From contig JBMORU010000001.1 in NCBI GenBank assembly GCA_049322215.1, positions 969,759 to 1,033,758 on the forward strand: a stretch of DNA of 64,000 nt. Direction: 5' to 3'. This stretch comes from Patescibacteria group bacterium. Lineage in GTDB: Bacteria; Patescibacteriota; WWE3; UBA101185; UBA10185. Positions 1-64,000 of the stretch are shown piece after piece. Position numbers and translations under genes: made by a program. A model generated the notes under the pieces. The model did no database searches. It was given only the letters and a program-made list of their open reading frames with translations, and had not been told where the DNA came from. How positions within the stretch are numbered: position 1 is the first letter of the stretch; each line of letters starts with the position of its first letter.

Positions 1-638
1 ACTCTATTCCGGAAGGACCTGAAATTGAAACAGCCGAATATAACTTTAGAAAATTAAACTTGCCAGAAGGGCACCCCGCCACCGATTTACAAGACACACT
101 TTTTATCACAGAACCTGACGTTATGTTAAGAACCCATACTTCATCTGTGGAAGCAAGAGTACTAACCAACTATAAACCCCCAATAAGAGTTGCATTTCCA
201 GGTAAGTGCTATAGAAATGAAAGTGTAAACTTAACCAATAGTGCTTTTTTTTACCAATACCAGGGAGTCGTAGTTGATGAGGGTATTACTATAAAAAACC
301 TTATGTCCACATTAGAAGCATTTCATAAGTATTTGTTTGGTAACGAGGTAGAAATAAGGTTTAGATACAAATATTACCCAGAAGTTTCCCCAGGATTAGG
401 TACAGATATTAAGTGCTTATTCTGCCATGGAAACGGCTGCGATGTTTGCAAACACCGAGGTTGGATAGAAGTGTTAGGTAGTGGCATGATTCACTACAAT
501 ACCTTAAAAATGTGCGGTATTGACCCAGAAGTTTATACAGGCTTCGCTTTTGGAATGGGTCTTGATAGATTAGTTATGCAAAAATTTGGCATCACTGATA
601 TTAGAAAATTATACAGTGGTGGAATGATATATGAGTAG
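1..638 (+). CDS. pheS: phenylalanyl-tRNA synthetase alpha subunit, C-terminal part. The 5' end lies outside the window, the frame is open from nt 3, and the listed start at 60 is an internal TTG.
   Basis: Translation from nt 3 reads ...AEYNFRKLNLPEGHPATDLQDTLFI..., which is the PheS class II core motif region, and continues through ...GFAFGMGLDRL... pheT follows immediately. Confidence 0.85.
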   Translation, partial: SIPEGPEIETAEYNFRKLNLPEGHPATDLQDTLFITEPDVMLRTHTSSVEARVLTNYKPPIRVAFPGKCYRNESVNLTNSAFFYQYQGVVVDEGITIKNLMSTLEAFHKYLFGNEVEIRFRYKYYPEVSPGLGTDIKCLFCHGNGCDVCKHRGWIEVLGSGMIHYNTLKMCGIDPEVYTGFAFGMGLDRLVMQKFGITDIRKLYSGGMIYE

Positions 639-816
639 TACAAAAAACATAATAAAAAATTTCATTGTAATAATTTTTCTATGTGGAGTGTTAGTTTTAA
701 TACTGTCGCAAATACCTTTTGTGCAAAATAACAAAATAAATGAATGTGATGGCCTTAGATTTTTTTCATACTGCAAAGGAAATAGTTACGAAGTTACTGT
801 GGAAACATTTGAATGA
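631..816 (+). CDS. hypothetical small membrane protein (61 aa), translationally coupled between pheS and pheT
   Basis: The ATG is preceded by GGTGGA. It overlaps the pheS stop by 8 nt and the pheT start by 4 nt (ATGA). It has one hydrophobic helix, IIKNFIVIIFLCGVLVLILSQI. Whether it is a real gene is not established. Confidence 0.3.
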   Translation: MSSTKNIIKNFIVIIFLCGVLVLILSQIPFVQNNKINECDGLRFFSYCKGNSYEVTVETFE

Positions 817-2747
817 AAATACCTGTTGAATGGTTAAAACATTATATAGAAACCAATAAAAGTACAAAAGATATTGCTGAAGCTTTCACTGCTTTGGGGT
901 TAATGTTAGACAGCCCTATAATTACTATAAGTAAGGAAGGCTATGAAACTGATTTATTAGATTTAGAGCACCGAATGGACAGATCTGATTGGTTATCTAT
1001 AACGGGGTGCGCTAGAGATTTAGCTGCAATGCTAAATGCACCTTTTAAATTTCCACAAACCCATACAGAAAAAGGCAAAGAGGGAGGAGGAATTAAAGTT
1101 ATAGTTGAATGCCCTGACGTAATTAATAGATTTAACACTAGAGTATTTAAAAACATAACTGTTAAAGAGTCGCCTGAATGGTTAAAAAACAGACTAGAAA
1201 GCTACGGTATTCCATCAAAAAACAACATAGTAGATATAACAAACTATGTAATGCTCGAATTAGGGCAACCAATGCATGCTCAAGACATTTCTAAAATGGA
1301 AGCACCAGAAATAGTAATAAGAAAAGCACGGAACGGTGAAAAAATCACGACACTCTTAGGAGAATTAATTGAACTAGATGCAGAGGCCTTCGTATTAGCA
1401 CAAAATGGTACACCTACAGTAATAGGCGGAATTGTTGGAGGAATAGCAACAGCTGTAGATGAAAACACCAAGGAAATAGTATTAGATGCAGGTAATTATG
1501 ATCAAACAAGTATTAGAAAAACTTCTAGAAGGTTAAAAATTCAAAATGAAACAGTGCTTAGATACGATAAATTTTTGCATCCCGAGCTAACAGAAATAGC
1601 CATTCAAAGAGCAACACAATTAATTTTGGAACTAGCCGGGGGAGAATACTACGAAAACGAAGATTGGTACCCAACAAAATTTACTCAAAAACAAATGAAT
1701 TTGCGATTATCACGTATAAAGCAGGTTTCTGGTATCAACTTTGATATAGAAAGAGTAAAAGAAATACTCATAGCATTAGAATATAAGTTACTAGTTTCCG
1801 ATAACGAAAGCCTAACACTAGAAGTTCCATACTTCAGAACTGATATAGAAGTAGAAGATGACTTAGTGGCAGATGTTTTAAGAATAAGCAATTATGCAAC
1901 TATTAAACCCGAGCCAATAATTGCAGCACCACCAAAAGAAATAACTCCAAAAATTTATAAGTTTGAAGAAAAGCTAAGAGACATACTAGTAAATTTAGGA
2001 CTACACGAGCACATTACATCATCACTTGTGCAGGGTGACAGTAATAATACAAAGCAAATTACTCTAGAAAACGCGCTTTCCTCCGAACTAAGTGCCTTAA
2101 GAACATCAATTTACGAAACATTAAAACCTGTGGTAAGTACTTATCAAAAACACAAAAAAGATGAAATAGGCTTATTTGAACTTGGCAACACATATACAAA
2201 GCAAAATGAAAAATTTGTCGAAACAAGAACCTTACAGGTAATTTACAAAGATAATCAAAGTGCAAAATATATAAGTCAAAAAAACAAACAGCTTTTAGCA
2301 GGATTGTTTAACAACTTAGGAATAATAAATTATTCAATTGAAAAACGCGAAAACGAACATGTCATATTAATAAACAACCATGTTGTTGGAAAAGTTGAGT
2401 ATGATTCATTCAGTATAGAAACAGAAAAACTACTTACTGCAGAAAATTCTGGATCTAGAATAGTGAGCGAAATGGAAAACATAATGTACGAAGATGTTTC
2501 TATTACAACTGAGATAACAAATAAGCTTGGCAAAGTTTATCAATACATAAAAAGTTTTGAAGCGGTAACAAGTATTGAGTTAGTTAGTGAATATGTTGCT
2601 AACAAAGAAAAAACCCTTACATTTAGAATTCAACTTGGTAAATTACCGTCAAACACTACTGAAAACGCAAAAGCAGCTAAAGAATCCATTATTAATGGAA
2701 TTTTAGCGGAATTCCCATACATAAGTGTAAAGCATTTAACATATTAA
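813..2747 (+). CDS. pheT: phenylalanyl-tRNA synthetase beta subunit (short form, 644 aa)
   Basis: N-terminus MKIPVEWLKHYIE, B3/B4 region NNIVDITNYVMLELGQPMHAQD, C-terminal FDX-ACB-like TLTFRIQLG...TTENAKAAKESI; position after pheS. Confidence 0.85.
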   Translation: MKIPVEWLKHYIETNKSTKDIAEAFTALGLMLDSPIITISKEGYETDLLDLEHRMDRSDWLSITGCARDLAAMLNAPFKFPQTHTEKGKEGGGIKVIVECPDVINRFNTRVFKNITVKESPEWLKNRLESYGIPSKNNIVDITNYVMLELGQPMHAQDISKMEAPEIVIRKARNGEKITTLLGELIELDAEAFVLAQNGTPTVIGGIVGGIATAVDENTKEIVLDAGNYDQTSIRKTSRRLKIQNETVLRYDKFLHPELTEIAIQRATQLILELAGGEYYENEDWYPTKFTQKQMNLRLSRIKQVSGINFDIERVKEILIALEYKLLVSDNESLTLEVPYFRTDIEVEDDLVADVLRISNYATIKPEPIIAAPPKEITPKIYKFEEKLRDILVNLGLHEHITSSLVQGDSNNTKQITLENALSSELSALRTSIYETLKPVVSTYQKHKKDEIGLFELGNTYTKQNEKFVETRTLQVIYKDNQSAKYISQKNKQLLAGLFNNLGIINYSIEKRENEHVILINNHVVGKVEYDSFSIETEKLLTAENSGSRIVSEMENIMYEDVSITTEITNKLGKVYQYIKSFEAVTSIELVSEYVANKEKTLTFRIQLGKLPSNTTENAKAAKESIINGILAEFPYISVKHLTY

Positions 2748-2759
2748 CAAAATCCATAA

Positions 2760-2772
2760 CCTATAGTATAAT
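2760..2772 (+). promoter_or_regulatory. CCTATAGTATAAT promoter element, copy 1 of 4 exact copies. It is a -10 TATAAT with a CCTATAG upstream extension and a TTAACA -35-like hexamer 17 nt upstream.
   Basis: Exact 13-mer shared with 10378, 11443 and 12606. It lies 70 nt upstream of the ATG at 2843. Confidence 0.5.
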
Positions 2773-2842
2773 ACAGGTATACCAGATCTATTGTTATTGG
2801 CTCAAACCTAATAACCAATAACACAAATATAAGGAGTAACAA

Positions 2843-3040
2843 ATGAAAATTACAAGCAAAAGCCAGTTAGATGAACAAATCGTTGCCGCCCAAAAAGCCG
2901 CAACACCAATGCCCAATTTCACAATTCCTACCAATCCAACGGAAGGACTTGTGGCGGCTACACTGCATACTCTTCAAGTTGAAGCCAAGAGACATGGGTG
3001 GCCTAATCCTAAGCTTCCAAAGATTTTGGGTCAAAAGTAA
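2843..3040 (+). CDS. hypothetical small protein (65 aa), GC-rich relative to surroundings
   Basis: Strong RBS AAGGAG 6 nt upstream of the ATG. It has its own promoter motif and is followed by an intrinsic terminator. No signal peptide. Confidence 0.5.
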   Translation: MKITSKSQLDEQIVAAQKAATPMPNFTIPTNPTEGLVAATLHTLQVEAKRHGWPNPKLPKILGQK

Positions 3041-3063
3041 AGTTTAGAGGCTAGCTTAGTAAA

Positions 3064-3117
3064 CCCCAGATGATTGCATACCAATACCGTTTGCAATTAC
3101 TCTGGGGTCTTTTTTTT
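3064..3117 (+). terminator. rho-independent terminator: stem CCCCAGATGATTGCA / TGCAATTACTCTGGGG followed by T10
   Basis: Inverted repeat plus U-run directly after the 2843 ORF. It lies between convergent genes. Confidence 0.65.
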
Positions 3118-3148
3118 GCTTAAGTTTTACTTTGGCAAAGCGGAAAGA

Positions 3149-5797
3149 TTATTTAGAAACGCGAAGTTTTATGCGCACATCACCTTTACGGCCATCTTCG
3201 TCTTCGGCTACAACATTAAATTCATGCTCGCCAGCCTGCGATTCAGGAAATGTTAAGTTATATCCATATGGCTCAGAAGAATCATCTGCAATTTTTTCTC
3301 CATCAATATAAAATCTTACTTCATCAATATCGTTTGGAGAAGAGACCTCAACCTTTAGTCTAAACTTTAAAGGAACATAGTCACCATCTTTTAAACCAAC
3401 AATATGAACTTCAGGGTTTACATCTTCTTTAAGCTTGCCGTCTTCATATTTAAGTGCTGATTTACTTGTAGGAGGAAAATATAAGTCGTTTCCATTGTAG
3501 TTTTCGCCAACCCAAGCATCTACGTCGTCTTGCCATTCGGGAAGTTCGGCAGTGATTTTAATGTATGTGTTTACTTCAGACTTGTCGGCATTTCTACAAG
3601 AGTCATTAGCTAACTTACCGTCTTTTTCACAAACTTCTACGCTTTGATACCATTCACTGGGCGCCGTAGGTTCGGTACCCTCAATAAACCACTCCTGGCG
3701 GCGAGAAAACTCACCATAGGGAAGTGCTCCCGTTAATTCATCCACTTCAATTTTTTTTACATTTTCAGGAGGCTCAAATTTTTCGTTTTCTTTATCTGCT
3801 AAATACTCACGCATGAATCTATTACCTATGGGTGTAGCTCCAGTTATACCTGATGCTACAAAAGGATTCATTTTGTCATTGTTATTGTTACCAACCCAAA
3901 CCCCTGCCACTACAGAGGGTGTGTATGCCATAAAGTAGTTATCTCGTTTATCATCGGTTGTACCTGTTTTTACAGCAACTTGATGCCCTGGAATATTTAG
4001 CAAACTGCCAGAACCAAAAGCAGCAGAACGAGCACCGTCATCAGACAAAATATCACTCATTAAAAAGGCAACATCTTCTCCAATAACTTGTTGCCCACCA
4101 TTATCTCTCCAACTGTATAAAATATCTCCGCGAGAATTTTTAACTTCTAAAATTCCTGTAGGTTTTCTGTAAACGCCTTTTGCTGCAAGAGTAGAGTATG
4201 CCCCTGTCATTTCTAAAAGCTTAGTTTCTCCGCCTCCTAAAGTTAATGACAAACCATAGCGAGTGGGGTCAGAAAAAGTTGTTATACCCATTGCTTTTGC
4301 TGTATCTATCATAGATTGTATTCCTACAATTTCTAAAGCTTTAACGGCGGGTATGTTCAAAGAATTACCCAAAGATTTTCTAAGAGAAGTAGGACCTTTA
4401 AAAGTGCCGTCATAATTTTCTGGTGTATAAGGCTTGCCCGCATCAGCTTTTTCAAATGTTGTTGGAACGTCTAAAAAGGGGTAAGCAGCAGTATAACCTT
4501 GAGAAAGCATTGTTGCATAAGTAATAGGCTTTATAGAAGATCCAGGTTGCCGGTTAGCTAAAGCAACATTAAGTTGAGGTTCGAAGGTACAACTGTTATC
4601 ACCAGTAATTCCTGAAATACAGCCTTCAGGCTCAGATTCGGCAAAGTAATCTTTAGAACCTACCATAGCCAAAACCTGGCCGGTTTTCGCATCTAAAGCA
4701 ACTAAAGACCCGTTTCCTACATTTAAGTTTTTAGCAGCATCAACTTCTTCTTTTACTATATTTTGTGCCATATCTTGAACATCTAAATCTAATGTGGTTG
4801 TTACCTGCAAACCACCCTGTTCTACCATTTCCTCACCGTATATTTCTACTAATTCATCTCTAACAAAAAATACAAAATGGGGAGCTTTAAAACTTGTTAA
4901 TGCAGTATCAAAAGATAAGTCTACCTGTTTTGCTGCTTCATACTCATCTTTGTTTAAATAATGCCATTGACCGCCTTCTTCCACCCAGCCATTATCAGTC
5001 ATTAAAAATAAAACATAATTTTTACGCTCTAAGCCTGCATTAGGGTCAGAACTGTAGGGTGAATATCTGCTTGGGCTCTGAGGTAACCCAGCTAAGTAGG
5101 CTGCCTCTGCCAAAGTTAGTTCTGAAGGGTGCTTGTTAAAATAAGATTTTGCGGCAGTTAAAATACCATAATTTTGACCACCATAAGGAGTTTCGTTCAA
5201 ATACATTTGAAGTATTTCATCTTTAGAATATTTATTTTCCAGTTGAAGCGCCAAAATAAGTTCTTTTACTTTACGAGAAATTGTTTGTTCTTGAGATAAA
5301 AGTGTGTTTTTTACTACCTGTTGTGTAAGAGTAGAACCACCCTGCAACCCTTCACCTAAAACTATATTACGTGTGGCTCTTAACATACCCCGCAAAGAAA
5401 ACCCTTGATGCTGATAAAATTCAGCATCTTCAGTTGCTAAAGTTGCTTGAACAACATATGGTGAAACATCTTCTAAAGAAACCAACTCGCGATTCTTTTC
5501 GCCATAAACTTCGAAAATAGAGGTTCCATTACGATCGTAAAGCTTTGTTGATAACTCAGCGTCTCTATTAAGTAATCTATCGGGGGTAGGTAAATCTCTA
5601 GAAAATACAGCCAATAAAATAACTACACCTAAAACACCTACCAATATTGAAAACAATGAAAAAGATGCGAGATAAGTTAAATACAATAGTGTCTTAGACC
5701 CCTTATATTTTGTATTAGCTTGAGGTTTTGGGGGTCGGTACGGTGTATACTTTCTCTTTGTTTTTCCACCAAATTTTTTAAAAATTTCCAAAGACAT
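3149..5797 (-). CDS. class A penicillin-binding protein (transglycosylase + transpeptidase) with a roughly 300-aa C-terminal Ig-like extension. The start is revised to the ATG at 5797.
   Basis: TM anchor LLYLTYLASFSLFSILVGVLGVVILLAVF. GT51 motifs EDAEFYQHQGF / GGSTLTQQ. Transpeptidase motifs SSIKP (SxxK), SLN and KTGTT. The listed ORF start at 6166 reads through antisense of the 5922 gene and is not credible. Confidence 0.8.
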   Translation of the reverse strand: MSLEIFKKFGGKTKRKYTPYRPPKPQANTKYKGSKTLLYLTYLASFSLFSILVGVLGVVILLAVFSRDLPTPDRLLNRDAELSTKLYDRNGTSIFEVYGEKNRELVSLEDVSPYVVQATLATEDAEFYQHQGFSLRGMLRATRNIVLGEGLQGGSTLTQQVVKNTLLSQEQTISRKVKELILALQLENKYSKDEILQMYLNETPYGGQNYGILTAAKSYFNKHPSELTLAEAAYLAGLPQSPSRYSPYSSDPNAGLERKNYVLFLMTDNGWVEEGGQWHYLNKDEYEAAKQVDLSFDTALTSFKAPHFVFFVRDELVEIYGEEMVEQGGLQVTTTLDLDVQDMAQNIVKEEVDAAKNLNVGNGSLVALDAKTGQVLAMVGSKDYFAESEPEGCISGITGDNSCTFEPQLNVALANRQPGSSIKPITYATMLSQGYTAAYPFLDVPTTFEKADAGKPYTPENYDGTFKGPTSLRKSLGNSLNIPAVKALEIVGIQSMIDTAKAMGITTFSDPTRYGLSLTLGGGETKLLEMTGAYSTLAAKGVYRKPTGILEVKNSRGDILYSWRDNGGQQVIGEDVAFLMSDILSDDGARSAAFGSGSLLNIPGHQVAVKTGTTDDKRDNYFMAYTPSVVAGVWVGNNNNDKMNPFVASGITGATPIGNRFMREYLADKENEKFEPPENVKKIEVDELTGALPYGEFSRRQEWFIEGTEPTAPSEWYQSVEVCEKDGKLANDSCRNADKSEVNTYIKITAELPEWQDDVDAWVGENYNGNDLYFPPTSKSALKYEDGKLKEDVNPEVHIVGLKDGDYVPLKFRLKVEVSSPNDIDEVRFYIDGEKIADDSSEPYGYNLTFPESQAGEHEFNVVAEDEDGRKGDVRIKLRVSK

Positions 5798-5866
5798 CGT
5801 TGAGTAATTATAGCAATTTAAAACCAATTTTTCATGACTACACACTAGATTACTATGGGGTTTAGA

Positions 5867-5874
5867 TGTATAAT
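5867..5874 (+). promoter_or_regulatory. extended -10 promoter (TGTATAAT) for the lipoprotein gene at 5922
   Basis: TGnTATAAT lies 48 nt upstream of the ATG; RBS AAGGAGAG. Confidence 0.4.
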
Positions 5875-5921
5875 ATAAGGAGTATCGATACTTTCGGATA
5901 GTCATAAGGAGAGTTTGACAA

Positions 5922-6560
5922 ATGAATATTAAAAAATTTGCTGGTCGGGTTTTGCTCATGCTTGCGGTATTGATCTTGATCGGTTGCCAACGACAAGAGC
6001 GGATTTCGATCCTGACCTTTGTTGCAACTTTCACCCCCACACCAACGGTTACGGCAACACCCCTTCCGACTGCAACGCCAACCTTGATCCCGATAGCTAA
6101 TGCTACGGAAGAACCCGAAGCAGTGGCGATTGCAACAACCCCAACAGCAGGCGAACAGGCTTTCATTGACGCCGTTAATGGGTTTGCAAACTCTGAGGTA
6201 GGCGAATGGGTCTTAAGCGACGTTGAAAACCCTCAAGAAGTTACTGGTGACGCTATTATAGGCATTGCCCGAAACATTTTGGCAGCGGTCTACGCCCAAT
6301 TGCAGGAGCAAGGAGCTTTGCCGGAAGACATGCCTACCCTGGAAGATGCATTAGAAGTTTTAAGCACGCCAGAGAAAGCGTTAGCCTTCGGTAGCTGCTT
6401 TAATCCCGCAATCGAATCCTACGAGGAAAATCAAAATGCAGCTGCGCTCGCGGAACAGCTTGCCTACTGCATCGAAAACGTAGACGAATACGAAGGAAAT
6501 CTCGATTTGCGTCGGGCAGTGACAGATTTCATTATCAATCAAATCACAACGGAGGAATAA
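5922..6560 (+). CDS. putative lipoprotein (212 aa; lipobox LIGC; Thr/Pro-rich linker), GC-rich island
   Basis: Signal peptide MNIKKFAGRVLLMLAVLILIGC, then TPTPTVTATPLPTATPT linker. About 52% GC by hand count in 60-nt windows at 5941-6060, against about 27% in a 60-nt window in recG (8301-8360). Confidence 0.6.
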   Translation: MNIKKFAGRVLLMLAVLILIGCQRQERISILTFVATFTPTPTVTATPLPTATPTLIPIANATEEPEAVAIATTPTAGEQAFIDAVNGFANSEVGEWVLSDVENPQEVTGDAIIGIARNILAAVYAQLQEQGALPEDMPTLEDALEVLSTPEKALAFGSCFNPAIESYEENQNAAALAEQLAYCIENVDEYEGNLDLRRAVTDFIINQITTEE

Positions 6561-6561
6561 A

Positions 6562-6675
6562 ATGATTAGCGACAACGCCATGTTGATTCTGATTTTAGTT
6601 ATCATTGTTATTGTGGCACCCTGGGACAAAATCCTTGCTGGTGTTTTTAAACGCAAAGATGATAACGAGAAATAA
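6562..6675 (+). CDS. 37-aa single-TM micropeptide (MISDNAMLILILVIIVIVAPWDKILAGVFKRKDDNEK), co-transcribed with the lipoprotein
   Basis: RBS GGAGGAATAAAATG, 1 nt after the lipoprotein stop. Hydrophobic core plus basic C-terminus. Directly followed by a terminator. It is below the ORF-track cutoff. Confidence 0.4.
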   Translation: MISDNAMLILILVIIVIVAPWDKILAGVFKRKDDNEK

Positions 6676-6682
6676 CTAACCA

Positions 6683-6735
6683 AAGGTCATATGTTATATA
6701 CTTTCAAATCGTATAACATATGACCTTATTTTTTT
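6683..6735 (+). terminator. intrinsic terminator: 17-19 bp perfect inverted repeat AAGGTCATATGTTATATAC / GTATAACATATGACCTT, then T8
   Basis: Read directly from the sequence; it closes the lipoprotein-micropeptide unit. Confidence 0.8.
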
Positions 6736-6878
6736 GCTATAATGCTATTAACAAATTCCAGAAAGAGGCCAGTTTAGACATGAAAGCACTTTTTTATCCC
6801 TCTTCCCGTGTTTTCAGGTCTTTTTTTATTGTTTATCCCACATACAAAAATAGGTAATAATGTTATATACTGCTTTAA

Positions 6879-8078
6879 ATGGCTAAAGTATCTACTAACC
6901 CTGAAAAAATTAATGAAATATTAACTCGAGGAGTGCATGAAGTTTTCACCAAAGAAGACTTAAAGCACAAACTTGAAAGTGGAAAACAGCTGCATATAAA
7001 ACTTGGCATAGATGTTACCGGCCCCTTAATTACTTTAGGGCATGCTGTAGTACAACGCAAATTAAGAGACTTTCAAGAGCTTGGACACAAAGTAACTTTA
7101 ATAGTTGGGGATTTTACAACACTAGTGGGAGACCATTCGGACAAAGTAGACATGCGTGCCGAAACAAACACACAAGAAATAAGTCAAAATGAAAAAACTT
7201 ATAAAGAACAATTTTTTAAAACCGTTATAAAAGAACAAACCGAAGTTAGACACAACTCTGAATGGCTTAAGGACTTAAATTTTAATGATGTTATAGATTT
7301 AGCGCAGCAATTTACAATAGCGCAAATGCTTGATAGAGAAACTTTCATGCTTAGATATAAAGAAAACAAACCAATAGGGCTTGATGAGTTTTTATACCCA
7401 TTAATGCAAGGATATGATTCGGTAGCTTTAAATTGTGATGTGGAGCTGGGAGGCACTGATCAAACGTTTAACTTGCTTGCAGGACGTAAGCTAATGCCAC
7501 ACTTTAATTTAGCCCCACAGTCAGCTATAGCAATGAAGTTATTAACCGGTAATGATGGAAGGCCTATGGGTAAATCATTAAAAAACTACATTCCAGTTAT
7601 GGACGACGCAAACGATATGTTTGGCAAAGTTATGTCTATAGTAGATGAAATAATTTGGGAATATTTTGAGCTTTCAACAAGAGTACCAATGAGCGAAATA
7701 GAAAAGATGCGTAAAGAGGTTGAAAGCGGTGCAAATCCGATGGAGTTTAAAAAGCTTCTAGCTAAAGATATTGTTACTTTTTATCATGGCAACGCCAAAG
7801 CAATAGAAGCAGAAAAACATTTTGAAAAAACCGTACAGAATAGAGAAATGGCTGAAGAAGACATTTTAGATATAGAAACAGACGCATACGCTACTGTGTT
7901 TCAGGCTATTCAAGAGGCTCAGTTTGAAGGAATTTCTAATTCAGAGATAAAAAGAGTAATCGAGCAGGGAGGCGTAGAGTTAAACGGAGAAAAAATACTT
8001 GACCCAAACAGAATTGGAAACTTTAATAAAGGAGATATTATTAAGTTTGGAAAAAGAAGATTTATAAGGGTTAAATAA
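6879..8078 (+). CDS. tyrS: tyrosyl-tRNA synthetase
   Basis: Class I HIGH-like motif (TLGH), KMSKS-like PMGKS, and a C-terminal S4 domain (EIKRVIEQGGVELNGEKILD...). The S4 domain distinguishes TyrS from TrpS. Confidence 0.8.
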   Translation: MAKVSTNPEKINEILTRGVHEVFTKEDLKHKLESGKQLHIKLGIDVTGPLITLGHAVVQRKLRDFQELGHKVTLIVGDFTTLVGDHSDKVDMRAETNTQEISQNEKTYKEQFFKTVIKEQTEVRHNSEWLKDLNFNDVIDLAQQFTIAQMLDRETFMLRYKENKPIGLDEFLYPLMQGYDSVALNCDVELGGTDQTFNLLAGRKLMPHFNLAPQSAIAMKLLTGNDGRPMGKSLKNYIPVMDDANDMFGKVMSIVDEIIWEYFELSTRVPMSEIEKMRKEVESGANPMEFKKLLAKDIVTFYHGNAKAIEAEKHFEKTVQNREMAEEDILDIETDAYATVFQAIQEAQFEGISNSEIKRVIEQGGVELNGEKILDPNRIGNFNKGDIIKFGKRRFIRVK

Positions 8079-8081
8079 TTT

Positions 8082-8291
8082 ATGCTAGATAGGTTATTAA
8101 TAAAAATAGGCTTGAAAAAAAGGGAACCAAAGGTAGTGGTGCTTGCCAAAAAGGCAAAGAAAAAGATAAAAAAAACAGTAAAACAATTATGGAAAAAGGG
8201 TGTCATAAAAAAATTTTTAGTTGTACTGCTTGCTTTAGCTTTTCTTGCCACTTCAGTATTACCCTATGTCATTAGCGCCTACGGGTTTTAA
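8082..8291 (+). CDS. hypothetical small Lys-rich protein with a C-terminal TM segment (69 aa)
   Basis: Starts 3 nt after the tyrS stop, and its stop overlaps the recG ATG (TAATG). No clear SD sequence. Whether it is a real gene is not established. Confidence 0.3.
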   Translation: MLDRLLIKIGLKKREPKVVVLAKKAKKKIKKTVKQLWKKGVIKKFLVVLLALAFLATSVLPYVISAYGF

Positions 8292-10309
8292 TGAATTTAA
8301 AGTCTTCAGTAAACTTAGTACCTAAAATAGGGCCTAAATATCAAAAGCTTTTAAATAAACTAGAAATATACAAAGTAGAGGATTTGCTTTACCACTTTCC
8401 TTTTAGATACGAGGATTACTCAAAAGTAAGCAAAGTTTCAGAATTAATACCTAATGCTGATGTAACTATAAAAGCGCAAATAGTTAGTGCTCAAAATATT
8501 TTTACTAAAAACCGAAAAAGAATAACAAAAGCAATCGCACTAGACGAAACAGGTGAGTTAGAACTTATTTGGTTTAACCAACATTACATAAAAAAGGCTC
8601 TATTAATAGGTGAAGAATATTACATAAGTGGAAAAGTAGGAACTTTTAGCTATAAACCCGCAATTATAAGTCCACAACTAGAACTTGTAGAAAAGGGGAA
8701 AACACTTAATACAGGAAGAATTGTACCTGTTTACCCTGAAACAAAAGGGCTTACTTCGAAGTGGATTAGAGATAAAATAGATTTTTTGCTAAATAAAATA
8801 ATAAGCATTGAAGAAATATTGCCAAAAGAGTTACTTGAAGAAAATAATTTCCCAACAATAAAAGCAGCACTAAGAAATATGCATTTTCCGAAAATATTAA
8901 GAGATGCTGAAGAAGCAAAAAAAAGATTCGCCTTTGAGGAGTTACTAACAGAACTTTTGAGAGTAGAGCATAGAAAGCATATTTGGCACCAAAAAATGGA
9001 AGGAGTGCCACTTAAAGTAGATGAGTATAAAAAAGAAATCGAAACTTTTGAAAATAGTTTGCCGTTTGAATTAACTTCATCACAAAAAAACGCGGTAAGA
9101 GAAATATTTGAAGAAATGCAAGGTCAGCACCCTATGAATAGATTACTTGAAGGGGATGTTGGCACTGGAAAAACGGTTGTTGCTGTAGCAGCGGCATACC
9201 TAGCGTACTTAAATGGCTTTAAAACGCTTTATATGGCTCCCACAGAAATTTTAGCGCAACAACACTACAAAAACTTTATTCAATATTTAGAACCTTTTAA
9301 AGTAAAAATAGAACTTAAGACCGGGAGTAAAAAAACTAATTTAAATAATACAGAGTTTGATATAGCCATTGGAACCCATGCCTTATTATTTACAGAAGAC
9401 GCATTAGAAAAAGTGGGGCTTGTAGTTATAGATGAACAACACCGATTTGGAGTAAAGCAACGCGCAAAACTAGCTTCGTTAAGTAACGAAACAAAGGCAC
9501 CAAATATTTTAACAATGACTGCAACACCTATTCCTAGAACGTTAGCTTTGACTCTTTATGGAGATTTGTCTATTTCAACACTAGATGTTCCGCCAAATAA
9601 AGACAAAAAAATAACCACAAAGGTGGTGCCTGATTCTAAAAGACTTTCTGCATACAAATGGATTAAAAGCAAAGGTGAACCTACATTTATTGTTTGCCCT
9701 TTAATTGAAGAATCTGAGCATGAAATGCTAGAAAATGTTAAAGCCGCTGAAGCTGAATACGAAAAGCTTTCTAAAGGTATTTTTAAAGATATATCGGTGG
9801 GGTTACTACATGGGCGAATGAAACCTGCAGAGAAAAAAGAAATTGTAGATAAATTCAGAGCAGGGGAATATAAAGTGCTAATTTCTACTCCCGTAATTGA
9901 GGTAGGAATAGATATTCCTGATGCAACAATAATAGTAATAGAAAGTGCAGAGCGTTATGGACTTGCCTCGCTGCACCAATTAAGAGGGCGTGTTGGTAGA
10001 GGAAAAAAAGAGGGATTCTGTTTGCTTTTTCAATCTAACTATTCAAAAAAGGCTTATGCACGCTTAAAAAACTTGGAAAAAATTAATTCAGGCTTAAAAC
10101 TTGCAGAAATAGACATGAAGTACCGAGGGCAAGGTGACGTATTTGGCACTATGCAAAGCGGAATTAAAAGTTTTAAAGTGGCAGATATTGGCAATTTAAA
10201 AATGATCGAAGATACTAAAAAAGCTGCACAAAAATATTATCCAAAGTTGCATAATTACCCACTATTAGAACAAAAAATAAAAGTGTCAGATGAAGTTATA
10301 AATAATTGA
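8291..10309 (+). CDS. recG: ATP-dependent DNA helicase RecG
   Basis: Wedge domain N-terminus, helicase motifs GDVGTGKT and DEQHRFG, size 672 aa. Confidence 0.85.
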   Translation: MNLKSSVNLVPKIGPKYQKLLNKLEIYKVEDLLYHFPFRYEDYSKVSKVSELIPNADVTIKAQIVSAQNIFTKNRKRITKAIALDETGELELIWFNQHYIKKALLIGEEYYISGKVGTFSYKPAIISPQLELVEKGKTLNTGRIVPVYPETKGLTSKWIRDKIDFLLNKIISIEEILPKELLEENNFPTIKAALRNMHFPKILRDAEEAKKRFAFEELLTELLRVEHRKHIWHQKMEGVPLKVDEYKKEIETFENSLPFELTSSQKNAVREIFEEMQGQHPMNRLLEGDVGTGKTVVAVAAAYLAYLNGFKTLYMAPTEILAQQHYKNFIQYLEPFKVKIELKTGSKKTNLNNTEFDIAIGTHALLFTEDALEKVGLVVIDEQHRFGVKQRAKLASLSNETKAPNILTMTATPIPRTLALTLYGDLSISTLDVPPNKDKKITTKVVPDSKRLSAYKWIKSKGEPTFIVCPLIEESEHEMLENVKAAEAEYEKLSKGIFKDISVGLLHGRMKPAEKKEIVDKFRAGEYKVLISTPVIEVGIDIPDATIIVIESAERYGLASLHQLRGRVGRGKKEGFCLLFQSNYSKKAYARLKNLEKINSGLKLAEIDMKYRGQGDVFGTMQSGIKSFKVADIGNLKMIEDTKKAAQKYYPKLHNYPLLEQKIKVSDEVINN

Positions 10310-10377
10310 GTATAGGGTATTGTCATAAAGTGAAAACTCCTAAATTTACATAAATAAAGCCTTTTCCTATGCTCCAA

Positions 10378-10390
10378 CCTATAGTATAAT
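10378..10390 (+). promoter_or_regulatory. CCTATAGTATAAT promoter element, copy 2
   Basis: Exact 13-mer, 43 nt upstream of the ATG at 10434. Confidence 0.5.
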
Positions 10391-10433
10391 TAGGCAACTA
10401 TCTGATAAACCAATACAAAAGGAGTACCTTACT

Positions 10434-11366
10434 ATGTACTTTAACAAAAAAATCACGACTTTGCTTTTATGGCTGCTTTTGATTATTTTGATGGCAGCAT
10501 GTGGAAGTGCGGACGATGCGGCAAGTGCTTTGCGCACGGCTGCGGATGCGGTAGAAAGCGTAGGTGAGGCCTCAGAAGATGTTAATGAACTAATTAATAA
10601 TCTTCAACAACCACCTCAAGCAAATAACACTGCACAAACAACCACAACAGACACTACAGGAACAACCGAACAACCCCAAAGTACGCCTGCAACACAAACA
10701 TGTAGTGGACAGGTTCAGTTCAACAACACAACCAGCATGGAGCTCTATGAGCATTACCCTGAGCTTGTCAACATGCAACCTACTCAGGCCAACACACTAA
10801 GCACATCATTTGGGCAGCTGGTATTTTACAACTACACCAACGTCCAAATCGACATGCAGGCCATTTCCAGTGCAGTCGAAAAACTGTACAGCATGGTAGG
10901 TAAGCAGGCTTTTCGGCTAAATACTGGAGGTACACCATACTGCCTTGTTGCAAAATCGTTCCCTAGTAGAACGTTGGTTATTGTTCCTCGCGAAATCGGC
11001 CGTTCGGAACTGACACCTGCGCAAAGCCACACCAACGCGGGCACATTTTTGGCAAGCAACGGCGCGTTTTCTTTCGTGTACTTTGAAAGGGGTTTCGAAG
11101 AAAGAGCCGATCAGGCAGTAAACATGGCAGCCATATTCACAGAGCTATGCAACGTACACCTGGGCATTGTAAGTCCATATTACGATGCAGAGGGTCCAGA
11201 CTGGTTCTGCAATGATTACATTGTGGGAAGCACGTTTAAAATTTTTGGCTTAGAAAGCGACACCAACGGTATTGCAACCAGGGCTAAAAACAACGGTGCT
11301 GACAATTTCTTCTATGTAGTCGATTTTAATGACTATATGGACACGGCACTGTTTAACATCGACTAA
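10434..11366 (+). CDS. lipoprotein, paralog A (310 aa; lipobox MAAC), GC-rich
   Basis: Signal peptide plus Cys. Shares motifs with the next two genes: MELYEHYPELVNMQP, LVIVPREIG, ELCN, DWFCNDY. I counted about 63% GC in 10501-10560. Confidence 0.6.
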   Translation: MYFNKKITTLLLWLLLIILMAACGSADDAASALRTAADAVESVGEASEDVNELINNLQQPPQANNTAQTTTTDTTGTTEQPQSTPATQTCSGQVQFNNTTSMELYEHYPELVNMQPTQANTLSTSFGQLVFYNYTNVQIDMQAISSAVEKLYSMVGKQAFRLNTGGTPYCLVAKSFPSRTLVIVPREIGRSELTPAQSHTNAGTFLASNGAFSFVYFERGFEERADQAVNMAAIFTELCNVHLGIVSPYYDAEGPDWFCNDYIVGSTFKIFGLESDTNGIATRAKNNGADNFFYVVDFNDYMDTALFNID

Positions 11367-11374
11367 TCTATTAC

Positions 11375-11421
11375 GGGATCTAAAGTTTGTTAAAAAAAAC
11401 AAACCTTAGGTCCCTTTTTTT
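11375..11421 (+). terminator. intrinsic terminator (GGGATCTAAAGTTTGTT ... AACAAACCTTTAGGTCCC + T7)
   Basis: Imperfect inverted repeat plus T-run after paralog A. Confidence 0.6.
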
Positions 11422-11442
11422 GTAGGTTTGCTTTATACCAAG

Positions 11443-11455
11443 CCTATAGTATAAT
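11443..11455 (+). promoter_or_regulatory. CCTATAGTATAAT promoter element, copy 3
   Basis: Exact 13-mer, 56 nt upstream of the ATG at 11512. Confidence 0.5.
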
Positions 11456-11511
11456 AGGTTAACGCATTTTTATAACTAAATAACACCGCTCAAACAAGGA
11501 GTTAGGTACAA

Positions 11512-12522
11512 ATGAAAAAAGCAATTGCTTTAGCTTCGCTAATGTTTTTATGGCTGTTAACAGCATGTGCAACAGGGGATGCAAGTTCGTCAAAAAGTGC
11601 AACTGACACTATTTTGGATGAAATTGCGGCAAACATCGTGGAAAGTGATTCTAAGCCTTCAACTGGCCAATTTCCACCACCTCCGCAGGCACCACCTTTA
11701 AATACAAACGCAAGTGGGGATTCAAACAGGGCTGCTTTGACATTGCCAACCACATCTGTGACAAATGCCGTGCCAAATACTACTGAGGTTCCGGCATACG
11801 GTTTGAGGTACGTTTCGTTTGAGAGCATGGAATCTTCAAACGTAGATATGTACGCTCATTTTCCTGCGCTGCATAACTATACCCCGTGGCAAAACTTTAC
11901 AGTAACCTCGGGGGGAATTAGCGTTACATTCGTTAATTTCAACCAAAGCATTAACCTCAACCAAAATGTACTACAACACTTTTTGGATGGGTTAGCTACA
12001 GCATCACAAAGTTGGGTGAATGTTACCAGCGTTGACGGTACCACATACGACCTGCGCATTTCAAAGTCCCAGAGCATTACTGTTATGGTTGCTCCGTACG
12101 ACATAGGTACATCTGATCTTATGAGTGATGAACATACGCTTGGTAACTACCCCGAACAACGCATTCAGGGATACTCGTTAATAACTGGAAGTGGTATTCT
12201 TGGCGTGGTAAAAAGCGATGGTGGAAACGGAACAAATGACTTAATTTTAACTGAAGCATGCAACAGCTTCATTGATTTAAGTCCCAATGGCTTTTACGCA
12301 GAAGATATGGAAATCGCCATTTACAGCAACACCTCTATTGTTCCTGGGGACGCGTTTTGTAACATGTATGCACGCTCTAGCTCTTACACTTCTGGAGGAC
12401 ATGTTACAAATCACCAAGAGCTGTACAGCTTTATGAGCACGCTTACTGTTTTTGGTTACCAGTACATGTATTTGCCTGAGCAATTATTTGGCGGGTACAT
12501 AACACAGTATGTAACAAACTAA
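11512..12522 (+). CDS. lipoprotein, paralog B (336 aa; lipobox LTAC)
   Basis: Motifs VDMYAHFPALHNYTP, ITVMVAPYDIG, TEACNSF, DAFCNMYA. Confidence 0.6.
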   Translation: MKKAIALASLMFLWLLTACATGDASSSKSATDTILDEIAANIVESDSKPSTGQFPPPPQAPPLNTNASGDSNRAALTLPTTSVTNAVPNTTEVPAYGLRYVSFESMESSNVDMYAHFPALHNYTPWQNFTVTSGGISVTFVNFNQSINLNQNVLQHFLDGLATASQSWVNVTSVDGTTYDLRISKSQSITVMVAPYDIGTSDLMSDEHTLGNYPEQRIQGYSLITGSGILGVVKSDGGNGTNDLILTEACNSFIDLSPNGFYAEDMEIAIYSNTSIVPGDAFCNMYARSSSYTSGGHVTNHQELYSFMSTLTVFGYQYMYLPEQLFGGYITQYVTN

Positions 12523-12528
12523 TATACA

Positions 12529-12573
12529 GGTTCAACTTTTAGGAAAAATCCCTACAAGTTGAACCTTTTTTTT
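12529..12573 (+). terminator. intrinsic terminator (GGTTCAACTT ... AAGTTGAACC + T8)
   Basis: Perfect 10-bp stem plus T-run. Confidence 0.7.
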
Positions 12574-12605
12574 ACTTAAAAGAAAAACCTTTTCACGTGC
12601 AAGAG

Positions 12606-12618
12606 CCTATAGTATAAT
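12606..12618 (+). promoter_or_regulatory. CCTATAGTATAAT promoter element, copy 4
   Basis: Exact 13-mer, 44 nt upstream of the ATG at 12663. Confidence 0.5.
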
Positions 12619-12662
12619 ATGGAAATTGCTTACCCAATAAACTAACTAGAAGGAGATTTAAA

Positions 12663-13493
12663 ATGAAAGGTAAAGCAACTCTGTATGTAGTAATACTGCT
12701 TCTCGTGGTAGCGTTGTTAAGCGGATGTACCAATGAAGAGGCTGTTTCGACTTTGACAACTGTAATTGAGGATGCAACAGGCAGTACTCAAGTAGAAAAC
12801 ACAAATCCAGACCAAGGCGGCACTATAAATGTTAGTGGCACGGCCAACCTGGATATTTATGCACACTATCCACAGTTGGCTAATGTGACTCCATTAGAGG
12901 ATTTCACGCTTACATCACCTGCAAGCTACGGTTATTCCGTACGCATTGTGAATTACAGCCATTTATCTGTAAACTCCGCTGCGGCCGGTCAATACCTTGA
13001 CTTGTTGCACTGGTTTGCGTGGAACAAAGTCACAGCTTTGGATATGAAAAATGTTGACCATTATATTTACATAAAGAATGTGCCAACTACCCAGCATGTT
13101 TTAGTAATTGTGCCCCAAGAAGTAGGTGCTTCGGTACTTATGCCAGAAGGAAACAATGTTAGAGGGGGCACACAAACTGGCACAAACGGTACGTTTGCAT
13201 TTTCTATGTTTAACGCGCAAACGCTTGATGTAAGCGAAAAAGGCAAAAATGAACTGAGGTTACTAGTTGAATTATGCAACTCATTCATTGGTGCCGGCAA
13301 TAATGGTTACAACTCTGGAGAAAGCGATGCTTTTTGCAATTCATATGCTACTGCTACGGTGCTAAAAGCGTTTGGTCTCAAACAAAATCTACAAGAAGTA
13401 ATTGACGCCTCTAAAGATGGCCAGTGGGGAAGTTATACCTTTATGTATATCAACTCCTGGGACGCATATATAGGCGCGCAAGTAACTAACTAA
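12663..13493 (+). CDS. lipoprotein, paralog C (276 aa; lipobox LSGC)
   Basis: Motifs LDIYAHYPQLANVTP, VLVIVPQEVG, VELCNSF, DAFCNSYA. Confidence 0.6.
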   Translation: MKGKATLYVVILLLVVALLSGCTNEEAVSTLTTVIEDATGSTQVENTNPDQGGTINVSGTANLDIYAHYPQLANVTPLEDFTLTSPASYGYSVRIVNYSHLSVNSAAAGQYLDLLHWFAWNKVTALDMKNVDHYIYIKNVPTTQHVLVIVPQEVGASVLMPEGNNVRGGTQTGTNGTFAFSMFNAQTLDVSEKGKNELRLLVELCNSFIGAGNNGYNSGESDAFCNSYATATVLKAFGLKQNLQEVIDASKDGQWGSYTFMYINSWDAYIGAQVTN

Positions 13494-13501
13494 TAACTAA
13501 A

Positions 13502-13556
13502 GGCCAAAAGAGTAAATCCACTCATAATGGAAATTCATTCTTTTGGCTTTTTTTTC
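13502..13556 (+). terminator. intrinsic terminator (GGCCAAAAGA ... TCTTTTGGC + T9)
   Basis: Inverted repeat plus T-run. Confidence 0.65.
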
Positions 13557-13588
13557 GCTTAAACACAACAATCTGTTAAAATACCCCC

Positions 13589-14143
13589 ATGTCTAGAATT
13601 ACATCAGGCACCGCAAAAGGAAAAAACTTAATAGTTCCTAATATTGAAAATATTAGACTCCCACAAGACAAATTTAAATTGGCTTTATTTTCTATACTTG
13701 CAGATAAAGTAAAAGGCGCCGATTGTTTAGATTTATACGCAGGAAGTGGAAGTTTGGGTCTTGACGCATTAAGCAGAGGAGCACAATCATGCGACTTTGT
13801 AGATACAGATAGAAAAGCAATAGATGCTATAGAAAAAAATATGTTCGATTTAGGTTTTACAGGTAGAGGAGAAATAATTCAGGATGACGCTGTGAAATAT
13901 GTTGCAAATACAAGTGTAACTTACGACATTATTTTTGCAGATCCATTTTTTGATGACGTAAAACATAGGTTTTTAATGCAAAATATGGAAGAAATTTTGA
14001 ACCCAAATGGGGTAATTTGTTTTTCACACGGAAAAGAGTTAGATATAGAAGATGTTATTAAAAACACTAAACTTGAGATTTTCACCACTCGAAAATATAA
14101 CAATGCGTTTCTTACAATTTTAAAAGCAACTGCCACAAGCTAA
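13589..14143 (+). CDS. rsmD: 16S rRNA (guanine966-N2)-methyltransferase RsmD family
   Basis: LDLYAGSGSLGLDALSRGA SAM motif and DPPF-like ADPFF. Confidence 0.7.
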   Translation: MSRITSGTAKGKNLIVPNIENIRLPQDKFKLALFSILADKVKGADCLDLYAGSGSLGLDALSRGAQSCDFVDTDRKAIDAIEKNMFDLGFTGRGEIIQDDAVKYVANTSVTYDIIFADPFFDDVKHRFLMQNMEEILNPNGVICFSHGKELDIEDVIKNTKLEIFTTRKYNNAFLTILKATATS

Positions 14144-14225
14144 AACACACAAATTTATATTTAAAAAATAAAAAAAGAGGCTTGGAGTGTACTGTTTAAT
14201 TTGTACAAACCAAACCTCATGTTAT

Positions 14226-14912
14226 TTAGGCACCATAAGATGCAGTAGTACCCAAAGGATCAAGCTGACCGTAAATATTTTGCATTTCCTGAAGGGCAGC
14301 ACGGGCGCGTGTAATACGATGGTTACCGGCAGAAGGTTTAACATCAGGAAGTGCTAAGTGGGCGTGTGTGTCCACATGCTCTATCATCTGCGTTGTAACC
14401 AACATCAAGACCCTAATCTGGAAAATGGCACACTCTGTTGATACAGTTATTTGTTGTGCACCAAAGCCTTTCCCAATCGATGCATTTAAACCCCGGGCTA
14501 TTCCCAAAATGTACTCAGCAGCCTCATCCATTAGGGGTTGATGCGTTCGAGTAAGCACTGGACCTAAATCAACGACAGTGTTAAGGGCTAGACCCAACAC
14601 GTTGATACGCTGCTCAGATTCCGTTTTTGACAAATTATGCCCGGTGGTAGGAAAAACAGACAAAACTGTGTCTACCAGCGCTATAACAGCCCATTCAAAC
14701 GCTTCAAGCACTCTTTGAGCATCTGGGTTATTTTTAGCTGCATACTCACGCATTCTGTTTCGAGCAATTTTAATTTTTTTGTAGAATTTCATTCCCTTTG
14801 CATCTTCTGGGGGTTCGTCATCTACAGAAAAAGTTAAAAGCCAAAACAGAGTTGAGAGCGCAGTTAAATTAAATGCACCCCGCAACAAATTACCTATTGT
14901 AAGCCTCTTCAT
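14226..14912 (-). CDS. hypothetical protein with an N-terminal TM/signal segment, GC-rich
   Basis: RBS AAGGAGAATGAGTTAAATG. A CTATAGGG(tgc)TATAAT promoter-like element lies upstream on the minus strand at about 14967-14990. I counted about 53% GC in 14281-14340. Confidence 0.5.
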   Translation of the reverse strand: MKRLTIGNLLRGAFNLTALSTLFWLLTFSVDDEPPEDAKGMKFYKKIKIARNRMREYAAKNNPDAQRVLEAFEWAVIALVDTVLSVFPTTGHNLSKTESEQRINVLGLALNTVVDLGPVLTRTHQPLMDEAAEYILGIARGLNASIGKGFGAQQITVSTECAIFQIRVLMLVTTQMIEHVDTHAHLALPDVKPSAGNHRITRARAALQEMQNIYGQLDPLGTTASYGA

Positions 14913-15024
14913 ATTAACTCATTCTCCTTGCAATATTTGATTTTGATGATAATTATATCAGTGCTGTATTATAGCACCCTATAGTAATGAAGATCAACAT
15001 TGTAAAAAGGGTTGGGGGCTTAAG

Positions 15025-15678
15025 TTAGCTATAACGTTCTTCAAGCCAAGGGTCACCATGGTTGTTATAACCGCGAACTTCCCAAAAGCCAGGTTCATCA
15101 TGCTTTAAAAAGGTAATTTTGTTTAAAAATTTTGCAGACTTCCAGCCATATAAATGGGGGACTAACATGCGAACAGGGCCACCATGCAATGTAGGTATAG
15201 TTTCACCTTCTAGCTCGTAAGCAACTAAAACATCTTCTTTTAAACATTCTTCTATAGGTAAGTTGGTAGTGTAATCATCTCTACTGCTAAAAACTACAAA
15301 CCTGGCGCTAGGCTTAGGTTTTACTAATTTTGCAATTTCCAAAAAGCTTACACCTTTCCAGGTTAAATCGTAACGTGACCACCTAGTAACACAATGAAAA
15401 TCTTTTGTAACTTCTACCGAAGGAAGCGCTAAAAGTGAGGCTTGCTTTAAAATTACAGGATTTTCCACCTCACCATCTATCGTCAAAGTAAAATCTTGAA
15501 AGTCTAAATGAGGACGAACCCCTAGATCAAGTACAGGAAAACCATCTGTAAGGTACTGGCCAGGAGGTAACCTGTTTGTACTACGCTTTTTTTGACCTAT
15601 TAATCCAAACTTTTCAGCTGCTTTTTTAATTTTTGCCGAAATTAAAAACTCATTGTATGCATCGTTAGGTAAGTTCAT
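15025..15678 (-). CDS. molybdopterin-dependent oxidoreductase, short sulfite-oxidase-family (YuiH/MsrP-like catalytic domain)
   Basis: HCVTRWS motif, ...TLHGGPVRMLVPHLYGWKSAKF..., and no signal peptide. Confidence 0.55.
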   Translation of the reverse strand: MNLPNDAYNEFLISAKIKKAAEKFGLIGQKKRSTNRLPPGQYLTDGFPVLDLGVRPHLDFQDFTLTIDGEVENPVILKQASLLALPSVEVTKDFHCVTRWSRYDLTWKGVSFLEIAKLVKPKPSARFVVFSSRDDYTTNLPIEECLKEDVLVAYELEGETIPTLHGGPVRMLVPHLYGWKSAKFLNKITFLKHDEPGFWEVRGYNNHGDPWLEERYS

Positions 15679-15701
15679 TTGTATTAATTTTATCAGATGC
15701 T

Positions 15702-17135
15702 ATGATTTTCATAGTGCTCAAAATTTATAAAAAAACAAAAATAATATCTACATTAGGTCCCGCTTCGGAAGACCCCCAGAAAATAAAAAAACTAATTGAA
15801 AGTGGTGTAAATGTATTTAGGTTTAACATGAAGCATGGAACAGTTGAATGGCATGAGAATGCTATAGAGAAAGTTCAGAAAATAGCAAATGAACTAGAGT
15901 ACTCGCTTGGAATTTTAATTGACTTACAAGGGCCTGAAATAAGAATACAAACAAAAAATGGTGAGGAGTTAGAAATAAAAGAAGGACAGGAAATAATTTT
16001 TACACATGTATTTAAAAACGACAACGACCTTATTAGAATCCCACATAAGTCTTTTTTTGATGCGCTAGAAGAAGGAGATAAGTTTTCAATTGACGATGGC
16101 TTTATAAGATTTGTTGTTACAAAAAAAGAAACAAACCGCCTAACTGCAGGAACATTAGATGACGCTATAGTAAAAAATAACAAGGGGTTAAATTTAGTTG
16201 GTAAAGATATAGATTTGCCATCAATGATTGACGATGATATTGAGAGATTACATCTTGCAGTAAGAAAAAAAGTAGACTATGTGGCATTATCTTTTGTAAG
16301 AACAAAACATGATGTCATTGCGTTAAAACAGGAAATGAAGCGAAAGAAAATTAATGCTCAAATAGTATCAAAAGTAGAAAGCCAAAAAGGACTTGATAAT
16401 ATTGAAGAAATAATTGATGAATCCGATGTAGTAATGATTGCAAGAGGAGACTTAGGTATTGAAGTTCCTATGGAACAAATTACATATCATCAAAAGCAAA
16501 TTATTAATAAATGTAGGCTAGCGCATAAACCTGTAATTGTTGCTACACAAATGCTGCAGTCAATGATTGAATACCCATTACCTACACGTGCAGAAGCGAC
16601 AGATGTTGCTAATGCCGTTTTTGACGGAACTGATGCGGTAATGCTTTCGGGCGAAACTGCAACAGGAAAATACCCATTAAAAGCGGTAGAGGCTATGAGT
16701 AAAATTTTGGCGTTTAACGAAGAAAAGGCAGAGGTCACAAAATTTAACACTATTCCAACAAATGCCACAGAATTAATAGTTAGAGCTGCCGAAGATATAG
16801 CAGAACATGCTTTTGAACCTAAAACCAAATTTATTGTAGTGTTTACAGAAACTGGATATACCGCAAAAGTTTTATCCAGTTTTAGACCTAAAATCCCTAT
16901 TATTGCAGTTACGCATAATCAAAAAACTGTAGAAACACTGACGCTTTCTTATGGTGTAACCCCTGTAAAAGTTAAATTTCCCAAAAGCGGCAGATTAATT
17001 TCCCCCGATGCAGTTTTACAAAAAATAAAAGAGTTAAAACTAGTACATAAAGGGGACAACATTCTTTTAATCCACGGACAACATTGGCAAAAACCAGGTC
17101 AAACCAACGCTATAGTATTTTTGCCTGTAGAATAA
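15702..17135 (+). CDS. pyk: pyruvate kinase
   Basis: KTKIISTLGPAS, NVFRFNMKHG and MIARGDLGIEVP motifs. Confidence 0.85.
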   Translation: MIFIVLKIYKKTKIISTLGPASEDPQKIKKLIESGVNVFRFNMKHGTVEWHENAIEKVQKIANELEYSLGILIDLQGPEIRIQTKNGEELEIKEGQEIIFTHVFKNDNDLIRIPHKSFFDALEEGDKFSIDDGFIRFVVTKKETNRLTAGTLDDAIVKNNKGLNLVGKDIDLPSMIDDDIERLHLAVRKKVDYVALSFVRTKHDVIALKQEMKRKKINAQIVSKVESQKGLDNIEEIIDESDVVMIARGDLGIEVPMEQITYHQKQIINKCRLAHKPVIVATQMLQSMIEYPLPTRAEATDVANAVFDGTDAVMLSGETATGKYPLKAVEAMSKILAFNEEKAEVTKFNTIPTNATELIVRAAEDIAEHAFEPKTKFIVVFTETGYTAKVLSSFRPKIPIIAVTHNQKTVETLTLSYGVTPVKVKFPKSGRLISPDAVLQKIKELKLVHKGDNILLIHGQHWQKPGQTNAIVFLPVE

Positions 17136-17195
17136 TTACCTGTTATAATAATACTCACAAAAATAATTGTTAAACCCATAACATGGAGGAATAAA

Positions 17196-17411
17196 ATGAG
17201 TTTCAGTCATTTGATGCTGCAAGAAAATACTGTTAAACACTTTAAGGGGCAATTGGGTAACGAGGCAGTTGGGTTGAAGTTTAAAATGATTAAAAAAAAT
17301 GGTAGACCCGCCAACCTCGTTTTCACCGTAACCGAGGTGAAAAATTTTGGTTTTTGGACTGACAAAAGTATGCTCATTGCCGACGACATTTTGATTCAGA
17401 TAGTGGGCTAA
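17196..17411 (+). CDS. hypothetical small protein (71 aa), with its own promoter and terminator
   Basis: Extended -10 TGTTATAAT at about 17143-17152, RBS GGAGGAATAAAATG, and a hairpin plus T-run at about 17412-17470. Confidence 0.5.
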   Translation: MSFSHLMLQENTVKHFKGQLGNEAVGLKFKMIKKNGRPANLVFTVTEVKNFGFWTDKSMLIADDILIQIVG

Positions 17412-17595
17412 CCAATAGGGGATCTCTAACAAAAGTGAAAACACTTTTTGCTAGAAATCCCTTTTTTTTGTTTATAACAAATAGGTTGACAAATAAGGCA
17501 ATCATAACCTATATTACCCCAGCAAGGAGTTATTGATTTAACTTCTAAAATGCACTACCATGGTTTTAAGTGCAATGAAAGGATTTTTATAAAAA

Positions 17596-17745
17596 ATGCC
17601 AGTACCAAAACGTAGACATAGTAAAGGTAGAACAAGAAGAAAAAGGAATAGCCACTTTTTTAGAAAAGTGGTGCATACTGTTAAGTGCAAAAAATGTGGC
17701 GCTGAAAAGCTTCCTCATATAGTATGCACTCAGTGTGAACAATAA
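17596..17745 (+). CDS. rpmF: 50S ribosomal protein L32 (49 aa)
   Basis: MPVPKRRHSKGRTRRKR...CKKCGAEKLPHIVCTQC; below the ORF-track size cutoff. Confidence 0.8.
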   Translation: MPVPKRRHSKGRTRRKRNSHFFRKVVHTVKCKKCGAEKLPHIVCTQCEQ

Positions 17746-17776
17746 CAAAGTTTGTTTGTTAGTTGAAAACTAGAAA

Positions 17777-18202
17777 ATGGGAGTAATAAATGATCCAAGA
17801 CATAACGCAAGAAAAATAGCACTAGCCGCAGTGTTTAGTTGGCTTTTTTCGGATACTGAAAGAGATCAAAGTCTTGAATTTTCAAAAGACTTACTAGAGT
17901 GTAGCGATTTTGACTCTTCTCTTACAAATTCCCTTATTAGTGGTATAAAACAGCATAGAGTACAGATAGATGGTATTGTTAAGGAATGTGCTCCTGAATG
18001 GCCCTTAGATAAAATATCTAAGGTAGATCTAGTTATATTAAGAATAGCAATTTACGAACTGCTATACAGTAAAAGTGCGCCTGAAAAAGTAATAATAGAC
18101 GAAGCCATTGAGCTTGCAAAAGAATTTGGCAATGACACGTCTAGTAAATTTGTAAACGGAGTACTTGGTACTGTTGCAGATAACAAAAAAAAGTATGAAT
18201 GA
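17777..18202 (+). CDS. nusB: transcription antitermination factor NusB
   Basis: 141 aa with the NusB signature [19 protein letters not shown]; ends with TGA. Confidence 0.8.
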
Positions 18203-18434
18203 TGAATATTACAAAAAAATTAAAAAAATGCTTATAGATAATTATGGTGTAGATGAGGATGAAATAGTGGAAGATGCTTATTTTGGTGATGACCTAAACT
18301 TAGGGGATCTAGAACTAGAAGAAATGTTACAAGTTTTAGAAGACGAATATGAAATCACTTTTGAGGAAGAAGAAAGAGGAGAAATAGAAACAGTTGACGA
18401 CTTAACAACATTATTATCGGAGAAACTAGATTAA
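18195..18434 (+). CDS. acyl carrier protein homologue lacking the phosphopantetheine-attachment Ser (DSL becomes GDL)
   Basis: Gapless alignment over about 66 residues with E. coli AcpP (from memory). The acpP-to-rnc synteny matches Firmicutes. The ATG at 18195 overlaps the nusB stop. Confidence 0.55.
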
Positions 18435-18437
18435 TTT

Positions 18438-19133
18438 ATGCATTTTGACTTTGAAAAAGTAAACAAAGTATTAGAAACTAAACTTGAAGAGGAAGATCTC
18501 TTTAAAACAGCGTTTACACACAGATCTTACTTAAATGAACATCCTGATTACCCTAATCCTTCTAACGAGCGACTAGAGTTTTTAGGAGATGCTGTTTTAC
18601 AGTTTATTTCCTCAGAATTTTTGTACAATACATATCCCGACTGTACTGAAGGCCATTTAACTAACTATAGAGCAGCTATTGTTAATACTAATTCTTTGGC
18701 AAGTGAAGCTTACCGCCTTGGCTACGGAGAATTTTTATTGTTATCTAAAGGAGAAGAAGCCTCGGGAGGTAGAGAAAGAGAATATATTTTAGCAAATACC
18801 TTTGAAGCAGTTTTAGGCGCACTATATTTAGAAAAAGGAATTGGCCATTGCAAAGAATTTTTAGAAAGAGAGCTGTTATACAAAGTGCAAGATATAGTAG
18901 AAAACGAAGACTATAAAGATAACAAGTCAGTGTTTCAAGAAATGGCACAAGAAAAAAAGGGAGTAACACCCACATACGAAGTTATGGATTCGTGGGGTGC
19001 CGATCATAACAAAACATTTAAAGTCGGCGTTTATTTAGGTAAAAAGCTATATGGAGAAGGCCAAGGAAAAAGCAAACAAAAGGCACAACAGAGTGCAGCC
19101 AAAGCTGCATTGGACAAGCTCCAAAACGAGTGA
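18438..19133 (+). CDS. rnc: ribonuclease III
   Basis: ERLEFLGDAVL signature plus a C-terminal dsRBD. Confidence 0.85.
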   Translation: MHFDFEKVNKVLETKLEEEDLFKTAFTHRSYLNEHPDYPNPSNERLEFLGDAVLQFISSEFLYNTYPDCTEGHLTNYRAAIVNTNSLASEAYRLGYGEFLLLSKGEEASGGREREYILANTFEAVLGALYLEKGIGHCKEFLERELLYKVQDIVENEDYKDNKSVFQEMAQEKKGVTPTYEVMDSWGADHNKTFKVGVYLGKKLYGEGQGKSKQKAQQSAAKAALDKLQNE

Positions 19134-19181
19134 TAAAATGCCAAAGCACTTGGTAACAAGTAATGATTTAGTGAATTATTT

Positions 19182-19529
19182 ATGTCAATAACAATAAGAT
19201 TAGCAAAAGTCGGAAAAAAACATGCACCTGCTTATAAAGTAGTTGTGGCTAATACCCGTGATAAAAGAAACGGTAAGTTTCTTGATGTACTAGGGTATTA
19301 CAATCCTTCTATGAATCCTGTAGAATTTGAATTAGATCAGAAAAAGTATTCTGACTGGAAGAGCAAAGGTGCTTTATCTACTAAAGCAATCGAAAAGCTC
19401 GTTGATGGTACATACGAGTTTAAAAAGTATGAACCTAACAAGGGAGAAGAAGAAGCTACACAAGCCGAAGCAGATGATGCAACAGAAACGTCTTCGGAAG
19501 ACGACGTACCTGCTGAACAAGAGGCTTGA
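19182..19529 (+). CDS. rpsP: 30S ribosomal protein S16 with an acidic C-terminal tail
   Basis: MSITIRLAKVGKKHAPAYKVVVANTRDKRNGKFLD. Confidence 0.85.
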   Translation: MSITIRLAKVGKKHAPAYKVVVANTRDKRNGKFLDVLGYYNPSMNPVEFELDQKKYSDWKSKGALSTKAIEKLVDGTYEFKKYEPNKGEEEATQAEADDATETSSEDDVPAEQEA

Positions 19530-19562
19530 GCTAATAGATAATTTGTTATAGGAGGTATATAA

Positions 19563-19862
19563 ATGAAAGAATTTGTAGAATATATTTTAAAGTCTATAGT
19601 TAATAACCCAGATGCGGTTGTTGTTGAAGAAGCAGTAGATGGAACTATTGTTGATATCAAAATAACAGTAGCAAAAGAAGACATGGGCTTGGTAATTGGT
19701 AAAGAAGGTAGAACAATAAAAAGTATAAGATCAATAGCTAAAGCTAAAGCTATATTGGACGAAGTAAAAGTAAACGTTCAATTAGAAGATCCTTATGCTG
19801 AAAATAAAGAAGAAGAAACAACAGCACCAGCTGAAGAAGCTGAAACACCAGCTGAAGAATAA
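19563..19862 (+). CDS. KH-domain RNA-binding protein (YlqC/UPF0109 family)
   Basis: GLVIGKEGRTIKSIR KH motif; RBS AGGAGG; follows rpsP. Confidence 0.75.
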   Translation: MKEFVEYILKSIVNNPDAVVVEEAVDGTIVDIKITVAKEDMGLVIGKEGRTIKSIRSIAKAKAILDEVKVNVQLEDPYAENKEEETTAPAEEAETPAEE

Positions 19863-19870
19863 GCAATTAA

Positions 19871-20524
19871 ATGTTAAGATTCGACATAATAACTTTATTT
19901 CCAGGTTTATTTGAAGAATTTGTTAATGGCCTTCCTTTTAGGAAGGCCATTGATTTAAATGTTTTAAATATTTACCTGCATAATTTACGCGACCACGCAA
20001 TTGATAAGCACGGTACAGTAGATTCACGAGTTTATGGTGGGGGAGTGGGAATGCTTTTAAGAATTGAGCCAATTGATAAAGCACTAGAAATGGTTAAAAG
20101 CGATGTTCCAAACACACATGTCATTGTACTAACACCTAAAGGAAATAAGCTCACACAAAAAAAAGCAGATGAGTTAAGCAAAAAAGAAGCTATAACACTA
20201 GTATGTGGAAGATACGAAGGGTTTGACCAACGCGTAGTAGATAATCTTGCAGATGAAGCGCTTTCTATTGGTGATTTTGTACTATCCGGGGGAGAATTAC
20301 CAGCATTGGTAACTATGGAAAGTATCACAAGATTATTACCTGGCGTACTCGAAAAAGAAGATGCAACAAAAATTGAATCTTTTAGTAACGAAAACACATA
20401 CGAATTTCCACAATATACAAGACCTGAAGAGTATAAGGGCTGGAAGGTACCTGAAGTATTACTATCGGGACATCATAAGCTTATCGAAGACTGGCGCAAA
20501 AAAAACAGCGAAGAAATAAAATAA
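19871..20524 (+). CDS. trmD: tRNA (guanine37-N1)-methyltransferase
   Basis: MLRFDIITLFPGLFE and VCGRYEGFDQRV motifs. Confidence 0.85.
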   Translation: MLRFDIITLFPGLFEEFVNGLPFRKAIDLNVLNIYLHNLRDHAIDKHGTVDSRVYGGGVGMLLRIEPIDKALEMVKSDVPNTHVIVLTPKGNKLTQKKADELSKKEAITLVCGRYEGFDQRVVDNLADEALSIGDFVLSGGELPALVTMESITRLLPGVLEKEDATKIESFSNENTYEFPQYTRPEEYKGWKVPEVLLSGHHKLIEDWRKKNSEEIK

Positions 20525-20532
20525 CTTACTTG

Positions 20533-21384
20533 CTACTCATTTTCACCAATTAGCTCTAATACCTCATCTGGAAGAGGCTCTTCTGTAGGAGTTTCCTCAC
20601 CCTCACTTGGTTGTTCTTCAGAAGCGGCTTCTGAGTCTTCAGGAGCCTCAGTAGACTCATCTACGGGGCCTTCTTCTAAAGCTTCATCAACTATGGTGCT
20701 TGGAACGGTAGTATCGAAATAACGAAGCCCTTTGAGCTTGTCTATTAACGCAATGAATTGCTCACTTGTAACATTTAAATTTACCGGATCATCAGTTACC
20801 GCGTTAGACTGAACTTCTAAATAAGGTGATGTTAAAACTACTGATGCTGAAAGCACATCAGCACCTTCTTCACTAACAGATTCACTATAACGCAAACTTA
20901 TAATATCTATTATACGTCCGGAGTTTTCCAGATTACGCAAAAAAGTTTCTATTTGTGTATAGTTTCCAGCAACTCCTAAACTTACTGTAACTGATTCATA
21001 TAATGCCAAGTCAGCATCTTCACCAGAAGTTTCACCAAAGGAATAACTTAGCTTAGTAACTGCTAAACCCGACTCTCTTGCCAAAGAATCTATTTGGGTT
21101 AAAAGAATAGGAACATTAGGGTCAGAAACCAAAACCTGGTCAATTAAGGCAGAATTTTCGTCTACGACACTTTTAAAGTCTAACAAATTATTTAAGTTAG
21201 AAGCTTTTGTTCTTAATTGAGCCTCAAGTTCACGTTTTTGCATAACCTCTGCTTTTAGTAATGGTAATTTACTTATAGAAGGATATACCCAAAAAACAAA
21301 CAACCCAATAGAAACAATGATACTAATTATTGGTATTAAAAAGTTTAGTAGGGTGTCTTTAAGTGTTTGAGTGTTTATATTCAT
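20533..21384 (-). CDS. pilO: type IV pilus assembly protein PilO-like (N-terminal TM, coiled coil, acidic C-terminal tail)
   Basis: Topology and position after pilN; last gene of the pilus operon. Confidence 0.55.
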   Translation of the reverse strand: MNINTQTLKDTLLNFLIPIISIIVSIGLFVFWVYPSISKLPLLKAEVMQKRELEAQLRTKASNLNNLLDFKSVVDENSALIDQVLVSDPNVPILLTQIDSLARESGLAVTKLSYSFGETSGEDADLALYESVTVSLGVAGNYTQIETFLRNLENSGRIIDIISLRYSESVSEEGADVLSASVVLTSPYLEVQSNAVTDDPVNLNVTSEQFIALIDKLKGLRYFDTTVPSTIVDEALEEGPVDESTEAPEDSEAASEEQPSEGEETPTEEPLPDEVLELIGENE

Positions 21385-21965
21385 TTCTTTAGTAAAGATT
21401 CATCAAAATCTATAATAATAAAATACTTGGCAGAGCTATTTTGGCTATCTAAGTTTACTGTTGTTAAAGTAACATTTGTAAATAGTGCCGCTAAACCATC
21501 GCCTGCAGAAGGAAAGTTTTGGTCTGATAAAGTTTTTATAAACTGTGCTATAGAAATATAATCTGAACCTGTACCTGATATATTTATAATTGGGTCACCG
21601 CTGTCTAAACTTAGGTTTGCAATAACTACATTTGCAGGAACTCTTTTGGATAATTCCGAAAGCAAAATAGAAAAGTAATTGCGATCGGCATAAATACTTT
21701 GAACCGCAGAAAATTTAGCATCCAAATTTCGTGCAGAAATTTCTATTTGAGCTAAGTTCGTGATTTCCTTACGTAATTCCTGAATACGGGCTTCTGCACC
21801 ATCAGACTCTTGTTGAAGACTTCGAATTTGCCAGTAATAGTAGCCACTGATACCCAAAACCAGTAACAAAATAAGCAAAGAAACCACAGTACCTGCCTTC
21901 ACCGCTTTTTCTCTTACTTGTTCCTGTTTTTCTTCCTGAGGAATCAGGTTAATACTTTGAGCCAT
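21381..21965 (-). CDS. pilN: type IV pilus assembly protein PilN-like
   Basis: Single TM plus coiled coil; overlaps pilM and pilO by 1-4 nt. Confidence 0.55.
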   Translation of the reverse strand: MAQSINLIPQEEKQEQVREKAVKAGTVVSLLILLLVLGISGYYYWQIRSLQQESDGAEARIQELRKEITNLAQIEISARNLDAKFSAVQSIYADRNYFSILLSELSKRVPANVVIANLSLDSGDPIINISGTGSDYISIAQFIKTLSDQNFPSAGDGLAALFTNVTLTTVNLDSQNSSAKYFIIIDFDESLLKK

Positions 21966-23002
21966 TAACTCGCAAGTCCTTTCATTGCTAGACCAACTGC
22001 AGTTACAAACATAGGCCCAGAATCGGTTAAGTATTCTTTTTTAGAAAGTATTTTTTCGGAAATCCTAATGTTTCTCCAAGGGTTAGCTAGCTCTACTTCT
22101 AAATCTAAATTATTTGCCATGTAAAAGAGTAATCCAGGCATCAGGGCAGCACCTCCGGAAAGTATTACTCTATTAATGATAACATTGGGATTATGCGTTG
22201 TATAGAAAATTTTAGAGCGTTTTATTTCGGCAGTAATATTATCAAATAATGGTTTAAGTACCTCATAAACCTTACCATCTGCCTGAGTGCTATCTAAACC
22301 ATAAGTTTTTTTATATTCTTCTGCCTGATTAAAATCAAAATTTAATGCTTGCGCCAAAGAACGCGATAAAGTATCACCACCCATTGAAATACTTCTAGTG
22401 AAGCGTACGTATCCTTTATATGTAACAATAATTTCTGTACTCAACTCTCCCATATTTAAAATAATGCTAGCGCTTGGCCTACTTGGGTTATCTCCTAAAA
22501 CACGTCCTATAGCAAGTGTTTCGGGCTCAAGTCCTTTGGGAACAAGCTTTGCATCTTTTAAAATGGCCACATATTTACTTAAAACTGCTTGTTTTGCAGC
22601 CACTAACAAAACATCCATTTTATTTTTATCAATAGAATCAGTATCTATTATTTGGAAATCATAATTTACTTCTTTAAGAGGTAAGGGTATGTATTGTTCT
22701 GCCTCAAAGGCTATCGAGCTTTTTAAATCTTTTTCACCCATTTGTGGAACTTTAATAACCCTTGTAAATACGTCGGATTCAGGCAAAGAAACAATTACTT
22801 GATTCGAGGTAAACCCATTTTCCGAAAATATTTCTTTTAGTTTTTCTGAGTAATAGTCTAAGTCTTCTTTTGTATTGGATTCCAAGTTTAACTTGGCGTC
22901 ATTGAAAACGGTAAAGTTTTTAAGAACTTTGTTTCCCTTTATTTCATCTATTTCTAAGGCTTTTATGCTATAAGTACCTAAATCTAAACCTACTATGGAC
23001 AT
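21965..23002 (-). CDS. pilM: type IV pilus assembly ATPase-fold protein PilM
   Basis: Actin-like fold starting MSIVGLDLGTYSIKALE. Confidence 0.75.
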   Translation of the reverse strand: MSIVGLDLGTYSIKALEIDEIKGNKVLKNFTVFNDAKLNLESNTKEDLDYYSEKLKEIFSENGFTSNQVIVSLPESDVFTRVIKVPQMGEKDLKSSIAFEAEQYIPLPLKEVNYDFQIIDTDSIDKNKMDVLLVAAKQAVLSKYVAILKDAKLVPKGLEPETLAIGRVLGDNPSRPSASIILNMGELSTEIIVTYKGYVRFTRSISMGGDTLSRSLAQALNFDFNQAEEYKKTYGLDSTQADGKVYEVLKPLFDNITAEIKRSKIFYTTHNPNVIINRVILSGGAALMPGLLFYMANNLDLEVELANPWRNIRISEKILSKKEYLTDSGPMFVTAVGLAMKGLAS

Positions 23003-23044
23003 GGTTAAATTCTAAAGTCTCTACTGTTTAATAGCAAGTTGCTA

Positions 23045-23857
23045 CTAATTAGAAAGTGGTTCTGTTGTATGTGTTTGAAATAAAGCAAAATCATATTGAA
23101 AGGGAACATAAGATTCGGTTTTTACTACCACAACTCGCTTTACGGCATCGCCAACTTGTCCAACTGATTCAATACGAATGCCTTGCGAAGGTAGAGAAGC
23201 ACCAGAATCAGATAAAACATTCACTTCCACATCGTTATAAAAAGACCGCAACCTAACCAACTTAGAATCGGGTCTGCCATTTATAGTAAAACAATGGGCA
23301 TATCCAAAAGCAGATGTAGCATCATCAAAACCGTTGCTAGTGTATGGAGATCCTAACGAATTTATGGCATAACTATCCATAGCTACAGAACCTGCGTTTC
23401 CATAAACATGGTAGGCCATTACTGAAGGTAAAAATCCGCTACTTGGGCTATTCCAACAAACAAATAAGTCAGTATTATCAGCATACCCATCTGTAATTAC
23501 TTGAGATACGTTTTCCTGTGTAACTCCAATTCCTAATGAGTCTGAAGAACCCTCAGTGCTTAATGTAATGCTTGCAGTAGCTACTACACCATCACTCCCT
23601 GTGATTTCCAAATAACAATCGGAAGTGCAGTTGCTGTTTTGAATATAATCTAATAATGTTTGATTTGGTAACGTTAAAATTCGTTCAACGGCAGCTTCAG
23701 CAACAGCTAAAGCTCTTTCTGAGTTATCGCTTTCACTTATAGTGCTTAAGTTTTTAATAAAGCGGGTGGAAACTGTAAGACCAATAGACAAAGCAATTAG
23801 CATCACCAAAACAATTAAGAGTATCGTTTGCCCTTGTTGATTTTTACCAAAACACAT
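23045..23857 (-). CDS. PilX-N-domain pilus assembly protein (paralog 1)
   Basis: N-terminus NQQGQTILLIVLVMLIALSIGL resembles the PilX N-terminal domain. Confidence 0.5.
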   Translation of the reverse strand: MCFGKNQQGQTILLIVLVMLIALSIGLTVSTRFIKNLSTISESDNSERALAVAEAAVERILTLPNQTLLDYIQNSNCTSDCYLEITGSDGVVATASITLSTEGSSDSLGIGVTQENVSQVITDGYADNTDLFVCWNSPSSGFLPSVMAYHVYGNAGSVAMDSYAINSLGSPYTSNGFDDATSAFGYAHCFTINGRPDSKLVRLRSFYNDVEVNVLSDSGASLPSQGIRIESVGQVGDAVKRVVVVKTESYVPFQYDFALFQTHTTEPLSN

Positions 23858-24390
23858 TAATATGCACCTCTAACAACAACGGTGTTGTCTAGGGAAACAG
23901 CTCCAGTGAAAACAGCCGCTGCTGCAGAACCTCTTTGAATGAAAACTAAGTGAATTTTTACTATAGAACCATCGCTAAGTTCAGAAATATCAGCAAAGTT
24001 AGGTTGACCGTCGCTGCGATCAACTCTTATTCCCGAAACTGAATCGTCGTTTATAATAGTTACTTGACTACCACCATTCACTGCTCTAAATAAGTTACCG
24101 TTTCCATCTACTGTATAAGATATTGTTACTGGGGTATCGTTAAGTTCGCGAGAAATAGTTACTTGTGTAGCACTATTTACTACAACAGAATCCGCATCTC
24201 GCAGCTCTTTTTCCAATTTTAAAAGCACATAATTTGTGTTTTGCTCAATTTCGTTCGCTACACGAGTTTTGTTATAACTTCTTACTAAAGATACAATTAT
24301 GTCACTTGAAACACCTACAGTTATAACAATTAAACTTACAACAATTAACAATTCTATTAAAGTGAATCCTTTAGAATTTTTATTGTGCAT
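23857..24390 (-). CDS. prepilin-type pseudopilin (minor pilin)
   Basis: KGFTLIELLIVVSLI class III signal. Confidence 0.65.
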   Translation of the reverse strand: MHNKNSKGFTLIELLIVVSLIVITVGVSSDIIVSLVRSYNKTRVANEIEQNTNYVLLKLEKELRDADSVVVNSATQVTISRELNDTPVTISYTVDGNGNLFRAVNGGSQVTIINDDSVSGIRVDRSDGQPNFADISELSDGSIVKIHLVFIQRGSAAAAVFTGAVSLDNTVVVRGAY

Positions 24391-24884
24391 TACTCTGGCC
24401 TCCAGTTAGAAAGTTCTGTATATGAATGCGCATATTTAACATCAGTACCTACTCGCCAAGAAACAGTAACTGCTATACGAACTAAGTTGTCAGAAGCATC
24501 AACACCATCTCCATTTATAGGGTCACTTGTTGTAAAAAATCGTGTTATTTGGTCGGCACCACTTCCTATTGTTTCGGTACCTGAAGATACGCCTATACCT
24601 GAAGATGTAGTTATATAACAGTTGCTCGAATCGCAGTTTCCCATTGTTGCAGTAAAAGTAGCCCAGTCAGTACTATCTCTAAAGGCGCGGGCTAACTCAA
24701 TTTCTTCATTCACTAATTTAGAACTTTGTAATAAAAGCTTGCTTTGAGTAGACGTTCTTAAAGTAAAAACAGATAAAGAAACCAAAGAGGTTATAACAAT
24801 AAGAGAAATTCCTAGAGCTACAAGTGTTTCTATTAACCCTATTCCGTTTTCGTTTTTAAATAGTTTAATCATTAGTATTCGCAA
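24390..24884 (-). CDS. prepilin-like pseudopilin (PilV-like)
   Basis: NGIGLIETLVALGISLIVI. Confidence 0.5.
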   Translation of the reverse strand: MRILMIKLFKNENGIGLIETLVALGISLIVITSLVSLSVFTLRTSTQSKLLLQSSKLVNEEIELARAFRDSTDWATFTATMGNCDSSNCYITTSSGIGVSSGTETIGSGADQITRFFTTSDPINGDGVDASDNLVRIAVTVSWRVGTDVKYAHSYTELSNWRPE

Positions 24885-25462
24885 CTTACTTCAGCAGACC
24901 TTGCGCGAATTAGCCCCGCTGTATTTAATTCTATAGCCTCACAAGATGTATTATCAGAAAATCCCACAGTTATTACACAATTGGTGGGATTTGCATTGTT
25001 ACATTGAAAACCATCAGCAGCTCCAGAACCATCATTAAATGTAACATCACCGTTTTCATAGCTAAAAAACACACAAATTGGTCCGTTTCTAATTAATATG
25101 TTTCTGGGTAAATTTGACCCATTAGTGACCGGTTCGGTAGTGTTGAGACAATTTGCACTATAGTTAGTACCTGTAGCCTTAAAATAAGAATAATTTTTAG
25201 CATTATCGTAAAAACGAATACCCCAGTGAGTATACGTTCCATCTGAACCAACTCCTGACAAAGCATTGTTTTGAACGCTGCGCAAATCGCTTTTTACTTG
25301 TTCCTGCGCTTGAGTACGGCTTTGATTTTCGGAATAGGTGTTAAACCCTGGAACCAAAAAGCCGGTTAAAATAGCAATAAGTGAAACCACCACCAATAGT
25401 TCAATAAGCGTAAAACCTTGCATATTAGGGGTTTTTAGTTTTGTAATGACAAATAAGTACAT
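24872..25462 (-). CDS. prepilin-type pseudopilin
   Basis: MQGFTLIELLVVVSLIAIL. Confidence 0.65.
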   Translation of the reverse strand: MYLFVITKLKTPNMQGFTLIELLVVVSLIAILTGFLVPGFNTYSENQSRTQAQEQVKSDLRSVQNNALSGVGSDGTYTHWGIRFYDNAKNYSYFKATGTNYSANCLNTTEPVTNGSNLPRNILIRNGPICVFFSYENGDVTFNDGSGAADGFQCNNANPTNCVITVGFSDNTSCEAIELNTAGLIRARSAEVSCEY

Positions 25463-25468
25463 ACTAAA

Positions 25469-26032
25469 TTAACTTTCAGGCTGCTTAACTCCTACACAGT
25501 AGTTTTTTGTAGGGAAATTATTACCACATCCACTTAGATTCCAATTGCTTAGTTGTTCGCAGCGCATCTCCAAATCTGATGCAGCTTTGGGATTTTCTAA
25601 AATAGCAGTGAGTATATAATATCTACCTTGAGCCGAAGCCGGAGAATAATAAGCATATCGGTTAAAATTTGCATTATTGCACGGACTATTTGTTCCGCCG
25701 GTTTCACCACTTGGATCTTCAGGAATATGCGACAAGTAAGCAGGAGATAGAGCAGTCTTCATAAAATTGCTGTTGTTATCGTTAACTTGCCGCCAGGCAC
25801 TTCCAGTGGTAGGATACCTTAGATTTTCTGCAAAATATATTTCTAATGCTGTTTGAATTTTTTGTAAATCGGAAATGCGTTGAGTATCGCGACCTTTCGA
25901 ACGAATACCCGAAGAGTTTAAAACTGCCAAAATAAGTCCACTTAGCACAGATATTATAACTATAACTAATAAAAGCTCTATTAAGGTAAAACCCTTCGTC
26001 TTAAGTAATTTGTTTTGGGCAGCCTTATACAT
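25469..26032 (-). CDS. type IV pilin
   Basis: KGFTLIELLLVIVIISVL...RDTQRISDLQKIQTALEIY. Confidence 0.7.
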   Translation of the reverse strand: MYKAAQNKLLKTKGFTLIELLLVIVIISVLSGLILAVLNSSGIRSKGRDTQRISDLQKIQTALEIYFAENLRYPTTGSAWRQVNDNNSNFMKTALSPAYLSHIPEDPSGETGGTNSPCNNANFNRYAYYSPASAQGRYYILTAILENPKAASDLEMRCEQLSNWNLSGCGNNFPTKNYCVGVKQPES

Positions 26033-26044
26033 ACATAAATGTTA

Positions 26045-26566
26045 TCACAATATTGTTAAGTCGTTACCTAGTTCGTAGTATAAATCGTCATCGCCACCAT
26101 CATTTGAATTTAGAGAATATTCTGTGAGTACTTCTAAACTAGCTTGCAACTCATAACCAAAATCAGTATGTGCATAAGAGTAATGGTGGGTACTATCGTT
26201 TAATGGATCAGTAGGAAGTTTTGTAATATAGTCACTTAGGTCGGCTGCAATCCACCCGTTTCCCAAACTATTAACTAAAGGCCCCGAACTTCCTACAGGA
26301 AGTGAAGTACTAACTCTTACAATGTCAGAAAAATCAGGATACACTCCGTTATCTATACGATATTCATTTATAGCTCTGTCTATAAGTTGTAAATCACTAA
26401 CTCGTTTTTCATCTCTAGCTTTACCTCTTAATTCAGATGGATTTACAGATAGTAAAGCATATGCAGAAATAATAGCTATTATCGCTATGACCACAGTTAT
26501 TTCAACATAAGTTAAACCTTTTTCAGAAACTTTTTTATTATGGATTTTCAACACCATAGCACACAT
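26045..26566 (-). CDS. divergent pilin-like protein. The start is uncertain: the listed 26578 is TTG, and ATGs occur at 26566 and 26557.
   Basis: GLTYVEITVVIAIIAI (Gly, with Glu at +5). The C-terminus DGGDDDLYYELGNDLTIL is shared with the pilins at 36868 and 44853. Confidence 0.45.
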   Translation of the reverse strand: MCAMVLKIHNKKVSEKGLTYVEITVVIAIIAIISAYALLSVNPSELRGKARDEKRVSDLQLIDRAINEYRIDNGVYPDFSDIVRVSTSLPVGSSGPLVNSLGNGWIAADLSDYITKLPTDPLNDSTHHYSYAHTDFGYELQASLEVLTEYSLNSNDGGDDDLYYELGNDLTIL

Positions 26567-27080
26567 CGCTTGTAGCAAAAGAAGAACAAGTAGACGATGG
26601 AATAGACCCGTACCCGTTTAAGCTACTACACTCATTATCATCGTTAGAGGTGGCAACCTCCATTATGGCAGCAAGCATGTATACTGATCCAGAAGCGTTA
26701 GTAATGTAGTGATATCTTTGAATATCTGGTGAGGAACATGGTTGATTAGCTGCAGATCCTTCTTCATCAGCAGGATCTAAAGGTAGGGGATCAATAAAGT
26801 CTGGTTCTAAATAAGAGGGTAGAAAGGAGCTGGCTTTTACCCAACCCTGGTTGCTACCCGAGGTGGGATACTGCCGGTTTTCCGCATAATACAGCTCTAA
26901 TGCCGTTTGGATTTTTTTTAAGTCTGAAGCACGTTGTGAATCACGAGCTTTCGACCTTATGCCTCCTGTATTTATAACAGAAAGCACTAAACCACTTAGT
27001 ACAGAAATTATAACCACTACTACTAACAATTCTATAAGTGTAAAACCATATTCCTTTGTTTTTAAATTTTGCGATTTCAT
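26538..27080 (-). CDS. type IV pilin (start revised to the ATG at 27080: MKSQNLKTKEYGFTLIELL)
   Basis: Paralog of the pilin at 25469 (RDSQRASDLKKIQTALELYYAEN). Confidence 0.7.
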   Translation of the reverse strand: MKSQNLKTKEYGFTLIELLVVVVIISVLSGLVLSVINTGGIRSKARDSQRASDLKKIQTALELYYAENRQYPTSGSNQGWVKASSFLPSYLEPDFIDPLPLDPADEEGSAANQPCSSPDIQRYHYITNASGSVYMLAAIMEVATSNDDNECSSLNGYGSIPSSTCSSFATSDVCYGVENP

Positions 27081-27091
27081 TTTAATAGCAT

Positions 27092-27117
27092 AATGAGGCC
27101 TCCGAGGAGGCCTCATT
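27092..27117 (-). terminator. GC-rich perfect hairpin (AATGAGGCCTCC ga GGAGGCCTCATT), a candidate attenuator/partial terminator after the major pilin gene
   Basis: 12-bp perfect inverted repeat 11 nt after the pilin stop. Only a weak U tract follows on the minus strand. Confidence 0.45.
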
Positions 27118-27127
27118 GTATAAGCCG

Positions 27128-27649
27128 TTAACTACAGTTGGTGCCTGCGTTATCACAATCCTGGATTTCTCCAACGGTATTATCGTATCTAAATATTGTG
27201 TCTACGATACCATGGGATTTACCAAAGATTTGGAACTGTACAGATCCTGCGCCACTAGGTGCAAGATATCTGAAACTACATTGAACTGCACCTGAACCAC
27301 TCCAAGTAGGAGCTGTTCCTGAACAAAGTACCGGTAACGGATTACCTGTAATAGTAAACATACAGTCATAGGAATTTGCGGTAGAACAGCTTGTACCAGA
27401 TTCGGTAACGTTAGATAAAGCAGCGATAAACTGAACCTCATCTGGAACCTCTCCATAGGCGGAGATGAAACCTTCGGTTGCCAATGCTACCTTGTTTATA
27501 CCAGCTTTAACTCCTGCATCTCTAGCTCTGTTTTGTTGAGTTGCTGGATTAATAACAGCAATCAACACACCGGCCAAAATACCTATAATAACGATAACGA
27601 TTAATAATTCAATAAGGGTGAAACCTTTAGAAGACCTTAGCGTTCTCAT
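27128..27649 (-). CDS. pilA: type IV pilin, candidate major pilin (start revised to the ATG at 27649: MRTLRSSKGFTLIELLIVIVIIGILAG)
   Basis: Strong SD GGGGGTGGAG. First prepilin gene after pilD, followed by a hairpin. The listed start at 27688 is TTG. Confidence 0.65.
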   Translation of the reverse strand: MRTLRSSKGFTLIELLIVIVIIGILAGVLIAVINPATQQNRARDAGVKAGINKVALATEGFISAYGEVPDEVQFIAALSNVTESGTSCSTANSYDCMFTITGNPLPVLCSGTAPTWSGSGAVQCSFRYLAPSGAGSVQFQIFGKSHGIVDTIFRYDNTVGEIQDCDNAGTNCS

Positions 27650-27791
27650 GTCTCCACCCCCTTTCTGATAGTATATAGTTGTATTCAAAACCTCTATTTA
27701 ACATGATACTGGGCAGATGACTACAGCAAATAAAATGTACCATGTTCAATGTAATCATCTATATCAAGTATGGCTGTCGACATATTTAATG

Positions 27792-28667
27792 TCAAGAATT
27801 AAACAAGCCGAAATACCAGTATATAAGGTAATTACCAAAAAAATTACCAAGTAAACTACCAAGTATTAAAAAGGGGCCAAAGGGTATAGTGTCTTTTATG
27901 GTTTTAACCCTAACTAAAATTAAAAACACGCTAAAAACGGCCCCAGTTAAGAAACCCAAAAATATTGAAAGAATGTTTATTGGAAATACGTTAAACAAAC
28001 CAATTAGTAGGCTGAGTTTTAAATCACCGCCACCCATACCACGGCCTTTTGTAAGCACAATTAATAACCAAAAAAAAGCAAATATACCTAAAGCGCTCAA
28101 AAACTGAAAGCCAAGCTGCTGCAAAGTAAGATAAAGCCGATCGTTCCATAAACCAACGTCTAGCAAGTATTTTCCAAACTCATCATTTTTCAGATAAATA
28201 TAAGAAGTAGCTAAGTCATAAGTTTTTATTCCAATGGTATATAACAAAACAATTGCAATGGTGGGAAAAATAACTTTATTCGGTAGCAGTCTAAACTTAA
28301 TGTCAGTAAGAAATAATATTACGTAAGCTGAAAAAACAAATAAAAAGTAAAAAAACACTAGTAGCGAACTATCTGTAAAGATATTTGCAGAGTAAGCTGC
28401 TAAAACAAACATAGCACCTGTAAGAAGTTCAGATAGGGGATAGAGCTTTGATAAAGTTTTTTTGCAATTTAAACATTTACCACGCTGATACAAAAAAGAA
28501 AAGACAGGAACAAGTTCTTTTGGTGTAAGGTTTTTACCACAAAACGAGCACTTGGATCTTCCTATAAAAATGGATTCTTCCGTATCTAGTCTGTCAGAAA
28601 TTAGATTTAAAAAAGAACCAACAAATAAACCTGAAAAAAATATTACTAAATAACCCAATAAGTACAT
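27792..28667 (-). CDS. pilD: prepilin peptidase (A24 family) with an N-terminal CxxC...CxxC Zn-finger
   Basis: CSFCGKNL...CLNCKK plus a polytopic membrane domain. Confidence 0.8.
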   Translation of the reverse strand: MYLLGYLVIFFSGLFVGSFLNLISDRLDTEESIFIGRSKCSFCGKNLTPKELVPVFSFLYQRGKCLNCKKTLSKLYPLSELLTGAMFVLAAYSANIFTDSSLLVFFYFLFVFSAYVILFLTDIKFRLLPNKVIFPTIAIVLLYTIGIKTYDLATSYIYLKNDEFGKYLLDVGLWNDRLYLTLQQLGFQFLSALGIFAFFWLLIVLTKGRGMGGGDLKLSLLIGLFNVFPINILSIFLGFLTGAVFSVFLILVRVKTIKDTIPFGPFLILGSLLGNFFGNYLIYWYFGLFNS

Positions 28668-28668
28668 G

Positions 28669-29526
28669 TTAATTGCTTGTTAATGAACCCTCATCACTGT
28701 ACAAACTGTGATCAAACATGCTTGGTAAATGAGGTAAAAACTTAAATACTGTTGCTTCCTTAACGGCTTCGTTTTCAATAGTTGCACCTTGCAAACTAGC
28801 ACGTGCACGAATTCGATGCCCTTGATAAGGTAGCCCTGAGGAACCTCTTAAGCCAACATGCGAATCACCTGCAATAGATCTTATACGAATGCCAACAGGG
28901 TTACTTGGCAAACTAACATTTGCACAGTGATCATAGTTACTATTTGACGATGGGGAAGCGTTTATAAAGCCACTTTTATCTGATCCAAAACCCGTATCAC
29001 AAGAACCACTACAAGAAATTCCTGTTTTTGTTATTTCACCAGAATTATTGTATGCGATTACATACAGGTCTGTATCCGTACCAGAGGGTTCTCCTGCCCA
29101 GCATACCTCTACAGAAGATGAACTATATGTTGTTAAAGAAACTTCAAAAGTTTGATTTTCTTCTAGGGGAATCGGTATATCAAAAAAGTTTCCGGCAGTT
29201 GTATTACCAAATCTTTCTACCACTATGGCAGCGACGGCAGTAACTGTTTCGGTAGCTTCAGGATTAAAGGTAACAACACACGCCGTGGTATCAAAATTAG
29301 AACATGTACCTGTTAAATTATCCAATTCCACACTTGATAAACGTAAATAACGCTCTAGACCACCTTCTGCAGCAGCAATTAAGCGTGAGTAAGTATCTGT
29401 GGATGTTATTCGAGAAACTGAGGATAAAGTTCGAAGGGATACAGCAGTACCTACAGCTAAAGCTATAGCCATAGTAGCTACTACAAATAACAAAACTTGA
29501 CCTTGTTGATTAAAATGGTTCTTCAT
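28669..29526 (-). CDS. PilX-N-domain pilus assembly protein (paralog 2; start at the ATG at 29526: MKNHFNQQGQV)
   Basis: NQQGQVLLFVVATMAIALAV. The C-terminus is similar to paralog 1. The ATG overlaps the upstream stop by 1 nt. Confidence 0.5.
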   Translation of the reverse strand: MKNHFNQQGQVLLFVVATMAIALAVGTAVSLRTLSSVSRITSTDTYSRLIAAAEGGLERYLRLSSVELDNLTGTCSNFDTTACVVTFNPEATETVTAVAAIVVERFGNTTAGNFFDIPIPLEENQTFEVSLTTYSSSSVEVCWAGEPSGTDTDLYVIAYNNSGEITKTGISCSGSCDTGFGSDKSGFINASPSSNSNYDHCANVSLPSNPVGIRIRSIAGDSHVGLRGSSGLPYQGHRIRARASLQGATIENEAVKEATVFKFLPHLPSMFDHSLYSDEGSLTSN

Positions 29527-32500
29527 TATTTTTCCCAATAAACCTCACTAACAAACAAGCCTGAATAATTGGCTATGCTGCTGTTTAACTCCTGCGAGGT
29601 TAGTTTAGTTAAATACAATGGGTTGTAAACTATATACTCTGCAGGATAACTGTTCTTTAAACCTCTATCTCTTTCAAATAATACAGTACTTGCTGCATCT
29701 CCACCAACAATTAGTGGACCTTCTACAATTATAGTGCTTTCGGTTTCTATATCGCCTGTACTTTCGAATATTATACTACCATGTGTTAAAAAGGCAGCTT
29801 CAACAAAAGGACGCGTGCTTATGCTAGGCTCACCTGCAAAGCTAGCCCCTAGATCAGCACTAAAGCGAATGGGAACCTGGCTAACAAAAAATATACGATC
29901 ATTATTTATTTCGCTCGACCTAAAATATCTGGGGGTACCTATAGAATCACCATCACCAAAAACTACTTCAGTAACGCCAGTAACGTAAATTACTACTACA
30001 CCATTTTCACCGTTAGCTATGCGATAATCAGCAGCATTTAAACTATTCAAACCATTTTGCAAACAGCTTGAAGTAATTTCATACACATTTGCAGGGTCTA
30101 GTGATCTGTTAGTTAAAAACCCAGTACAATCAGTTATTTGTATAGCGTTTTCGGGTGGAATAAAAGAATATGCTGATAACCAGGTACTAGCCAATGTATT
30201 AATATTTTTAAGATATACATTTGACTGTGCATATTGGGAACTATCTTGATTAGTTGCAATGTTTTTATTAGAAAACGTAGTTGCATTACCGCTTACTAGG
30301 TGCGGGGCAAAGCCTCCCTGCACTACCGAAGCATCTGGTATAGATTCAGTAATTCCTTCTGCACAAGTTAAACACCCCGCATATATATCACCATTTAATG
30401 AGCTGAACCAACCTTTAGAATCTAAATCAAATCCCAAATGAACATCAACAGGATTTCCAGAGGCATCTAAAGGAACATCAATAAGAGCGCAAGTGGAACT
30501 TAAAGGGCCACTATTACCCGGACCATCTACACATCTCAAGGAATACGTAGCATTAGCTTGTTGAGCGTACTCAGACAAATCGGCACATAAACTTAAACCA
30601 TTTTGCTGAGGGGTATCTTGTACTACATAGCTAGGGTAATTTGAGGCACCGTCAAGTGATACACTTGAAGAGCCTGTAGGTACGGTTGTAATGTTTATGG
30701 CATCTACGGCTATGGGATCAAGTTCTTCCACACCTTTAGCGGGATATTCACAAACAAACTCTGTAGAATCCCAAAGCCAACCTTGCACATCAGACACAGG
30801 ATTAACGGTAACGCGCATAAAGTCTTCATCTCCACAATTAGACCAACCCGGCACAACATTTGTAGGATAAAGCGGAGAATTTAACGGGCCATAAAATGGA
30901 GAGTTTTCCGGGTAAGCACCAGGATTACCTGAACAACGACCGTTTTCTCCTGCACCGTCCCCAAATTCATCCCAAACATTAACAGAAACCACCCAATCTC
31001 CCACATCAGAAATTACAGGAGTCCAACTTCTCGTCATATAACAAGGTTCTACCGACGTACCACAACTATGCGTACCCGAAAACTGTGTCCAACAGTTTGG
31101 TGAACAAACACTAGTAGGAACTGACCATTGTCCTGTGCTTGCATTATATTTTCTTCTAAACAGCTTTAAGGTTTCACCAGTATTAGGATTTAAATCTTCT
31201 CCTTTTCCCTGAAAAGTTTGAGCTACACCCACACTCAAAGTTGTACTGCCACCTGAAGGATAATAGCCCTCACTGAAAAAACTTCCGTTTAGGCGTACAG
31301 CACCTGTAGGAGGATCATTGACAATTACACGAACTCTGCTTGTATCGCCACAGTTAGACCAAGCTGAGTAAGGAGACGAAGGATAAACAGGAGGGAATAG
31401 AGGATTATCTCCAGGATTACCAGTGCAAATTGAATAGGGACGCCCGGCGAATCCTTCTGTATCTTGCGCATTTACTGCAACCCACCAGTACCCAACATCA
31501 GAACTATTTATATCCCAAGAGCGGGTGATTGTACAATCCCCACCGCTACAACTTTGTGTGGAACCTATTTGAACCCAGTTTCCAATCCAGGTACCAGAAT
31601 TTGGATCATATTTACGACGCCACATTGTTGCTTCATCCAAATTATCATTTTGATCACTTACAGTGGCACTAACATTTAAAAGCCTACTTGGATAGTAAAT
31701 TGGGTCTGTTAAGTTTGTTATTTGAGCAGTAGGTGGGTCGTTTTCAGGTTTGAGTTTAAACCACAAATGATTATCCCAATCATCACCACCTAAAGGAACC
31801 GTAGCCACACATCCGTAACCAGAAGCATTTGTATAACTCCCAAATGGATAAGTAACAGACCAAGTATCACACTCCCAACCGCTAGGAGGGAATAGAGTAA
31901 AGGAGTGCGGTCCAGCACCGTCAGCTGCAGCTTCTCTTATGTAGTGAGGACCAGGATTACATGCCCAATCGGAAGCAGCCCCGTTAGAATTGGAAATTAT
32001 TAAAGTGCCATTGTGTTCACCATTAGGATCTGTTTGGTAACTACCCCCACAAGAGAAACCCGCACCATTATCGGTAGCAGGTTGCCATAAAATATTATTA
32101 CCAGAGGAATCTGTATGATATACACGACCAATTACGCGGCGTTTGTCTTCGCCACCACCTCCACCACCACCGCAAACACTTCCCCAGCAAACTTTTTTAC
32201 AGTTGCCATCGCCCCAGTCAGACCAACTAGCGCAGGATAATCCTGCGTTATCGCAAATACTGTGATCCTCCCAGGAAACATTAACATTAGAACAACCATC
32301 AGACGCACTTCCTTCACCACAAATATCGCCACAAACAGCGGGTTCTGGTGGGGGATCATCTGGGTCACCAGGATCTCCATCATCTGAAACATTTACACAA
32401 CATGTCCCAGTATAATGCCAGGAACCAGCACCTTCACTGCAGGTGTTAGGGTCACAACCTTCTGCAGGGTAATACACATCATAACCACAATCGGCTTCAC

Positions 32501-32702
32501 AGGTAAAAGTAACTCGCTGCCAACGTTGATAACATGGTGGACTACTGCCAGGGGGGTTAAAGCCACAACCACCCGGTACATCCTGAACTTTTGTACCAAT
32601 GCAATAGTCTTGCGGATTACATATGGTTTGAGCATTAGCTTGAAATGTGAAAAACAAGCCACCAATAAAAACTAAACTAACTATAAATATTCTTTTCTTC
32701 AT
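29526..32702 (-). CDS. 1058-aa secreted Cys-rich protein with internal tandem roughly 130-aa repeats; candidate pilus-associated adhesin (giant 1)
   Basis: Sec signal MKKRIFIVSLVFIGGLFFTFQANAQ. Cys-rich N-terminus and a Gly7 run. Repeats WRRKYDPNSGTW...WSNCGDTSRVRVIV and FRRKYNASTGQW...WSNCGDEDFMRVTV. Many N-x-S/T sequons. Paralog of the gene at 33419. Confidence 0.5.
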   Translation of the reverse strand: MKKRIFIVSLVFIGGLFFTFQANAQTICNPQDYCIGTKVQDVPGGCGFNPPGSSPPCYQRWQRVTFTCEADCGYDVYYPAEGCDPNTCSEGAGSWHYTGTCCVNVSDDGDPGDPDDPPPEPAVCGDICGEGSASDGCSNVNVSWEDHSICDNAGLSCASWSDWGDGNCKKVCWGSVCGGGGGGGEDKRRVIGRVYHTDSSGNNILWQPATDNGAGFSCGGSYQTDPNGEHNGTLIISNSNGAASDWACNPGPHYIREAAADGAGPHSFTLFPPSGWECDTWSVTYPFGSYTNASGYGCVATVPLGGDDWDNHLWFKLKPENDPPTAQITNLTDPIYYPSRLLNVSATVSDQNDNLDEATMWRRKYDPNSGTWIGNWVQIGSTQSCSGGDCTITRSWDINSSDVGYWWVAVNAQDTEGFAGRPYSICTGNPGDNPLFPPVYPSSPYSAWSNCGDTSRVRVIVNDPPTGAVRLNGSFFSEGYYPSGGSTTLSVGVAQTFQGKGEDLNPNTGETLKLFRRKYNASTGQWSVPTSVCSPNCWTQFSGTHSCGTSVEPCYMTRSWTPVISDVGDWVVSVNVWDEFGDGAGENGRCSGNPGAYPENSPFYGPLNSPLYPTNVVPGWSNCGDEDFMRVTVNPVSDVQGWLWDSTEFVCEYPAKGVEELDPIAVDAINITTVPTGSSSVSLDGASNYPSYVVQDTPQQNGLSLCADLSEYAQQANATYSLRCVDGPGNSGPLSSTCALIDVPLDASGNPVDVHLGFDLDSKGWFSSLNGDIYAGCLTCAEGITESIPDASVVQGGFAPHLVSGNATTFSNKNIATNQDSSQYAQSNVYLKNINTLASTWLSAYSFIPPENAIQITDCTGFLTNRSLDPANVYEITSSCLQNGLNSLNAADYRIANGENGVVVIYVTGVTEVVFGDGDSIGTPRYFRSSEINNDRIFFVSQVPIRFSADLGASFAGEPSISTRPFVEAAFLTHGSIIFESTGDIETESTIIVEGPLIVGGDAASTVLFERDRGLKNSYPAEYIVYNPLYLTKLTSQELNSSIANYSGLFVSEVYWEK

Positions 32703-33415
32703 TTCTCCAATATATCTAAGTGAATTTGGTATGCTGGCATTACTGACACTTCTTTTAACGAAAAAGGAAGTTCTCTAACATAGGCTTTAATTTCAAGTAA
32801 GTCGGTAATTTGTGCAATATTACACATATAGGCACGTCCACTACAATACTCAGAATTACGAATATCTGCAGAGGGGTACTCAGAAATGTATTCAATATTA
32901 ATTGGAGAACCTATTTTCGCTACAGACTTGAAAAACTCAAAGTTTACAAATTCAGGAGGACTATCAGATGACTTAAAAAGGGATATGTTATCAACAGTTA
33001 CATTATGTAAAGTGCCCGTTAAAAAAACTTTAAATTTAGTATCTAGCGCTTGCACTATCATATAATTTGCAGCACCGTCACTTTCAAAACCTAGTAAAGT
33101 CGGTTGAAAGTAGCGAAATACCCAACCTTCAAAGCTACCATACTCTGTAGGATGTAACGGAACATCTGAAAACACCCCATTATTAAGCATATCTTTAGGG
33201 GGCAATAGTAATGTGGCATCAATATTTGATGAATCAGAAAAACTTTTTAGTGCAGTATCTTTATAGGAGGCAAAGAAAAACCCTAAATATCCAGCTGTAA
33301 ATAATACAAACACCACTAATGTTATAAACAACAAAGGTTTTAGACTAAACTTACTGGCTGGCTTATCAGCTAAAAGCTTAAGTGGCTCGTAATTTGCTTT
33401 AGCTTTTAATCCCAT
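32699..33415 (-). CDS. single-pass membrane protein (238 aa), partner of giant 1
   Basis: TM segment LLFITLVVFVLFTAGYLGFFFA. It overlaps neighbours by 4 nt on each side. Confidence 0.4.
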   Translation of the reverse strand: MGLKAKANYEPLKLLADKPASKFSLKPLLFITLVVFVLFTAGYLGFFFASYKDTALKSFSDSSNIDATLLLPPKDMLNNGVFSDVPLHPTEYGSFEGWVFRYFQPTLLGFESDGAANYMIVQALDTKFKVFLTGTLHNVTVDNISLFKSSDSPPEFVNFEFFKSVAKIGSPINIEYISEYPSADIRNSEYCSGRAYMCNIAQITDLLEIKAYVRELPFSLKEVSVMPAYQIHLDILEK

Positions 33416-33418
33416 AAA

Positions 33419-36286
33419 TTACTCCCAAAAAACCGGTGAAACAAACAAACCGCTGTAATTTGACACAGAATTATTACCAGAGCGTTCCTGGTTTGTTAAA
33501 TCAACAAGATATGCTGGATTATATTTAACAAGCACCGAAGGTTTATCATTGTTTAAACCCCGATCTTTTGCAAAAACTATAGTGTCTGTAGACCCGCCAA
33601 CTACAATTGGGCCTTCAAGAATAACGGTTTTTTCAGTTTCTACATCATTGGTAGATTCAAATGTAATAGGTGCCTGGCTTATAAAACCTGCTTCAATAAA
33701 CGGACGCGTAGTTTCTGTAGGTTCTGCAGTACCAAAGCTTTTACCCAAATCCTGACTTATAACTATTGGAACCTGACTTATAAACATTATTCTAGTTGAA
33801 TTTACTAAGGCAGATCTAAAAAATCTATTGTTTGCTGAACCGCTTGTTTCTCCGGCACCAAAAGTTACTGTAGAACTACCTGTAATGTATATGGTAGCAA
33901 CACCACTAGCTCCATTTGTTAATCTGTAAAAACGCTGACCTTGAGGCTGGGTTCCTAATGCATCTATACCGCTCTGAACACAGGAGGAGCTGGCATAATA
34001 AACCTCATCAGGGTCTAAAATTCTAGCGGTAAACATTCCAACGCAATCACCACCAGTTAACTCAATAGCGTTTTCAGGAGGTAGAAATGTATAAGATACA
34101 GGCCATGTAGGGGAAGATGTATTTAAATTGCGTATAAACATGTCACTTTCAGCAAAAAAACTTGTTCCTGAATTTACAGAAACATCGTCATTAGAAAATA
34201 AGTTACCTAAACCAGAAACTAAATAAGGTGAAAATCCTGCAGCAGTAACTAGTGCGGGGTCGGGAATAGCCTGACTAACACTTTCGGTACAGCTGGAACA
34301 ACCCACAAATATATCGCCATCTACAGCTGTAAACCAGCCACTTGAGGCTAAATCAAAACCTAAATGAATATCTACAGGAGAGGTAGAAGGATCCAAGTTT
34401 AATAAAGCACAGTTTCCACTTAAAGGACCGCTACCATTAGGACCTTCAACACAAGTTAATGAATATGTTGCATTTGCCTGTTGTGCGTACTCAGACAAGT
34501 CTACACATACGCTAAGCCCGTTTTCTACTGGAACAAGATTTATGTTGTAGCTTGGGTAATTGCTTGAGCCATCTAACGAAAGACTTCCATTTATTGGTGG
34601 GGAAGATACTGATATGCCGTCAACAGCTATGGAATTTAGTTCTAAAGTCCCTTTGTCTGAGGTGCTACATACTTGGTCTGTGGAATCCCATAACCAACCT
34701 CTAACATCAGTCACCCCAACTACTTCTACTGCTAAATGACTATTATTTCCACAATTCGACCACCCACTACTTGCCCAAGGAGATACTGGGTAGGCAGGAG
34801 GATTTAAAAAGCTCCCCGTAGGAATTAAATGGTTATAAGGATTTCCTGTACATCTCGTATTTACACAACTTGTTCCGCTACAGGTACCTGCGCCAGAACC
34901 GCCGGGGGCATAAATGTCACGGCTATCAACTTCTAGCATCCAAAATCCAGCATCACTACCACTTGCCGCAGGCGTCCATGTTCTGCCATAAGTACAGGAA
35001 GTACCTGAGCAAGATTGTGTAGCACCTACAGCAATAGGCGCAGCTAAACGCGTGTCATTTACTTCATCAAACAAAATCCTTTGCAAAGAACTGTACTCTA
35101 AGTTTCCGCCAGCATCGTTTGCTCGTAGAGTTAAATTTATAGTTTCCCCTGAACGTACAACTAAACGATTAGTAGGGCTATCAAACGTATCTTCCACGGG
35201 AGCTAAAATTTCACTTGTAGGAGGAGAATTAACAGTAATTAAAATGCGACTATTGTCACCACAGTTTGCAAAACCAGCAACGTTTTCTGTAGGGTATGGA
35301 GCAGGATTTAATGGGTCAGTTCCAGGATTACCCGTACACCATACACTAGAAGTATCTGAAGCATTTGTTGCAATAATCCAAGATCCTTGATCTGCTAGTG
35401 GAATACTATTCCAGGTGCGCGAAAAATTACAGGTACTTCCCGAACAACTCACATTTGATTGAATTTGAATCCAACTGCCTAACCAGGTACCACTAACTGG
35501 GTCTATCTCACGGCGCCATAGTTGCCCTAAAGATAAATTTCCATCTGTATCAGATGCAGTAACATTGAAAGTAACGCTTCCGCCAGAGTTAACAAAATAG
35601 GGTGTAGCTGGAGAAGTTATTGAAGCAGTTGGTGCAACATTGGCCGGCTGCACTTTAAACCATAAATGATTATCCCAGTCATCTGCACCTAAAGACACCG
35701 TAGCTGTACAACCAGTACCAGAAGTGTTTGTGTAAGCTCCAAGAGGATAGGATATAAACCATGACACGCACGTATATCCAGGAGGAGGAGTTAAGGTAAA
35801 GCTGTGTGGCCCCGCACCGTCACTAGCTGCTGCACGTATGTAGTAGGGCTCGGGGTTGCAAGCCCAACTGGCAGTACTTCCCCCAGAATTGGATACGGTT
35901 ACTGTATTGCTTGAATCTGTTTGATAGCTACCACCACACGAAGCGCTAGCACGCTGCCAAAGTCTTGTTGACCCTGTAAAGTCATCATAAATTCTACCAA
36001 TAACGCGACGGGTGTCACTAGGAGTACCCCCGCCACCACTACAACAACTGCAAGTACCTCCCTCACTAGTTGGAATACCATCCCCGTAGTCAGGAGCACC
36101 CGGCTGACAACAACAACCATTACTGCAACCTCCAGGTAAAGGATCACCACATAAGTGCCAACATGGGGCGGGATCACCGCAACCTGCAAATGTTGTATTA
36201 GGCGTTAATAACCCAATGGCTATAAAAGAAATAGCTGTAAAGACCGTAATTAAAAATACTTTTCTATAATGGCTTAGTTTGGGCAT
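33419..36286 (-). CDS. 955-aa secreted Cys-rich protein (giant 2), paralog of the gene at 29526
   Basis: Signal peptide. Shares the core RRVIGRIYDD...WACNPEPYYIRAAASDGAGPHSFTL...DDWDNHLWFK and the C-terminal roughly 450 aa (...NYSGLFVSPVFWE) with giant 1. Confidence 0.5.
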   Translation of the reverse strand: MPKLSHYRKVFLITVFTAISFIAIGLLTPNTTFAGCGDPAPCWHLCGDPLPGGCSNGCCCQPGAPDYGDGIPTSEGGTCSCCSGGGGTPSDTRRVIGRIYDDFTGSTRLWQRASASCGGSYQTDSSNTVTVSNSGGSTASWACNPEPYYIRAAASDGAGPHSFTLTPPPGYTCVSWFISYPLGAYTNTSGTGCTATVSLGADDWDNHLWFKVQPANVAPTASITSPATPYFVNSGGSVTFNVTASDTDGNLSLGQLWRREIDPVSGTWLGSWIQIQSNVSCSGSTCNFSRTWNSIPLADQGSWIIATNASDTSSVWCTGNPGTDPLNPAPYPTENVAGFANCGDNSRILITVNSPPTSEILAPVEDTFDSPTNRLVVRSGETINLTLRANDAGGNLEYSSLQRILFDEVNDTRLAAPIAVGATQSCSGTSCTYGRTWTPAASGSDAGFWMLEVDSRDIYAPGGSGAGTCSGTSCVNTRCTGNPYNHLIPTGSFLNPPAYPVSPWASSGWSNCGNNSHLAVEVVGVTDVRGWLWDSTDQVCSTSDKGTLELNSIAVDGISVSSPPINGSLSLDGSSNYPSYNINLVPVENGLSVCVDLSEYAQQANATYSLTCVEGPNGSGPLSGNCALLNLDPSTSPVDIHLGFDLASSGWFTAVDGDIFVGCSSCTESVSQAIPDPALVTAAGFSPYLVSGLGNLFSNDDVSVNSGTSFFAESDMFIRNLNTSSPTWPVSYTFLPPENAIELTGGDCVGMFTARILDPDEVYYASSSCVQSGIDALGTQPQGQRFYRLTNGASGVATIYITGSSTVTFGAGETSGSANNRFFRSALVNSTRIMFISQVPIVISQDLGKSFGTAEPTETTRPFIEAGFISQAPITFESTNDVETEKTVILEGPIVVGGSTDTIVFAKDRGLNNDKPSVLVKYNPAYLVDLTNQERSGNNSVSNYSGLFVSPVFWE

Positions 36287-36845
36287 TCTGTATAAATAAT
36301 ATCTCAGTAGGAGTAATTTCGTAAGCTTGTAAAAACAAAGAACTTGTTACCCCGTCGATTACTCGATGAAAATATATAACTTCTGGCGTGGTTTTAACTT
36401 CTATAAACAGCTCTCCGTTAGCGTCATTTAAAAATGTAACTACGGGGGCGTCGTATAAAAATTCAGGATCGTCTTCAACATTAGCATACACCTTACCAAG
36501 AGGCTTGAATCCTATTAAAGTAACTTCTTTATTATTTTCAAGAACTACTTTGCCGTCTAAAAATAGAGTGTCTTTAGTTAGATATTGGCGGGTTAACTCA
36601 AAACTCAATACTTTACTAGTTCCATTTTCAGGCACTGGAATTAAATATTCTTCACTAACAGAAAATTGAGAAAATGGTTCTGAATTTAGTGTTTCTTCTA
36701 GTGAGGTGTCGTTTGTAGGGGGTCTTAAGTTGGCTACTATGTTCTCAAATGAACCAGTAGTATATAAGTAGTAAAGAGCTGAAAACAGAAATAATAAAAC
36801 AGTGAGTAATACACCAAGTTTTTTGTACTTTTTTAAATCCACCAT
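36264..36845 (-). CDS. single-pass membrane protein (193 aa), partner of giant 2
   Basis: TM segment LGVLLTVLLFLFSALYYLY. It overlaps the start of giant 2 by 23 nt. Confidence 0.4.
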   Translation of the reverse strand: MVDLKKYKKLGVLLTVLLFLFSALYYLYTTGSFENIVANLRPPTNDTSLEETLNSEPFSQFSVSEEYLIPVPENGTSKVLSFELTRQYLTKDTLFLDGKVVLENNKEVTLIGFKPLGKVYANVEDDPEFLYDAPVVTFLNDANGELFIEVKTTPEVIYFHRVIDGVTSSLFLQAYEITPTEILFIQNAQTKPL

Positions 36846-36867
36846 TACTAATAATAGTAACCAAAAT

Positions 36868-37383
36868 TTAGAGTATTGTTAATGATGTGCCTATTTCATA
36901 AACGCCCGATGCATTGCCACCATCAGTGCTCATTAATGCTGCGTTATCAGGATGCTCTAAAACAGCGTTCAGTTCAAAATCAGTTCCGTCAGATGCATAT
37001 GTGTAAACATTTGTACCTGTGTTTTCCGGATCTAGGGGCAGCTTGGGCAAATAGTTAGATATACCAGTCATTCCTGTGGGAATTTGATATAAAACATAAC
37101 CTGTCCCATCTAGTACTTGGGTACCTGAACCACTATCACAAGTTGTGCATGTTGTAGTAGCTACTAATGTTGCTTCGCCTTCTGCTAAGGCTAGAGAAAT
37201 TCCTTGAAATAAAGAATCTAAATCACTCAAGCGACGTGCATCTCGGCTTTTTTGTAGTAGTGAAACAGGGTTTATTGCTACAACTATTACACCTGTTAGT
37301 ATAGAAATTATTGCTATTACAACCAAAAGTTCTACTAGAGTGAATCCTGTCGAGTTTTTTCTGTTTTTCAATTTAGTTTCCAT
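36868..37383 (-). CDS. type IV pilin (start revised to the ATG at 37383: METKLKNRKNSTGFTLVELLVVIAIISIL)
   Basis: Class III signal. Shares TTCTTCDSGSGTQV...LPLDP...YTYASDGTDFELNAVLE...DGGN..VYEIG..LTIL with the pilin at 44853. Confidence 0.65.
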   Translation of the reverse strand: METKLKNRKNSTGFTLVELLVVIAIISILTGVIVVAINPVSLLQKSRDARRLSDLDSLFQGISLALAEGEATLVATTTCTTCDSGSGTQVLDGTGYVLYQIPTGMTGISNYLPKLPLDPENTGTNVYTYASDGTDFELNAVLEHPDNAALMSTDGGNASGVYEIGTSLTIL

Positions 37384-37393
37384 AATGTGTATT

Positions 37394-38596
37394 CTATAAA
37401 CTACTTGTGATTTGGTAAATAGGCGTAATAATCGAAACAATCAAAAGACCTACCATACCACCAAGCATTAAAAGAATTATTGGTTCCAATGCAGAAGACA
37501 ATCCTTGTACAGCATGATCAGTTTCTCCACCAAAAAAATCTGCAACCTTATCTAGTACTTCATCTAGTTGACCTGTTTCTTCACCAACTGCCGCCATTTG
37601 ACCAAGGAGGGGAGGAAAAATTTTATTAGCTCTAAGGTACTCTGACAAAGCATTACCTTTTTCTACACTGTTGGCAGCTTCTATGGCAGCTCTTTTAATG
37701 GCACTGTTTTTTGCAGCACGCGCTACTATGTGTAAAGCTTCAACAATAGGAATTGCAGAAGCAACTAACAAGGATAACGTACGCGTAAATTCTGATAATT
37801 CTTTTTGTTTGTTTATTTTACCAAACACAGGGAGTGTAAAGGACAGTTTAGATAATAATTCTTTACCGCCCTCAGTTGCAACAAAAGTTTTTATTGCAAA
37901 TATTAAACCGGCAACTGCGACCAAAACTATATAATAGCGTTGTACAAACAAATCAGACACAGTGATCATAAATTTTGTAATAGGAGGTAAGTCTACATTT
38001 AAGCTCTCATACATGTCAGCTAGCTTTGGTATAACAAAAACCATCATTAAAACAAAAACACCTATCATAACCACAAATACTATCGCCGGATACACCATGG
38101 CTGCTTTAAATTTAGACCTAAGCTCCCGCTGTTTTTCCATAGTGTCGGCTAAACGTAAAAGTACTTCGTCTAACTTACCCGATGCCTCACCTGCCATAAC
38201 TAAAGACTGATATGTTTGGGGGAAAACCTTAGGATATCTTCCTAAAGCCGTTGACAACGAAGAACCGCCCTCAATGTCTCGAAGAGAATCCATAATTATT
38301 TTTTTCATTTTAGGATTAGGTGATTGCTCAGATAAAACTTCTAAGGCTCGTGAAATAGGCAAACCTGCCGAAATCATAGTAGAAAGCTGACGTGTGAAAG
38401 CAACTATATCATTATCAGGAACTCCGCGAATACTAGTTAATTGATCTAATATTGAGGTTCTTTTTTCTGTTAATGTTACAACAAATAAACCCTGATCTTT
38501 TAACAAGCTGACTGCCAATGCTTCAGTTCTAGCGTCAACTGTACCAGTACGAGACTGCCCTTTATTGTCACGTGCAGTATAAGTATAAATAGGCAT
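37394..38596 (-). CDS. pilC: type IV pilus inner-membrane platform protein PilC (GspF family)
   Basis: Two GspF repeats and 3 TM segments; 400 aa. Confidence 0.8.
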   Translation of the reverse strand: MPIYTYTARDNKGQSRTGTVDARTEALAVSLLKDQGLFVVTLTEKRTSILDQLTSIRGVPDNDIVAFTRQLSTMISAGLPISRALEVLSEQSPNPKMKKIIMDSLRDIEGGSSLSTALGRYPKVFPQTYQSLVMAGEASGKLDEVLLRLADTMEKQRELRSKFKAAMVYPAIVFVVMIGVFVLMMVFVIPKLADMYESLNVDLPPITKFMITVSDLFVQRYYIVLVAVAGLIFAIKTFVATEGGKELLSKLSFTLPVFGKINKQKELSEFTRTLSLLVASAIPIVEALHIVARAAKNSAIKRAAIEAANSVEKGNALSEYLRANKIFPPLLGQMAAVGEETGQLDEVLDKVADFFGGETDHAVQGLSSALEPIILLMLGGMVGLLIVSIITPIYQITSSL

Positions 38597-39669
38597 TATT
38601 TATCCTTATCTTCCTTTAAAATTCTTCGCAGCTCATCAGGCTCGTTTGTAACTTTTAGAGCCTCACCTAAATCTATATGACCGTCGGTAACCAACTGGGC
38701 TAAATTCTTTTCAAGTGTTTGCATACCCATACTTCCACTTGTACGAATTACATTATTAAGTTGAAATGTTTTTCCTTCTCTAATTAAATTGCTTACAGCA
38801 TTAGTGGCAGTCATCAATTCAATTGCAGGAACCATTCCATAAGTTGGGGAGGGAACTAAGCGTTGTGAAATAACAGCCTCTAAGCTTTGAGACAATTGAA
38901 GCTGAATTTGTTTTTGTTGATTCTCAGGAAATGAGTCAATAATACGGTCAATACTTTGAGCAGCTGAATTTGTATGTAAAGTAGCAAATACCAAATGACC
39001 TGTTTCTGCAATTGTTACAGCAGCAGCTATTGTTTCATAGTCACGCATTTCTCCAATTAAAACTACGTTAGGATCTTGTCTTAAAACTGATTTCAACGCA
39101 ACACCCCAAGAATGGGTGTCTAAGTGCATTTCTCTTTGTTCTATCAACGATTGTTTGTTGGTAAAAACATACTCAATTGGATCTTCTATAGTAATTACGT
39201 GCTCTGCGCGTGTTTCATTAATTCGCTCTAACATTGCTGCTATTGTTGTAGATTTTCCATGCCCAGTTGGGCCTGTAACTAATACAAATCCCTGAGTTAG
39301 GGCACATAAGTCTCCTAAAACTGCAGGCAAGTTTAGTTCCTCCAAAGTAGGCACCTGTAAAGGCACCACGCGCATAGCAACTGATGCATAACCTTTTTGA
39401 AAAAACACGTTGACTCTAAAACGTACTTTATTGCCTAGTGAAACCGAAAAATCGACTTCTTTATTTACATCAAAAATATCTTTTTGCTCTTGGGTCATAA
39501 TTTGAGTCAAAACATACTCAATGTCGTCTACTACAAGTGGGGGATAATCGTCTAAACGTTTTAAAAATGTGTTTACTCTTACCATTGGAGAAATTCCCAC
39601 CGACAAATGTAAATCCGTCGCCTCAATTTCAACAATATGCTCAAGTAGTTTAGTGATATTAAATTTCAT
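38596..39669 (-). CDS. pilT: twitching-motility retraction ATPase PilT
   Basis: GPTGHGKSTT Walker A; 357 aa with no N-terminal GSPII_E_N domain. Confidence 0.8.
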   Translation of the reverse strand: MKFNITKLLEHIVEIEATDLHLSVGISPMVRVNTFLKRLDDYPPLVVDDIEYVLTQIMTQEQKDIFDVNKEVDFSVSLGNKVRFRVNVFFQKGYASVAMRVVPLQVPTLEELNLPAVLGDLCALTQGFVLVTGPTGHGKSTTIAAMLERINETRAEHVITIEDPIEYVFTNKQSLIEQREMHLDTHSWGVALKSVLRQDPNVVLIGEMRDYETIAAAVTIAETGHLVFATLHTNSAAQSIDRIIDSFPENQQKQIQLQLSQSLEAVISQRLVPSPTYGMVPAIELMTATNAVSNLIREGKTFQLNNVIRTSGSMGMQTLEKNLAQLVTDGHIDLGEALKVTNEPDELRRILKEDKDK

Positions 39670-39671
39670 AA

Positions 39672-41441
39672 TTACTCCTTTGCAACTCTCAAAACTTCTT
39701 CAATTGTGGTTGAACCCTCTAATACCTTCAAAAACCCATCTTGTACAAGTGTTATCATTCCTTCTGCTACAGCCATATCTTGTATTTTATCGGCAGTTGA
39801 ATTTTCTAAAGTTAACTCTGCAATTTTATTACTCATTTCTAGCACCTCAAATATACCCATTCGTCCTTTGTAGCCTGTTTTATTGCATTTGTCACAACCT
39901 TTACCACGATATAATTTTATTTTGTCTTCATGCAAAAGCTTTAATGTATCGGCAATACGCTTATCTTTACTCATTAATACTGTAGACTTTTCAATTTTGC
40001 TTAAATGCTCACGCATTTCTTTGGTTATTTCTTGCGGAGGTTCATAAGATTCTTTACAGTCAACACATATTTTTCTTACTAGTCGTTGTGCCACAATAAC
40101 ATTTACTGTAGATGCCAACAAAAAGTTTTCTACACCCATGTCCAACATACGAGGCAACGCACCAGAGGATGAGTTTGTATGTAAAGTTGAAAGTACCAAG
40201 TGCCCCGTTAGCGCAGCATGAATACCTAATTCTGCTGTTTCGCCGTCACGAATTTCTCCCACCATGATAATGTTAGGGTCTTGTCTTAAAAAAGCACGCA
40301 AGCCTGTTGCAAATGTTAACCCTGCCTGCGGATTAACTTGAACCTGATTAACTCCTGCTACTCTGATTTCTACGGGATCTTCTAAAGTAACAATATTTAC
40401 TCTTATGGTATTTAGCTTATTTAAGGCCGATGCCAAGGTTACGGTTTTACCCGAACCTGTAGGGCCCGTTACTAAAATCATGCCTGTAGGTTTTAATAAG
40501 CTTTCTTCAAAACGTTTTAACGATAAGCCTCGTAACCCCAAATCGTCAAAAGTAAAAATAAACCCTTCTTCTTTCAATAAACGTATAACTACTTTTTCGC
40601 CATAAATGGTGGGTAAAGTAGATACACGCAAGTCAGTTTGAGTATTACCCACCTGAACTTTAAAACGACCATCCAACGGAATACGCTTTTCATCAATTTT
40701 CATATTTCCTAAAATTTTTATACGTGCCACTATTGAATCGTGCATTTCTTTAGGGAAAGTACGCTTTTCTTCAAGTACGCCGTCTACACGATAACGTAAT
40801 CTTGTTTTGTCTTCACCAGGTTCTATATGAACATCAGACGCCGAAATTTTTACAGCCGTCTCTAAAATCATTCCAACAATACGTGCAATAGGAGCATCTC
40901 TAATTGTGGCCTCATCTGCTTCTAAGTCACCCTGATAATCCTCTAACTTAAGAGTGGTAGCCTGTATATCTTCTAAGGCAGCGCTAATTTCCTCGCCTAT
41001 AGCGCGCCCTTGCTGCTCATCGACTATACGAAGTATTTCTTTATCGGTAGCAATAAAAGGAATAACTTTATGCCCAGTACGACGTTCCAAAAATTCAATA
41101 GTCTGCAAGTCCAAAGGATCCACCATTGCTACTTTTAAGTTATTGTCTTGTAGTTCAAAAGGAAATACCTGATATTTTCGGGCAACTGTTGTAGGTATTA
41201 TCTCGGCATAGTTAGGATCGATTTTTATGTTTGATAAATCTACATATTCGATGCCATAAACCTCACCAAATGCTTTTACAAAATCCTCACTGCTAACGTA
41301 ACCACGCTCTTTAATTATTTCTTCTATGCTTTTGCCTGTATTAACGTTTTCAAATTTAATTGCAGAAAGCTGGTCATCATTAATGATGCCTTTTTCATGC
41401 AAAACGTCTTCTATTCCTTTTTGTGGATTCAAAAATGACAT
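39672..41441 (-). CDS. pilB: type IV pilus extension ATPase PilB/GspE (start revised to the ATG at 41441: MSFLNPQKGIEDV...)
   Basis: GPTGSGKTVTL, and a tetracysteine C-terminus CVDCKESY...CDKCNKTGYKGR. The listed start at 41513 is TTG. Confidence 0.8.
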   Translation of the reverse strand: MSFLNPQKGIEDVLHEKGIINDDQLSAIKFENVNTGKSIEEIIKERGYVSSEDFVKAFGEVYGIEYVDLSNIKIDPNYAEIIPTTVARKYQVFPFELQDNNLKVAMVDPLDLQTIEFLERRTGHKVIPFIATDKEILRIVDEQQGRAIGEEISAALEDIQATTLKLEDYQGDLEADEATIRDAPIARIVGMILETAVKISASDVHIEPGEDKTRLRYRVDGVLEEKRTFPKEMHDSIVARIKILGNMKIDEKRIPLDGRFKVQVGNTQTDLRVSTLPTIYGEKVVIRLLKEEGFIFTFDDLGLRGLSLKRFEESLLKPTGMILVTGPTGSGKTVTLASALNKLNTIRVNIVTLEDPVEIRVAGVNQVQVNPQAGLTFATGLRAFLRQDPNIIMVGEIRDGETAELGIHAALTGHLVLSTLHTNSSSGALPRMLDMGVENFLLASTVNVIVAQRLVRKICVDCKESYEPPQEITKEMREHLSKIEKSTVLMSKDKRIADTLKLLHEDKIKLYRGKGCDKCNKTGYKGRMGIFEVLEMSNKIAELTLENSTADKIQDMAVAEGMITLVQDGFLKVLEGSTTIEEVLRVAKE

Positions 41442-41483
41442 AGGCAGGTTTTTTCTACTCTTTACAAGAGTCTTCCTACAAAA

Positions 41484-41513
41484 ATGATAACAGTTTGGTC
41501 TGTGATTTTGCAA
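41484..41513 (-). promoter_or_regulatory. putative sigma-70-type promoter of the pilus super-operon (-35 TTGCAA, 18-nt spacer, TGtTATCAT extended -10), divergent from the holB-like gene
   Basis: Read on the minus strand in the 100-bp pilB/holB divergent region. Confidence 0.3.
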
Positions 41514-41541
41514 TAGAGCTCAATAATAATATAATCTTACA

Positions 41542-42207
41542 ATGCACGGATCTATTATGATTTTTGGCGGCAGCAGTGAAAAAAGACATCAATACGCTGA
41601 AAATTTATTAACTCAATTAAATTTAAAACTAAACGAAAACGAGGCAGATTTATTTGTTATTGATAAAACTGATGATAAAAAGAGTATAGGCATAGATTTT
41701 GCTAGAAGTGCAAAAAAGTTTATTAGCGAAAGGCCTTTAAAAGGCTCTACTAAGGCAATTGTAATAAAAAATGCGCATTTGTTAACAATACAAGCACAAA
41801 ATGCTTTACTTAAAACAATAGAAGAACCTCCCGCCTATGCAACCATATTGATTTTGGTTAAAAACGAAGACGCCTTACTTGAAACAATTGCTTCCCGCTG
41901 TAAAAGAATAAGCGTAGGCAAAGAAGATTTCATGCAAATAAATACTGCTGAAAGTGAAAAGTTTGACATAGTGAATTTACTAAACACTTCACCAGGTGAA
42001 AGAATTAGTTGGGTAGAAACATTTTCAAAACAAAATAAAGACGAAATAGTGCAAGAATTGGAAAACTGGATATTAACATTAAGAAAAACCCCCACTGTAA
42101 GAAACGCTAATAACATAAAAACCATCCAAAAGGTAAAAGCCGACTTAGAAAACATAAATATGAATACCAGACTTGCGCTTGAAATGCTAATGATAAACAT
42201 TGAGTGA
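41542..42207 (+). CDS. holB: DNA polymerase III delta-prime-like clamp-loader subunit
   Basis: QNALLKTIEEPP motif with a degenerate P-loop. Confidence 0.55.
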   Translation: MHGSIMIFGGSSEKRHQYAENLLTQLNLKLNENEADLFVIDKTDDKKSIGIDFARSAKKFISERPLKGSTKAIVIKNAHLLTIQAQNALLKTIEEPPAYATILILVKNEDALLETIASRCKRISVGKEDFMQINTAESEKFDIVNLLNTSPGERISWVETFSKQNKDEIVQELENWILTLRKTPTVRNANNIKTIQKVKADLENINMNTRLALEMLMINIE

Positions 42208-42304
42208 ATCTTCATTCTCGGTTAAAATAACTCAGCATACTAAAAGAGAATTTGTCTTAATGATAAGTTATGATAAAGTAAGCACTGTAAATTACTATTT
42301 TTAA

Positions 42305-44275
<1,971 letters not shown>

Positions 44276-44296
44276 TTGTACCTATACAATTAATAC

Positions 44297-44860
44297 ATGA
44301 GTGAAGGAATACCTCCATACGCTAATGAAATACATTCACTAATAGAACAACTTTCGGAAGAAGCCAAAAGACAAGAAATTTTAGATTTAGAGCCAAAAGA
44401 AGGAAAAAACAAGGTCAAAGCTTTAGTTTTTTGCGATGCTGGAAAAAACAGAAGCTTGATGATAGCAGATCAACTAAAAAAACGAGGATACGAAGCCAAT
44501 AACTACGGAACAGGTAACTCAAATCCTTTTGAACCCTCCGCTATAGAAAATTCCGGTTTTCAAGTAATTGTTTTTGCAGATGAAACCGTAGAAGAAAACT
44601 TTTATAAAATACTGGAGGCTACAGGACATACCGAATCACCTTTATTAAAATTACCAACTAGAACATTAGACATTAAAGAAAGTAATGGAATAAGAGGGTA
44701 TAGAAACTCAACAAATCCATTCAACAAGCAAAAAGAGGTTGAAAAGGTAGTAGGGGAAACTAATCAAAAGCTTGAAAATTTAGGCTTTGTAAATAAAAAT
44801 GCCGAAAAAATAGAATCATTAGTAAATGAGATGGAACTGGAGGAAAGAGAATATGCCTAA
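44297..44860 (+). CDS. low-molecular-weight phosphotyrosine-phosphatase-like protein (divergent)
   Basis: LVFCDAGKNRS contains a CX5R(S) P-loop, as in VCLGNICRS; about 45-aa N-terminal extension. Confidence 0.35.
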   Translation: MSEGIPPYANEIHSLIEQLSEEAKRQEILDLEPKEGKNKVKALVFCDAGKNRSLMIADQLKKRGYEANNYGTGNSNPFEPSAIENSGFQVIVFADETVEENFYKILEATGHTESPLLKLPTRTLDIKESNGIRGYRNSTNPFNKQKEVEKVVGETNQKLENLGFVNKNAEKIESLVNEMELEEREYA

Positions 44861-45371
44861 AAAACTTCGCAAAAGGTTGTACGTAGAAAAAGGTTTTACT
44901 TTACTAGAGCTTTTAATTGTAATCACGGTTATAAGTATATTAGCCTCACTTTTAGTTGTTGTACTCAATGCAGGAGAATATCTTGGAGCATCAAGAGATT
45001 CGCACAGAGTTACAGACTTAAATAAAGTGCAGTTGGCTATTACAAATGCTTTAACTGACAATGCAATAGAATTAACCGACACAACAGGATGTACAACATG
45101 TAACAGCCTAACCGGAACCACGGCTATAGATGGTACAGGTTGGGTACAATTTAACAATACAAGTGGCAATGGCTTATCAGGATTGTTATTTGTACTACCA
45201 GTTGACCCTACAAATGAAGGAAATCATGTATACAGATATTATTCAAATGGAACAGATTTTGAAATAAACGTTAACTTTGAATCTGAAAAATTCACAAATG
45301 AAAACGCAGTTTCAGATGGAGGAAACAATGATTCGGTATATGAAAAAGGCTGGGATTTAACAATTAACTAA
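44853..45371 (+). CDS. orphan type IV pilin (start revised to the second ATG: MPKKLRKRLYVEKGFTLLELLIVITVISIL)
   Basis: RBS GGAGG. Homologous to the pilin at 36868 (TTGCTTCNS...GTTAIDGTGWV...VDPTNEG...GTDFEINVNFE...DGGNNDSVYEKGWDLTIN). Confidence 0.65.
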   Translation: MPKKLRKRLYVEKGFTLLELLIVITVISILASLLVVVLNAGEYLGASRDSHRVTDLNKVQLAITNALTDNAIELTDTTGCTTCNSLTGTTAIDGTGWVQFNNTSGNGLSGLLFVLPVDPTNEGNHVYRYYSNGTDFEINVNFESEKFTNENAVSDGGNNDSVYEKGWDLTIN

Positions 45372-45376
45372 AAAAA

Positions 45377-45401
45377 TATCCCTACCTTTCGGTAGGGATA
45401 T
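45377..45401. terminator. bidirectional intrinsic terminator (ATATCCCTACC tttc GGTAGGGATAT) flanked by an A-run on one side and a T-rich tract on the other
   Basis: Perfect 11-bp stem between the convergent pilin and LPXTG genes. Confidence 0.65.
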
Positions 45402-45426
45402 TAAAAAGTCTACAAGTAAACTTTTT

Positions 45427-46683
45427 TTACTGTCTTTTCTTTAAGGCAAAACCGCTAGTTATAGATGTTAAGCCTAGCAAGGTTAACACTACAGTTGAAG
45501 TAGCACCTGTTCTAGGTAATTCTTCTATACTTAGCACTTCACCATTTTCGTAACATACCGTTGCGGTATCTGAAGCTTCTTCATTATCATCATATTTAGC
45601 TACAGCTTCATTAACTACACACTTACTAAAGTCAGTTCTGTCGTATTCTTCAGAGTTAACTTTAACAGTAATGTAAAAGGTTCTTTCTTCACCAGGTTTA
45701 AAGTTATCCCAATCTTCGGTTAAGTCACCTGAAAGCTTAGCTAACTCATCTGGTAAAAAATCGTGCATACGCATATTATCGAATTCTACATCGTCAACAT
45801 CACCTGAATCAGTGTTGTTTTTAACTACGATTCTAAACTCAACTTCATCATCTTCAGTAACACCGGTTACTTTATCTTTCCATGATTTGTCACCTTTAAT
45901 GCGAACTTTCTTCTCTATATCAAAGGATTTATTAACGATACAGTCACCACCACCATAAGAACATACAGGTTCTTCGGGTTCCTCTGGCTGTTCACACTCA
46001 GAAGCATTGTATGAAACAGTATGCTTTTCAGTGTCACCAGAGTTTACCTTAACTCTAAGTTCTACTTCACCTGAATCAATAGAAGTCAAATTTGTATCTA
46101 ACTTCCATGTTTCGGAATCTCCAGAATTCAAAGTACGTGTGTCACCAGTAATACCTGTTTGTTTGTCTTTAGGTGTAATTTCTACAACATAATTTGAATC
46201 ACTGTTATCATTATTTTTAACTTGAACGTTAATTACTACACTTTCTTCTTCGCATGCAACCTCAGCAGAATAGGTTATAGAACCTTCAGGCTCTTCTTCA
46301 CCTTTACAGTTTATAGCTTCATAAGATACTTTTCTTTTATCAGTACCCTTGTTGCCATTTGTCCAAGTTAAGTAAAATTCAACTTCACCGGCAGATACAC
46401 TATTTAAGCCTGTATCAATTTCCCAAATAGCTTCTTCACCGGGATTTACAGTTTTAGTATCTCCTGACACGCCAGACTGCAAATCTGTAGGTGTAACATC
46501 CATAGCAGCTTGAGAGTTCTTTTCAGTATTTTTAAAAGTCGCTTTAATGACTACAGAATTATCTGTACAAACAGCTTCAGCTTCTTGAGATGTTTTCCAT
46601 GCGTTAGTGCTATAAACAGGCATAAAGGCAACTGTAACGGCAACTAAAAGCATTGTCTTTGAAATATTTCTTTTAATATTCAT
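45427..46683 (-). CDS. LPXTG (LPRTG) sortase-anchored surface protein (start revised to the ATG at 46683: MNIKRNISKTMLLVAVTVAFMPV...)
   Basis: C-terminus LPRTGATSTVVLTLLGLTSITSGFALKKRQ is a sorting signal. The C-terminal roughly 190 aa are paralogous to the gene at 46846. The CTATAGGGTATAAT promoter is at about 46753-46766 (minus strand). Confidence 0.65.
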   Translation of the reverse strand: MNIKRNISKTMLLVAVTVAFMPVYSTNAWKTSQEAEAVCTDNSVVIKATFKNTEKNSQAAMDVTPTDLQSGVSGDTKTVNPGEEAIWEIDTGLNSVSAGEVEFYLTWTNGNKGTDKRKVSYEAINCKGEEEPEGSITYSAEVACEEESVVINVQVKNNDNSDSNYVVEITPKDKQTGITGDTRTLNSGDSETWKLDTNLTSIDSGEVELRVKVNSGDTEKHTVSYNASECEQPEEPEEPVCSYGGGDCIVNKSFDIEKKVRIKGDKSWKDKVTGVTEDDEVEFRIVVKNNTDSGDVDDVEFDNMRMHDFLPDELAKLSGDLTEDWDNFKPGEERTFYITVKVNSEEYDRTDFSKCVVNEAVAKYDDNEEASDTATVCYENGEVLSIEELPRTGATSTVVLTLLGLTSITSGFALKKRQ

Positions 46684-46792
46684 GGGGCAAGCCTCCAAAT
46701 TAATAAATACAAGTACAAAATAAGGATCCGAAGATCCTAAATATTCATTTATTATACCCTATAGTCACTACAGTGTCAAACTAGGACAAAAA

Positions 46793-46819
46793 GAGAAGGG
46801 CTCCGTAAGGAGCCCTTCT
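46793..46819 (-). terminator. intrinsic terminator (GAGAAGGGCTCC gtaa GGAGCCCTTCT + T-rich tract on the minus strand)
   Basis: Perfect stem 27 nt after the stop of the 46846 gene. Confidence 0.65.
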
Positions 46820-46845
46820 AAACATTAACTGTAACGTAGCTGACT

Positions 46846-47970
46846 TTACTTTCTTCTTTTCAAGGCATAACCACTAGTTATAGAGGTTAATCCCAGTAAG
46901 GTTAGTACTAATGTTGAAGCCGCACCTGTTTCAGGTAGTTCCTCAATGCCTAGTACATCTTCGGTGTCAGAATAACAAACGGTAGCCGTGTCAGAACCTT
47001 CTTCGGTTCCGTCATAAATCACTGTAGCCTCATTAACTACACACTTGTCAAAGTCAGATCTATCGTACTCATCAGGATCAACTCTTACTCTGATGATGAA
47101 AGTTCTTTCTTCACCAGGTTTAAAAGCATCCCAATCTTCAGTTAAGTCACCAGAAAGCTTAATTAGCTCATCTGGCAATATATCGTGCATTCTCATGTTA
47201 TCGAATGCAACACCATCAACATCGTTAGCGTCAGTTTTGTTTTTTACAACAACCCTAAACTCTACGACATCATCAAATTCAACATCAGTTACTTTATCTT
47301 TCCATTTTTTGTCACCCTCTATACGAACCTTTTTCTCTATATCAAATGACTTGTTAATGATACAGTTTTCACCACCTCCGTAGCCTCCACCGTAACCACC
47401 GTAGATACTACATGGGGTTTCTTCTGGATCATCTTCAGGTTCTGGCTCAGGTTCGTTAGCAGGACAGCTTATTTCATGATGTTGCGCAATACTGTCAGCA
47501 GCATAAAGCTTTAACTCTCCAGCTTTGGGCAAGGTGAATGAAGATTCAACCACCATACCTTGAGGGGACTCGTAAACAACTTCTCCATTAAGGTAAAACT
47601 TGTTTACACGTTCATCAACATCGTCGTCAATAAACACATAGCTGAATTCACATCCAGCAGGTAACTCCCCGAAATTCACCCATTCATGGAAGATTTTTGT
47701 GTAGGCTTCGGAGCTAGTCCAAACTCGTTCCTTACGTGTAGAAGTGTAAGTATCACTATCTACAGTATCAAAACGAAACGGATTAGTTCTTTTAACTACA
47801 AATACTTCATTAGAATCCTTTGTATAACTTGCACTACCTTCGCCCAAATACTGAGTTTCTGGTAAAGCAAAAGCCTCATTAAGAGGCATTATCCCAAGGG
47901 CTAAGATTGTCATAGCAACAACCTTAAGTGATTTATCAGAGAGCCTTGAAATGAATTTTATTAAGTTCAT
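46846..47970 (-). CDS. LPXTG (LPETG) sortase-anchored surface protein
   Basis: LPETGAASTLVLTLLGLTSITSGYALKRRK; GY/GG-rich segment; RBS AGGAAGGAG; a TATAAT next to CTATAGG lies upstream. Confidence 0.65.
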   Translation of the reverse strand: MNLIKFISRLSDKSLKVVAMTILALGIMPLNEAFALPETQYLGEGSASYTKDSNEVFVVKRTNPFRFDTVDSDTYTSTRKERVWTSSEAYTKIFHEWVNFGELPAGCEFSYVFIDDDVDERVNKFYLNGEVVYESPQGMVVESSFTLPKAGELKLYAADSIAQHHEISCPANEPEPEPEDDPEETPCSIYGGYGGGYGGGENCIINKSFDIEKKVRIEGDKKWKDKVTDVEFDDVVEFRVVVKNKTDANDVDGVAFDNMRMHDILPDELIKLSGDLTEDWDAFKPGEERTFIIRVRVDPDEYDRSDFDKCVVNEATVIYDGTEEGSDTATVCYSDTEDVLGIEELPETGAASTLVLTLLGLTSITSGYALKRRK

Positions 47971-48113
47971 TTAAGAACTCCTTCCTAGGTTTAAATTGTT
48001 AACCTATAGTAATTATAGGGGGAAAAGCAAAGTATGTCAAACGCTGAAACTAAACGCTTTGGGAGGGTTTATTAGTTGCTAAATATTAATAATAAATGTG
48101 ATAAACTACGATC

Positions 48114-48659
48114 ATGAAAAAGACAAACTCACACTTTCACACAATTCCGCAGGATAAAGCTCCTGAGGTCTTAAATTTAATTGTAGAAATTAAAAAAGGG
48201 GATATAAACAAATACGAATATAACCATGAGCTCGGAATCATAGAGCTAGATAGAGTGCTTTATGGACCAGTTCATTTTCCCGTTAATTATTGCGATGTAC
48301 CAAGAACATGGAATGAAGACGACGGCGATCCATTGGACGCTGTAGTTTTCACAAGTGGAAATTTAGTACCTGGGTGTATGGTAAAGGGTAGAGTAATTGG
48401 AGTTATGGAAATGGATGATAACGGCGAAAAAGATAACAAAATAATATGTGTGGCTAAAAAAGATCCCAGATTTAATCAAGTTAAACATGTAGATGACTTA
48501 AGAGAATACGAAAAGAAAGATTTAAAAACTTTCTTTGAAACATACAAGTATGCGCAAACGGGTCCAGGGACAGTAACAATCGGCGAATTTTTGGGACCTG
48601 AAGCAGCGTACAAGCTAATTAAAGACGCAATGGAAGCCTACGATAGACTTTTTGAATGA
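48114..48659 (+). CDS. ppa: inorganic pyrophosphatase (family I)
   Basis: DGDPLD and VIGVMEMDD motifs. Confidence 0.85.
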   Translation: MKKTNSHFHTIPQDKAPEVLNLIVEIKKGDINKYEYNHELGIIELDRVLYGPVHFPVNYCDVPRTWNEDDGDPLDAVVFTSGNLVPGCMVKGRVIGVMEMDDNGEKDNKIICVAKKDPRFNQVKHVDDLREYEKKDLKTFFETYKYAQTGPGTVTIGEFLGPEAAYKLIKDAMEAYDRLFE

Positions 48660-48688
48660 AAATAGCTGTATTAATTACTAGACTAGGA

Positions 48689-48717
48689 AAAACCGCGGTG
48701 GAAGCTGCGGTTTTTTT
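48689..48717 (+). terminator. intrinsic terminator (AAACCGC ... GCGGTTT + T7)
   Basis: Follows ppa. Confidence 0.55.
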
Positions 48718-48792
48718 ACAAAAAAGTCTAAAGTTTTTACACAAACACAACAATGTAAAAACCTTAGACCTGTAAACTACGCCGAATTACGG

Positions 48793-49245
48793 TTACAAAG
48801 GGGCACTAACGTGCAGTAGCAACATGCCCATTTCACCAATTGGCCACCAAGCCTCATCATGGCATACACGCCCTTTACCGCTGTCTTTTTCAGGGTTAAG
48901 CACCGTGTGTAAAAACTTTTCTTCATCTGCCATAGAGGTGGGCAATGTCAAAATAAGATCAACATTTGGACTGCTGCGCTGAGTGTGCTTCCACGAAAGC
49001 CAGTGCAAATTCGCTCTGCTTCTGGTAAACGCCAGGTCAGCAAGCCTACTTAAAAATCCAACCCTAATAGCTAATCTGCGCAAAAGCACAGGTAGGGGAC
49101 GTCGATCAACAACGGTTACACTAAGAAAACCTGCATCCTCAACGTAAAAATCATAAACAACTTGTCCAGGAATAGCCTTTTGTATACGCAGAAACGGCAA
49201 AAGACTCTTGTCTACCTTTAAACCCTCATATACTTTATTTCGCAT
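48793..49245 (-). CDS. hypothetical protein (150 aa), GC-rich
   Basis: RBS AAGGAGAGA. I counted about 52% GC in 48841-48900. CCTATAGTG lies upstream on the minus strand. Confidence 0.45.
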   Translation of the reverse strand: MRNKVYEGLKVDKSLLPFLRIQKAIPGQVVYDFYVEDAGFLSVTVVDRRPLPVLLRRLAIRVGFLSRLADLAFTRSRANLHWLSWKHTQRSSPNVDLILTLPTSMADEEKFLHTVLNPEKDSGKGRVCHDEAWWPIGEMGMLLLHVSAPL

Positions 49246-49365
49246 TTGTTCTCTCCTTATAGTTTTGATAAGTAGGGAAATCTTAACACACTATAGGATC
49301 ATATGCATCTAAAATATACGCAATCAATTGAGTATATTAATAAAAATTGATATCATAGCAACGCT

Positions 49366-51963
49366 ATGTCAAAAGAAGAGATAACAGCCCTAGATGCTTC
49401 AAACAATAAGCAAGAGGCAACAAACCTAATAAAAGCTGATATTACAACCGAAATGCAAAAAGCGTATTTGGATTACTCTATGAGTGTTATTGTCTCAAGA
49501 GCATTACCTGATGTACGCGACGGATTAAAACCTGTACACAGAAGAATAATATACGCAATGCAAGATCAAACTATGTACTACAACGGAAAGTATCATAAAT
49601 GTGCAGCCGTTGTAGGTGAAGTTTTAAAAAAGTACCATCCTCATAGCGACACCTCAGTATACGATGCTTTAGTTCGTATGGCGCAAAACTTTTCATTACG
49701 CTACACCTTAATAGATGGACAGGGTAACTTTGGAAGCATTGACGGAGATCCTCCTGCTGCTATGCGTTATACCGAATGTAAAATGGAACAACTAGCCGGA
49801 GAACTATACCGTGACATAGACAAAGATACTGTTGATTTTATGTTAAATGACCTCCAAAACGAAGAACCCGCAGTTTTGCCATCTGTTATACCAAACGTGT
49901 TGCTTAACGGAGCACAAGGTATTGCTGTAGGAATGGCAACTAATATTCCACCACATAATTTAAATGAACTTATAGATGGAATTAACCTTTTAATTGAAAA
50001 CTCAGATTATATAGGAGAAAAACCTGAAAAAGATACTAAACATGAATCAGAAGAAATAATTGCTAAAACAGGATTTTCATCTTCTGCAACTGTAGAAGAT
50101 TTAGTAAAAGTTGTAAAAGGACCTGACTTTCCAACGGGCGGAATAATTTATGATCAAAAAGAAATTATTCAAATGTATGCTACAGGTAAAGGAAGAATAG
50201 TAACCAGAGCAAAAATGGAAATTGAAGAAGACAAAAAGGGTAGAATGCGCATCATTGTTACCGAAATTCCATATCAAGTTAACAAATCCTCATTAATTGA
50301 AAAAATTGCAAAACTCGTTAGAGATAAAAAAATAACTGGCGTCGCAGATTTAAGAGATGAATCAAACAGAAAAGGTATGCGTATAGTTATTGAACTTAAA
50401 AAAGATGCCTTACCTAAAAAAGTACAAAACAGATTGTATAAACATACGCCCCTTCAAACATCATTCAATGCAAATATGGTTGCGCTTTTAGACGGTGAAC
50501 CAAAATTAATGACTTTGAAGGTAATTTTGGAAGAATTTATTAAACATCGCCAAATAGTTGTTGTTAGAAGAACAATATTTTTACTTAAAAAAGCACGAGC
50601 TCGTCAGCACATTTTACTGGGCTTAAAAATAGCATTAGATAATTTAGATGAAGTCATAAAACTTATTAGAAATAGTAAAGATACCGAGGTTGCTAAAACT
50701 GGACTTATGACAAAGTTTAAACTGACTGAAATACAGGCGCAAGCAATTTTAGACATGCAATTACGTCGTTTAGCCGCACTTGAAAGACAAAAAATAGAAG
50801 ACGAACTAAAGCAGATAACAGAAACCATCGAAGACTACGAGGATTTATTAATTTCACCAGAAAGAATCATGACTGTAGTAAAAGATGAGTTAACAGAGAT
50901 AAGAGAAAAGTATGGTGATGAAAGAAAAACTAAGGTTATTAAGAGCAAAGTAGGGGAGCTGTCTGACGAAGATTTAATAGTGAATGAAAGTTGCATAATT
51001 ACTATTTCTAGAAGTGGTTATATTAAAAGATTGAAACCTGATACTTACAAAAAACAAGGCCGCGGCGGAAAAGGCGTTAAAGGACAAGAACTCAGAGAAG
51101 AGGATATTGTAGACACAATTCGCATATGTAATACGCATGACTACGCACTATTCTTTACTAATAAAGGTAAGGTATATAAATTAAGGATTTGGGAAATACC
51201 AGAAACACTAAGAACTGCAAAAGGAACCGCATTAGTTAACTTTTTGGGCATTTCGCAAAGTGAAAATATACAAGCCTTTATATCGTTATCTGCAGAGCAA
51301 ATGGATGCTGAAGAAGGATTTATTGTATTTGGAACTGAAAAAGGAACAGTAAAGAAAACTTCCTTAGCAGATTTTGCTAATATAAGGTCTTCAGGAATTA
51401 TGGCAATTAAAATAGCTGACGGGGATGATCTTGTTAGAGTGTTACTAAGTGATGGGAAATCTGACGTTTTAATGGTTACAGCACAAGGGCAGTCTATAAG
51501 ATTTCCTGAGAAACAAATTAGAACAATGGGACGCACAGCTGGAGGAGTAATGGGTATAAAACTGGTTAAAGATGATGATCAAGTAGTTGGGATGGATTTA
51601 ATAGATGAGAACTCTACAAAAACATGCAGTTTATTTGTAGTAACCGAAAAAGGGAATGGTAAAAAAACACTAGTTACTGAATATAAAGCACAAAACAGAG
51701 GTGGTTCTGGTATTTTAACTTATAAAGTCACACCAAAAACCGGAAAAGTTAACACAGGAAGAATCATAGATAGCAGTGTAGAAATGGATATATTAATTGT
51801 TTCTTCATCAGGAAAAGTAATTCGACTTGATGAAAAGCAAATACCACAGTTAGGTAGAGCAACACAAGGTGTTAGATTAATATCATTAAGTGCATCTGAT
51901 AAAGTTTCCTCCACAGCAATTATTTCAGAAGAAGAGGAGCTTGAGAAAATAGAGAATGAATAG
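49366..51963 (+). CDS. gyrA: DNA gyrase subunit A
   Basis: AMRYTE(C) catalytic Tyr region, QGNFGSIDGD, and a C-terminal beta-pinwheel. Confidence 0.9.
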   Translation: MSKEEITALDASNNKQEATNLIKADITTEMQKAYLDYSMSVIVSRALPDVRDGLKPVHRRIIYAMQDQTMYYNGKYHKCAAVVGEVLKKYHPHSDTSVYDALVRMAQNFSLRYTLIDGQGNFGSIDGDPPAAMRYTECKMEQLAGELYRDIDKDTVDFMLNDLQNEEPAVLPSVIPNVLLNGAQGIAVGMATNIPPHNLNELIDGINLLIENSDYIGEKPEKDTKHESEEIIAKTGFSSSATVEDLVKVVKGPDFPTGGIIYDQKEIIQMYATGKGRIVTRAKMEIEEDKKGRMRIIVTEIPYQVNKSSLIEKIAKLVRDKKITGVADLRDESNRKGMRIVIELKKDALPKKVQNRLYKHTPLQTSFNANMVALLDGEPKLMTLKVILEEFIKHRQIVVVRRTIFLLKKARARQHILLGLKIALDNLDEVIKLIRNSKDTEVAKTGLMTKFKLTEIQAQAILDMQLRRLAALERQKIEDELKQITETIEDYEDLLISPERIMTVVKDELTEIREKYGDERKTKVIKSKVGELSDEDLIVNESCIITISRSGYIKRLKPDTYKKQGRGGKGVKGQELREEDIVDTIRICNTHDYALFFTNKGKVYKLRIWEIPETLRTAKGTALVNFLGISQSENIQAFISLSAEQMDAEEGFIVFGTEKGTVKKTSLADFANIRSSGIMAIKIADGDDLVRVLLSDGKSDVLMVTAQGQSIRFPEKQIRTMGRTAGGVMGIKLVKDDDQVVGMDLIDENSTKTCSLFVVTEKGNGKKTLVTEYKAQNRGGSGILTYKVTPKTGKVNTGRIIDSSVEMDILIVSSSGKVIRLDEKQIPQLGRATQGVRLISLSASDKVSSTAIISEEEELEKIENE

Positions 51964-52966
51964 TGCATTTAGTGATTTACATGAAGTACTATTAATAAGC
52001 TCACAACCTCTTGATTCAGACTCTATTGCTAGTGGCACAATACTTAAAAAATACCTACAAAGTAAAAAAGTTAATGTTAAGCACATTTTCCCAAAGGAGT
52101 TAAGAGAAAAAGAAAAAGAAGCATTCATACATTTACCTTTTTTTGACGAATTCACAGGAGTTGACTCAAGAGAATTTCTTAAAGAAACCACATATGATGC
52201 GGTTATATTAGTAGACGGATCTAACGAAATACAGTTTTATGATTACGAAAATACTGATTTACCAGCGCCTGACTTTTCAGAACATGCCAAAATAATTGTT
52301 GTAGATCACCACCCAACAGACAACCCCAATTTAGGAAATACTATTATTAAAAACAAAAAAGCAAGTTCAGCTACCGAAGTAGTGCTAACTGATATAGTTC
52401 CCACAGAATTTTTAGACAGAGACCTGGCAATGCTAGCGTATGCAGGCATAGTAGGGGATACGGGAAACTTTCAATGGAACTTCACACCTTCTACAATGCG
52501 CTTAGCAGCAGATTTACTAGAAAAAGGTGCTGAGCCTATACAAATTACAGAAAGATACTTTAGAGATAAACCTGTAGAGTATTTTGACATGCTCAGCTTT
52601 GCCATTGAGCATACTGAGTATTTAGATGAAATACAAACTCAACTATTCGTACTGTCATACAATAGTATTCAAGAGCATAACTTAGATAAAGACAGATTAA
52701 GTTTAGTAAAGTATGCCTTTAAGTCAGCCTTAAGTGGTTTTGTTAAAGGATATCCAAGAGGAATAATGGTAACCGAATTTGAACCCGGTAAATTAAGTGT
52801 TTCAGGGCGTGGCAGCAATATTTATAACAAAATTTCATTGCCTGAGCTTTTTAAAGAAATGGGTGGAAACGGGGGCGGACATTTTAACTCAGCAGGAATG
52901 GGAATAAATATGGACATAGAAGAATTTAGAATCAAACTTTTCGATACTATTAAAAAGTTAATGTAG
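51956..52966 (+). CDS. DHH-DHHA1 phosphoesterase (NrnA-like oligoribonuclease / pAp phosphatase)
   Basis: IVVDHHPTD and GGNGGGHFNSAG motifs. Confidence 0.65.
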   Translation: MNSAFSDLHEVLLISSQPLDSDSIASGTILKKYLQSKKVNVKHIFPKELREKEKEAFIHLPFFDEFTGVDSREFLKETTYDAVILVDGSNEIQFYDYENTDLPAPDFSEHAKIIVVDHHPTDNPNLGNTIIKNKKASSATEVVLTDIVPTEFLDRDLAMLAYAGIVGDTGNFQWNFTPSTMRLAADLLEKGAEPIQITERYFRDKPVEYFDMLSFAIEHTEYLDEIQTQLFVLSYNSIQEHNLDKDRLSLVKYAFKSALSGFVKGYPRGIMVTEFEPGKLSVSGRGSNIYNKISLPELFKEMGGNGGGHFNSAGMGINMDIEEFRIKLFDTIKKLM

Positions 52967-52974
52967 CACTTCAT

Positions 52975-53616
52975 ATGGAAAAGTTAATTTATGAAAAAAA
53001 ACTATGGGAAAGTGGAGTAACTTCGATTGCTGGTGTAGATGAGGTTGGAAGAGGCTGCCTGGCAGGCCCTATGGTAGTAGCCAGCGTAATACTAAACAAA
53101 GACCATTTTACTGCAAATACAAAAGATAATTCACTTTTGATGGAAACTTATGTTCAAATAAAGGACTCTAAGAAGATTTCTTCTAAGAAACGTGATTATT
53201 TAAGTGAATTCATCCATGATGTATCCATAAACTACTCAATAGAGATTATCAGCCATGAAATAATAGATAATTCTGGAATTTCACATGCCACACAAATGGG
53301 ATTTTATAATGCTTTTAAAAAAAGCGGGGCGCAACACATATTAACTGATATGTTTGAAATAAAAGGTTTAGCCAAAAACAAGCAAACCAATATTAAGGGC
53401 GGGGATAACCTAAGTTTAACAATAGCAGCCGCTTCAATAGTTGCTAAAGTTTTTAGAGATAATTTAATGATAGAGCTAAATGAAAAGTACAAAAACTACG
53501 GTTTTTCTCAACATAAAGGTTATGGAACAAAAATGCACAAAGAGGCAATAGAGAAGTATGGGCCATGCGAAATACATCGCATGTCTTTTGAACCTTTAAA
53601 GTCATTGAAAATATAA
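52975..53616 (+). CDS. rnhB: ribonuclease HII
   Basis: IAGVDEVGRGCLAGPMVVA. Confidence 0.8.
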   Translation: MEKLIYEKKLWESGVTSIAGVDEVGRGCLAGPMVVASVILNKDHFTANTKDNSLLMETYVQIKDSKKISSKKRDYLSEFIHDVSINYSIEIISHEIIDNSGISHATQMGFYNAFKKSGAQHILTDMFEIKGLAKNKQTNIKGGDNLSLTIAAASIVAKVFRDNLMIELNEKYKNYGFSQHKGYGTKMHKEAIEKYGPCEIHRMSFEPLKSLKI

Positions 53617-53621
53617 AAAAG

Positions 53622-53655
53622 CCACTAATAAGTACAAAATACCTAAAGTGGCTTG
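53622..53655. terminator. hairpin (AGCCACT ... AGTGGCT) with an A-run before it and a U-run on the minus strand; putative bidirectional terminator
   Basis: Lies between the convergent rnhB and 53661 genes. Confidence 0.45.
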
Positions 53656-53660
53656 CCTGA

Positions 53661-54125
53661 CTACATCTTAAATAAGCTTTTTACTTTAATTAAAAGCCTA
53701 AATCCCCAAGTAAACCCCTTTCTTTTAACTGTAGACAACAAAGTTTGTTTGTTTAGTACAAGTTTAAACGCACGGTATCCAAATTTAGCGTCTGTTACTT
53801 CTTCAAAGTAAGATGTAAAACTATTGAAGTCTACTGATTCTTGAAGCAGCCCCTGCTTGATTAAACGCTTTAACAAAGCATCACGGTAATAATCAGGAAA
53901 CACCGGATTATTCAACTGCTCTCTACTAAAGTAAAGTGTAGGGTTAAACAAAAAAGTAAAACCTGATTTCCATTTATAACCTCGGGAAATATATATTCCA
54001 CCTTGAGAAATAGCCTTTTCATTATGTTTTAGACCAAATAACTCTTGTACAACACTTTCTGGCAGCAACAATTCACCATCTAAAGAAAAAAACGGCTCTC
54101 CAACTTCTACATTTAATGCTCTCAC
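53661..54125 (-). CDS. hypothetical protein (154 aa)
   Basis: ORF only; no recognisable motifs. Confidence 0.4.
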   Translation of the reverse strand: MRALNVEVGEPFFSLDGELLLPESVVQELFGLKHNEKAISQGGIYISRGYKWKSGFTFLFNPTLYFSREQLNNPVFPDYYRDALLKRLIKQGLLQESVDFNSFTSYFEEVTDAKFGYRAFKLVLNKQTLLSTVKRKGFTWGFRLLIKVKSLFKM

Positions 54126-54207
54126 AGTAATTCTCCTTTTTTTTCGTTGAATACAGGTAGTTTACTATAAGGTTGACCATAAGTATAACGCAAGGTAGTA
54201 TGGTCTA

Positions 54208-55290
54208 GTGGCGACAAAGTCTCAATTCGATAACCTACCACTAGCCTTATCTTACGACGATGTTCTTTTGCTACCTCAATACTCAGAAGTTGATTCCAGA
54301 GCACAGGTTATATTAGACACTAAAATTTCAAAAAATCTAAAACTTAAAATTCCACTTATAAGCACAAAAATGGATACGATTACCGGCGTTAGAATGGCAG
54401 CCAAAATGGGGGAACTGGGTGGAATGGGAATTTTACCAAGATTTGAAAGCATAGAATCGCAAGCTAAAAAGGTTGAGCAAGTTGCTAAATTTAAAGTAAT
54501 AGCAGCAGCGGCGGTAGGTTGTAACCCTGGTTTTTTTGAAAGAGCTAAAAGCTTAGTTGCGGCGGGGGCATCGGTAATAAATATAGATGTAGCGCACGGG
54601 CATATGAAAAAAAATATTGAAGCCACAAAAAAACTTAAAAACTACTTTGGCAATAACATTACACTTATATCTGGTATAGCTTCTACCTATGAATGCGCAG
54701 ATGACTTATTTAAGGCAGGAGCCGATGCTGTGTTAGTGGGTGTGGGGGCAGGATCAATATGTACAACAAGAATACAAACTGGCTCGGGTTCACCAGGGTT
54801 TTACTCTCTTGTAGAGGCAGCAAAAGCAGCAAGAAAACATAACAAGGTAGTTATACCTGATGCAGGCATTAGGACTTCAGGGGATATTGTTAAAGCGCTA
54901 GCTGCAGGAGCATCTGCGATTGTAGCAGGATCATTATTTGCAGGGACTGATGAAACCCCAGGCGACATAATAAAAATAGAGGGTAAAAAATATAAAAGAT
55001 ACAACGGGTCTGCTTCTGAATCTGAAAAAGAAAAACAAGTAAAGAAGGATCCAAACGGTAAAAATCTTATGTATACAAAACATATTGAAGGTGTGGAAGC
55101 GTTTAAGCCTTATAATGGCACAGTAGAGGAACTTATAATTAGGTTGTGTGCAGGAATAAGGTCGGGTTTAAGCTACAGCGGAGCATTCACTATTGAAGAA
55201 CTATGGAAAAAAGCAAAATTCATAAGAGTCACAAACGCAGGGGTAGTAGAAAGCAATGCCCATGATGTATTAGTTAATAGAAACTCTTAA
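54208..55290 (+). CDS. IMP dehydrogenase / GMP reductase family enzyme without CBS domains
   Basis: LSYDDVLLLPQYSEV N-terminus; catalytic loop GAGSICTTRI; 360 aa. Confidence 0.7.
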   Translation: MATKSQFDNLPLALSYDDVLLLPQYSEVDSRAQVILDTKISKNLKLKIPLISTKMDTITGVRMAAKMGELGGMGILPRFESIESQAKKVEQVAKFKVIAAAAVGCNPGFFERAKSLVAAGASVINIDVAHGHMKKNIEATKKLKNYFGNNITLISGIASTYECADDLFKAGADAVLVGVGAGSICTTRIQTGSGSPGFYSLVEAAKAARKHNKVVIPDAGIRTSGDIVKALAAGASAIVAGSLFAGTDETPGDIIKIEGKKYKRYNGSASESEKEKQVKKDPNGKNLMYTKHIEGVEAFKPYNGTVEELIIRLCAGIRSGLSYSGAFTIEELWKKAKFIRVTNAGVVESNAHDVLVNRNS

Positions 55291-55372
55291 GCAGAGTAGG
55301 GGAAATACGTCGTAAAATTTTTAAAAAGCGACGTTAAATCTCTTTTTTTTGAACATTTGGGTTTTAGTAAAG

Positions 55373-56359
55373 TTAAATTAAACTATTAATTTCGTCAGCA
55401 GTATCATCAACATCTTTATGAAACTTTGTGTGAATGTCTTTTAGCTGTTTATTTGTAACATGCGTATATATTTGGGTAGTAGACACATTAGAATGACCTA
55501 ATAGCTCTTGTACAGAACGTAAATCAGCACCCTCAGACAAAAGTCCGGTAGCAAATGTATGACGCAAAGTGTGTGGAGTAGCATCAATAGACAATCCGGC
55601 TCTAGTAACGTATTTTTTTATCATACGTTGCACACTTCTAGGCGTTAATCTTAAAGATTCGCCATCTTCATCACCAACTTCCATACGCTTGCCAGAATAA
55701 CGTAAGAATAAAGGTACGAAATTATCTCTACGCGTAGATAAGTAACGCTTTAACCAATCTTTAGCGCTAGGACTTAAATAAACTGTACGAACTTTTCGAC
55801 CTTTACCTACAACGGTAAATTCTCCTGAATTTAAATTTATGTCAGATACATCTAAATTTACTAATTCGCTTACACGTAACCCAGTGCTAAATAGGGTTTC
55901 AAGCATAGCTCTATCACGAATACCTGATTTCTTACTTAAATTTTGTGTTGAAAACAAGCCCTGCAATTGTTCTTCATTTAAAACTTTAGGAACACGTGCC
56001 TCTGGTTTACCTAAAATTATTTGTTCGGGGGATACTGTGTCTAAACCTAACTCCACCACAATGTATTTCAAAAAGGCACGAATTGCGACAAGAAATGTTT
56101 TTTGTGTAGATTTCTTGAATTCTTCATGCGATTTATTACTTATACGTCGGTTTAAATTTAAACGATACTTTCTAAGTAGTTCTTGATCAATATCGGATAC
56201 GTAAAAATCATCCTTCTTTAAATATGCCTTAGACCACTCAATAAAGTCATTTAAATAAAAATCGTACATACGAATTGTATTTTGAGAAAGGTTTTTTTCA
56301 ATTTCACAATGTTCTAAATAACGCGTAAGTAATTCTTTTAGAGATTTGGTCATAAACAT
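55373..56359 (-). CDS. tyrosine site-specific recombinase (XerC/XerD family)
   Basis: ...HTLRHTFATGLL...LLGHSNVSTTQIYTHV (R, H-x-x-R, and Y nucleophile). Confidence 0.8.
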   Translation of the reverse strand: MFMTKSLKELLTRYLEHCEIEKNLSQNTIRMYDFYLNDFIEWSKAYLKKDDFYVSDIDQELLRKYRLNLNRRISNKSHEEFKKSTQKTFLVAIRAFLKYIVVELGLDTVSPEQIILGKPEARVPKVLNEEQLQGLFSTQNLSKKSGIRDRAMLETLFSTGLRVSELVNLDVSDINLNSGEFTVVGKGRKVRTVYLSPSAKDWLKRYLSTRRDNFVPLFLRYSGKRMEVGDEDGESLRLTPRSVQRMIKKYVTRAGLSIDATPHTLRHTFATGLLSEGADLRSVQELLGHSNVSTTQIYTHVTNKQLKDIHTKFHKDVDDTADEINSLI

Positions 56360-56767
56360 ATGTTAACAAGAGTTAGAAAATTTTCAAACATAGAACATAG
56401 ATTATGCAAGTTTAAGATTTTGTAGACCTAGCATTAAAATTTACTCATTACATGTGATGCATAAGTCAACTAAAAAATAAAAATTGCTTACAGGGCATTC
56501 TAGAGCCTCACACCCATTATTTACTGTCACAACAACAAATAGTAAGAATCAGCATGTTTAAAACTGCTAAAAATGTAATGAAATAAAAAAAGACAAGTGA
56601 GGTATATACGCAAGAAATGAAAATGCGGCATTAAACGTTGAATAGAGTAGCTGCGCCGCAAACTAAAAATAAATTAACATACAATTAAACAAAAATTTGT
56701 TTGGTATTAAAAAGTAAATTAATTTGGATCAAATTATAGGGAACAGGTTAGAATATTAAAAAATACA

Positions 56768-56797
56768 AGACGTCGTATAATGTATGTTTAACGACGC
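56768..56797. other. candidate dif-like Xer recombination site: 11-bp arm ACGTCGTATAA, 6-bp spacer TGTATG, 11-bp arm TTTAACGACGC
   Basis: Imperfect palindrome (8 of 11 arm positions match). The core CGTATAATGTATGTT matches the E. coli dif core CGCATAATGTATATT (from memory) at 13 of 15 positions. It lies about 410 bp upstream of the xer gene. Confidence 0.4.
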
Positions 56798-57010
56798 CGA
56801 GGATTTATATGTATTGCAAGCACATAGATTCAACTGAATAGGGAGGCTTAATGGGATCACTCTATTAAAGCAGTTAATTTAGAAGAATTAATTATGTATT
56901 AATAAGTATTATTTATAGCTATTTATTTATTAATTCAGTTTTTATTTACGGCTTAGTAAAATTAATTCTTACTTGAGTACAAATTAAGTTATGCACAATT
57001 AACTTGAAAA

Positions 57011-57092
57011 GTATGACAACCCTCCCCTAGCCAAAGTATGACAACATAAACTATGACATTCTTACTTAAATTGCTTAACTAACTATGACAAC
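57011..57092. repeat. four direct repeats of TATGACA(A/T)(C/T): three copies TATGACAAC and one TATGACATT, at irregular spacing; iteron/operator-like
   Basis: Copies at 57011, 57036, 57051 and 57084, in the 840-bp AT-rich non-coding region. Confidence 0.4.
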
Positions 57093-57110
57093 ATTACAAC
57101 AAGCATTAGT

Positions 57111-57125
57111 GTAATAATACTATAG
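57111..57125 (-). promoter_or_regulatory. CCTATAGTATTAT promoter-like element on the minus strand (12 of 13 identical to the CCTATAGTATAAT motif), pointing into the non-coding region toward xer
   Basis: Reverse complement of TAATAATACTATAGG. Confidence 0.35.
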
Positions 57126-57197
57126 GTATTAGCAAATATAACTATGGGGTGTTAACAGCACTAGCACTTCCCTGCCTTCAGTTTTAGTCCTGTTTGT

Positions 57198-57992
57198 TTA
57201 AGGCTTAAATACAAGCAATAGTAGTAAAAATAATACTGTTACTAAAGAATATTCAAAAACAAATCTATTTGTTATTTTATTTTTTAAATGGGCTTGTAAG
57301 TAACCAATTCCCGACATCAAAATTGACGCATCAAACATTGCTAACAAAAAAGATTCTGTAGGTATAAATGAAACACTGATGCTCAAGGAAAAGACAACGA
57401 AGGAAACTAAGAAACTACCTATTAGTACGTCCCCTATTTTAAATACTTTAGAATCTTCATCAAAGCGTTGCGACCAAAAAGTGTAAACACTAAATAAAAA
57501 AGTTGAGCCACTAATAATTAAACTCTGGAAAACTGAGATTATAGGTACTTTAAAGATACCTGCAAAATAGGGAATACATACAACTACTATTAATATTTGG
57601 CTCCAGGTAACAGCGACTCTATATAAGGGAATGAGCTCGTTTTTTTGCTGCACAACAAGAAATATATTATTCATTAACGCAATAGCGTATGTAATTACAA
57701 ATAAAGCCCCCAGTGCCCCTACAACTACAAGTTTGCTTAAGTTTGGAAAAAACACTAAGGATAATAACGCCCCGATTACCGCATGAATATGTAAAAGTAT
57801 TACAGGTAAAGTGAGTTTAAAGCTGTTTATTGGTAAATGAATTAATACCCCACCTAAAACACAAAAAAGCAAAGACCCAACAAGAAAATAAAGACGCAAC
57901 TCCCCTGCTACAAAAGAAAAAAAATACAACAGAACAACCTGCACTAAAGCATATATAGAATATTTAACTTTTTTTGATATGACAAAACTCAT
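57198..57992 (-). CDS. polytopic membrane protein, hypothetical
   Basis: About 8 hydrophobic helices. It overlaps ruvC by 4 nt, indicating an operon. Confidence 0.5.
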   Translation of the reverse strand: MSFVISKKVKYSIYALVQVVLLYFFSFVAGELRLYFLVGSLLFCVLGGVLIHLPINSFKLTLPVILLHIHAVIGALLSLVFFPNLSKLVVVGALGALFVITYAIALMNNIFLVVQQKNELIPLYRVAVTWSQILIVVVCIPYFAGIFKVPIISVFQSLIISGSTFLFSVYTFWSQRFDEDSKVFKIGDVLIGSFLVSFVVFSLSISVSFIPTESFLLAMFDASILMSGIGYLQAHLKNKITNRFVFEYSLVTVLFLLLLLVFKP

Positions 57993-58480
57993 TTTACCTT
58001 CACTTTTATATAGTCTTTATGAAAGTAGCAGAGACCCATTGCCACAGCATCATTAGCATCATCAGGTCGTAATATCTCCTCTAGGTTCATAAATTGTTTA
58101 ACTGCTGACTGCAACTCTTTCTTATTAGCTCTTCCATAGCCTGTTAAAACTTGTTTGGCTTGTAAAGCAGTATATTCAATTATTTGCACATCATAATGAG
58201 CAGCAACTAGCAAAGGTATTCCCCGAGCTTGACCTACAGACATCGCGGTTTTAACGTTAGTGTTAAAAAACAAGCGTTCTATTACCATAACCTCAGGCGT
58301 ATGTACTTTCATAAGTTCGTGAAGGTTTTCATAAAGCATTCGTAGCCTTTTAGACATAGCTATACCGGCAGGTGTAGAAATAACAGCGCTATCAATCAAC
58401 TCTGGTTTTTGACTTCCGTTAAATTTTAAGACACCATAGCCTGTGGAGGCAGTGCCTGGATCTATACCTAGGACTATCAT
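57989..58480 (-). CDS. ruvC: Holliday junction resolvase RuvC
   Basis: MIVLGIDPGTASTGYGV...VIERLFF. Confidence 0.85.
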   Translation of the reverse strand: MIVLGIDPGTASTGYGVLKFNGSQKPELIDSAVISTPAGIAMSKRLRMLYENLHELMKVHTPEVMVIERLFFNTNVKTAMSVGQARGIPLLVAAHYDVQIIEYTALQAKQVLTGYGRANKKELQSAVKQFMNLEEILRPDDANDAVAMGLCYFHKDYIKVKVK

Positions 58481-58511
58481 GCTTTATAATTTTAACATAT
58501 ACGAATTGTAA

Positions 58512-59066
58512 CTAGTTTAAATACTTGTCTGGTATATCAAAATTAGCATATACCTCTTGCACATCATCTTGATCTTCAAGCAAATCTATAATTCGTAGTA
58601 AAGTTTTTGCTTGAGACGGGTCTTCTACGGGAATTTCAAAACTTGGCTCCCCTGTTATGACATCAAAAATATAGGCAGTACTACCTGCTTCACCTAAAGA
58701 GCCTCCATTTTTGTTAAATATGGTTCTTATTTCTGCTACTGTTCTATTTTTGTTATCAGTGAGTGCCGATACATAAAAAGCCACTCCCCCAGGGCCATAC
58801 CCTTCATAAGAGACTTCAATAAAAGCGGCGCCATTACCTGCACCTAAACCTTTTTGAATAGCTTTTTCAATATTATCTTTTGGCATACTGGCCTTTTTTG
58901 CCTTATCAACAGCTAAACGCAACCTTGGATTTGCATCTATGTCTCCCCCACCCTCTTTAGCAGCCACAGATATTAAACGACTCATTTTAGAAAAAACTTT
59001 GCTTTTTTTTGCATCGTTCGCATTTTTTGTTCTTTGAATGTTTTTCCATTTAGAATGTCCTGCCAT
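58512..59066 (-). CDS. yebC: YebC/PmpR-family transcriptional regulator (short, 184 aa)
   Basis: [12 protein letters not shown]-terminus; yebC-ruvC synteny. Confidence 0.8.
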
Positions 59067-59143
59067 AACTCAAATAATATCACATGAAGCCTAAGTTAGA
59101 GCAAATGTTTGCCAACCAACTTAAGAAATGTTAGTTTTCATAC

Positions 59144-59827
59144 ATGAAATCAAATGCACATGCACTAGGAAAAAAAGCCATAAAAGCAGCCTTAAATAAA
59201 GATTGGAAAGCTGCTGTTGAACTTAATCTGGAAGTGTTGGAGGAAGCACCAAAAGACATACCCGCAAAAATCAGATTAGGAAGAGCCTATTTAGAGCTTA
59301 AAGAGTTTGCAAAGGCAAAAAAACTGTTTAAAGAGGTCTTAGAATCAGATCCTATAAATTCTGTAGCAAAGAAAAATTATGAATTAGCAAAAAGTAAAAC
59401 TGTAGTAAAAGACGCGATCATAGATAAAAAAAGCTTAATCAGAGAACCAGGTACTACAGATGTAGTTTGGATGGAAATAATAGCGCCAAGAATTACAGCT
59501 AATAACTTTAAACCAAAAGAAATGCTCAACTTTAGAATTAACAAAAATACAGTAACAATATTAAAGGAACATTCTAAAAGTGGTGAAACAGACATTCATG
59601 TAGGTAATATAGAAAAAGATTATGCAGCTAGATTAAAAAAGGCCAAAGACAAAGAAGCTGAAATAACAATTCAATTCATTGAGGGCAATGACAAACAAAT
59701 TAAGCTTGAATTGACTTCAACTGAACCAGTTTTTAGGGCAGAAAAGCAAGAAGTCAGACCTTACTTTAAACAAGATAATACAATCATAGAGGAAAGCCCC
59801 TTCGCTGACATAGACGATGAAGAATGA
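59144..59827 (+). CDS. TPR-repeat-containing hypothetical protein
   Basis: N-terminal TPR-like helices (KAIKAALNKDWKAAVELNLEVLE...LGRAYLELKEFAKAKKLFKEVLESDP). Confidence 0.5.
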   Translation: MKSNAHALGKKAIKAALNKDWKAAVELNLEVLEEAPKDIPAKIRLGRAYLELKEFAKAKKLFKEVLESDPINSVAKKNYELAKSKTVVKDAIIDKKSLIREPGTTDVVWMEIIAPRITANNFKPKEMLNFRINKNTVTILKEHSKSGETDIHVGNIEKDYAARLKKAKDKEAEITIQFIEGNDKQIKLELTSTEPVFRAEKQEVRPYFKQDNTIIEESPFADIDDEE

Positions 59828-59830
59828 GAA

Positions 59831-59860
59831 AGGCCGCATTATTAAATGCGGCCTTTTTTT
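59831..59860 (+). terminator. intrinsic terminator (AGGCCGCAT tattaa ATGCGGCCT + T7)
   Basis: Perfect 9-bp GC-rich stem plus T-run after the TPR gene. Confidence 0.8.
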
Positions 59861-59890
59861 CGTTTGCTAAATAACTAACCCGTAAATTCT

Positions 59891-60724
59891 TTAACGCAGA
59901 TCCTCATCATTAATTACACTAGGATCAAATTCCTTCAGCTCTGGCTCTATCTGAGTGGATGAGGTAGGTTGGGTTTTGGGCGTTAAAGGTTCTGTAGGCA
60001 TTTCCAAAGCTTCTACAGGCGGTACTGGTGGTACTGGTGGCTTTACAACATCAACCGAAGGTGGTGGAGGTGCAACCGGCTGAGGGGCTGGTGTAGAAGG
60101 CTCAAGAGGAATATCCCCTGCAGGCGCAATCACTTCCTGTGGCTGCGGAGGCACAGGAGTAGAGTTAGGTGTGGGAGATTCAGCTAAACTAGGTGCATCC
60201 GTAGCTGTTTTAGAAGGTGCTACCGACTTTTCATCTTTCACAACGCTATCAAGAGTGGCAAAAGGTGCTTTTAAATTATTTGCAGGAACTTCAACACGAA
60301 CTTTATTGTTTACCTCTAAATCGTTAAAGCTTGCAGCAGCCTCAGAAATAACATATGAACCGGCATCTGTTAACACATGCCACTGACCATCTTTTTTAGA
60401 AACTACGCCTTCTAAAATCTTTCTGTCGATTTTTTCCACTTGCTTAAATAATTTCTTCCCACCGTCTTCAATCATTTTTAAGGTATCGCCATAGGCCAGC
60501 ATTGATTTCGCAGCATAATTGGGGTTAACCTCATACTTCTGACCGTCTTCAGTAATCATATTGAACCCATCAAACACTCCCATAACACCGGGTACTTCTC
60601 TGTAGGACACTTTTGTGGCCTCATCAACCGTTTTTAAAAGCGCCTTAACTTTAGCTAAACTTTTTTCTATAGCATCAATTTGAGATTTTATAGAATTTAT
60701 GTCTTTTGATATATCGGCAGACAT
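59891..60724 (-). CDS. hypothetical protein with a Pro-rich C-terminal half
   Basis: PVPPQPQ...PAPQPVAPPPPSVDVVKPPVPPVPPV. Last gene of the minus-strand unit with the VirD4-like ATPase. Confidence 0.45.
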   Translation of the reverse strand: MSADISKDINSIKSQIDAIEKSLAKVKALLKTVDEATKVSYREVPGVMGVFDGFNMITEDGQKYEVNPNYAAKSMLAYGDTLKMIEDGGKKLFKQVEKIDRKILEGVVSKKDGQWHVLTDAGSYVISEAAASFNDLEVNNKVRVEVPANNLKAPFATLDSVVKDEKSVAPSKTATDAPSLAESPTPNSTPVPPQPQEVIAPAGDIPLEPSTPAPQPVAPPPPSVDVVKPPVPPVPPVEALEMPTEPLTPKTQPTSSTQIEPELKEFDPSVINDEDLR

Positions 60725-60770
60725 TTGCCTCCTCTCATTTAAGTTTGTAAACTGACGGGCATTCTACAAT

Positions 60771-63332
60771 TCATTTGGAATGCCCAGTACTTTTCTCTGT
60801 TTCCATGGCTTTTCGTGCTTTATGCTCTTGGGAGATAGCTAAACCTTTATCGAACTGTCTATCTACCCAACGACGTATTCTTTCCTCTACAATGCGTCTA
60901 TCTGTACCGTAGTTTTGTCTACTTAGTTGAAGAGCACGTTCTCTGTTGGTAGCAGATCTAGGTACAAACGGTGGAACAGACTTTGCAGAAAAAGGCAAAG
61001 AAGTTGTTCCATTAATTACCATCTTAATATACATATTATACTTATCCAATGAAATTATATCGTTTGGAGTAAATTGAGGTGCAAACTCATTTGCAAGCAA
61101 TCGGGCATCACTCGCACCTAACCCAAAGGCAGCAATTGTTCCAACATTACCTAACACAGCACTCAATAAATAATCAGGAAGCTGAGATGTATATTGATGC
61201 GTTAGGTACAAACCTAGCTTATATTTACGTGACTCTGACAAAATAGACTCAAAACTACCTGTAGCAAAGTTTTGAAACTCGTCTACATATAAGTAAAATT
61301 CTCTTCTTTGTTCTGGGGCTAATTTTGCTCTTTGCAAGGCCATAAATTGAATTCTAGATACTAATAAGGCACCTAACAAATTGGCATTATCTTCACCTAC
61401 TTTACCTTTTGATAAATTTAGCAAAAGTATTTTTCCTGTATTCATGGCGTCCCAAATGTTAATTGTGGATTTTGGTTGACCCAATATATTTCGAATGGTT
61501 GTGGAAGCTAGAAATCTGTTTATTTTATTTTGTATGGGGGCAACCGCTTCTGTAGCTAATTTAGCATTCCCTCGCATAGCTGCGTACTCCTTTTCCCAAA
61601 ACTCCAAAACAACTGGGTCTTTTATATAGTGAAGAATATATTTTTGATAGTTCATGTCTCCAAGTAGGCGTGTAATAGAAAGCATGGTTGTGCCTGGGAC
61701 CTCAAGCAAAGTCAAAATAGCATAGTTTAACAAGTATTCTAACCTGGGTCCCCAGGAATATTCAAAGTGCACTTTAATTGCCGAAACAAGAGCAGATGCC
61801 ATTAAGTTTTTTTGTGACTGATCCTCTATTTCAAGTAAGTTAATTCCCACAGGATACGCAGTGTCAGAAGGATCAACTATTATTACATCTTTTAATCTGT
61901 GATCAGGAATATATTCCAAAACGTGGTCTATTAATTCGCCGTGTGGATCTAATACACCAACACCAAAACCATTATATATATCTTGCGTAATCATTGTTTC
62001 AAACAATGTCGACTTACCTACACCGGTTTTACCAATTAAATACATATGCCTTAAACGATCTCCCGTTGTATTATCTATACCAAAGGCAATACTCTGGCCT
62101 CTGTATGTAGTACGCCCAATATAGCAACAGTTTTCCGTTGGTAGATGTGAAGGGGGCTCCCCTTTTTTAGAATAAATCCATGACATATTAGGAGTTTCTA
62201 CATTAGATGTAGGCAAATGAAATATAGAAGCCATTTCAGTAATGTTTAATACATAACTGTTTTCCGTACTAAAAGTACGCGCCTTATATTTTTCAAAAGC
62301 CAATGAATTACTTACCTCATGATTAGTAATAAAGCTATTTAAGTTAGATGTGGAAAACTGGCGCATCGAGGCAGAAAAAGACCTTACTAGGTTTTTTGAA
62401 CGCTCCTGAGAATTAGAAGAAGCCAAAATTCTTATACTTACCTCAAAACCCATTTTCTCTAGCTTTGTTTCTATTGCTTCTACCATAACTTCTTCGGAAC
62501 CGGTTAGCTCTGGTTTCTCTGGAGCACTAGGGCCGGAAGACTGCTTACTACCTAAACCACTATCAGCAGAACTTCCAGCCAAAGCATCCGCAATTCCTCC
62601 AACTACGGCATATGTTAATGTTAAAAGTAAATCCAAAACAAAATCTAAAACATTGAAACCTTTTCTTTTTGATACAGCTTTTCCTGTAAGTAATTCTTTC
62701 ACATAATCGTAACCTTCTTCTTGCCAAACATCTGCAATTGGCCGTACAAGTAATTGTAACCACACAGTTTCCCCTTCTTCGGCCTCAGATAAAGCAGAAG
62801 TTAATGCAGCTAATGGGTCTACTTCAAAATCTCTAAATGTCTTTATAGGAAATATTTGGTTTTTTAATAAATTCATGTGAGCAACTTCAAATTTTTTATC
62901 TATAGGCTCAATGGCGTAGTCATCTACACGTTCGATGTGCGCTTCAGGGTATTGTGCATAAATTTGGCTTTCTACAAATTTATAAATGTGTCTAGGAACA
63001 ACAGCAAAAAATCTAATACCTTTAGCGTCTGAAGTTATTTCAAAAGTAAAGTGTTCTTGAACACCTGCATCTTCTCGCAACAATCCGTGCAAAGAAGCAA
63101 ACATCTGTTCTGCGGCAATAGGGGCTGTTTTGGTTACACCAATTTCAGGCATATCGCTCCAGGGAACCTGTATTTGAAGAAACACAGGATCATCAATTTT
63201 TTCTTCAACTATAGGTGTATCTTTTCTTTTTTTGGCTAAAACTAAAACTACGACAATTACTGCCACTAATGGGATAACAAGTAAAAAAGGTAAAATGGGC
63301 TGTAAAGAATTAAATATCTGATTAAAATTCAT
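60771..63332 (-). CDS. VirD4/TraG/TraD-like (type IV coupling protein-like) P-loop ATPase with an N-terminal TM and about 400-aa unknown domain (start revised to the ATG at 63332)
   Basis: Walker A LIGKTGVGKST. Walker B / TraG-D_C-like FYLYVDEFQNF. Perfect SD AAGGAGGTG 9 nt upstream. The listed start at 63344 is GTG. Confidence 0.6.
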   Translation of the reverse strand: MNFNQIFNSLQPILPFLLVIPLVAVIVVVLVLAKKRKDTPIVEEKIDDPVFLQIQVPWSDMPEIGVTKTAPIAAEQMFASLHGLLREDAGVQEHFTFEITSDAKGIRFFAVVPRHIYKFVESQIYAQYPEAHIERVDDYAIEPIDKKFEVAHMNLLKNQIFPIKTFRDFEVDPLAALTSALSEAEEGETVWLQLLVRPIADVWQEEGYDYVKELLTGKAVSKRKGFNVLDFVLDLLLTLTYAVVGGIADALAGSSADSGLGSKQSSGPSAPEKPELTGSEEVMVEAIETKLEKMGFEVSIRILASSNSQERSKNLVRSFSASMRQFSTSNLNSFITNHEVSNSLAFEKYKARTFSTENSYVLNITEMASIFHLPTSNVETPNMSWIYSKKGEPPSHLPTENCCYIGRTTYRGQSIAFGIDNTTGDRLRHMYLIGKTGVGKSTLFETMITQDIYNGFGVGVLDPHGELIDHVLEYIPDHRLKDVIIVDPSDTAYPVGINLLEIEDQSQKNLMASALVSAIKVHFEYSWGPRLEYLLNYAILTLLEVPGTTMLSITRLLGDMNYQKYILHYIKDPVVLEFWEKEYAAMRGNAKLATEAVAPIQNKINRFLASTTIRNILGQPKSTINIWDAMNTGKILLLNLSKGKVGEDNANLLGALLVSRIQFMALQRAKLAPEQRREFYLYVDEFQNFATGSFESILSESRKYKLGLYLTHQYTSQLPDYLLSAVLGNVGTIAAFGLGASDARLLANEFAPQFTPNDIISLDKYNMYIKMVINGTTSLPFSAKSVPPFVPRSATNRERALQLSRQNYGTDRRIVEERIRRWVDRQFDKGLAISQEHKARKAMETEKSTGHSK

Positions 63333-63380
63333 TTGTTTGTACACCTCCTTAGCATAAAAATAGCTTTATAAACACATCAA

Positions 63381-63405
63381 CCCCGCCCAAAATTTGGGGC
63401 GGGGT
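63381..63405 (-). terminator. GC hairpin CCCCGCCC aaaatttg GGGCGGGG; a putative terminator/attenuator between the 63437 gene and the VirD4-like gene
   Basis: Perfect 8-bp G/C stem in AT-rich DNA, followed on the minus strand by a moderately U-rich tract. Confidence 0.45.
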
Positions 63406-63436
63406 GAAGAAAGGAGAGAGACTTGGCATTATATTC

Positions 63437-64000
63437 TCACAAAGCGTTTGCTATGTCAAGCCCTAGAATGACAGTAATATCCGATCGTTCTATTTCATTT
63501 TCTGTCAGTGTTTTCAAAGAGTCCTTTGGAAGAATATTAGAAATGTTAAAAAATTTTGCTATATACTTAACTGAGGGAGAATCTGGATTTTTTGCGATAA
63601 TTAAACTTTCAGAATAAACTTTACCAGCATTGCTCGTAGCTATAACATGCAAGCCTGCATTATTTAAAACTCTAGAGCCATGAGATGCTAAACCTGGCTG
63701 TGTTGTTCCATTTAAAACTGTAGTACTTTCACCATCATGTGTAATTTTGGAATTAAAGGTTATATCCCCAATTAACGTATCTACTTTTGCAAAATCACTT
63801 ATTAAAGCAGTATCAATGTTTACGGGATTAGCATGCATGAGAGTAGAGTTTGAAATAAACTTATGAATATAGTGAAGTTCAGATAAAGTGAAGTTTGTTT
63901 CAATGGAACTTTGTAACTTACTTACAAAATCCATATTGACCAAACTAAGCAAAGACCCTTCCGGTGACGCAGCCTCTAAATAAGTAGAGGCACTCTTATC
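63437..64000 (-). CDS. hypothetical protein, 5' partial (the frame stays open to the window edge)
   Basis: No stop codon upstream in frame through nt 64000. Confidence 0.4.
   Translation of the reverse strand, partial: DKSASTYLEAASPEGSLLSLVNMDFVSKLQSSIETNFTLSELHYIHKFISNSTLMHANPVNIDTALISDFAKVDTLIGDITFNSKITHDGESTTVLNGTTQPGLASHGSRVLNNAGLHVIATSNAGKVYSESLIIAKNPDSPSVKYIAKFFNISNILPKDSLKTLTENEIERSDITVILGLDIANAL

Follow-up and report, generated by a model that had tools for sequence, protein, structure and literature searches.

A short promoter-overlapping motif in a WWE3-class bacterium as a possible operator of a putative regulator

The window analysed here, a stretch of 64,000 nucleotides from an uncultivated bacterium of the candidate phyla radiation (CPR), of an isolated, WWE3/Katanobacteria-like lineage (closest RecG 61% identical), carries one 13-nt word, CCTATAGTATAAT, upstream of four genes that are not all related, and raises the question of what this word does in their promoters. 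Its four exact copies lie on the plus strand at 2760, 10378, 11443 and 12606, as reported in the initial annotation, and the distance of 43-70 nt to an ATG given there was measured as 70, 43, 56 and 44 nt from the end of the 13-mer. A fifth, one-mismatch copy (CCTATAGTATTAT) does face non-coding DNA on the minus strand, but at 57114-57126 and not 57111-57125; variants with a CTATAGG core near TATAAT also exist, but the positions quoted for them were those of the genes, the motifs themselves being at 14968-14985 (ACTATAGGgtgcTATAAT), 46751-46765 (ACTATAGGgTATAAT), 48003-48017 (TATAATtACTATAGG) and 49289-49297 (CCTATAGTg), all on the minus strand. The core common to 13-mers and variants is an asymmetric, non-palindromic 8-mer, CCTATAGT (reverse complement ACTATAGG). 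The promoters and genes concerned are listed below, with -35 and -10 hexamers assigned by eye or by consensus from sequence alone; a simple promoter scan did not rise above shuffled expectation.

2744..2772, plus strand: sp65 promoter; -35 TTAACA at 2744-2749, 17-nt spacer, CCTATAGTATAAT at 2760-2772 (TATAAT at 2767-2772)
2843..3040, plus strand: sp65, orphan ORF of 65 aa without signal peptide, GC3 0.364; hairpin-plus-U terminator within 3041-3125
5852..5874, plus strand: p212 promoter; reversed one-mismatch variant ACTATGGG at 5852-5859, 9 nt before TATAAT at 5869-5874
5922..6560, plus strand: p212, orphan lipoprotein with lipobox LIGC, GC 0.485 (highest of any gene in the window), GC3 0.465
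10378..10390, plus strand: lipo1 promoter 13-mer, ATG 43 nt downstream
10434..11366, plus strand: lipo1, orphan lipoprotein, GC3 0.457; own terminator within 11367-11425
11443..11455, plus strand: lipo2 promoter 13-mer, ATG 56 nt downstream
11512..12522, plus strand: lipo2, orphan lipoprotein, GC3 0.398; own terminator within 12523-12580
12606..12618, plus strand: lipo3 promoter 13-mer, -35-like TTTTCA at 12590-12595, ATG 44 nt downstream
12663..13493, plus strand: lipo3, orphan lipoprotein, GC3 0.379; own terminator within 13494-13565
14968..14997, minus strand: p228 promoter; TTGATC at 14992-14997, 18-nt spacer with reversed ACTATAGG at 14978-14985, TATAAT at 14968-14973
14226..14912, minus strand: p228, orphan with N-terminal hydrophobic anchor, GC3 0.362; terminator within 14150-14225
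46751..46779, minus strand: LPXTG1 promoter; TTGACA at 46774-46779, 17-nt spacer ending in reversed ACTATAGG (46758-46765) plus G, TATAAT at 46751-46756
45427..46698, minus strand: LPXTG1, DUF11/CLIPPER-type LPXTG surface protein whose family is conserved among CPR bacteria, GC3 0.229 (no outlier)
48003..48040, minus strand: LPXTG2 promoter; TTGACA at 48035-48040, 17-nt spacer, TATAAT at 48012-48017, reversed ACTATAGG at 48003-48010
46846..47970, minus strand: LPXTG2, LPXTG surface protein, paralogue of LPXTG1 (C-terminal half 76% identical)
49290..49297, minus strand: ORF150 promoter; CCTATAGT 45 nt before the ATG, the only -10-like hexamer being TATAGT
48793..49245, minus strand: ORF150, orphan ORF preceded by a good RBS, GC3 0.391; terminator within 48690-48792
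57114..57148, minus strand: fifth copy; CCTATAGTATTAT at 57114-57126 and a second variant, CCCATAGT, at 57141-57148, 22 nt upstream

The motif genes are monocistronic promoter-ORF-terminator units, with a strong hairpin-plus-U terminator in 8/8 units tested (z -4 to -7). The CCTATAGTATTAT/CCCATAGT pair faces 838 nt of AT-rich non-coding DNA, and one pair of motif copies has iteron-like repeats and a gene for a XerC/D-like recombinase beside it. No regulator gene was seen beside any motif site, and ORF150 had no match in Rfam.

The counts agree with the earlier view that chance does not account for the motif. At up to one mismatch, CCTATAGTATAAT has five matches in the window against 0.11 expected, and CCTATAGT has 10 copies against 1.99+-1.37, nine of them intergenic where intergenic DNA makes up 6.75% of the window (binomial p=2.7e-10); the sole truly coding copy lies at 63208-63215. 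When all 7-mers of this genome were ranked without bias by intergenic enrichment, CCTATAG/CTATAGG came second, behind poly-A/T, and two 9-kb flanks of the window added no intergenic copy (82.5 kb of the 1.11-Mb genome covered). The genes lipo1-3 are tandem paralogues, only 23-29% identical as proteins, and the 13-mer is flanked on each side by 50 nt whose identity is no higher than background (0.16-0.54), yet 15 nt (A-R-CCTATAGTATAAT) are identical at their three promoters and recur before the unrelated sp65; the 13-mer therefore stands out as an island of identity under selection. The informative site extends over about 10-12 bp, A-n-A-n-CCTATAGT-A-t. Its 6-bp core, CTATAG, is palindromic, and a palindromic operator core for a dimeric regulator had been proposed; however, C...T flanks the core in 9/9 intergenic copies of the window, the full palindrome CCTATAGG does not occur in the window, and across 18 aligned sites no second half-site, dyad or direct-repeat partner was found, so that a simple dimer-on-palindrome model is not supported.

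The suggested check in related genomes gave a positive answer. In 414 kb from WWE3 relatives, CTATAGG was found 16 times in intergenic and 18 times in coding DNA (intergenic fraction 0.082, p=2e-9) and the 8-mer CCTATAGT six times and twice, respectively (p=7e-6); CTATAGG ranked seventh among all 7-mers by intergenic enrichment; of the first twelve, all but two were AT-only, -10-like words, CTATAGG being one of the two exceptions. Control DNA from Bacillota with a comparable GC content (245 kb) had no such enrichment (3/12 intergenic/coding, p=0.46). At orthologous DUF11-LPXTG promoters, the arrangement TTGACA-N9-10-(C/T)TATAGGn-TAnAAT is shared by the window, L173, L168 and L170, the 15-mer ACTATAGGGTATAAT of the LPXTG1 promoter is identical upstream of the L173 homologue, and the L171 promoter reads TTTTAGGT in the register of the other four. 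The motif is thus specific to the WWE3 class and not private to this genome, and is thinner in the relatives.

The genes behind the motif share a composition and a type of location. GC3 averages 0.27 over the window (sd 0.06) but is 0.36-0.46 in sp65, lipo1-3, p228 and ORF150, and it reaches 0.35 or more in 6/10 motif genes and 2/53 others (Fisher p=7.6e-5); the claim that the downstream genes are GC-rich thus holds at synonymous sites for these six, the top GC3 outliers of the window, but not for the two LPXTG genes. Seven of the ten motif genes encode lipoproteins, LPXTG proteins or membrane-anchored products, in keeping with the suggested link to secretion, but sp65 and ORF150 lack a signal peptide. 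A regulon of surface genes is also too narrow a description in that copies face ppa (the 8-mer of the LPXTG2 promoter, read on the plus strand, points at its ATG at 48114), gyrA (divergent from ORF150, whose CCTATAGT site lies in their common intergenic region) and non-coding DNA. Five motif genes interrupt a gene order conserved across about 20 WWE3 genomes, in which none of them has a tblastn match: sp65 lies between pheT and a PBP gene (35-118 nt apart in relatives), lipo1-3 jointly occupy the recG-rsmD gap (about 50-100 nt in most relatives), and p228 separates rsmD from a molybdopterin oxidoreductase gene, the two being adjacent in L129/L130.

As claimed, the motif is associated with promoters, and its copies lie within core promoters, but in several registers. 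It is fused to the -10 in the four exact 13-mers; reversed within a TTGACA-17/18-TATAAT spacer at LPXTG1, p228, L173:2505 and L129:13351; forward, inside the spacer and 4-5 nt short of the -10, at L170:4855 and L173:6702; the -10 itself at ORF150 and L131:12739; reversed, one nt past the -10 and over the predicted start site, at LPXTG2; and 1-3 nt upstream of the -35 in L130, L136, L124, L126, L127 and L159. A fixed sigma or RNA-polymerase contact would hold a single register and operators do not, so that the varying register and the use of both orientations suit an operator bound by a protein better than a polymerase element in a set position. An operator overlapping the core promoter, as first suggested, appears to be the best-fitting reading, and we tentatively take the motif for a cis-regulatory operator native to WWE3-class bacteria, at which a putative regulator most likely docks. 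What the sequences show is that the motif is enriched, located in promoters, variable in register and orientation, linked to one class of genes and present in relatives; that a protein binds it, and in which direction it regulates, is what we infer. What speaks against this reading is that most bacterial operators possess a dyad or direct-repeat partner, and that a specific regulator would be expected to have a longer site than 8-10 asymmetric bp.

The motif contains -10-like hexamers, and -10s of the TAGTAT type are frequent in WWE3, so that recognition by RNA polymerase alone could explain part of the intergenic enrichment. It is possible, though rather unlikely, that the whole motif is such an intrinsic RNA-polymerase/sigma-A element working with no separate factor, CC plus TATAGT being a lineage-specific strong or extended -10. 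The 13-mer stacks three overlapping hexamers (TATAGT, TAGTAT and TATAAT), TATAGT retains the key bases, -11A and -7T, is spaced from TTGACA by exactly 17 nt in L131 and has no -10-like competitor at ORF150, and the other top intergenic-enriched 7-mers of WWE3 are nearly all -10 derivatives, including TAGTATA. The motif is contiguous with, and directly upstream of, the -10 in the four 13-mers and the LPXTG1-type promoters, as extended -10 (TGn) elements are, and the reversed form places G at -14, with GG at -15/-14 before TAnAAT in 4/5 DUF11-LPXTG promoters (window, L173, L168 and L170), near the Gram-positive -16 region, TRTGn. The 13-mer, however, lacks the TG of an extended -10 (T-15, A-14, G-13), and in canonical TTGACA-17-TATAAT promoters the 8-mer is also met in the middle of the spacer, past the -10 or ahead of the -35, in both orientations; we know of no base-specific RNA-polymerase contacts at these three places. 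In the relatives, GG, AG, GA and GC are enriched upstream of -10-like hexamers, and CC is not. The TAnnnTA symmetry of TATAGTA, the form read at 7/9 window sites, could fire in both directions and so account for both orientations, and its reciprocal -11A/-7T is that of the bidirectional bacterial promoters of Warman et al. 2021, as presented in PMC10268837. That model, however, needs no conserved CC flank and predicts neither mid-spacer or pre--35 placement nor a link to a gene class; an intrinsic element offers no reason for the association with GC3-rich genes, and transcription started by the reversed copies at 14978 and 46758 would run into a convergent gene at its 3' end.

The insertions fit the earlier alternative of horizontally acquired cassettes as far as the genes are concerned, in that GC3 outliers of the window, without counterparts in the relatives, sit in a syntenic backbone as self-contained units. 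Phage morons are likewise units of promoter, ORF and terminator inserted between conserved genes and of atypical composition; the motif units, on the other hand, have no prophage context, share one promoter word, have native-looking promoters, and several encode lipoproteins of a single orphan family. That the motif hitch-hiked with its genes, as promoter-plus-ORF cassettes from one donor pool (phage, plasmid, other CPR) or as a promoter moving from gene to gene, is improbable. The GC content of the upstream regions (0.28-0.32) is that of native intergenic DNA (0.313), where the ORFs have 0.42-0.49, the motif also precedes conserved, compositionally normal genes and is kept at orthologous LPXTG promoters of distant genomes, and no donor was found among 5.8 G proteins, 1.84 G representatives, viral contigs, phages and plasmids. 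In L130 and L136 the promoter-RBS blocks are 82% and the terminator blocks 81% identical around an unalignable, replaced ORF; the promoter is here the resident part, on sequence comparison, and the ORF the moving one, which also speaks against co-travel. Putative mobile promoters, which likewise place the same upstream sequence before non-homologous genes of one genome, are by definition (Matus-Garcia et al. 2012, PMC3488235) stretches of 50-100 nt with an identity of >=80%, and one of at least 50 nt was rejected, as only 13-15 nt are shared between flanks at background identity. The same ORF exchange, the copies at the 5' edge of inserted units and the recombinase gene with iteron-like repeats beside one copy pair might suggest an att-like recombination or targeting site for foreign ORFs and not a transcription signal; this is very improbable, given that the L130/L136 alignment breaks not at the motif but some 70 nt further downstream, at the ATG and the stop codon, that the units show neither flanking direct repeats nor a second site at their 3' edge, that vertically inherited genes carry the motif too, and that the recombinase is an ordinary-looking Xer homologue. 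Chance combined with recent tandem duplication of lipoprotein genes would suit the three of four exact copies that precede tandem paralogues, but is for practical purposes refuted by the counts, the intergenic bias, the divergence of the paralogues and their randomised flanks, the fourth exact copy before an unrelated gene 7.6 kb off, and the replication of the pattern in other genomes.

Under the operator reading, CCTATAGT, which in a subset of transcription units overlaps the core promoter, would be occupied by a putative sequence-specific DNA-binding protein, which at most sites would compete with RNA polymerase, as at a repressor-type operator, and from a site just upstream of the -35 could activate instead. 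Where the 13-mer fuses the site to a consensus -10, its occupancy and open-complex formation would be mutually exclusive. In this genome the site has been multiplied and is carried by no fewer than nine promoters, the majority of which drive monocistronic, terminator-bounded, high-GC3, lineage-specific lipoprotein, LPXTG and small-orphan genes; if so, the motif genes would be one co-regulated accessory/surface-protein set. Repressor operators over core promoters (LexA/SOS boxes and TetR/LacI-type, -35 to +10) resemble this arrangement as short conserved words in many promoters of one genome, overlapping -35, -10 or +1 in varying register and both orientations and defining a set of unlinked transcription units. 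CCTATAGT differs from them in having no dyad or repeat partner and a cognate protein that is so far putative, in embedding a near-consensus -10, and in targets marked by atypical composition, orphan status and secretion and not by a pathway. The compositional mark recurs in the relatives, where motif genes are GC3-rich as well (median dGC3 +0.078 against 0, MWU p=0.005-0.014, on crude ORF calls).

The motif is a real, statistically robust and class-specific promoter-core word of compositionally atypical, mostly secreted single-gene units. Four exact copies of the 13-mer CCTATAGTATAAT are present in the window, all on the plus strand (2760, 10378, 11443 and 12606), and each, as proposed in the initial annotation, precedes an ATG by 43–70 nt; an AGGAG-type ribosome-binding site (RBS) accompanies each of these start codons. 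The fifth, near-identical copy reported there on the minus strand exists in the one-mismatch form CCTATAGTATTAT, but lies at 57114–57126; allowing up to one mismatch, the 13-mer occurs five times against 0.11 expected from dinucleotide-preserving shuffles. The variants listed for other genes are also genuine, although the coordinates attached to them were those of the genes and not of the motifs. Variants and 13-mers all have in common a non-palindromic 8-mer, CCTATAGT (reverse complement ACTATAGG), with ten window copies against 1.99±1.37 expected. Intergenic DNA makes up 6.75% of the window and contains nine of these copies (binomial p=2.7e-10), and the tenth, at 63208, is within a genuine coding region; the flanking 9-kb stretches (82.5 kb read in total) add one coding copy and no intergenic one. 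In an unbiased ranking of 7-mers by intergenic enrichment, CCTATAG/CTATAGG is second in this genome. Since CTATAG is over-represented and not avoided, a restriction or methylation site can be discarded. Degenerate copies are also seen, CCCATAGT at 57141–57148 (minus strand), 22 nt upstream of the fifth copy, and gTATAGGGTATtgT at 10309–10325 (plus strand), directly past the recG stop codon and 55 nt upstream of the 13-mer of lipo1.

The proposal that the core is a palindromic operator for a dimeric regulator is not supported. The full palindrome CCTATAGG has no occurrence in the window, where all nine intergenic copies read C-CTATAG-T; in the WWE3 relatives, the outer base before CTATAGG is mostly A or G and the full palindrome is found once, in locus L157. 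No second half-site at fixed spacing was detected among 18 aligned sites, whose conserved columns are confined to about −4 to +2 of the 8-mer, so that both the dyad across the whole site and the spaced half-site are lacking.

The genes behind the motif or its variants encode four lipobox lipoproteins (lipo1–3 and p212, the last preceded by a one-mismatch reversed variant, ACTATGGG-N9-TATAAT), two LPXTG/DUF11 surface proteins (LPXTG1 and LPXTG2), a product with an N-terminal hydrophobic anchor (p228) and two orphans, sp65 and ORF150, that lack a signal peptide. One copy is directed at ppa, one at gyrA (in the intergenic region of a divergent pair) and one at a non-coding stretch of 838 nt. A strong hairpin with a U-tract (folding z −4 to −7) stands 3' of all eight motif-associated genes tested, which therefore form monocistronic promoter–ORF–terminator units. 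ORF150 and the region past the fifth copy were considered as non-coding RNAs, but no Rfam covariance model matched the window at the gathering threshold, with only chance-level matches at 48600–49400 and 56300–57250, and the region past the fifth copy folds no better than its shuffles (z=+0.6). The word CCAATA recurs 10–17 nt before the RBS in three of the four untranslated regions behind the 13-mer (2772–2842, 10390–10433 and 12618–12662), and the copy at sp65 forms an arm of a perfect 9-bp hairpin (TGTTATTGG...CCAATAACA); as a shared leader element it is marginal once the number of words tried is counted.

Composition sets these genes apart. The mean GC at third codon positions (GC3) in the window is 0.27 (sd 0.06), and the real genes with the highest values are exactly motif genes: p212 (0.465), lipo1 (0.457), lipo2 (0.398), ORF150 (0.391), lipo3 (0.379), sp65 (0.364) and p228 (0.362). 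LPXTG1 and LPXTG2 have normal composition. A GC3 of at least 0.35 is found in six of ten genes behind the exact 8-mer versus two of 53 others (Fisher p=7.6e-5), these two being p212 and its follower. This follower, an ORF of 37 codons directly 3' of p212 (6562–6675; GC3 0.45), is a predicted gene in the Logan annotation. The association with GC-rich genes is upheld by the seven window genes that top the GC3 range and independently replicated in the relatives, where genes behind the 7-mer exceed others of the same locus (median +0.078 vs 0; Mann–Whitney p=0.005–0.014, with ORFs called by a simple longest-ORF heuristic).

The host is an isolated lineage of the WWE3/Katanobacteria class, as its nearest RecG proteins, from genomes of this type, are only 54–61% identical; a search for close relatives suited to phylogenetic footprinting returned none (best RecG 61%). 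The gene order pheS-pheT-PBP(−)-trpS-recG-rsmD-(moly)-(pyk)-nusB-rnc-rpsP-trmD, in which PBP lies between pheT and trpS and moly is a molybdopterin oxidoreductase gene, is kept in about 20 WWE3 relatives, and against this order three insertions stand out.

Motif genes inserted in the conserved order (window coordinates)
2843–3040, sp65, between pheT and PBP; the gap in relatives is 35–118 nt
10434–13493, lipo1–3, between recG and rsmD; the gap is about 50–100 nt in most relatives
14226–14912, p228, between rsmD and moly; these genes are adjacent in L129 and L130

None of sp65, lipo1–3 and p228 has a tblastn match in the WWE3 relatives. Among 5.8 G proteins lipo3 matches only itself, and a profile of the three paralogues recovers, from 1.84 G representatives, these three and three weak partial matches; from these searches, the lipoprotein family appears effectively unique. 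Viral contigs searched with the lipoprotein family, p228, p212 and ORF150 gave negative or low-complexity matches only, as did phages and plasmids searched for donors or homologues of the GC-rich genes, and Pfam, PHROGs and NCBIfam queried with these genes. A metagenome scan with the alignment of LPXTG2 and P0123 found nothing, and an AlphaFold model of lipo3 from three sequences reached a pLDDT of 39.5.

Conservation in related genomes is borne out at the level of the class. Over 414 kb of WWE3 loci, CTATAGG is found 16 times in intergenic and 18 times in coding DNA (intergenic fraction 0.082; p=2e-9), and the 8-mer six and two times (p=7e-6), compared with three and 12 for CTATAGG in Bacillota loci with a similar GC (245 kb; p=0.46). 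In the relatives CCTATAG/CTATAGG ranks seventh among 7-mers, below words that are AT-only and −10-like or TAGTATA. Intergenic 8-mers are about 7.5 times denser in this genome than in these loci (nine per 82.5 kb vs six per 414 kb). Upstream of a full-length LPXTG2 homologue (41% identical; JGI contig, L167/L173) stands ACTATAGGGTATAAT, a 15-mer identical to that at LPXTG1 of the window, and the same contig has two further copies, CCTATAGTACAAT and CCTATAGTATTGT, in one divergent intergenic region. DUF11-LPXTG orthologues in L168 and L170 have TTGACR-N9-10-TTATAGGn-TATWAT, and that in L171 has TTTTAGGT in the same register. Viral contigs hold at least 120 matches to the 15-mer ARCCTATAGTATAAT, single ones in all 80 listed, and some of these contigs have three or four copies of the 8-mer in coding-like, unrelated contexts.

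Within the promoter, a TATAAT −10 is found at the four 13-mers, p228, LPXTG1 and LPXTG2, with AGGAG-type RBSs downstream. The putative −35, sought 16–18 nt upstream of the −10, is TTAACA at sp65, TTGACA at LPXTG1 and LPXTG2 and TTGATC at p228, weak at lipo1–3 (CTTTTC, GTTTGC and TTTTCA) and absent at ORF150; these elements are assigned by consensus, a generic promoter scan being not above its shuffles. In all cases the motif overlaps the DNA that RNA polymerase contacts, at varying offsets and in both orientations.

Placement of the motif in window promoters and at WWE3 loci (L numbers)
Fused to TATAAT: four window copies
Reversed in a TTGACA-17/18-TATAAT spacer, 1–4 nt before the −10: LPXTG1, p228, L173:2505, L129:13351
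Reversed, 1 nt past the −10: LPXTG2
Forward, mid-spacer: L170:4855, TTGACA-taaga-CCTATAGT-aatga-TATAAT, before a GC-rich 368-aa orphan
Forward, mid-spacer: L173:6702
TATAGT as the −10 itself, 17 nt from TTGACA: L131:12739
1–3 nt upstream of the −35: L130/L136, CCTATAGY-a-TTGACT-17-TAAAAT/TAAGAT
1–3 nt upstream of the −35: L124/126/127/159, CCTATAGC-nnn-TTGAAT-17-TATAAA (register checked in L126)

Likeness to the extended −10 was not supported, and sigma-28-like and T7-like readings were rejected. The extended −10 or −16 region consists of TG at −15/−14 (TRTG at −17 to −14) in fixed register to the −10, whereas the motif ranges from 1–3 nt upstream of the −35 to 1 nt past the −10, in both orientations. 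The 13-mer has instead T-15 A-14 G-13, the reversed form is only a partial likeness (G-15 G-14), and a true TGc before TATAAT is seen at p228 alone. For a sigma-28-like promoter (TAAA-N15-GCCGATAA), inspection by eye found no TAAA at the needed distance in the four copies. Promoters of T7-like single-subunit RNA polymerases (CACTATAGGG) are conserved over about 23 bp, point to the gene and initiate at GGG; here only 8–9 nt are shared, and the T7-like orientation of the four 13-mers points away from the gene.

The most likely mechanism is an operator-type site, and the motif may tentatively be regarded as the target of a DNA-binding protein. The variable offset and the occurrence in both orientations favour an operator over a sigma-contact element; we infer both protein binding and the sign of regulation at the motif. 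No regulator gene adjoins any site within the 82.5 kb read. Its chief rival, that of an intrinsic promoter element, is a rather unlikely reading to which several features lend themselves: TATAGT is contained in the 8-mer, three −10-like hexamers are stacked in the 13-mer, −10s of the TAGTAT type are common in the class, and the symmetry of TATAGTA fits the symmetric −10 of bidirectional promoters, as described in PMC10268837. However, the register varies, CC is not enriched as a general dinucleotide before −10s in the WWE3 relatives, and such an element gives no reason for the link to a gene class.

That the genes arrived together with their promoter as cassettes, an alternative raised in the initial annotation, is improbable. 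The ORFs of the GC-rich genes have a GC of 0.42–0.49, but their upstream regions are of native composition (0.28–0.32 vs 0.313 for all intergenic DNA), the motif is also present at vertically inherited genes, and at one locus the promoter is kept while the ORF differs. This locus is the PBP|trpS slot of two genomes about 80% identical along the region (L130:5933–6620 and L136:6960–7670). The block of motif promoter and RBS is 82% identical and the terminator block 81%, while the ORFs between them (about 60% GC; 70 vs 74–81 codons) are unalignable and the alignment breaks at the ATG and near the stop codon; judging from this comparison, it looks like an exchange of the ORF behind a resident promoter. 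Putative mobile promoters are defined by 50–100 nt at ≥80% identity lying upstream of coding sequences that are not homologous (PMC3488235), and here only 13–15 nt are shared around the 13-mer, with 50-nt flanks at background identity (0.16–0.42, and 0.54 for one lipo1/lipo3 flank). The proteins lipo1–3 are only 23–29% identical to each other, and the 15 nt that stay identical while the surrounding DNA is randomised, before the unrelated sp65 too, point to selection on the word itself. Like morons, the units have their own promoter and terminator and are inserted between genes adjacent in relatives; unlike morons, they are in a housekeeping backbone, with neither a prophage or phage setting nor viral relatives. 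Integron cassettes are promoterless ORFs with attC, arrayed beside intI/attI; here every unit has its own promoter-like region, the units lie scattered in at least six slots and no integrase adjoins the lipoprotein array. A further reading, also doubtful when taken as a whole, is that WWE3 genomes hold resident 'expression sockets', a conserved CCTATAGT promoter with RBS on one side and a terminator on the other, between which compositionally foreign ORFs would be exchanged; the site would be the handle of a dedicated regulator or targeting factor, controlling fast-turnover acquired surface or secreted proteins of an episymbiotic lifestyle. An exchange of this type is seen in L130/L136, and the window's GC3-rich insertions of single genes, scattered behind this site, agree with it.

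To our knowledge, almost nothing is known of transcription control in candidate-phyla-radiation (CPR) bacteria, which cannot grow alone and encode few recognisable regulators. A shared cis-regulatory word that defines a gene set is of a known kind, but this word is undescribed, and a partial coverage of the literature gave no account of promoter motifs from WWE3 or from other CPR bacteria. What is unusual is that it is tied to GC-rich ORFs that are inserted or swapped. The word predicts a set of co-regulated secreted or surface proteins, candidates for host interaction, and could be used genome-wide to find further members and as bait for the binding factor. Its link to high-GC3, lineage-specific, terminator-bounded genes, as well as the single clear example in which the ORF behind a conserved motif promoter is swapped, is relevant to the uptake and wiring-in of new genes by reduced genomes. 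Were the motif only a −10 variant, it would still serve WWE3 annotation as a promoter model, useful but ordinary.

Additional features were observed in the window and in the relatives. A long type IV pilus operon (20533–41513, minus strand), with PilM/N/O and PilB/T/C-sized genes, about ten pilin-like ORFs with an N-terminal methylation motif and two proteins of about 1000 aa with high GC2, has zero motif copies inside. The gene-free stretch at 56360–57197 (838 nt, 28% GC, without Rfam match or stable RNA fold) is flanked by a XerC/D-like recombinase gene (55373–56359, minus strand) and a gene for a membrane protein, directly downstream of the fifth motif copy. It has four iteron-like repeats (57008–57097; AAAGTATGACAAC twice and AACTATGACA(A/T) twice), and may serve replication, partition or recombination. 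Among 7-mers of the WWE3 relatives (L122–L139, L157, L159 and L168–L173), TAGTATA ranks fifth in intergenic enrichment (19 intergenic and 24 coding), and at least once (L173:11376) TAGTAT is spaced 17 nt from TTGACA, suggesting a common −10 variant of the class. A fast-evolving gene between rsmD and rpmF (L124:3718–4170, L126:12807–13184, L127:12771–13313 and L159:12795–13322; 26–29% identity, with a conserved (E/D)R(D/E)RNGG) is always preceded by CCTATAGC-N3-TTGAA(T/C), and the counterpart promoter in the window (17484–17515), upstream of the L32 gene, is TTGACA-N18-TATATT with CCTATATT. Finally, two near-identical 18-mers were identified: ACTATGGGATAATAATGG (L166:3040–3090, minus strand) precedes a 381-aa orphan of this genome about 6 kb left of the window, and ACTATAGGATAATAATGT (L172:15824) precedes a GC3-rich 137-aa ORF in GCA_964396025.1.

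Follow-up and report, generated by a model that had tools for sequence, protein, structure and literature searches.

The window, a stretch of 64,000 nucleotides, comes from a bacterium of candidate division WWE3 (Katanobacteria, Patescibacteria) with a small, low-GC genome. Our analysis spanned ~80 kb of this ~1.1-Mb genome. In gaps between conserved housekeeping genes (pheST, PBP, tyrS, recG, rsmD, pyk, nusB and gyrA), the bacterium carries about ten orphan genes specific to its lineage, most of which encode surface lipoproteins or small proteins. Their layout recurs: a sigma-70 promoter near consensus and a strong Shine-Dalgarno site precede one or two ORFs, and a hairpin with a T-run serves as terminator, the hairpin dG being -15 to -25 kcal/mol in every unit (Table 1). 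Synonymous GC3 was scored as a z value (GC3s z), conditioned on each gene's own amino-acid content and on background codon usage. The seven ORFs listed as GC-rich outliers in the original prediction were tested against the 54 other window genes. Two further members in the window lie beyond that list, 17196-17411 (z 4.6) and 6562-6675 (z 3.2), and two more sit directly left of the window (GC3s z 5.6 and 6.6).

Table 1. Coordinates of the GC-rich units and of two related promoters (positions in the window)
Feature	Position	Strand	Details
o2843 promoter, TTAACA-N17-TATAAT	2744..2772	+	11/12 sigma-70 consensus; box CCTATAGTATAAT at 2760-2772
o2843, 65-aa orphan ORF	2843..3040	+	GC 43.9%, z 2.1; AAGGAG ribosome-binding site; Pfam-less
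o2843 intrinsic terminator	3057..3128	+	hairpin dG -24.6 kcal/mol, then T8
o5922 promoter-like region, CTATGG-N10-TATAAT	5853..5874	+	degenerate box
o5922, 212-aa orphan lipoprotein	5922..6560	+	GC 48.5%, GC3s z 8.1
37-aa membrane peptide ORF	6562..6675	+	from source gene caller; GC3s z 3.2; predicted co-transcription with o5922
o5922 unit intrinsic terminator	6682..6735	+	hairpin dG -21.0 kcal/mol, T7
o10434 promoter box CCTATAGTATAAT	10378..10390	+	exact 13-mer
o10434, 310-aa lipoprotein, paralog 1	10434..11366	+	GC 45.4%, GC3s z 8.2
o10434 terminator	11374..11421	+	hairpin dG -19.6 kcal/mol, T7
o11512 promoter box CCTATAGTATAAT	11443..11455	+	exact 13-mer
o11512, 336-aa lipoprotein, paralog 2	11512..12522	+	GC 42.8%, GC3s z 5.6
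o11512 terminator	12527..12593	+	hairpin dG -20.6 kcal/mol, T8
o12663 promoter, TTTTCA-N17-TATAAT	12590..12618	+	10/12 consensus; exact CCTATAGTATAAT at 12606-12618
o12663, 276-aa lipoprotein, paralog 3	12663..13493	+	GC 42.1%, GC3s z 4.4
o12663 terminator	13503..13555	+	hairpin dG -15.1 kcal/mol, T8
o14226 terminator	14163..14218	-	hairpin dG -20.3 kcal/mol, T-run
o14226, 228-aa orphan	14226..14912	-	N-terminal hydrophobic segment; GC 43.7%, GC3s z 3.9
o14226 promoter, TTGATC-N18-TATAAT with TG	14968..14997	-	10/12 consensus; variant CTATAGG-N4-TATAAT
o17196 promoter	17110..17149	+	CTATAG-N5-TTGCCT-N17-TATAAT with TG
o17196, 71-aa orphan ORF	17196..17411	+	GC3s 0.455, z 4.6; Pfam-less; pyk-rpmF/nusB slot
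o17196 terminator	17419..17469	+	hairpin dG -15.7 kcal/mol, T8
Perfect sigma-70 promoter TTGACA-N17-TATAAT	46751..46779	-	12/12 consensus; contains CTATAGG
Perfect sigma-70 promoter	48012..48040	-	12/12 consensus; CTATAG directly downstream of -10 hexamer
o48793 terminator	48720..48792	-	hairpin dG -20.8 kcal/mol, T6
o48793, 150-aa orphan ORF	48793..49245	-	GC 44.4%, z 3.8; AAGGAG ribosome-binding site
o48793 upstream box variant CCTATAGTGTGTTAAG	49278..49297	-	variant of the promoter box

As a rule, the TATAAT of these promoters has a CCTATAG box fused to it or close by. The exact form CCTATAGTATAAT, with an iid expectation of 0.008 per window, stands upstream of 2843, 10434, 11512 and 12663, and thus at only four of roughly ten units. 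A CTATAGG/TATAAT signature had been claimed for most outliers; it was found at six of the seven, in variant form in the case of 14226 and 48793; the seventh, 5922, shows just the degenerate CTATGG-N10-TATAAT. Within the window, promoters of this class match sigma-70 best, and the units also have strong ribosome-binding sites. Boxes like CCTATAGTATAAT also precede two genes of normal GC3. One of the perfect promoters (46751..46779), of the same class, stands upstream of the secreted orphan 45427-46698, whose GC3 is normal; the other lies upstream of the secreted orphan 46846-47970 (GC3s z = 2.2).

As predicted, every listed outlier is hypothetical or secreted. All are annotated as "hypothetical protein" in the NCBI MAG (o2843 is ACOZAO_05305), a Pfam search returned no family for any of them or for o17196, and four carry a signal peptide and a lipobox Cys. 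The lipoprotein processing enzymes Lgt and LspA are encoded in the genome. The protein of o5922, the most GC-rich gene of the window, has a lipobox (LIGC), a Thr/Pro-rich linker and a helical C-terminal domain. The lipoproteins o10434, o11512 and o12663 are paralogs at the protein level, with conserved Cys motifs (E 6e-27 for o10434) and a mutual identity of only 24-28%, yet all three are GC3-rich. Their fold is possibly zincin-like, but the HExxH motif is absent.

GC-rich stretches can produce long chance ORFs, such as the antisense ORF 3149-6166 across the 5922 region, and the proteins lack homologs; either fact would fit spurious ORFs in GC-rich non-coding DNA or a chimeric assembly. The outliers are nonetheless real genes, with ribosome-binding sites, signal peptides and lipoboxes, paralogy with conserved Cys motifs, and dN/dS values of 0.06-0.30 between strains. 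Rfam and tRNA searches gave no matches, and the units occupy identical positions in the assembly of an independent sample and in the 1.11-Mb NCBI contig. An artefact is effectively refuted by dN/dS, paralogy and the independent assemblies.

The window as a whole has a GC content of 36.7%. At the gene level, outliers reach 42-48.5% as compared to 32-38% for core genes and 33.4% for recG. Measured over 60 nt at a time, GC in the outliers has medians of 43-50% and peaks at 52-63%, so the 44-63% hand-counted earlier reflects the high end of the distribution; for recG the median is 33% rather than the 27-30% first given. At about +9-15 points, the contrast is smaller than originally claimed. That it is real was decided by GC3s: z values ran from +2.1 (the 65-aa ORF o2843) to +8.2 in the listed ORFs, the six larger ones all reaching at least 3.8, against -2.8 to +2.3 in the 54 remaining genes. 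Values above 3 were found in 9 of 22 Pfam-less genes and in none of 38 Pfam-bearing genes (p = 3.4e-5). Two other window genes, 29526-32702 and 33419-36286, owe their high GC to amino-acid composition only and have normal GC3.

Pooled GC1/GC2/GC3 values were 0.50/0.41/0.41 for outliers and 0.48/0.34/0.25 for the core, a GC3 excess of +16 points. Codon usage is shifted globally toward both G- and C-ending codons, lysine use is halved, and Lys, Ile and Glu residues are all fewer. The GC-normalised dinucleotide signature (delta* x1000) was 92.5, as compared to 33.9 +/- 12.1 for size-matched core subsets, and none of 500 such subsets reached it; the signature is foreign-like. Non-coding flanks, at 31.2% GC, equal other intergenic DNA. 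The excess is thus restricted to coding sequence, the regulatory flanks are compositionally native, and the outliers form a compositionally distinct gene class.

The original prediction also offered a highly expressed class, in which translational selection would set codon usage. The strong promoters and ribosome-binding sites suit such a class, as does the rise of the C-ending two-fold codons TAC, TTC, AAC and TGC. However, the genes for S16, L20, L35, IF3, EF-P and pilins are normal in GC3; the rare G-ending codons CTG, CGG, AGG, GCG and ACG are also up, by two- to six-fold; GC1, GC2 and the dinucleotide signature are shifted too; and two equally well-promoted neighbours have normal GC3. We consider translational selection a very improbable cause.

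The outliers are orphans, with essentially no homologs among billions of proteins. A word-indexed search of 5.8 billion clusters with three outliers as queries found no homologs outside this species; there o10434 matched itself alone. The search with o14226 likewise returned only itself, and the sole database relative of o5922 is a strain variant, 94% identical. When 1.84 billion representatives were searched exhaustively with profiles, one weak relative came up. Searches of IMG/VR, INPHARED, PLSDB, PHROGs and PADLOC revealed no relatives and no phage or plasmid carrier, and o48793 has no Pfam, PHROG or IMG/VR relative. Neither a tRNA nor a neighbouring integrase accompanies the cassettes, and att repeats do not flank them. 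With neither donor nor carrier found, it is composition alone that argues for import.

These searches bear on the earlier suggestion of horizontal acquisition with promoter capture. Foreign-like codon and dinucleotide usage and insertion in conserved synteny speak for acquisition, but with no high-GC donor or host homolog found across the databases, a host or sampled high-GC donor is unsubstantiated. The native composition of the flanks fits promoter capture and a native regulatory context alike. A recent transfer from a specific higher-GC donor, for example the host of an episymbiont, with native promoters added afterwards, would account for the usage, the insertion and the native flanks. Genes derived from a host would normally show recognisable relatives, however, and the queried outliers had none in bacteria, archaea, phages or plasmids among those 5.8 billion clusters and 1.84 billion representatives. 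The units also occupy matching positions in two strains, so they are not very recent, and relatives repeat the phenomenon with different gene families. Such a transfer is unlikely.

Synteny provides further evidence. In Firmicutes, and in almost every WWE3 relative, recG and rsmD are neighbours some 50-120 bp apart; here the 3.2-kb block of three lipoprotein paralogs separates them. In another WWE3 clade, gene families at syntenic slots are also raised in GC3: rsmD-nusB slot members have z >= 2.0 in 7/7 cases, and z is positive in 10 of 11 unselected homologs. The genomes concerned are saturated at synonymous sites, with a RecG identity of only 75-80%. Recent transfer followed by amelioration does not account for this raised GC3, which points to a maintained bias and not to the fading trace of a transfer.

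Between two strains the most diverged segments are o2843 (87.7% nt identity, dS 0.37, dN/dS 0.21), o5922 (95.3%, dN/dS 0.30) and o14226 (93.8%, dN/dS 0.06, flanks identical), all in near-identical surroundings. The strain B copies of these three cassettes are deeply diverged alleles under purifying selection. Strain B also has an additional 348-bp promoter-ORF-terminator unit, with the crossover inside CCTATAGTATAAT of the o2843 promoter. In four of the seven cassettes the strains hardly differ, and hence not every cassette is a variation hot spot.

GC-rich coding sequence could result either from import out of a compositionally distinct pool or from a local bias that persists. Under the latter, the genes would be native and vertically inherited, and their coding GC would be held high without any foreign origin, whether by GC-biased gene conversion in recombination hot spots or through selection for mRNA properties in strongly transcribed monocistronic units. 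Raised GC3 in the slot families of a different clade despite saturated divergence fits this well, as do the GC3-rich state of the divergent lipoprotein paralogs, the coding-only excess with native flanks, and the coincidence of cassettes with recombination patches and allele replacement. The rise at all three codon positions with fewer Lys, Ile and Glu would be expected of biased conversion acting on weakly constrained proteins. The effect of +16 GC3 points is, however, much larger than the effects that bacterial biased gene conversion reportedly has, and four cassettes lie in clonal patches where elevated exchange was not seen. The dinucleotide signature is distinct even after normalisation for base composition, and GC3 is normal in two adjoining genes for orphan surface proteins whose promoters are just as strong. 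A purely native origin is possible but, on balance, doubtful.

The best account of the architecture, insertion, orphan status, strain polymorphism and coding-restricted compositional shift observed here is that the outliers are autonomous, moron-like accessory cassettes in a WWE3 chromosome, with a composition drawn from a distinct gene pool (probability about 0.6). Weighing against it are the restriction of exact CCTATAGTATAAT to four units and the similar boxes ahead of two genes of normal GC3, the native flanks, the near identity of four cassettes between strains, and the GC3-rich state of both the divergent paralogs and the slot families of another clade. The cassettes constitute the flexible fraction of the genome: they come and go as modules running from promoter to promoter, and some exist as deeply diverged alleles that recombine into near-clonal backgrounds under purifying selection. 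The composition suggests residence in, or repeated import from, a distinct gene pool, so far unsampled, that related populations share. The products are surface lipoproteins, membrane proteins and small soluble proteins, and probably act at the cell surface, e.g. in host or phage interaction.

Several known systems share parts of this arrangement. Integron cassettes are promoterless, end in attC and depend on attI and on an IntI integrase next to them. Like the units described here, they are modular single-gene units for which a conserved junction sequence is the site of gain and loss, and many are orphans; unlike them, our units lack attC, IntI and attI, are scattered rather than arrayed, and have their own promoters and terminators. 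The vsp/vlp/vsa/vpma loci of Mycoplasma are tandem families of variable surface lipoproteins in wall-less or reduced bacteria. The likeness is that a host-associated bacterium with a reduced genome carries lipoprotein paralogs in tandem, that the regulatory sequence 5' of these genes is highly conserved, and that the products are likely surface-exposed and variable. Here, in contrast, a complete promoter and terminator belong to each copy; we see no silent copies, adjacent site-specific recombinase, promoter-spacer homopolymer or repeat-rich C-termini, and therefore no evidence of phase variation.

The amelioration framework is reportedly due to Lawrence and Ochman, and ORFans are associated with Daubin and Ochman. 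Acquired genes, genomic islets, ORFans and our units have in common that they are short, restricted to a lineage, of unknown function and inserted in conserved synteny, with atypical base composition and codon usage. Bacterial ORFans usually equal their own genome in GC or are richer in AT, as seen in E. coli (PMC3514957); across 4,644 gut species orphan and genome GC correlate with a Rho of 0.96, phage-like and de novo orphans being lower in GC (PMC11293555). The cassettes here, in contrast, are 6-12 points GC-richer than their genome and come without tRNA, adjacent integrase, att repeats or donor. In related lineages the syntenic families are still biased, something that is not predicted by simple amelioration.

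The moron concept, that of autonomous accessory transcription units in lambdoid and other prophages, is said to go back to Juhala and Hendrix. Phage morons carry their own promoter and terminator, differ in GC from their neighbours and are inserted between otherwise adjacent genes (PMC3594210). Our units share the single gene with its own promoter and factor-independent terminator, the insertion between genes adjacent in relatives, the divergent GC, the variable presence between close relatives and products that are often surface or host-interaction proteins. They differ in lying in a housekeeping chromosome rather than a prophage, with no similarity to phage families, in that several share one promoter box that is also the indel junction, and in being GC-richer than their context in an AT-rich genome. 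The accessory-gene architecture seen here is real and takes an only moderately unusual form.

The seven ORFs flagged as GC-rich in the original prediction (o2843, o5922, o10434, o11512, o12663, o14226, and o48793, named by position in the window) have gene-level GC contents of 42.1–48.5%, compared with 32–38% for the core, 33.4% for recG, and 36.7% for the window. Over 60-nt windows, the outliers have medians of 43–50% and maxima of 52–63%, and the recG median is 33%. The predicted contrast holds, although its figures (44–63% against ~27–30% for recG) describe the upper part of the outlier distribution and are a little too low for recG. The observed synonymous third-position G+C (GC3s) of each gene was then compared with the expectation from background codon usage and the gene's own amino acids. 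The resulting z scores are 8.1 (o5922), 8.2 (o10434), 5.6 (o11512), 4.4 (o12663), 3.9 (o14226), 3.8 (o48793), and 2.1 (o2843, with only 62 codons), and the remaining 54 window genes range from −2.8 to +2.3. The proposed outlier class is thereby confirmed, and it extends to further members: two ORFs in the window (see table) and two just left of it (425 aa, z 5.6; a 381-aa polytopic membrane protein, z 6.6). The left and right extensions also hold 18 normal genes. Of the 60 genes whose Pfam status had been computed beforehand, 22 have no Pfam family, and 9 of these have z > 3; none of the 38 with a family does (Fisher p = 3.4e-5). Because the GC3s test conditions on amino acids, their composition is rejected as the only cause. 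Two giants of the pilus cluster would be flagged by a raw GC scan, though they show no codon-usage deviation: their GC2 of 0.51–0.55 (small and polar residues) is the sole source of their high GC, and their GC3 is normal. A KH-domain gene marks the opposite extreme from the cassettes.

Coordinates of additional outliers and other features in the window
Feature	Coordinates	Strand	Observation
Additional outlier, 71 aa	17196-17411		z 4.6; ORF from the source's gene caller
Additional outlier, 37 aa	6562-6675		z 3.2; ORF from the source's gene caller
KH-domain (KhpA-like) gene	19563-19862	+	Lowest GC3 of the window, 0.10-0.12; z = -2.8
Pilus-cluster giant, 1058 aa	29526-32702	-	GC ~42%
Pilus-cluster giant, 955 aa	33419-36286	-	GC ~42%
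First secreted orphan	45427-46698	-	CTATAG within the promoter spacer
Second secreted orphan	46846-47970	-	CTATAG immediately downstream of the -10 hexamer
Tyrosine recombinase gene	55373-56359		Adjoins the AT-rich gap
AT-rich gap, 838 bp	56360-57197	- (as read)	~28% GC
Near-exact box CCTATAGTATTAT	57126-57114	- (as read)	Inside the gap
Four direct copies of (G/A)TTGTCATA(G/C)TT	~57097-57008	- (as read)	Downstream of CCTATAGTATTAT; spacing 25-32 nt

The window DNA was traced to sample SRR32167788 (a 196,699-bp Logan contig), and the same proteins are found on a 1,112,869-bp NCBI contig labeled “Patescibacteria group bacterium” (locus tags ACOZAO_). The nearest RecG relatives among GTDB species representatives are MAGs labeled candidate division WWE3 or “Saccharibacteria” at only 54–60% identity, which makes the organism a WWE3 (Katanobacteria) member without a close sequenced species. 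Genes in the window include pheT, a class A PBP gene, tyrS, recG, rsmD, pyk, nusB, rnc, rpsP, trmD, gyrB, and gyrA, and a large type IV pilus cluster is also encoded. In total, the analysis covered two strains and ~80 kb of the ~1.1-Mb genome, including ~16 kb beyond the window (9.2 kb left, 6.7 kb right).

From core to outliers, codon shares rise from 0.03 to 0.14 for CTG, 0.02 to 0.12 for CGG, 0.07 to 0.19 for AGG, and 0.06 to 0.20 for ATC; GCG and ACG are about doubled, and the shares of ATA, AGA, and TTA are at least halved. The rise in G- and C-ending codons extends to almost all codon families. In the encoded proteins, lysine is halved and Ala, Thr, and Gln are increased. The outliers have pooled GC1/GC2/GC3 values of 0.503/0.408/0.411, compared with 0.480/0.337/0.247 in the core. 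The dinucleotide relative-abundance signature, normalized for base composition, separates outliers from core at delta* x1000 = 92.5, a distance reached by 0 of 500 size-matched random core subsets (33.9 ± 12.1). GC3 is ordinary in ribosomal proteins S16, L20, and L35, in IF3 and EF-P, and in the pilins. The compositional shift is therefore global and not a signature of translational selection, and the earlier suggestion of a highly expressed class is rejected; the rise of G-ending codons counts against it as well. The GC excess is restricted to coding sequence: the non-coding flanks of the cassettes (promoters, leaders, and terminators; 1,630 nt) have a GC content of 31.2%, identical to that of other intergenic DNA.

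None of ten outlier proteins matches any Pfam family, and NCBI annotates all of them as “hypothetical protein”. A word-indexed search of 5.8 billion clusters retrieved only the queries themselves for o10434 and o14226 and a sole match for o5922, a 94%-identical strain variant, and in an exhaustive HMMER profile search (1.84 billion representatives) the only plausible distant relative was P0005 (E 6.5e-5), alongside a single match driven by repeats. o10434, o11512, and o12663, which form the lipoprotein block between recG and rsmD, are paralogs that share 24–28% identity (E 5e-18 to 6e-27) and the conserved motifs YxHYPxL, IVPxExG, ELCN, and FCN. In the inspected translations, an N-terminal signal peptide and a lipobox are present in o5922 (LIGC), o10434 (MAAC), o11512 (LTAC), and o12663 (LSGC), in keeping with the prediction that the outliers are hypothetical or secreted. 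Immediately beyond the right edge of the window, the contig encodes Lgt (PF01790, LGT) and signal peptidase II (PF01252, Peptidase_A8). No zincin HExxH motif was found in the lipoprotein paralogs, whose conserved helix reads T-E-L/A-C-N-S/V with no conserved His pair. The predicted lipoprotein structure is only moderately confident, and the single-sequence model of o14226 is unusable (pLDDT 51). The outliers are real genes: AAGGAG ribosome-binding sites precede them, paralogy is evident at the protein level, and between-strain dN/dS values are low (0.21 for o2843, 0.30 for o5922, and 0.06 for o14226). Structured RNA in place of ORFs is ruled out by the lack of Rfam and tRNA matches together with the strong coding evidence.

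As judged from predicted promoters and terminators, every unit appears to be a self-contained transcription unit. The 13-mer promoter box CCTATAGTATAAT, which contains CTATAG and TATAAT, lies 55–70 nt upstream of the start codons of o2843, o10434, o11512, and o12663 (four exact copies, compared with 0.008 expected under an iid model). Variants precede o14226 (CTATAGG-N4-TATAAT), o48793 (CCTATAGTGTGTTAAG), o17196 (CTATAG-N5-TTGCCT-N17-TATAAT), and o5922 (CTATGG-N10-TATAAT). The CTATAGG/TATAAT signature anticipated for most outliers is thus exact at four and present in variant form at others. A sigma-70 consensus scan places the predicted promoters of o2843 (11/12) and of o12663, o14226, and o17196 (10/12 each) among the best matches of the region. 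CTATAG is the most intergenic-enriched of 180 hexamers of the same base content, with 9 sites in 4.2 kb compared with a median of 1; six of the nine lie directly upstream of outliers. The box is absent upstream of housekeeping genes such as tyrS, recG, gyrB, and gyrA. Downstream of each unit, a predicted terminator combines a hairpin of −15 to −25 kcal/mol with a T-run. A scan of JGI metagenomes for TTAACA-N10-CCTATAGTATAAT gave four matches in unrelated contexts, about the number estimated for chance, so the exact box is lineage-specific.

Related elements occur at two other sites. Two adjacent secreted orphans with weak Gram_pos_anchor (LPXTG-type) Pfam matches each have a perfect 12/12 TTGACA-N17-TATAAT promoter (predicted) and a strong terminator; they have a common segment with 77.5% nucleotide identity and so are partial paralogs. 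Unlike in the outliers, their GC3 is normal or slightly raised. The second site is the AT-rich gap beside the tyrosine recombinase gene, in which a near-exact box is followed by direct repeats. The gap has no Rfam match, and its ORFs do not exceed 44 aa. The repeats may be iterons or bind a regulator, or the gap may contain the promoter of an sRNA or resemble an origin.

A second strain (strain B) is represented by four short contigs from independent sample ERR15087771. All cassettes that these contigs cover sit at the same positions as in the window, which rules out both a chimeric assembly and a very recent insertion. Only strain B has a further unit of 348 bp, located between pheT and o2843 (L045 ~3925–4272), in which TTAACA-N10-CCTATAGTATAAT is followed by a ribosome-binding site, a 51-aa ORF, and a terminator. 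The encoded peptide is Lys/Arg-rich with a Cys-rich C-terminus (MAILKRDEKRKEDYTKTYREEGEKKSIFRRFSFSKRCTGKDSCTCANCLNY), and its exact sequence is not present in a 15-billion-protein collection. The left half of the single promoter in the window matches the extra-unit promoter and the right half matches the o2843 promoter. The indel therefore spans a single promoter-to-promoter module, no more and no less, and its crossover falls within the box.

When window positions 1–14711 and 47151–49752 were compared with the strain B contigs (L045, L047, L055, and L057), the most divergent segments were o2843 (87.7% nucleotide identity, dS 0.37), o5922 (95.3%, dS 0.11), and o14226 (93.8%, dS 0.24). The flanks of these three are 98–100% identical, with 0–1 differences in rsmD and the spacers beside o14226. 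The lipoprotein block and o48793 are 99.8–100% identical between strains, part of the neighboring recG is 96.3% identical, and tyrS is 99.9% identical. Near-identity of the block and o48793 alongside differences in parts of recG rules out uniformly faster evolution of cassettes. Strain differences fall in short dense patches (e.g., 2201–2400, 4601–4800, and 9001–9400) with kilobases free of any difference between them; the pattern is a recombination mosaic in a near-clonal background. The divergent cassettes have low dN/dS, and some cassettes are carried as old, diverged alleles under purifying selection.

In WWE3 relatives, rsmD follows recG within ~50–120 bp at 18 loci, as it does at ~20 Firmicutes loci, whereas the 3.2-kb lipoprotein block separates the two genes in the window. 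The sole relative with a recG–rsmD gap (L012) holds there a 508-aa M32-type carboxypeptidase-like gene of normal GC (12031–13557, minus strand; HEVGH motif), so this junction is a recurrent insertion point with lineage-specific content. The same relative has a GC-rich membrane ORF between rsmD and pyk in the position and orientation of o14226. Other relatives carry their own small, Pfam-less, GC3-rich ORFs in the pbp–tyrS, tyrS–recG, and rsmD–nusB slots, often preceded by related boxes: CCTTATAGTATAAT in L003, CCTTATAGTACAAT in L017, and CTATAG-N4-TTGAAA-N17-TATAAG in L007 and L039. No homolog of any window outlier was detectable in the relatives, nor was any homology between the outliers and these slot ORFs. 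Three syntenic slot families in one WWE3 clade (L002–L008, L017, and L039) encode proteins of 27–50% identity, compared with 68–86% for RecG. Slot homologs not selected for high GC3 have positive z in 10 of 11 cases, and in the rsmD–nusB family z is 2.0–6.2 in seven of seven members. The bias toward GC-rich orphans seems to be kept in the syntenic families of these other WWE3 genomes.

Searches for a donor or carrier returned no relatives in IMG/VR for the four outlier proteins searched, nothing in INPHARED or PLSDB by blastn, nothing with PADLOC, and only weak PHROGs matches to low-complexity signal or linker segments. A phage, plasmid, or defense origin was rejected on these results. The window has no tRNA genes, its sole tyrosine recombinase is 6–50 kb from the units, and the only repeat at an insertion junction is the promoter box itself. 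The databases searched give no evidence for the proposed host or any other identifiable donor. The earlier interpretation is partly supported in that the outliers combine a foreign-like composition with native promoters.

One candidate source of the GC excess in coding sequence is a gene pool that is foreign or separate, which would account for the global codon shift and distinct dinucleotide signature, and for insertion, gain and loss, and allele replacement. A simple recent transfer is harder to reconcile with the absence of a donor from very large databases, the presence of cassettes in both strains, three paralogs that have diverged to ~26% identity and are all still GC3-rich, flanks of native composition, and the raised GC3 that syntenic families retain in other WWE3 genomes despite saturated synonymous sites. 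A persistent locus-specific force would explain these observations; candidates are GC-biased gene conversion where exchange is frequent and selection for coding GC. A bolder reading is a “cassette compartment” of WWE3/Patescibacteria chromosomes: orphan promoter-to-terminator modules whose coding GC would be actively held ~10–20 GC3 points above the core over the long term, and whose conserved box (CCTATAGTATAAT, with related boxes in other WWE3 lineages) would serve both as transcription signal and as homology for module insertion, deletion, and tandem duplication. We regard this reading as speculative, with a probability of roughly one in five; if true, the compartment would be the counterpart of phage morons on a chromosome, linked to promoters and lasting in its compositional identity. 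For now, the locus is a well-documented case of accessory genes of atypical composition, organized as moron-like units, in a lineage that has received little study; it does not amount to a new mechanism.

The genomes of candidate phyla radiation (CPR) bacteria are tiny and encode many proteins of unknown function, and how these bacteria gain and vary surface proteins, presumably for host attachment and phage escape, is poorly understood. The cassettes offer a concrete, sequence-defined class marked by coding-restricted GC excess, a common promoter box, and their own terminators, a combination that could guide searches for flexible-genome content in WWE3 and related lineages. If the bias holds genome-wide, they would also provide a tractable case in which GC heterogeneity within a genome could be assigned either to imported genes or to biased processes acting at particular loci.

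The direction of the deviation, with orphans GC-richer than the core, is unusual for bacterial orphans. E. coli ORFans are AT-richer (PMC3514957), and across 4,644 gut species orphan GC and GC3s match the orphans' own genome (Rho 0.96), and GC is lower in the phage-like and de novo classes (PMC11293555). The cassettes resemble classical genomic islands in their atypical composition and codon usage, but have no tRNA target, adjacent integrase, flanking direct repeats (except the promoter box), or identifiable donor-lineage homologs. Integron cassettes are promoterless, carry attC, and adjoin intI/attI, whereas each WWE3 unit has a predicted promoter and terminator and no integron integrase nearby. 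The four outliers with a lipobox and invariant Cys resemble bacterial lipoproteins processed by Lgt and LspA, both of which are encoded. The fold of the lipoprotein paralogs may be zincin-like, but their conserved helix lacks the HExxH of zincin metallopeptidases (M1/M9/M61-like). Unlike Mycoplasma vsp/vlp phase-variable loci, all three paralogs have complete, identical boxes and their own terminators, and the block has neither a spacer homopolymer nor an adjacent recombinase. The closest likeness is to phage morons, defined as additional DNA between genes that are adjacent in relatives, with its own promoter and terminator and a GC content unlike its neighbors (PMC3594210). The WWE3 units are inserted between such genes (recG/rsmD, and pheT/o2843 for the extra unit in strain B), have their own promoters at the sequence level (sigma-70 matches of 10–12/12, four units with CCTATAGTATAAT) and a predicted factor-independent terminator at every unit, and differ in GC from surrounding genes. 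They depart from phage morons in adjoining housekeeping genes, with no prophage, no meaningful PHROG match, and none in IMG/VR or INPHARED. The predicted architecture fits the phage-moron definition in all respects except location. Given this fit outside any phage context or phage-family similarity, we describe the units as moron-like chromosomal cassettes of the flexible genome, and our confidence in this account of their architecture, insertion, orphan status, and polymorphism is high.

Follow-up and report, generated by a model that had tools for sequence, protein, structure and literature searches.

A lineage-specific, horizontally acquired bicistronic cassette encoding envelope proteins probably occupies the divergent promoter gap between PBP and tyrS in this candidate division WWE3 bacterium, an ultra-small member of the Patescibacteria. 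The cassette is an ordinary lineage-specific accessory unit, and it is real: it takes up ~0.9 kb of a 1.08-kb gap and comprises two ORFs, a lipoprotein gene and a micropeptide gene, with no mobility gene. Its flanks are housekeeping genes—a divergent class-A PBP (Transgly+Transpeptidase) on one side and TyrRS on the other—within the gene order PheT-PBP/TyrRS-RecG, which is conserved across Patescibacteria. Features of the locus are listed below, numbered from the first letter of the window, that is, of the whole 64-kb stretch of DNA analyzed, out of a genome of ~1.1 Mb.

5798–6166, minus strand: 123 spurious codons that lengthen the PBP ORF at its N-terminal end, a shadow ORF opposite the promoter region and the Thr/Pro-rich stretch of the lipoprotein gene
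5807–5816, minus strand: extended −10 of PBP (TTGCTATAAT), ending 9 nt before the PBP ATG, a leaderless-type start
5867–5874, plus strand: putative cassette promoter, TG (5867–5868) directly abutting TATAAT (5869–5874), with no clear −35
5906–5911, plus strand: Shine–Dalgarno sequence AAGGAG, 10 nt before the lipoprotein ATG
5922–6560, plus strand: lipoprotein coding sequence, 212 aa
5922–5987, plus strand: predicted lipoprotein signal peptide, with the lipobox L-I-G-C (Cys22) at its end
5988–6146, plus strand: Thr/Pro-rich low-complexity stalk, residues 23–75 (53 aa, 42% T+P), of low confidence in the structure model
6147–6560, plus strand: acidic C-terminal domain, all-helical by structure model and acidic by composition, residues 76–212, with the stop codon
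6551–6555, plus strand: Shine–Dalgarno sequence GGAGG for the micropeptide, within the final codons of the lipoprotein gene
6562–6675, plus strand: 37-aa micropeptide (MISDNAMLILILVIIVIVAPWDKILAGVFKRKDDNEK), with a single hydrophobic helix and a C-tail rich in K/R
6683–6735, plus strand: intrinsic-terminator-like hairpin, arms 6683–6698 and 6712–6727, followed by A+T7 (6728–6735)
6735–6743, plus strand: second perfect extended −10 (TGCTATAAT), which overlaps the T-run at its end and precedes the TyrRS start by 136 nt
6866–6871, plus strand: TATACT hexamer, 7 nt before the TyrRS ATG

The first ORF has the predicted characteristics of a bacterial lipoprotein (an Lgt/LspA substrate), taken here as a positive n-region, a hydrophobic h-region, and the motif [LVI][ASTVI][GAS]C among the ~35 N-terminal residues. 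Its N-terminus reads MNIKKFAGR-VLLMLAVLILI-G-C, in which the n-region MNIKKFAGR is followed by the hydrophobic core and the lipobox falls at residues 19–22; the corresponding protein of a second cassette-bearing assembly, L002, has L-A-S-C at the same position. Three further lipobox proteins are encoded in the window (at 10434, 11512, and 12663), which suggests an active lipoprotein pathway in this bacterium. The initial annotation of a lipoprotein with a TP-rich linker is borne out by the lipobox and by the Thr and Pro content of residues 23–75. Beyond this stalk, the C-terminal domain has a pI of 4.05, with 27 D/E against 4 K/R, two Cys, and no evident internal repeat. A single-sequence AlphaFold2 model of the lipoprotein is helical (mean pLDDT 64, rising to 80–90 over residues 110–190) and yields no functional clue.

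The second ORF had been described as a tightly coupled, hydrophobic micropeptide of 37 codons with its own RBS, and this description holds: the ATG at 6562 lies one base past the lipoprotein TAA (6558–6560), and the Logan gene caller independently called the ORF. By sequence, the GGAGG within the lipoprotein gene and the stop/start spacing are the signature of translational coupling, and the product is predicted to be a single-pass membrane peptide with N-out/C-in topology. It is apparently unannotated in the NCBI record, as the accessions for PBP, lipoprotein, and TyrRS run consecutively. A frameshifted fusion of the lipoprotein and the micropeptide was rejected; both strains have the same arrangement, a classic case of stop/start coupling. 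Small proteins such as CydX, KdpF, and AcrZ (~30–50 aa, one transmembrane helix) are encoded on the same mRNA as a larger partner and are often missed by annotation. The micropeptide resembles these in being small, single-pass, co-encoded with a larger partner, and apparently unannotated; it differs in that its partner is a lipoprotein rather than an enzyme or transporter complex, and in having no family match.

Signals for independent transcription are present to varying degrees. Of the extended −10 promoter originally assigned to the unit, the TATAAT and TG elements are found, and the sequence is identical in L002; however, the spacing departs from the canonical TGnTATAAT, there is no good −35, and a consensus promoter scan did not call the site. 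Similarly, the perfect inverted-repeat terminator of 17–19 bp stands as a hairpin with a T-run, but its stem is slightly shorter, with 16 perfect base pairs and one G-U (17 bp). This AT-rich stem, closed by an 11-nt loop, begins 8 nt past the micropeptide TAA and has a folding energy of −21 kcal/mol (z = −6.9; 0/200 shuffles fold as well); the hairpin in L002 has one mismatch and still reaches −17.1 kcal/mol. A stable stem-loop with a U-run just after a stop codon is the sequence pattern of a Rho-independent terminator, and the hairpin is a strong candidate for one. It escaped a simple terminator scan, which takes loops of 3–8 nt, on account of its AT-rich stem and longer loop. Hairpins of this kind follow other genes in the window as well. 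Folding recovered no structured RNA in the 6744–6878 spacer or in the cassette 5′ leader (z = −1.0 and −0.3, respectively); in a search of 5400–7200 against Rfam the hairpin alone matched, and the models concerned were miRNA precursors (E ~0.3); a T-box leader before tyrS was rejected for want of an Rfam match.

Backbone sequence can be recognized on both sides of the insert. The PBP extended −10 marks its left edge, and this promoter arrangement recurs in relatives, as an extended −10 in L014 and L042 and as the TATAAT hexamer only in L005. The TATACT hexamer, which L005 also has just upstream of its TyrRS start, is probably the native leaderless-type TyrRS promoter and marks the backbone on the right-hand side. 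Native operon-first genes carry a −10 hexamer 12–15 nt before the ATG, and many of them look leaderless. The pair of TTGCTATAAT motifs was also considered as the terminal inverted repeats of a mobile element and rejected, as the left copy is the PBP promoter, its position is conserved in relatives, and there is no transposase. The PBP ORF itself is 1005 aa in the ORF list and 882 aa as called, a difference of exactly 123 codons. This extension had been interpreted as a spurious product of the antisense strand, and the evidence agrees: alignments to homologues begin only at residues 2–37 of the 882-aa protein, and the ATG at 5797 is the start used by the gene caller, by the NCBI record, and in every homologue.

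Base composition sets the cassette apart from its surroundings. The lipoprotein coding sequence is 48.5% GC, peaking at 51% over 6001–6300, with flanks of ~35%; the ~50% GC first reported for 5922–6735 therefore applies to roughly 5950–6550 but not to the whole range, the micropeptide coding sequence being only 36.8% GC. Third codon positions are more uniform, with a GC3 of 0.467 for the lipoprotein and 0.459 for the micropeptide as compared with 0.254 ± 0.029 for 53 core genes (z = 7.4 and 7.1; binomial P = 2e−11 and 0.0055, respectively). The excess sits in codon choice, beyond what Ala/Pro/Thr content alone provides. Codon usage is thus not typical of the genome, consistent with the initial view of a compositionally foreign unit. 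AGGAG/GGAGG Shine–Dalgarno sequences precede all seven GC3-atypical ORFs as compared with 5/42 typical genes (P = 9e−6). Several WWE3 lineages show the same trend in accessory-gene GC3, and causes besides recent transfer could account for part of the elevation. The cassette is not unique in the window, which has at least two further GC3-rich ORFan insertions.

The cassette is confined to one species-level lineage, consisting of this genome and the ~98% identical L002. Two assemblies, one from run SRR32167788 and the other from run ERR15087771, have both of its junctions in common, and a chimeric assembly is thereby excluded; an NCBI MAG record, probably of this same genome, lists an identical lipoprotein on a 1.11 Mb contig. 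The question raised by the initial annotation, whether the unit is missing at this locus in related strains, has a clear answer: every other WWE3 relative examined lacks it. The PBP/TyrRS junction is empty (120–250 nt) in L005, L014, L042, and L015, and holds different, unrelated ORFs in L006, L007, L009, L011, L013, L054–L058, and L004. Among the eight cargo ORFs measured (from L006, L007, L013, L054, L058, and L009), all but one have a GC3 above that of the flanking core genes; the exception is an ORF of L009, at 0.34 against 0.45 for the L009 TyrRS. Because the gap is empty in some relatives and filled in others with differing, mostly GC3-rich cargo, its sequence record is that of a recurrent insertion hotspot in WWE3.

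Against the single close relative, dN/dS is 0.30 for the lipoprotein and 0.04 for the micropeptide, as compared with 0.03–0.08 for PBP and RecG; as judged from these substitutions, purifying selection acts on both cassette ORFs. Conservation of the micropeptide, on which the initial proposal depended, is seen in the only available cassette-bearing relative, with five synonymous changes and one non-synonymous change (P ~0.018 under a transitions-only model, for six substitutions and one relative). The tblastn search originally suggested for this peptide was run against INPHARED phages and found nothing.

Searches beyond this lineage recovered little. The sole lipoprotein homologue, from a word-indexed search of 5.8 billion clusters and a phmmer search of the C-terminal domain against 1.84 billion representatives, is P0001, 94% identical and from the ~98% identical strain with the same arrangement. 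Matches to the lipoprotein in Pfam and NCBIfam did not go beyond a 13-bit alignment of the stalk to an S-layer model, and the domain gave only a chance RBD_SIN1 match in Pfam at E ≤ 10; comparison with PDB sequences returned chance matches only (E ≥ 0.15). Lipoprotein scans of IMG/VR and JGI metagenomes found no relative, a degenerate DNA pattern for PWDKILAGVF of the micropeptide had 0 matches in JGI metagenomes, and blastn of the region against PLSDB plasmids found nothing.

These results bear on whether the cassette is a phage-derived “moron” for superinfection exclusion, in which the lipoprotein would act like Ltp of Streptococcus phage TP-J34 by blocking DNA injection by incoming phage, with the micropeptide as a second membrane factor of the Sie type. 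Ltp consists of a lipid moiety, a serine-rich spacer, and a helical repeat domain whose negative charges matter, and morons bring their own promoter, their own terminator, and a deviant composition (PMC3952083). The three-part architecture of the lipoprotein fits the published description of Ltp (PMC3952083), its C-terminal domain is very acidic, and it evolves faster than its neighbors. Like ltp of the Streptococcus thermophilus phage, the cassette is a self-contained unit, and its lipoprotein links a lipid anchor to an acidic, helical domain through a low-complexity spacer; its layout is moron-like in its deviant composition and terminator, with a plausible promoter. It does not, however, lie between two phage genes or in the lysogeny module of a prophage: the flanking genes are PBP and TyrRS, with no phage genes nearby and no prophage. 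Nor is there any similarity to Ltp or other phage proteins in sequence or fold. Pfam, which would cover related Ltp-type lipoproteins, PADLOC, IMG/VR contigs, INPHARED phages, PDB, and BFVD (Foldseek of the lipoprotein model, nothing at E < 0.2) all lack a notable match, and those in PHROGs are confined to the low-complexity Thr/Pro stalk. The lack of an evident repeat within the domain and the coupled second ORF are further differences from ltp. We regard a moron origin as unlikely.

The neighboring gene suggests another role, that of an Lpo-like regulator in which the lipoprotein would reach and modulate the adjacent class-A PBP by means of its long disordered linker, with the micropeptide as membrane cofactor. 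E. coli LpoB reportedly modulates PBP1B. The cassette divergently adjoins such a PBP gene, and the size of the lipoprotein, its lipobox, its linker of ~50 disordered residues, and its small globular domain may be likened to LpoB and LpoP. However, the lipoprotein is modeled as all-helical, whereas the LpoB fold is alpha/beta; no homology was found, and the organism presumably lacks an outer membrane. Orthologous PBPs (62%–64% identical) occur in relatives without the cassette, where the gap holds unrelated genes or none, and the gene is missing beside these orthologues in 10+ WWE3 relatives. Moreover, PBP is 99.7% identical between the two cassette-bearing strains as compared with 94% for the lipoprotein, and the hotspot accounts for the adjacency. 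An Lpo-like function is accordingly improbable.

Still less probable is that the 37-aa ORF encodes a type-I-toxin or holin-like membrane-damaging peptide, controlled by the long palindrome or by an antisense transcript, with the lipoprotein incidental. Such peptides are small, with one hydrophobic helix and a charged C-tail, and the micropeptide is of this kind in size and hydrophobicity; a weak promoter-like match also lies on the minus strand inside its ORF (6619–6592). Yet the region has fewer promoter-like matches than shuffled sequences do (2 vs. a mean of 3.8), no convincing antisense promoter was found, and neither Rfam nor PADLOC gave a hit to such a system. Tight translational coupling to an upstream gene, here through an in-gene GGAGG, is atypical of type I toxins, and the hairpin with its T7 run sits where a terminator is expected, as do its counterparts at other gene ends. 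Finally, the notion that the ORFs arose by chance, or that a GC-rich spacer was misassembled, to which the absence of homologues outside the lineage and of any family assignment might point, is already largely refuted and scarcely credible given the same junctions in assemblies from different sequencing runs, dN/dS below 1 for both ORFs, strong Shine–Dalgarno sites, a canonical lipobox, a terminator-like hairpin, and a helical domain predicted at high pLDDT.

Under the favored reading of a horizontally acquired envelope cassette, transcription would start from its own −10 element (5869–5874). The lipoprotein would be exported, lipidated on Cys22, and held at the outer face of the cell membrane, where the stalk of ~50 residues (~15 nm if extended, and perhaps glycosylated) could hold the acidic, four-helix-type domain in or beyond the wall. 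Having ended the lipoprotein, ribosomes would start again one base downstream on the 37-aa peptide, which would insert N-out/C-in and is probably a membrane partner or stabilizer of the lipoprotein. The hairpin would end transcription and so prevent read-through from the insert into tyrS.

As to how the cassette arrived, none of an integrase, tRNA, flanking direct repeat, transposase, or donor was found: the 64-kb window has no tRNA, the 1.08-kb gap has no recombinase ORF, and direct repeats flanking the cassette are just short matches compatible with chance. The cassette is also far below the >5–10 kb of classical genomic islands, which are bounded by such elements. Genomic islands and HGT are reported to be common in Patescibacteria, accounting for up to 13% of genome length (PMC12455944). 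The cassette resembles the islets and islands of that study in being a set of compositionally deviant accessory genes in a streamlined, syntenic backbone, and most such islands likewise carry unannotated genes; it differs in its small size, its two ORFs without a mobility gene, and its position in a specific divergent promoter gap that is reused with varied cargo across WWE3.

The cassette most likely serves as an accessory, variable cell-surface module for interaction with phage or with host or partner cells, rather than in core metabolism. A bolder proposal, which we hold to be rather unlikely, is that the lipoprotein and micropeptide form an undescribed two-component surface module of an episymbiont (e.g., for phage exclusion or host attachment) and that, throughout WWE3, the leaderless, divergent PBP/tyrS promoter gap serves as a dedicated landing site at which accessory genes of higher GC arrive independently of an integrase. 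Such a site would imply an uncharacterized, site-preferring form of insertion, for example natural transformation with recombination at the junction. Patescibacteria (CPR) rely on cell–cell contact, and hardly any of their surface proteins have been characterized; with its lipid anchor, long stalk, acidic helical head, and membrane micropeptide, the cleanly delimited and probably recently acquired cassette is a tractable candidate for the study of strain-specific envelope functions. Of broader use than the cassette itself are the reuse of one conserved promoter gap for varied cargo across WWE3 and the differences between acquired and native genes in GC3 and in initiation mode (Shine–Dalgarno-led as compared with leaderless-like), which together could aid the recognition of foreign genes and the correction of annotations in these genomes.

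The lipoprotein ORF, micropeptide ORF, and hairpin located between the genes for a class-A penicillin-binding protein (PBP) and TyrRS (tyrS) constitute a small horizontally acquired accessory unit encoding ORFan envelope proteins, here called the cassette. The observation made in the initial annotation was confirmed and its interpretation supported, with minor corrections to the length of the stem, the type of promoter, and how far the 50% GC composition reaches.

3149-6166, minus strand: PBP ORF of 1005 codons, from the ORF list
5922-6560, plus strand: lipoprotein ORF of 212 codons, from ORF reading
6562-6675, plus strand: micropeptide ORF of 37 codons, from ORF reading
6683-6698 and 6712-6727, plus strand: arms of the inverted repeat (hairpin), from repeat search and RNA folding

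The lipoprotein gene carries AAGGAG 10 nt upstream of its ATG, and its product begins with MNIKKFAGRVLLMLAVLILIGC, comprising a basic n-region, a hydrophobic core, and the lipobox L-I-G-C with Cys22; the TP-rich linker initially described is borne out by residues 23-75, which are 42% Thr+Pro. The remainder, residues 76-212, is highly acidic (pI 4.05; 27 D/E vs. 4 K/R) and includes two Cys. Single-sequence AlphaFold2 modeling of the lipoprotein returned an all-helical structure with a mean pLDDT of 64, and 80-90 over residues 110-190. The micropeptide (MISDNAMLILILVIIVIVAPWDKILAGVFKRKDDNEK) consists of a single hydrophobic helix and a basic C-tail, and should, by the positive-inside rule, be oriented N-out/C-in. 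Its tight coupling to the lipoprotein is as first described: the micropeptide ATG lies one base past the lipoprotein stop codon TAA (6558-6560), and GGAGG at 6551-6555 falls within the final codons of the lipoprotein gene.

The extended -10 promoter originally assigned to the cassette survives in part. TATAAT at 5869-5874, directly abutted by TG, is a plausible -10 element, but its spacing is not that of a canonical extended -10, it has no -35, and it was not flagged by a consensus scan. The hairpin begins eight bases past the micropeptide stop codon and is followed by A+T7, in keeping with the proposed terminator; its stem, however, is not a perfect repeat of 17-19 bp but 16 perfect bp plus one G-U, with an 11-nt loop (-21 kcal/mol; z -6.9; 0/200 shuffles as stable). 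In L002, the locus of a second, ~98%-identical strain, the hairpin contains one uncompensated mismatch and still folds (-17.1 kcal/mol), which is easier to reconcile with a terminator than with a sequence-specific operator. Hairpins of comparable size also follow other genes in the window (12517-12577, 13499-13551, 48726-48769), making the "perfect palindrome" the tidiest case of a local terminator style rather than an oddity. Separately, TTGCTATAAT occurs just twice in the 64 kb, in inverted copies flanking the cassette. The left copy (5807-5816) corresponds to the PBP promoter; the one on the right (6734-6743) overlaps the terminator T-run, 136 nt before tyrS, and could be a second tyrS promoter (tyrS already has a TATACT of its own at -13), an insertion relic, or chance (at least two copies arise in 9/100 shuffles). 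An exact 12-mer, ATGTTATATACT, at 6691-6702 (hairpin left arm and loop) and 6860-6871 (tyrS -10 region), may be an insertion-boundary duplication, or chance given AT-rich DNA.

The 123-codon extension of the listed PBP ORF, already considered spurious, is a shadow ORF: both the Logan caller and NCBI give a PBP of 882 aa, homologues align just from residues 2-37 of that form, and the TGCTATAAT element stops 9 nt short of its ATG (5797). The extension (…VGVVAIATASGSSVALAIGIKVGVAVGRGVAV…) is an antisense reading of the ACN/CCN-rich lipoprotein stalk.

Codon analysis upheld the view of the cassette as compositionally foreign. Third-codon-position GC (GC3) is 0.467 in the lipoprotein (z 7.4; binomial P 2e-11) and 0.459 in the micropeptide (z 7.1; binomial P 0.0055), compared with 0.254 +/- 0.029 (maximum 0.328) in 53 core genes of the window. 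The GC excess sits in codon choice, and the matching third positions indicate one shared origin of both ORFs. The figure of about 50% GC over 5922-6735 holds for the lipoprotein CDS (48.5% vs. ~35% in the surroundings) but not for the micropeptide, whose overall GC is low because of its Ile/Leu/Val content. Translation-initiation mode is a second, independent signature: within the window, AGGAG or GGAGG occurs at most 22 nt from the start in 7/7 GC3-atypical ORFs vs. 5/42 typical genes (Fisher P = 9e-6). The first genes of many native operons, by contrast, lack a Shine-Dalgarno site and are preceded, 12-15 nt upstream of the ATG, by a -10-like hexamer (e.g., PBP TATAAT, TyrRS TATACT, RsmD TAAAAT). 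Examples of TATAAT-like hexamers are found at 5807-5812 (minus strand) and 6866-6871, and upstream of 13589, 15678 (minus), 41542, 44297, 48114, 58480 (minus), and 59066 (minus). This layout, which recurs at PBP and TyrRS in three relatives (L005, L014, L042), suggests leaderless mRNAs.

The cassette is not unique in the window, which contains further GC3-atypical ORFs:

10434-11366, 11512-12522, and 12663-13493: three paralogous ORFan lipoproteins between RecG and RsmD
14226-14912, minus strand: GC3-atypical ORF (0.36) with AAGGAG and no Pfam family
48793-49245, minus strand: GC3-atypical ORF (0.39) with AAGGAG and no Pfam family

The three lipoproteins (310, 336, and 276 aa; GC3 0.38-0.46) each have a lipobox, a low-complexity linker, and AAGGAG. 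No homologue of the first was found outside this lineage. In WWE3 relatives, RecG directly adjoins RsmD, and 10434-13493 resembles a second insertion of the cassette's kind, only larger. The three also have common C-terminal motifs (e.g., ELCNSFI, DAFCN). The ORF at 14226-14912 separates RsmD from the next conserved gene, the two being adjacent in the relative L013. Elsewhere, a long minus-strand cluster (20533-41513) includes several prepilin-like proteins with GFTLIELL motifs, together with a prepilin-peptidase-like ORF and large secreted proteins; judging from translations alone, it is likely a type IV pilus locus, as is typical of CPR.

The window matches a 196.7-kb Logan contig (run SRR32167788), and identical PBP, lipoprotein, and TyrRS are present on a 1.11-Mb contig of an NCBI MAG ("Patescibacteria group bacterium", locus tag ACOZAO_05315). 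P0001 (94% identity) is the sole homologue of the lipoprotein among 5.8 billion protein clusters, and a full phmmer search of 1.84 billion representatives with its C-domain returned the same single match. P0001 is encoded on L002 (10.7-kb contig, run ERR15087771; DNA ~98% identical), whose gene arrangement, down to the 37-codon ORF and the hairpin, is that of the window. As both junctions recur in assemblies of two separate sequencing runs, chimeric assembly is ruled out.

Substitutions between the window and L002 (synonymous/non-synonymous; dN/dS)
Micropeptide: 5/1; 0.04
Lipoprotein: 15/15; 0.30 (0.17 in the helical domain)
PBP: 30/3; 0.03
RecG (N-terminal part): 13/4; 0.08

The lipoprotein is the fastest-evolving protein of the neighbourhood. 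The micropeptide ORF is conserved in a relative (P = 0.018 for transitions alone; 0.002 over all changes), and the dN/dS values of 0.30 and 0.04 indicate that lipoprotein and micropeptide are real coding genes. Around the lipobox (5976-6010 vs. L002 7501-7535), 16 substitutions fall within 30 nt (residues 20-30; IGCQRQERISI vs. ASCERGERVSV) in strains otherwise ~2% divergent, which suggests local recombination, or diversifying selection just past the lipidated Cys.

Relatives of TyrRS place the window in candidate division WWE3, and the nearest other lineages are just 61-74% identical. The order PheT-PBP(-)|TyrRS(+)-RecG is kept in WWE3 and more distant Patescibacteria, a synteny that is unusually deep for genomes so divergent; loci L005-L051 with this arrangement range from WWE3 as far as contigs with the labels Paceibacterota and Woesebacteria. 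The space between tyrS and recG contains an ORF of 69 aa (8082-8291), rich in Lys and with a C-terminal transmembrane helix. Its conservation is 100% in L002 but weak in L009 (49% over 41 aa). The Logan caller reports this ORF; it is missing from the NCBI record, whose accessions are numbered with no gap that could accommodate it. The PBP-TyrRS gap is ~120-250 nt with back-to-back -10 elements in L005, L014, L042, and L015. Other relatives (L006, L007, L009, L011, L013, L054-L057, L058) have mutually unrelated ORFs there without a Pfam family, the one in L054 and L058 looking HD-hydrolase-like, and L004 has membrane ORFs upstream of TyrRS. In seven of eight such cargo ORFs measured (L006, L007, L013, L054, L058, L009; L011 cargo left out), GC3 exceeds that of flanking core genes (L054, 0.40 vs. 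0.27-0.29; L007, 0.50 vs. 0.27; L006, 0.57-0.59 vs. 0.42); the exception is L009 (0.34 vs. 0.45 for its TyrRS). No relative of the lipoprotein or micropeptide occurs in these PBP|TyrRS loci, so the island is absent at this locus in these relatives. With such varied cargo, none of it related to the cassette, the junction is a recurrent insertion hotspot, at which the cassette is the cargo of one lineage.

Searches of Pfam, NCBIfam, PHROGs, and PADLOC gave at most low-complexity matches to the stalk; IMG/VR, JGI metagenomes, INPHARED phages, and PLSDB plasmids yielded no match; and in Rfam the hairpin alone matched, and just to miRNA precursor models (E ~0.3). Neither a family nor a fold could be assigned. 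As a working model, the cassette may be an accessory envelope module in which a lipid anchor and long Thr/Pro stalk would hold an acidic helical head, the single-pass micropeptide would be the stoichiometrically coupled partner of the lipoprotein, and the hairpin would insulate the cassette from tyrS. It fits the general picture of Patescibacteria, in which horizontally acquired genomic islands are frequent (PMC12455944), but falls well short of a classical island in size, and no integrase, tRNA, or direct repeats were found. Its layout resembles a prophage moron, and its lipoprotein resembles in architecture the superinfection-exclusion lipoprotein Ltp, composed of a lipid anchor, a Ser-rich spacer, and a helical domain in which the negative charges are important (PMC3952083); such an identity, however, fails on both homology and prophage context. 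The superficial likeness to LpoB-type PBP activators (lipobox, long linker, small domain), in a cassette adjoining a class-A PBP, is discounted by the orthologous PBPs of relatives, which occur without it.

Beyond the cassette as an accessory unit, the broader points are the insertion hotspot and the contrast in GC3 and Shine-Dalgarno sites between acquired and native genes.
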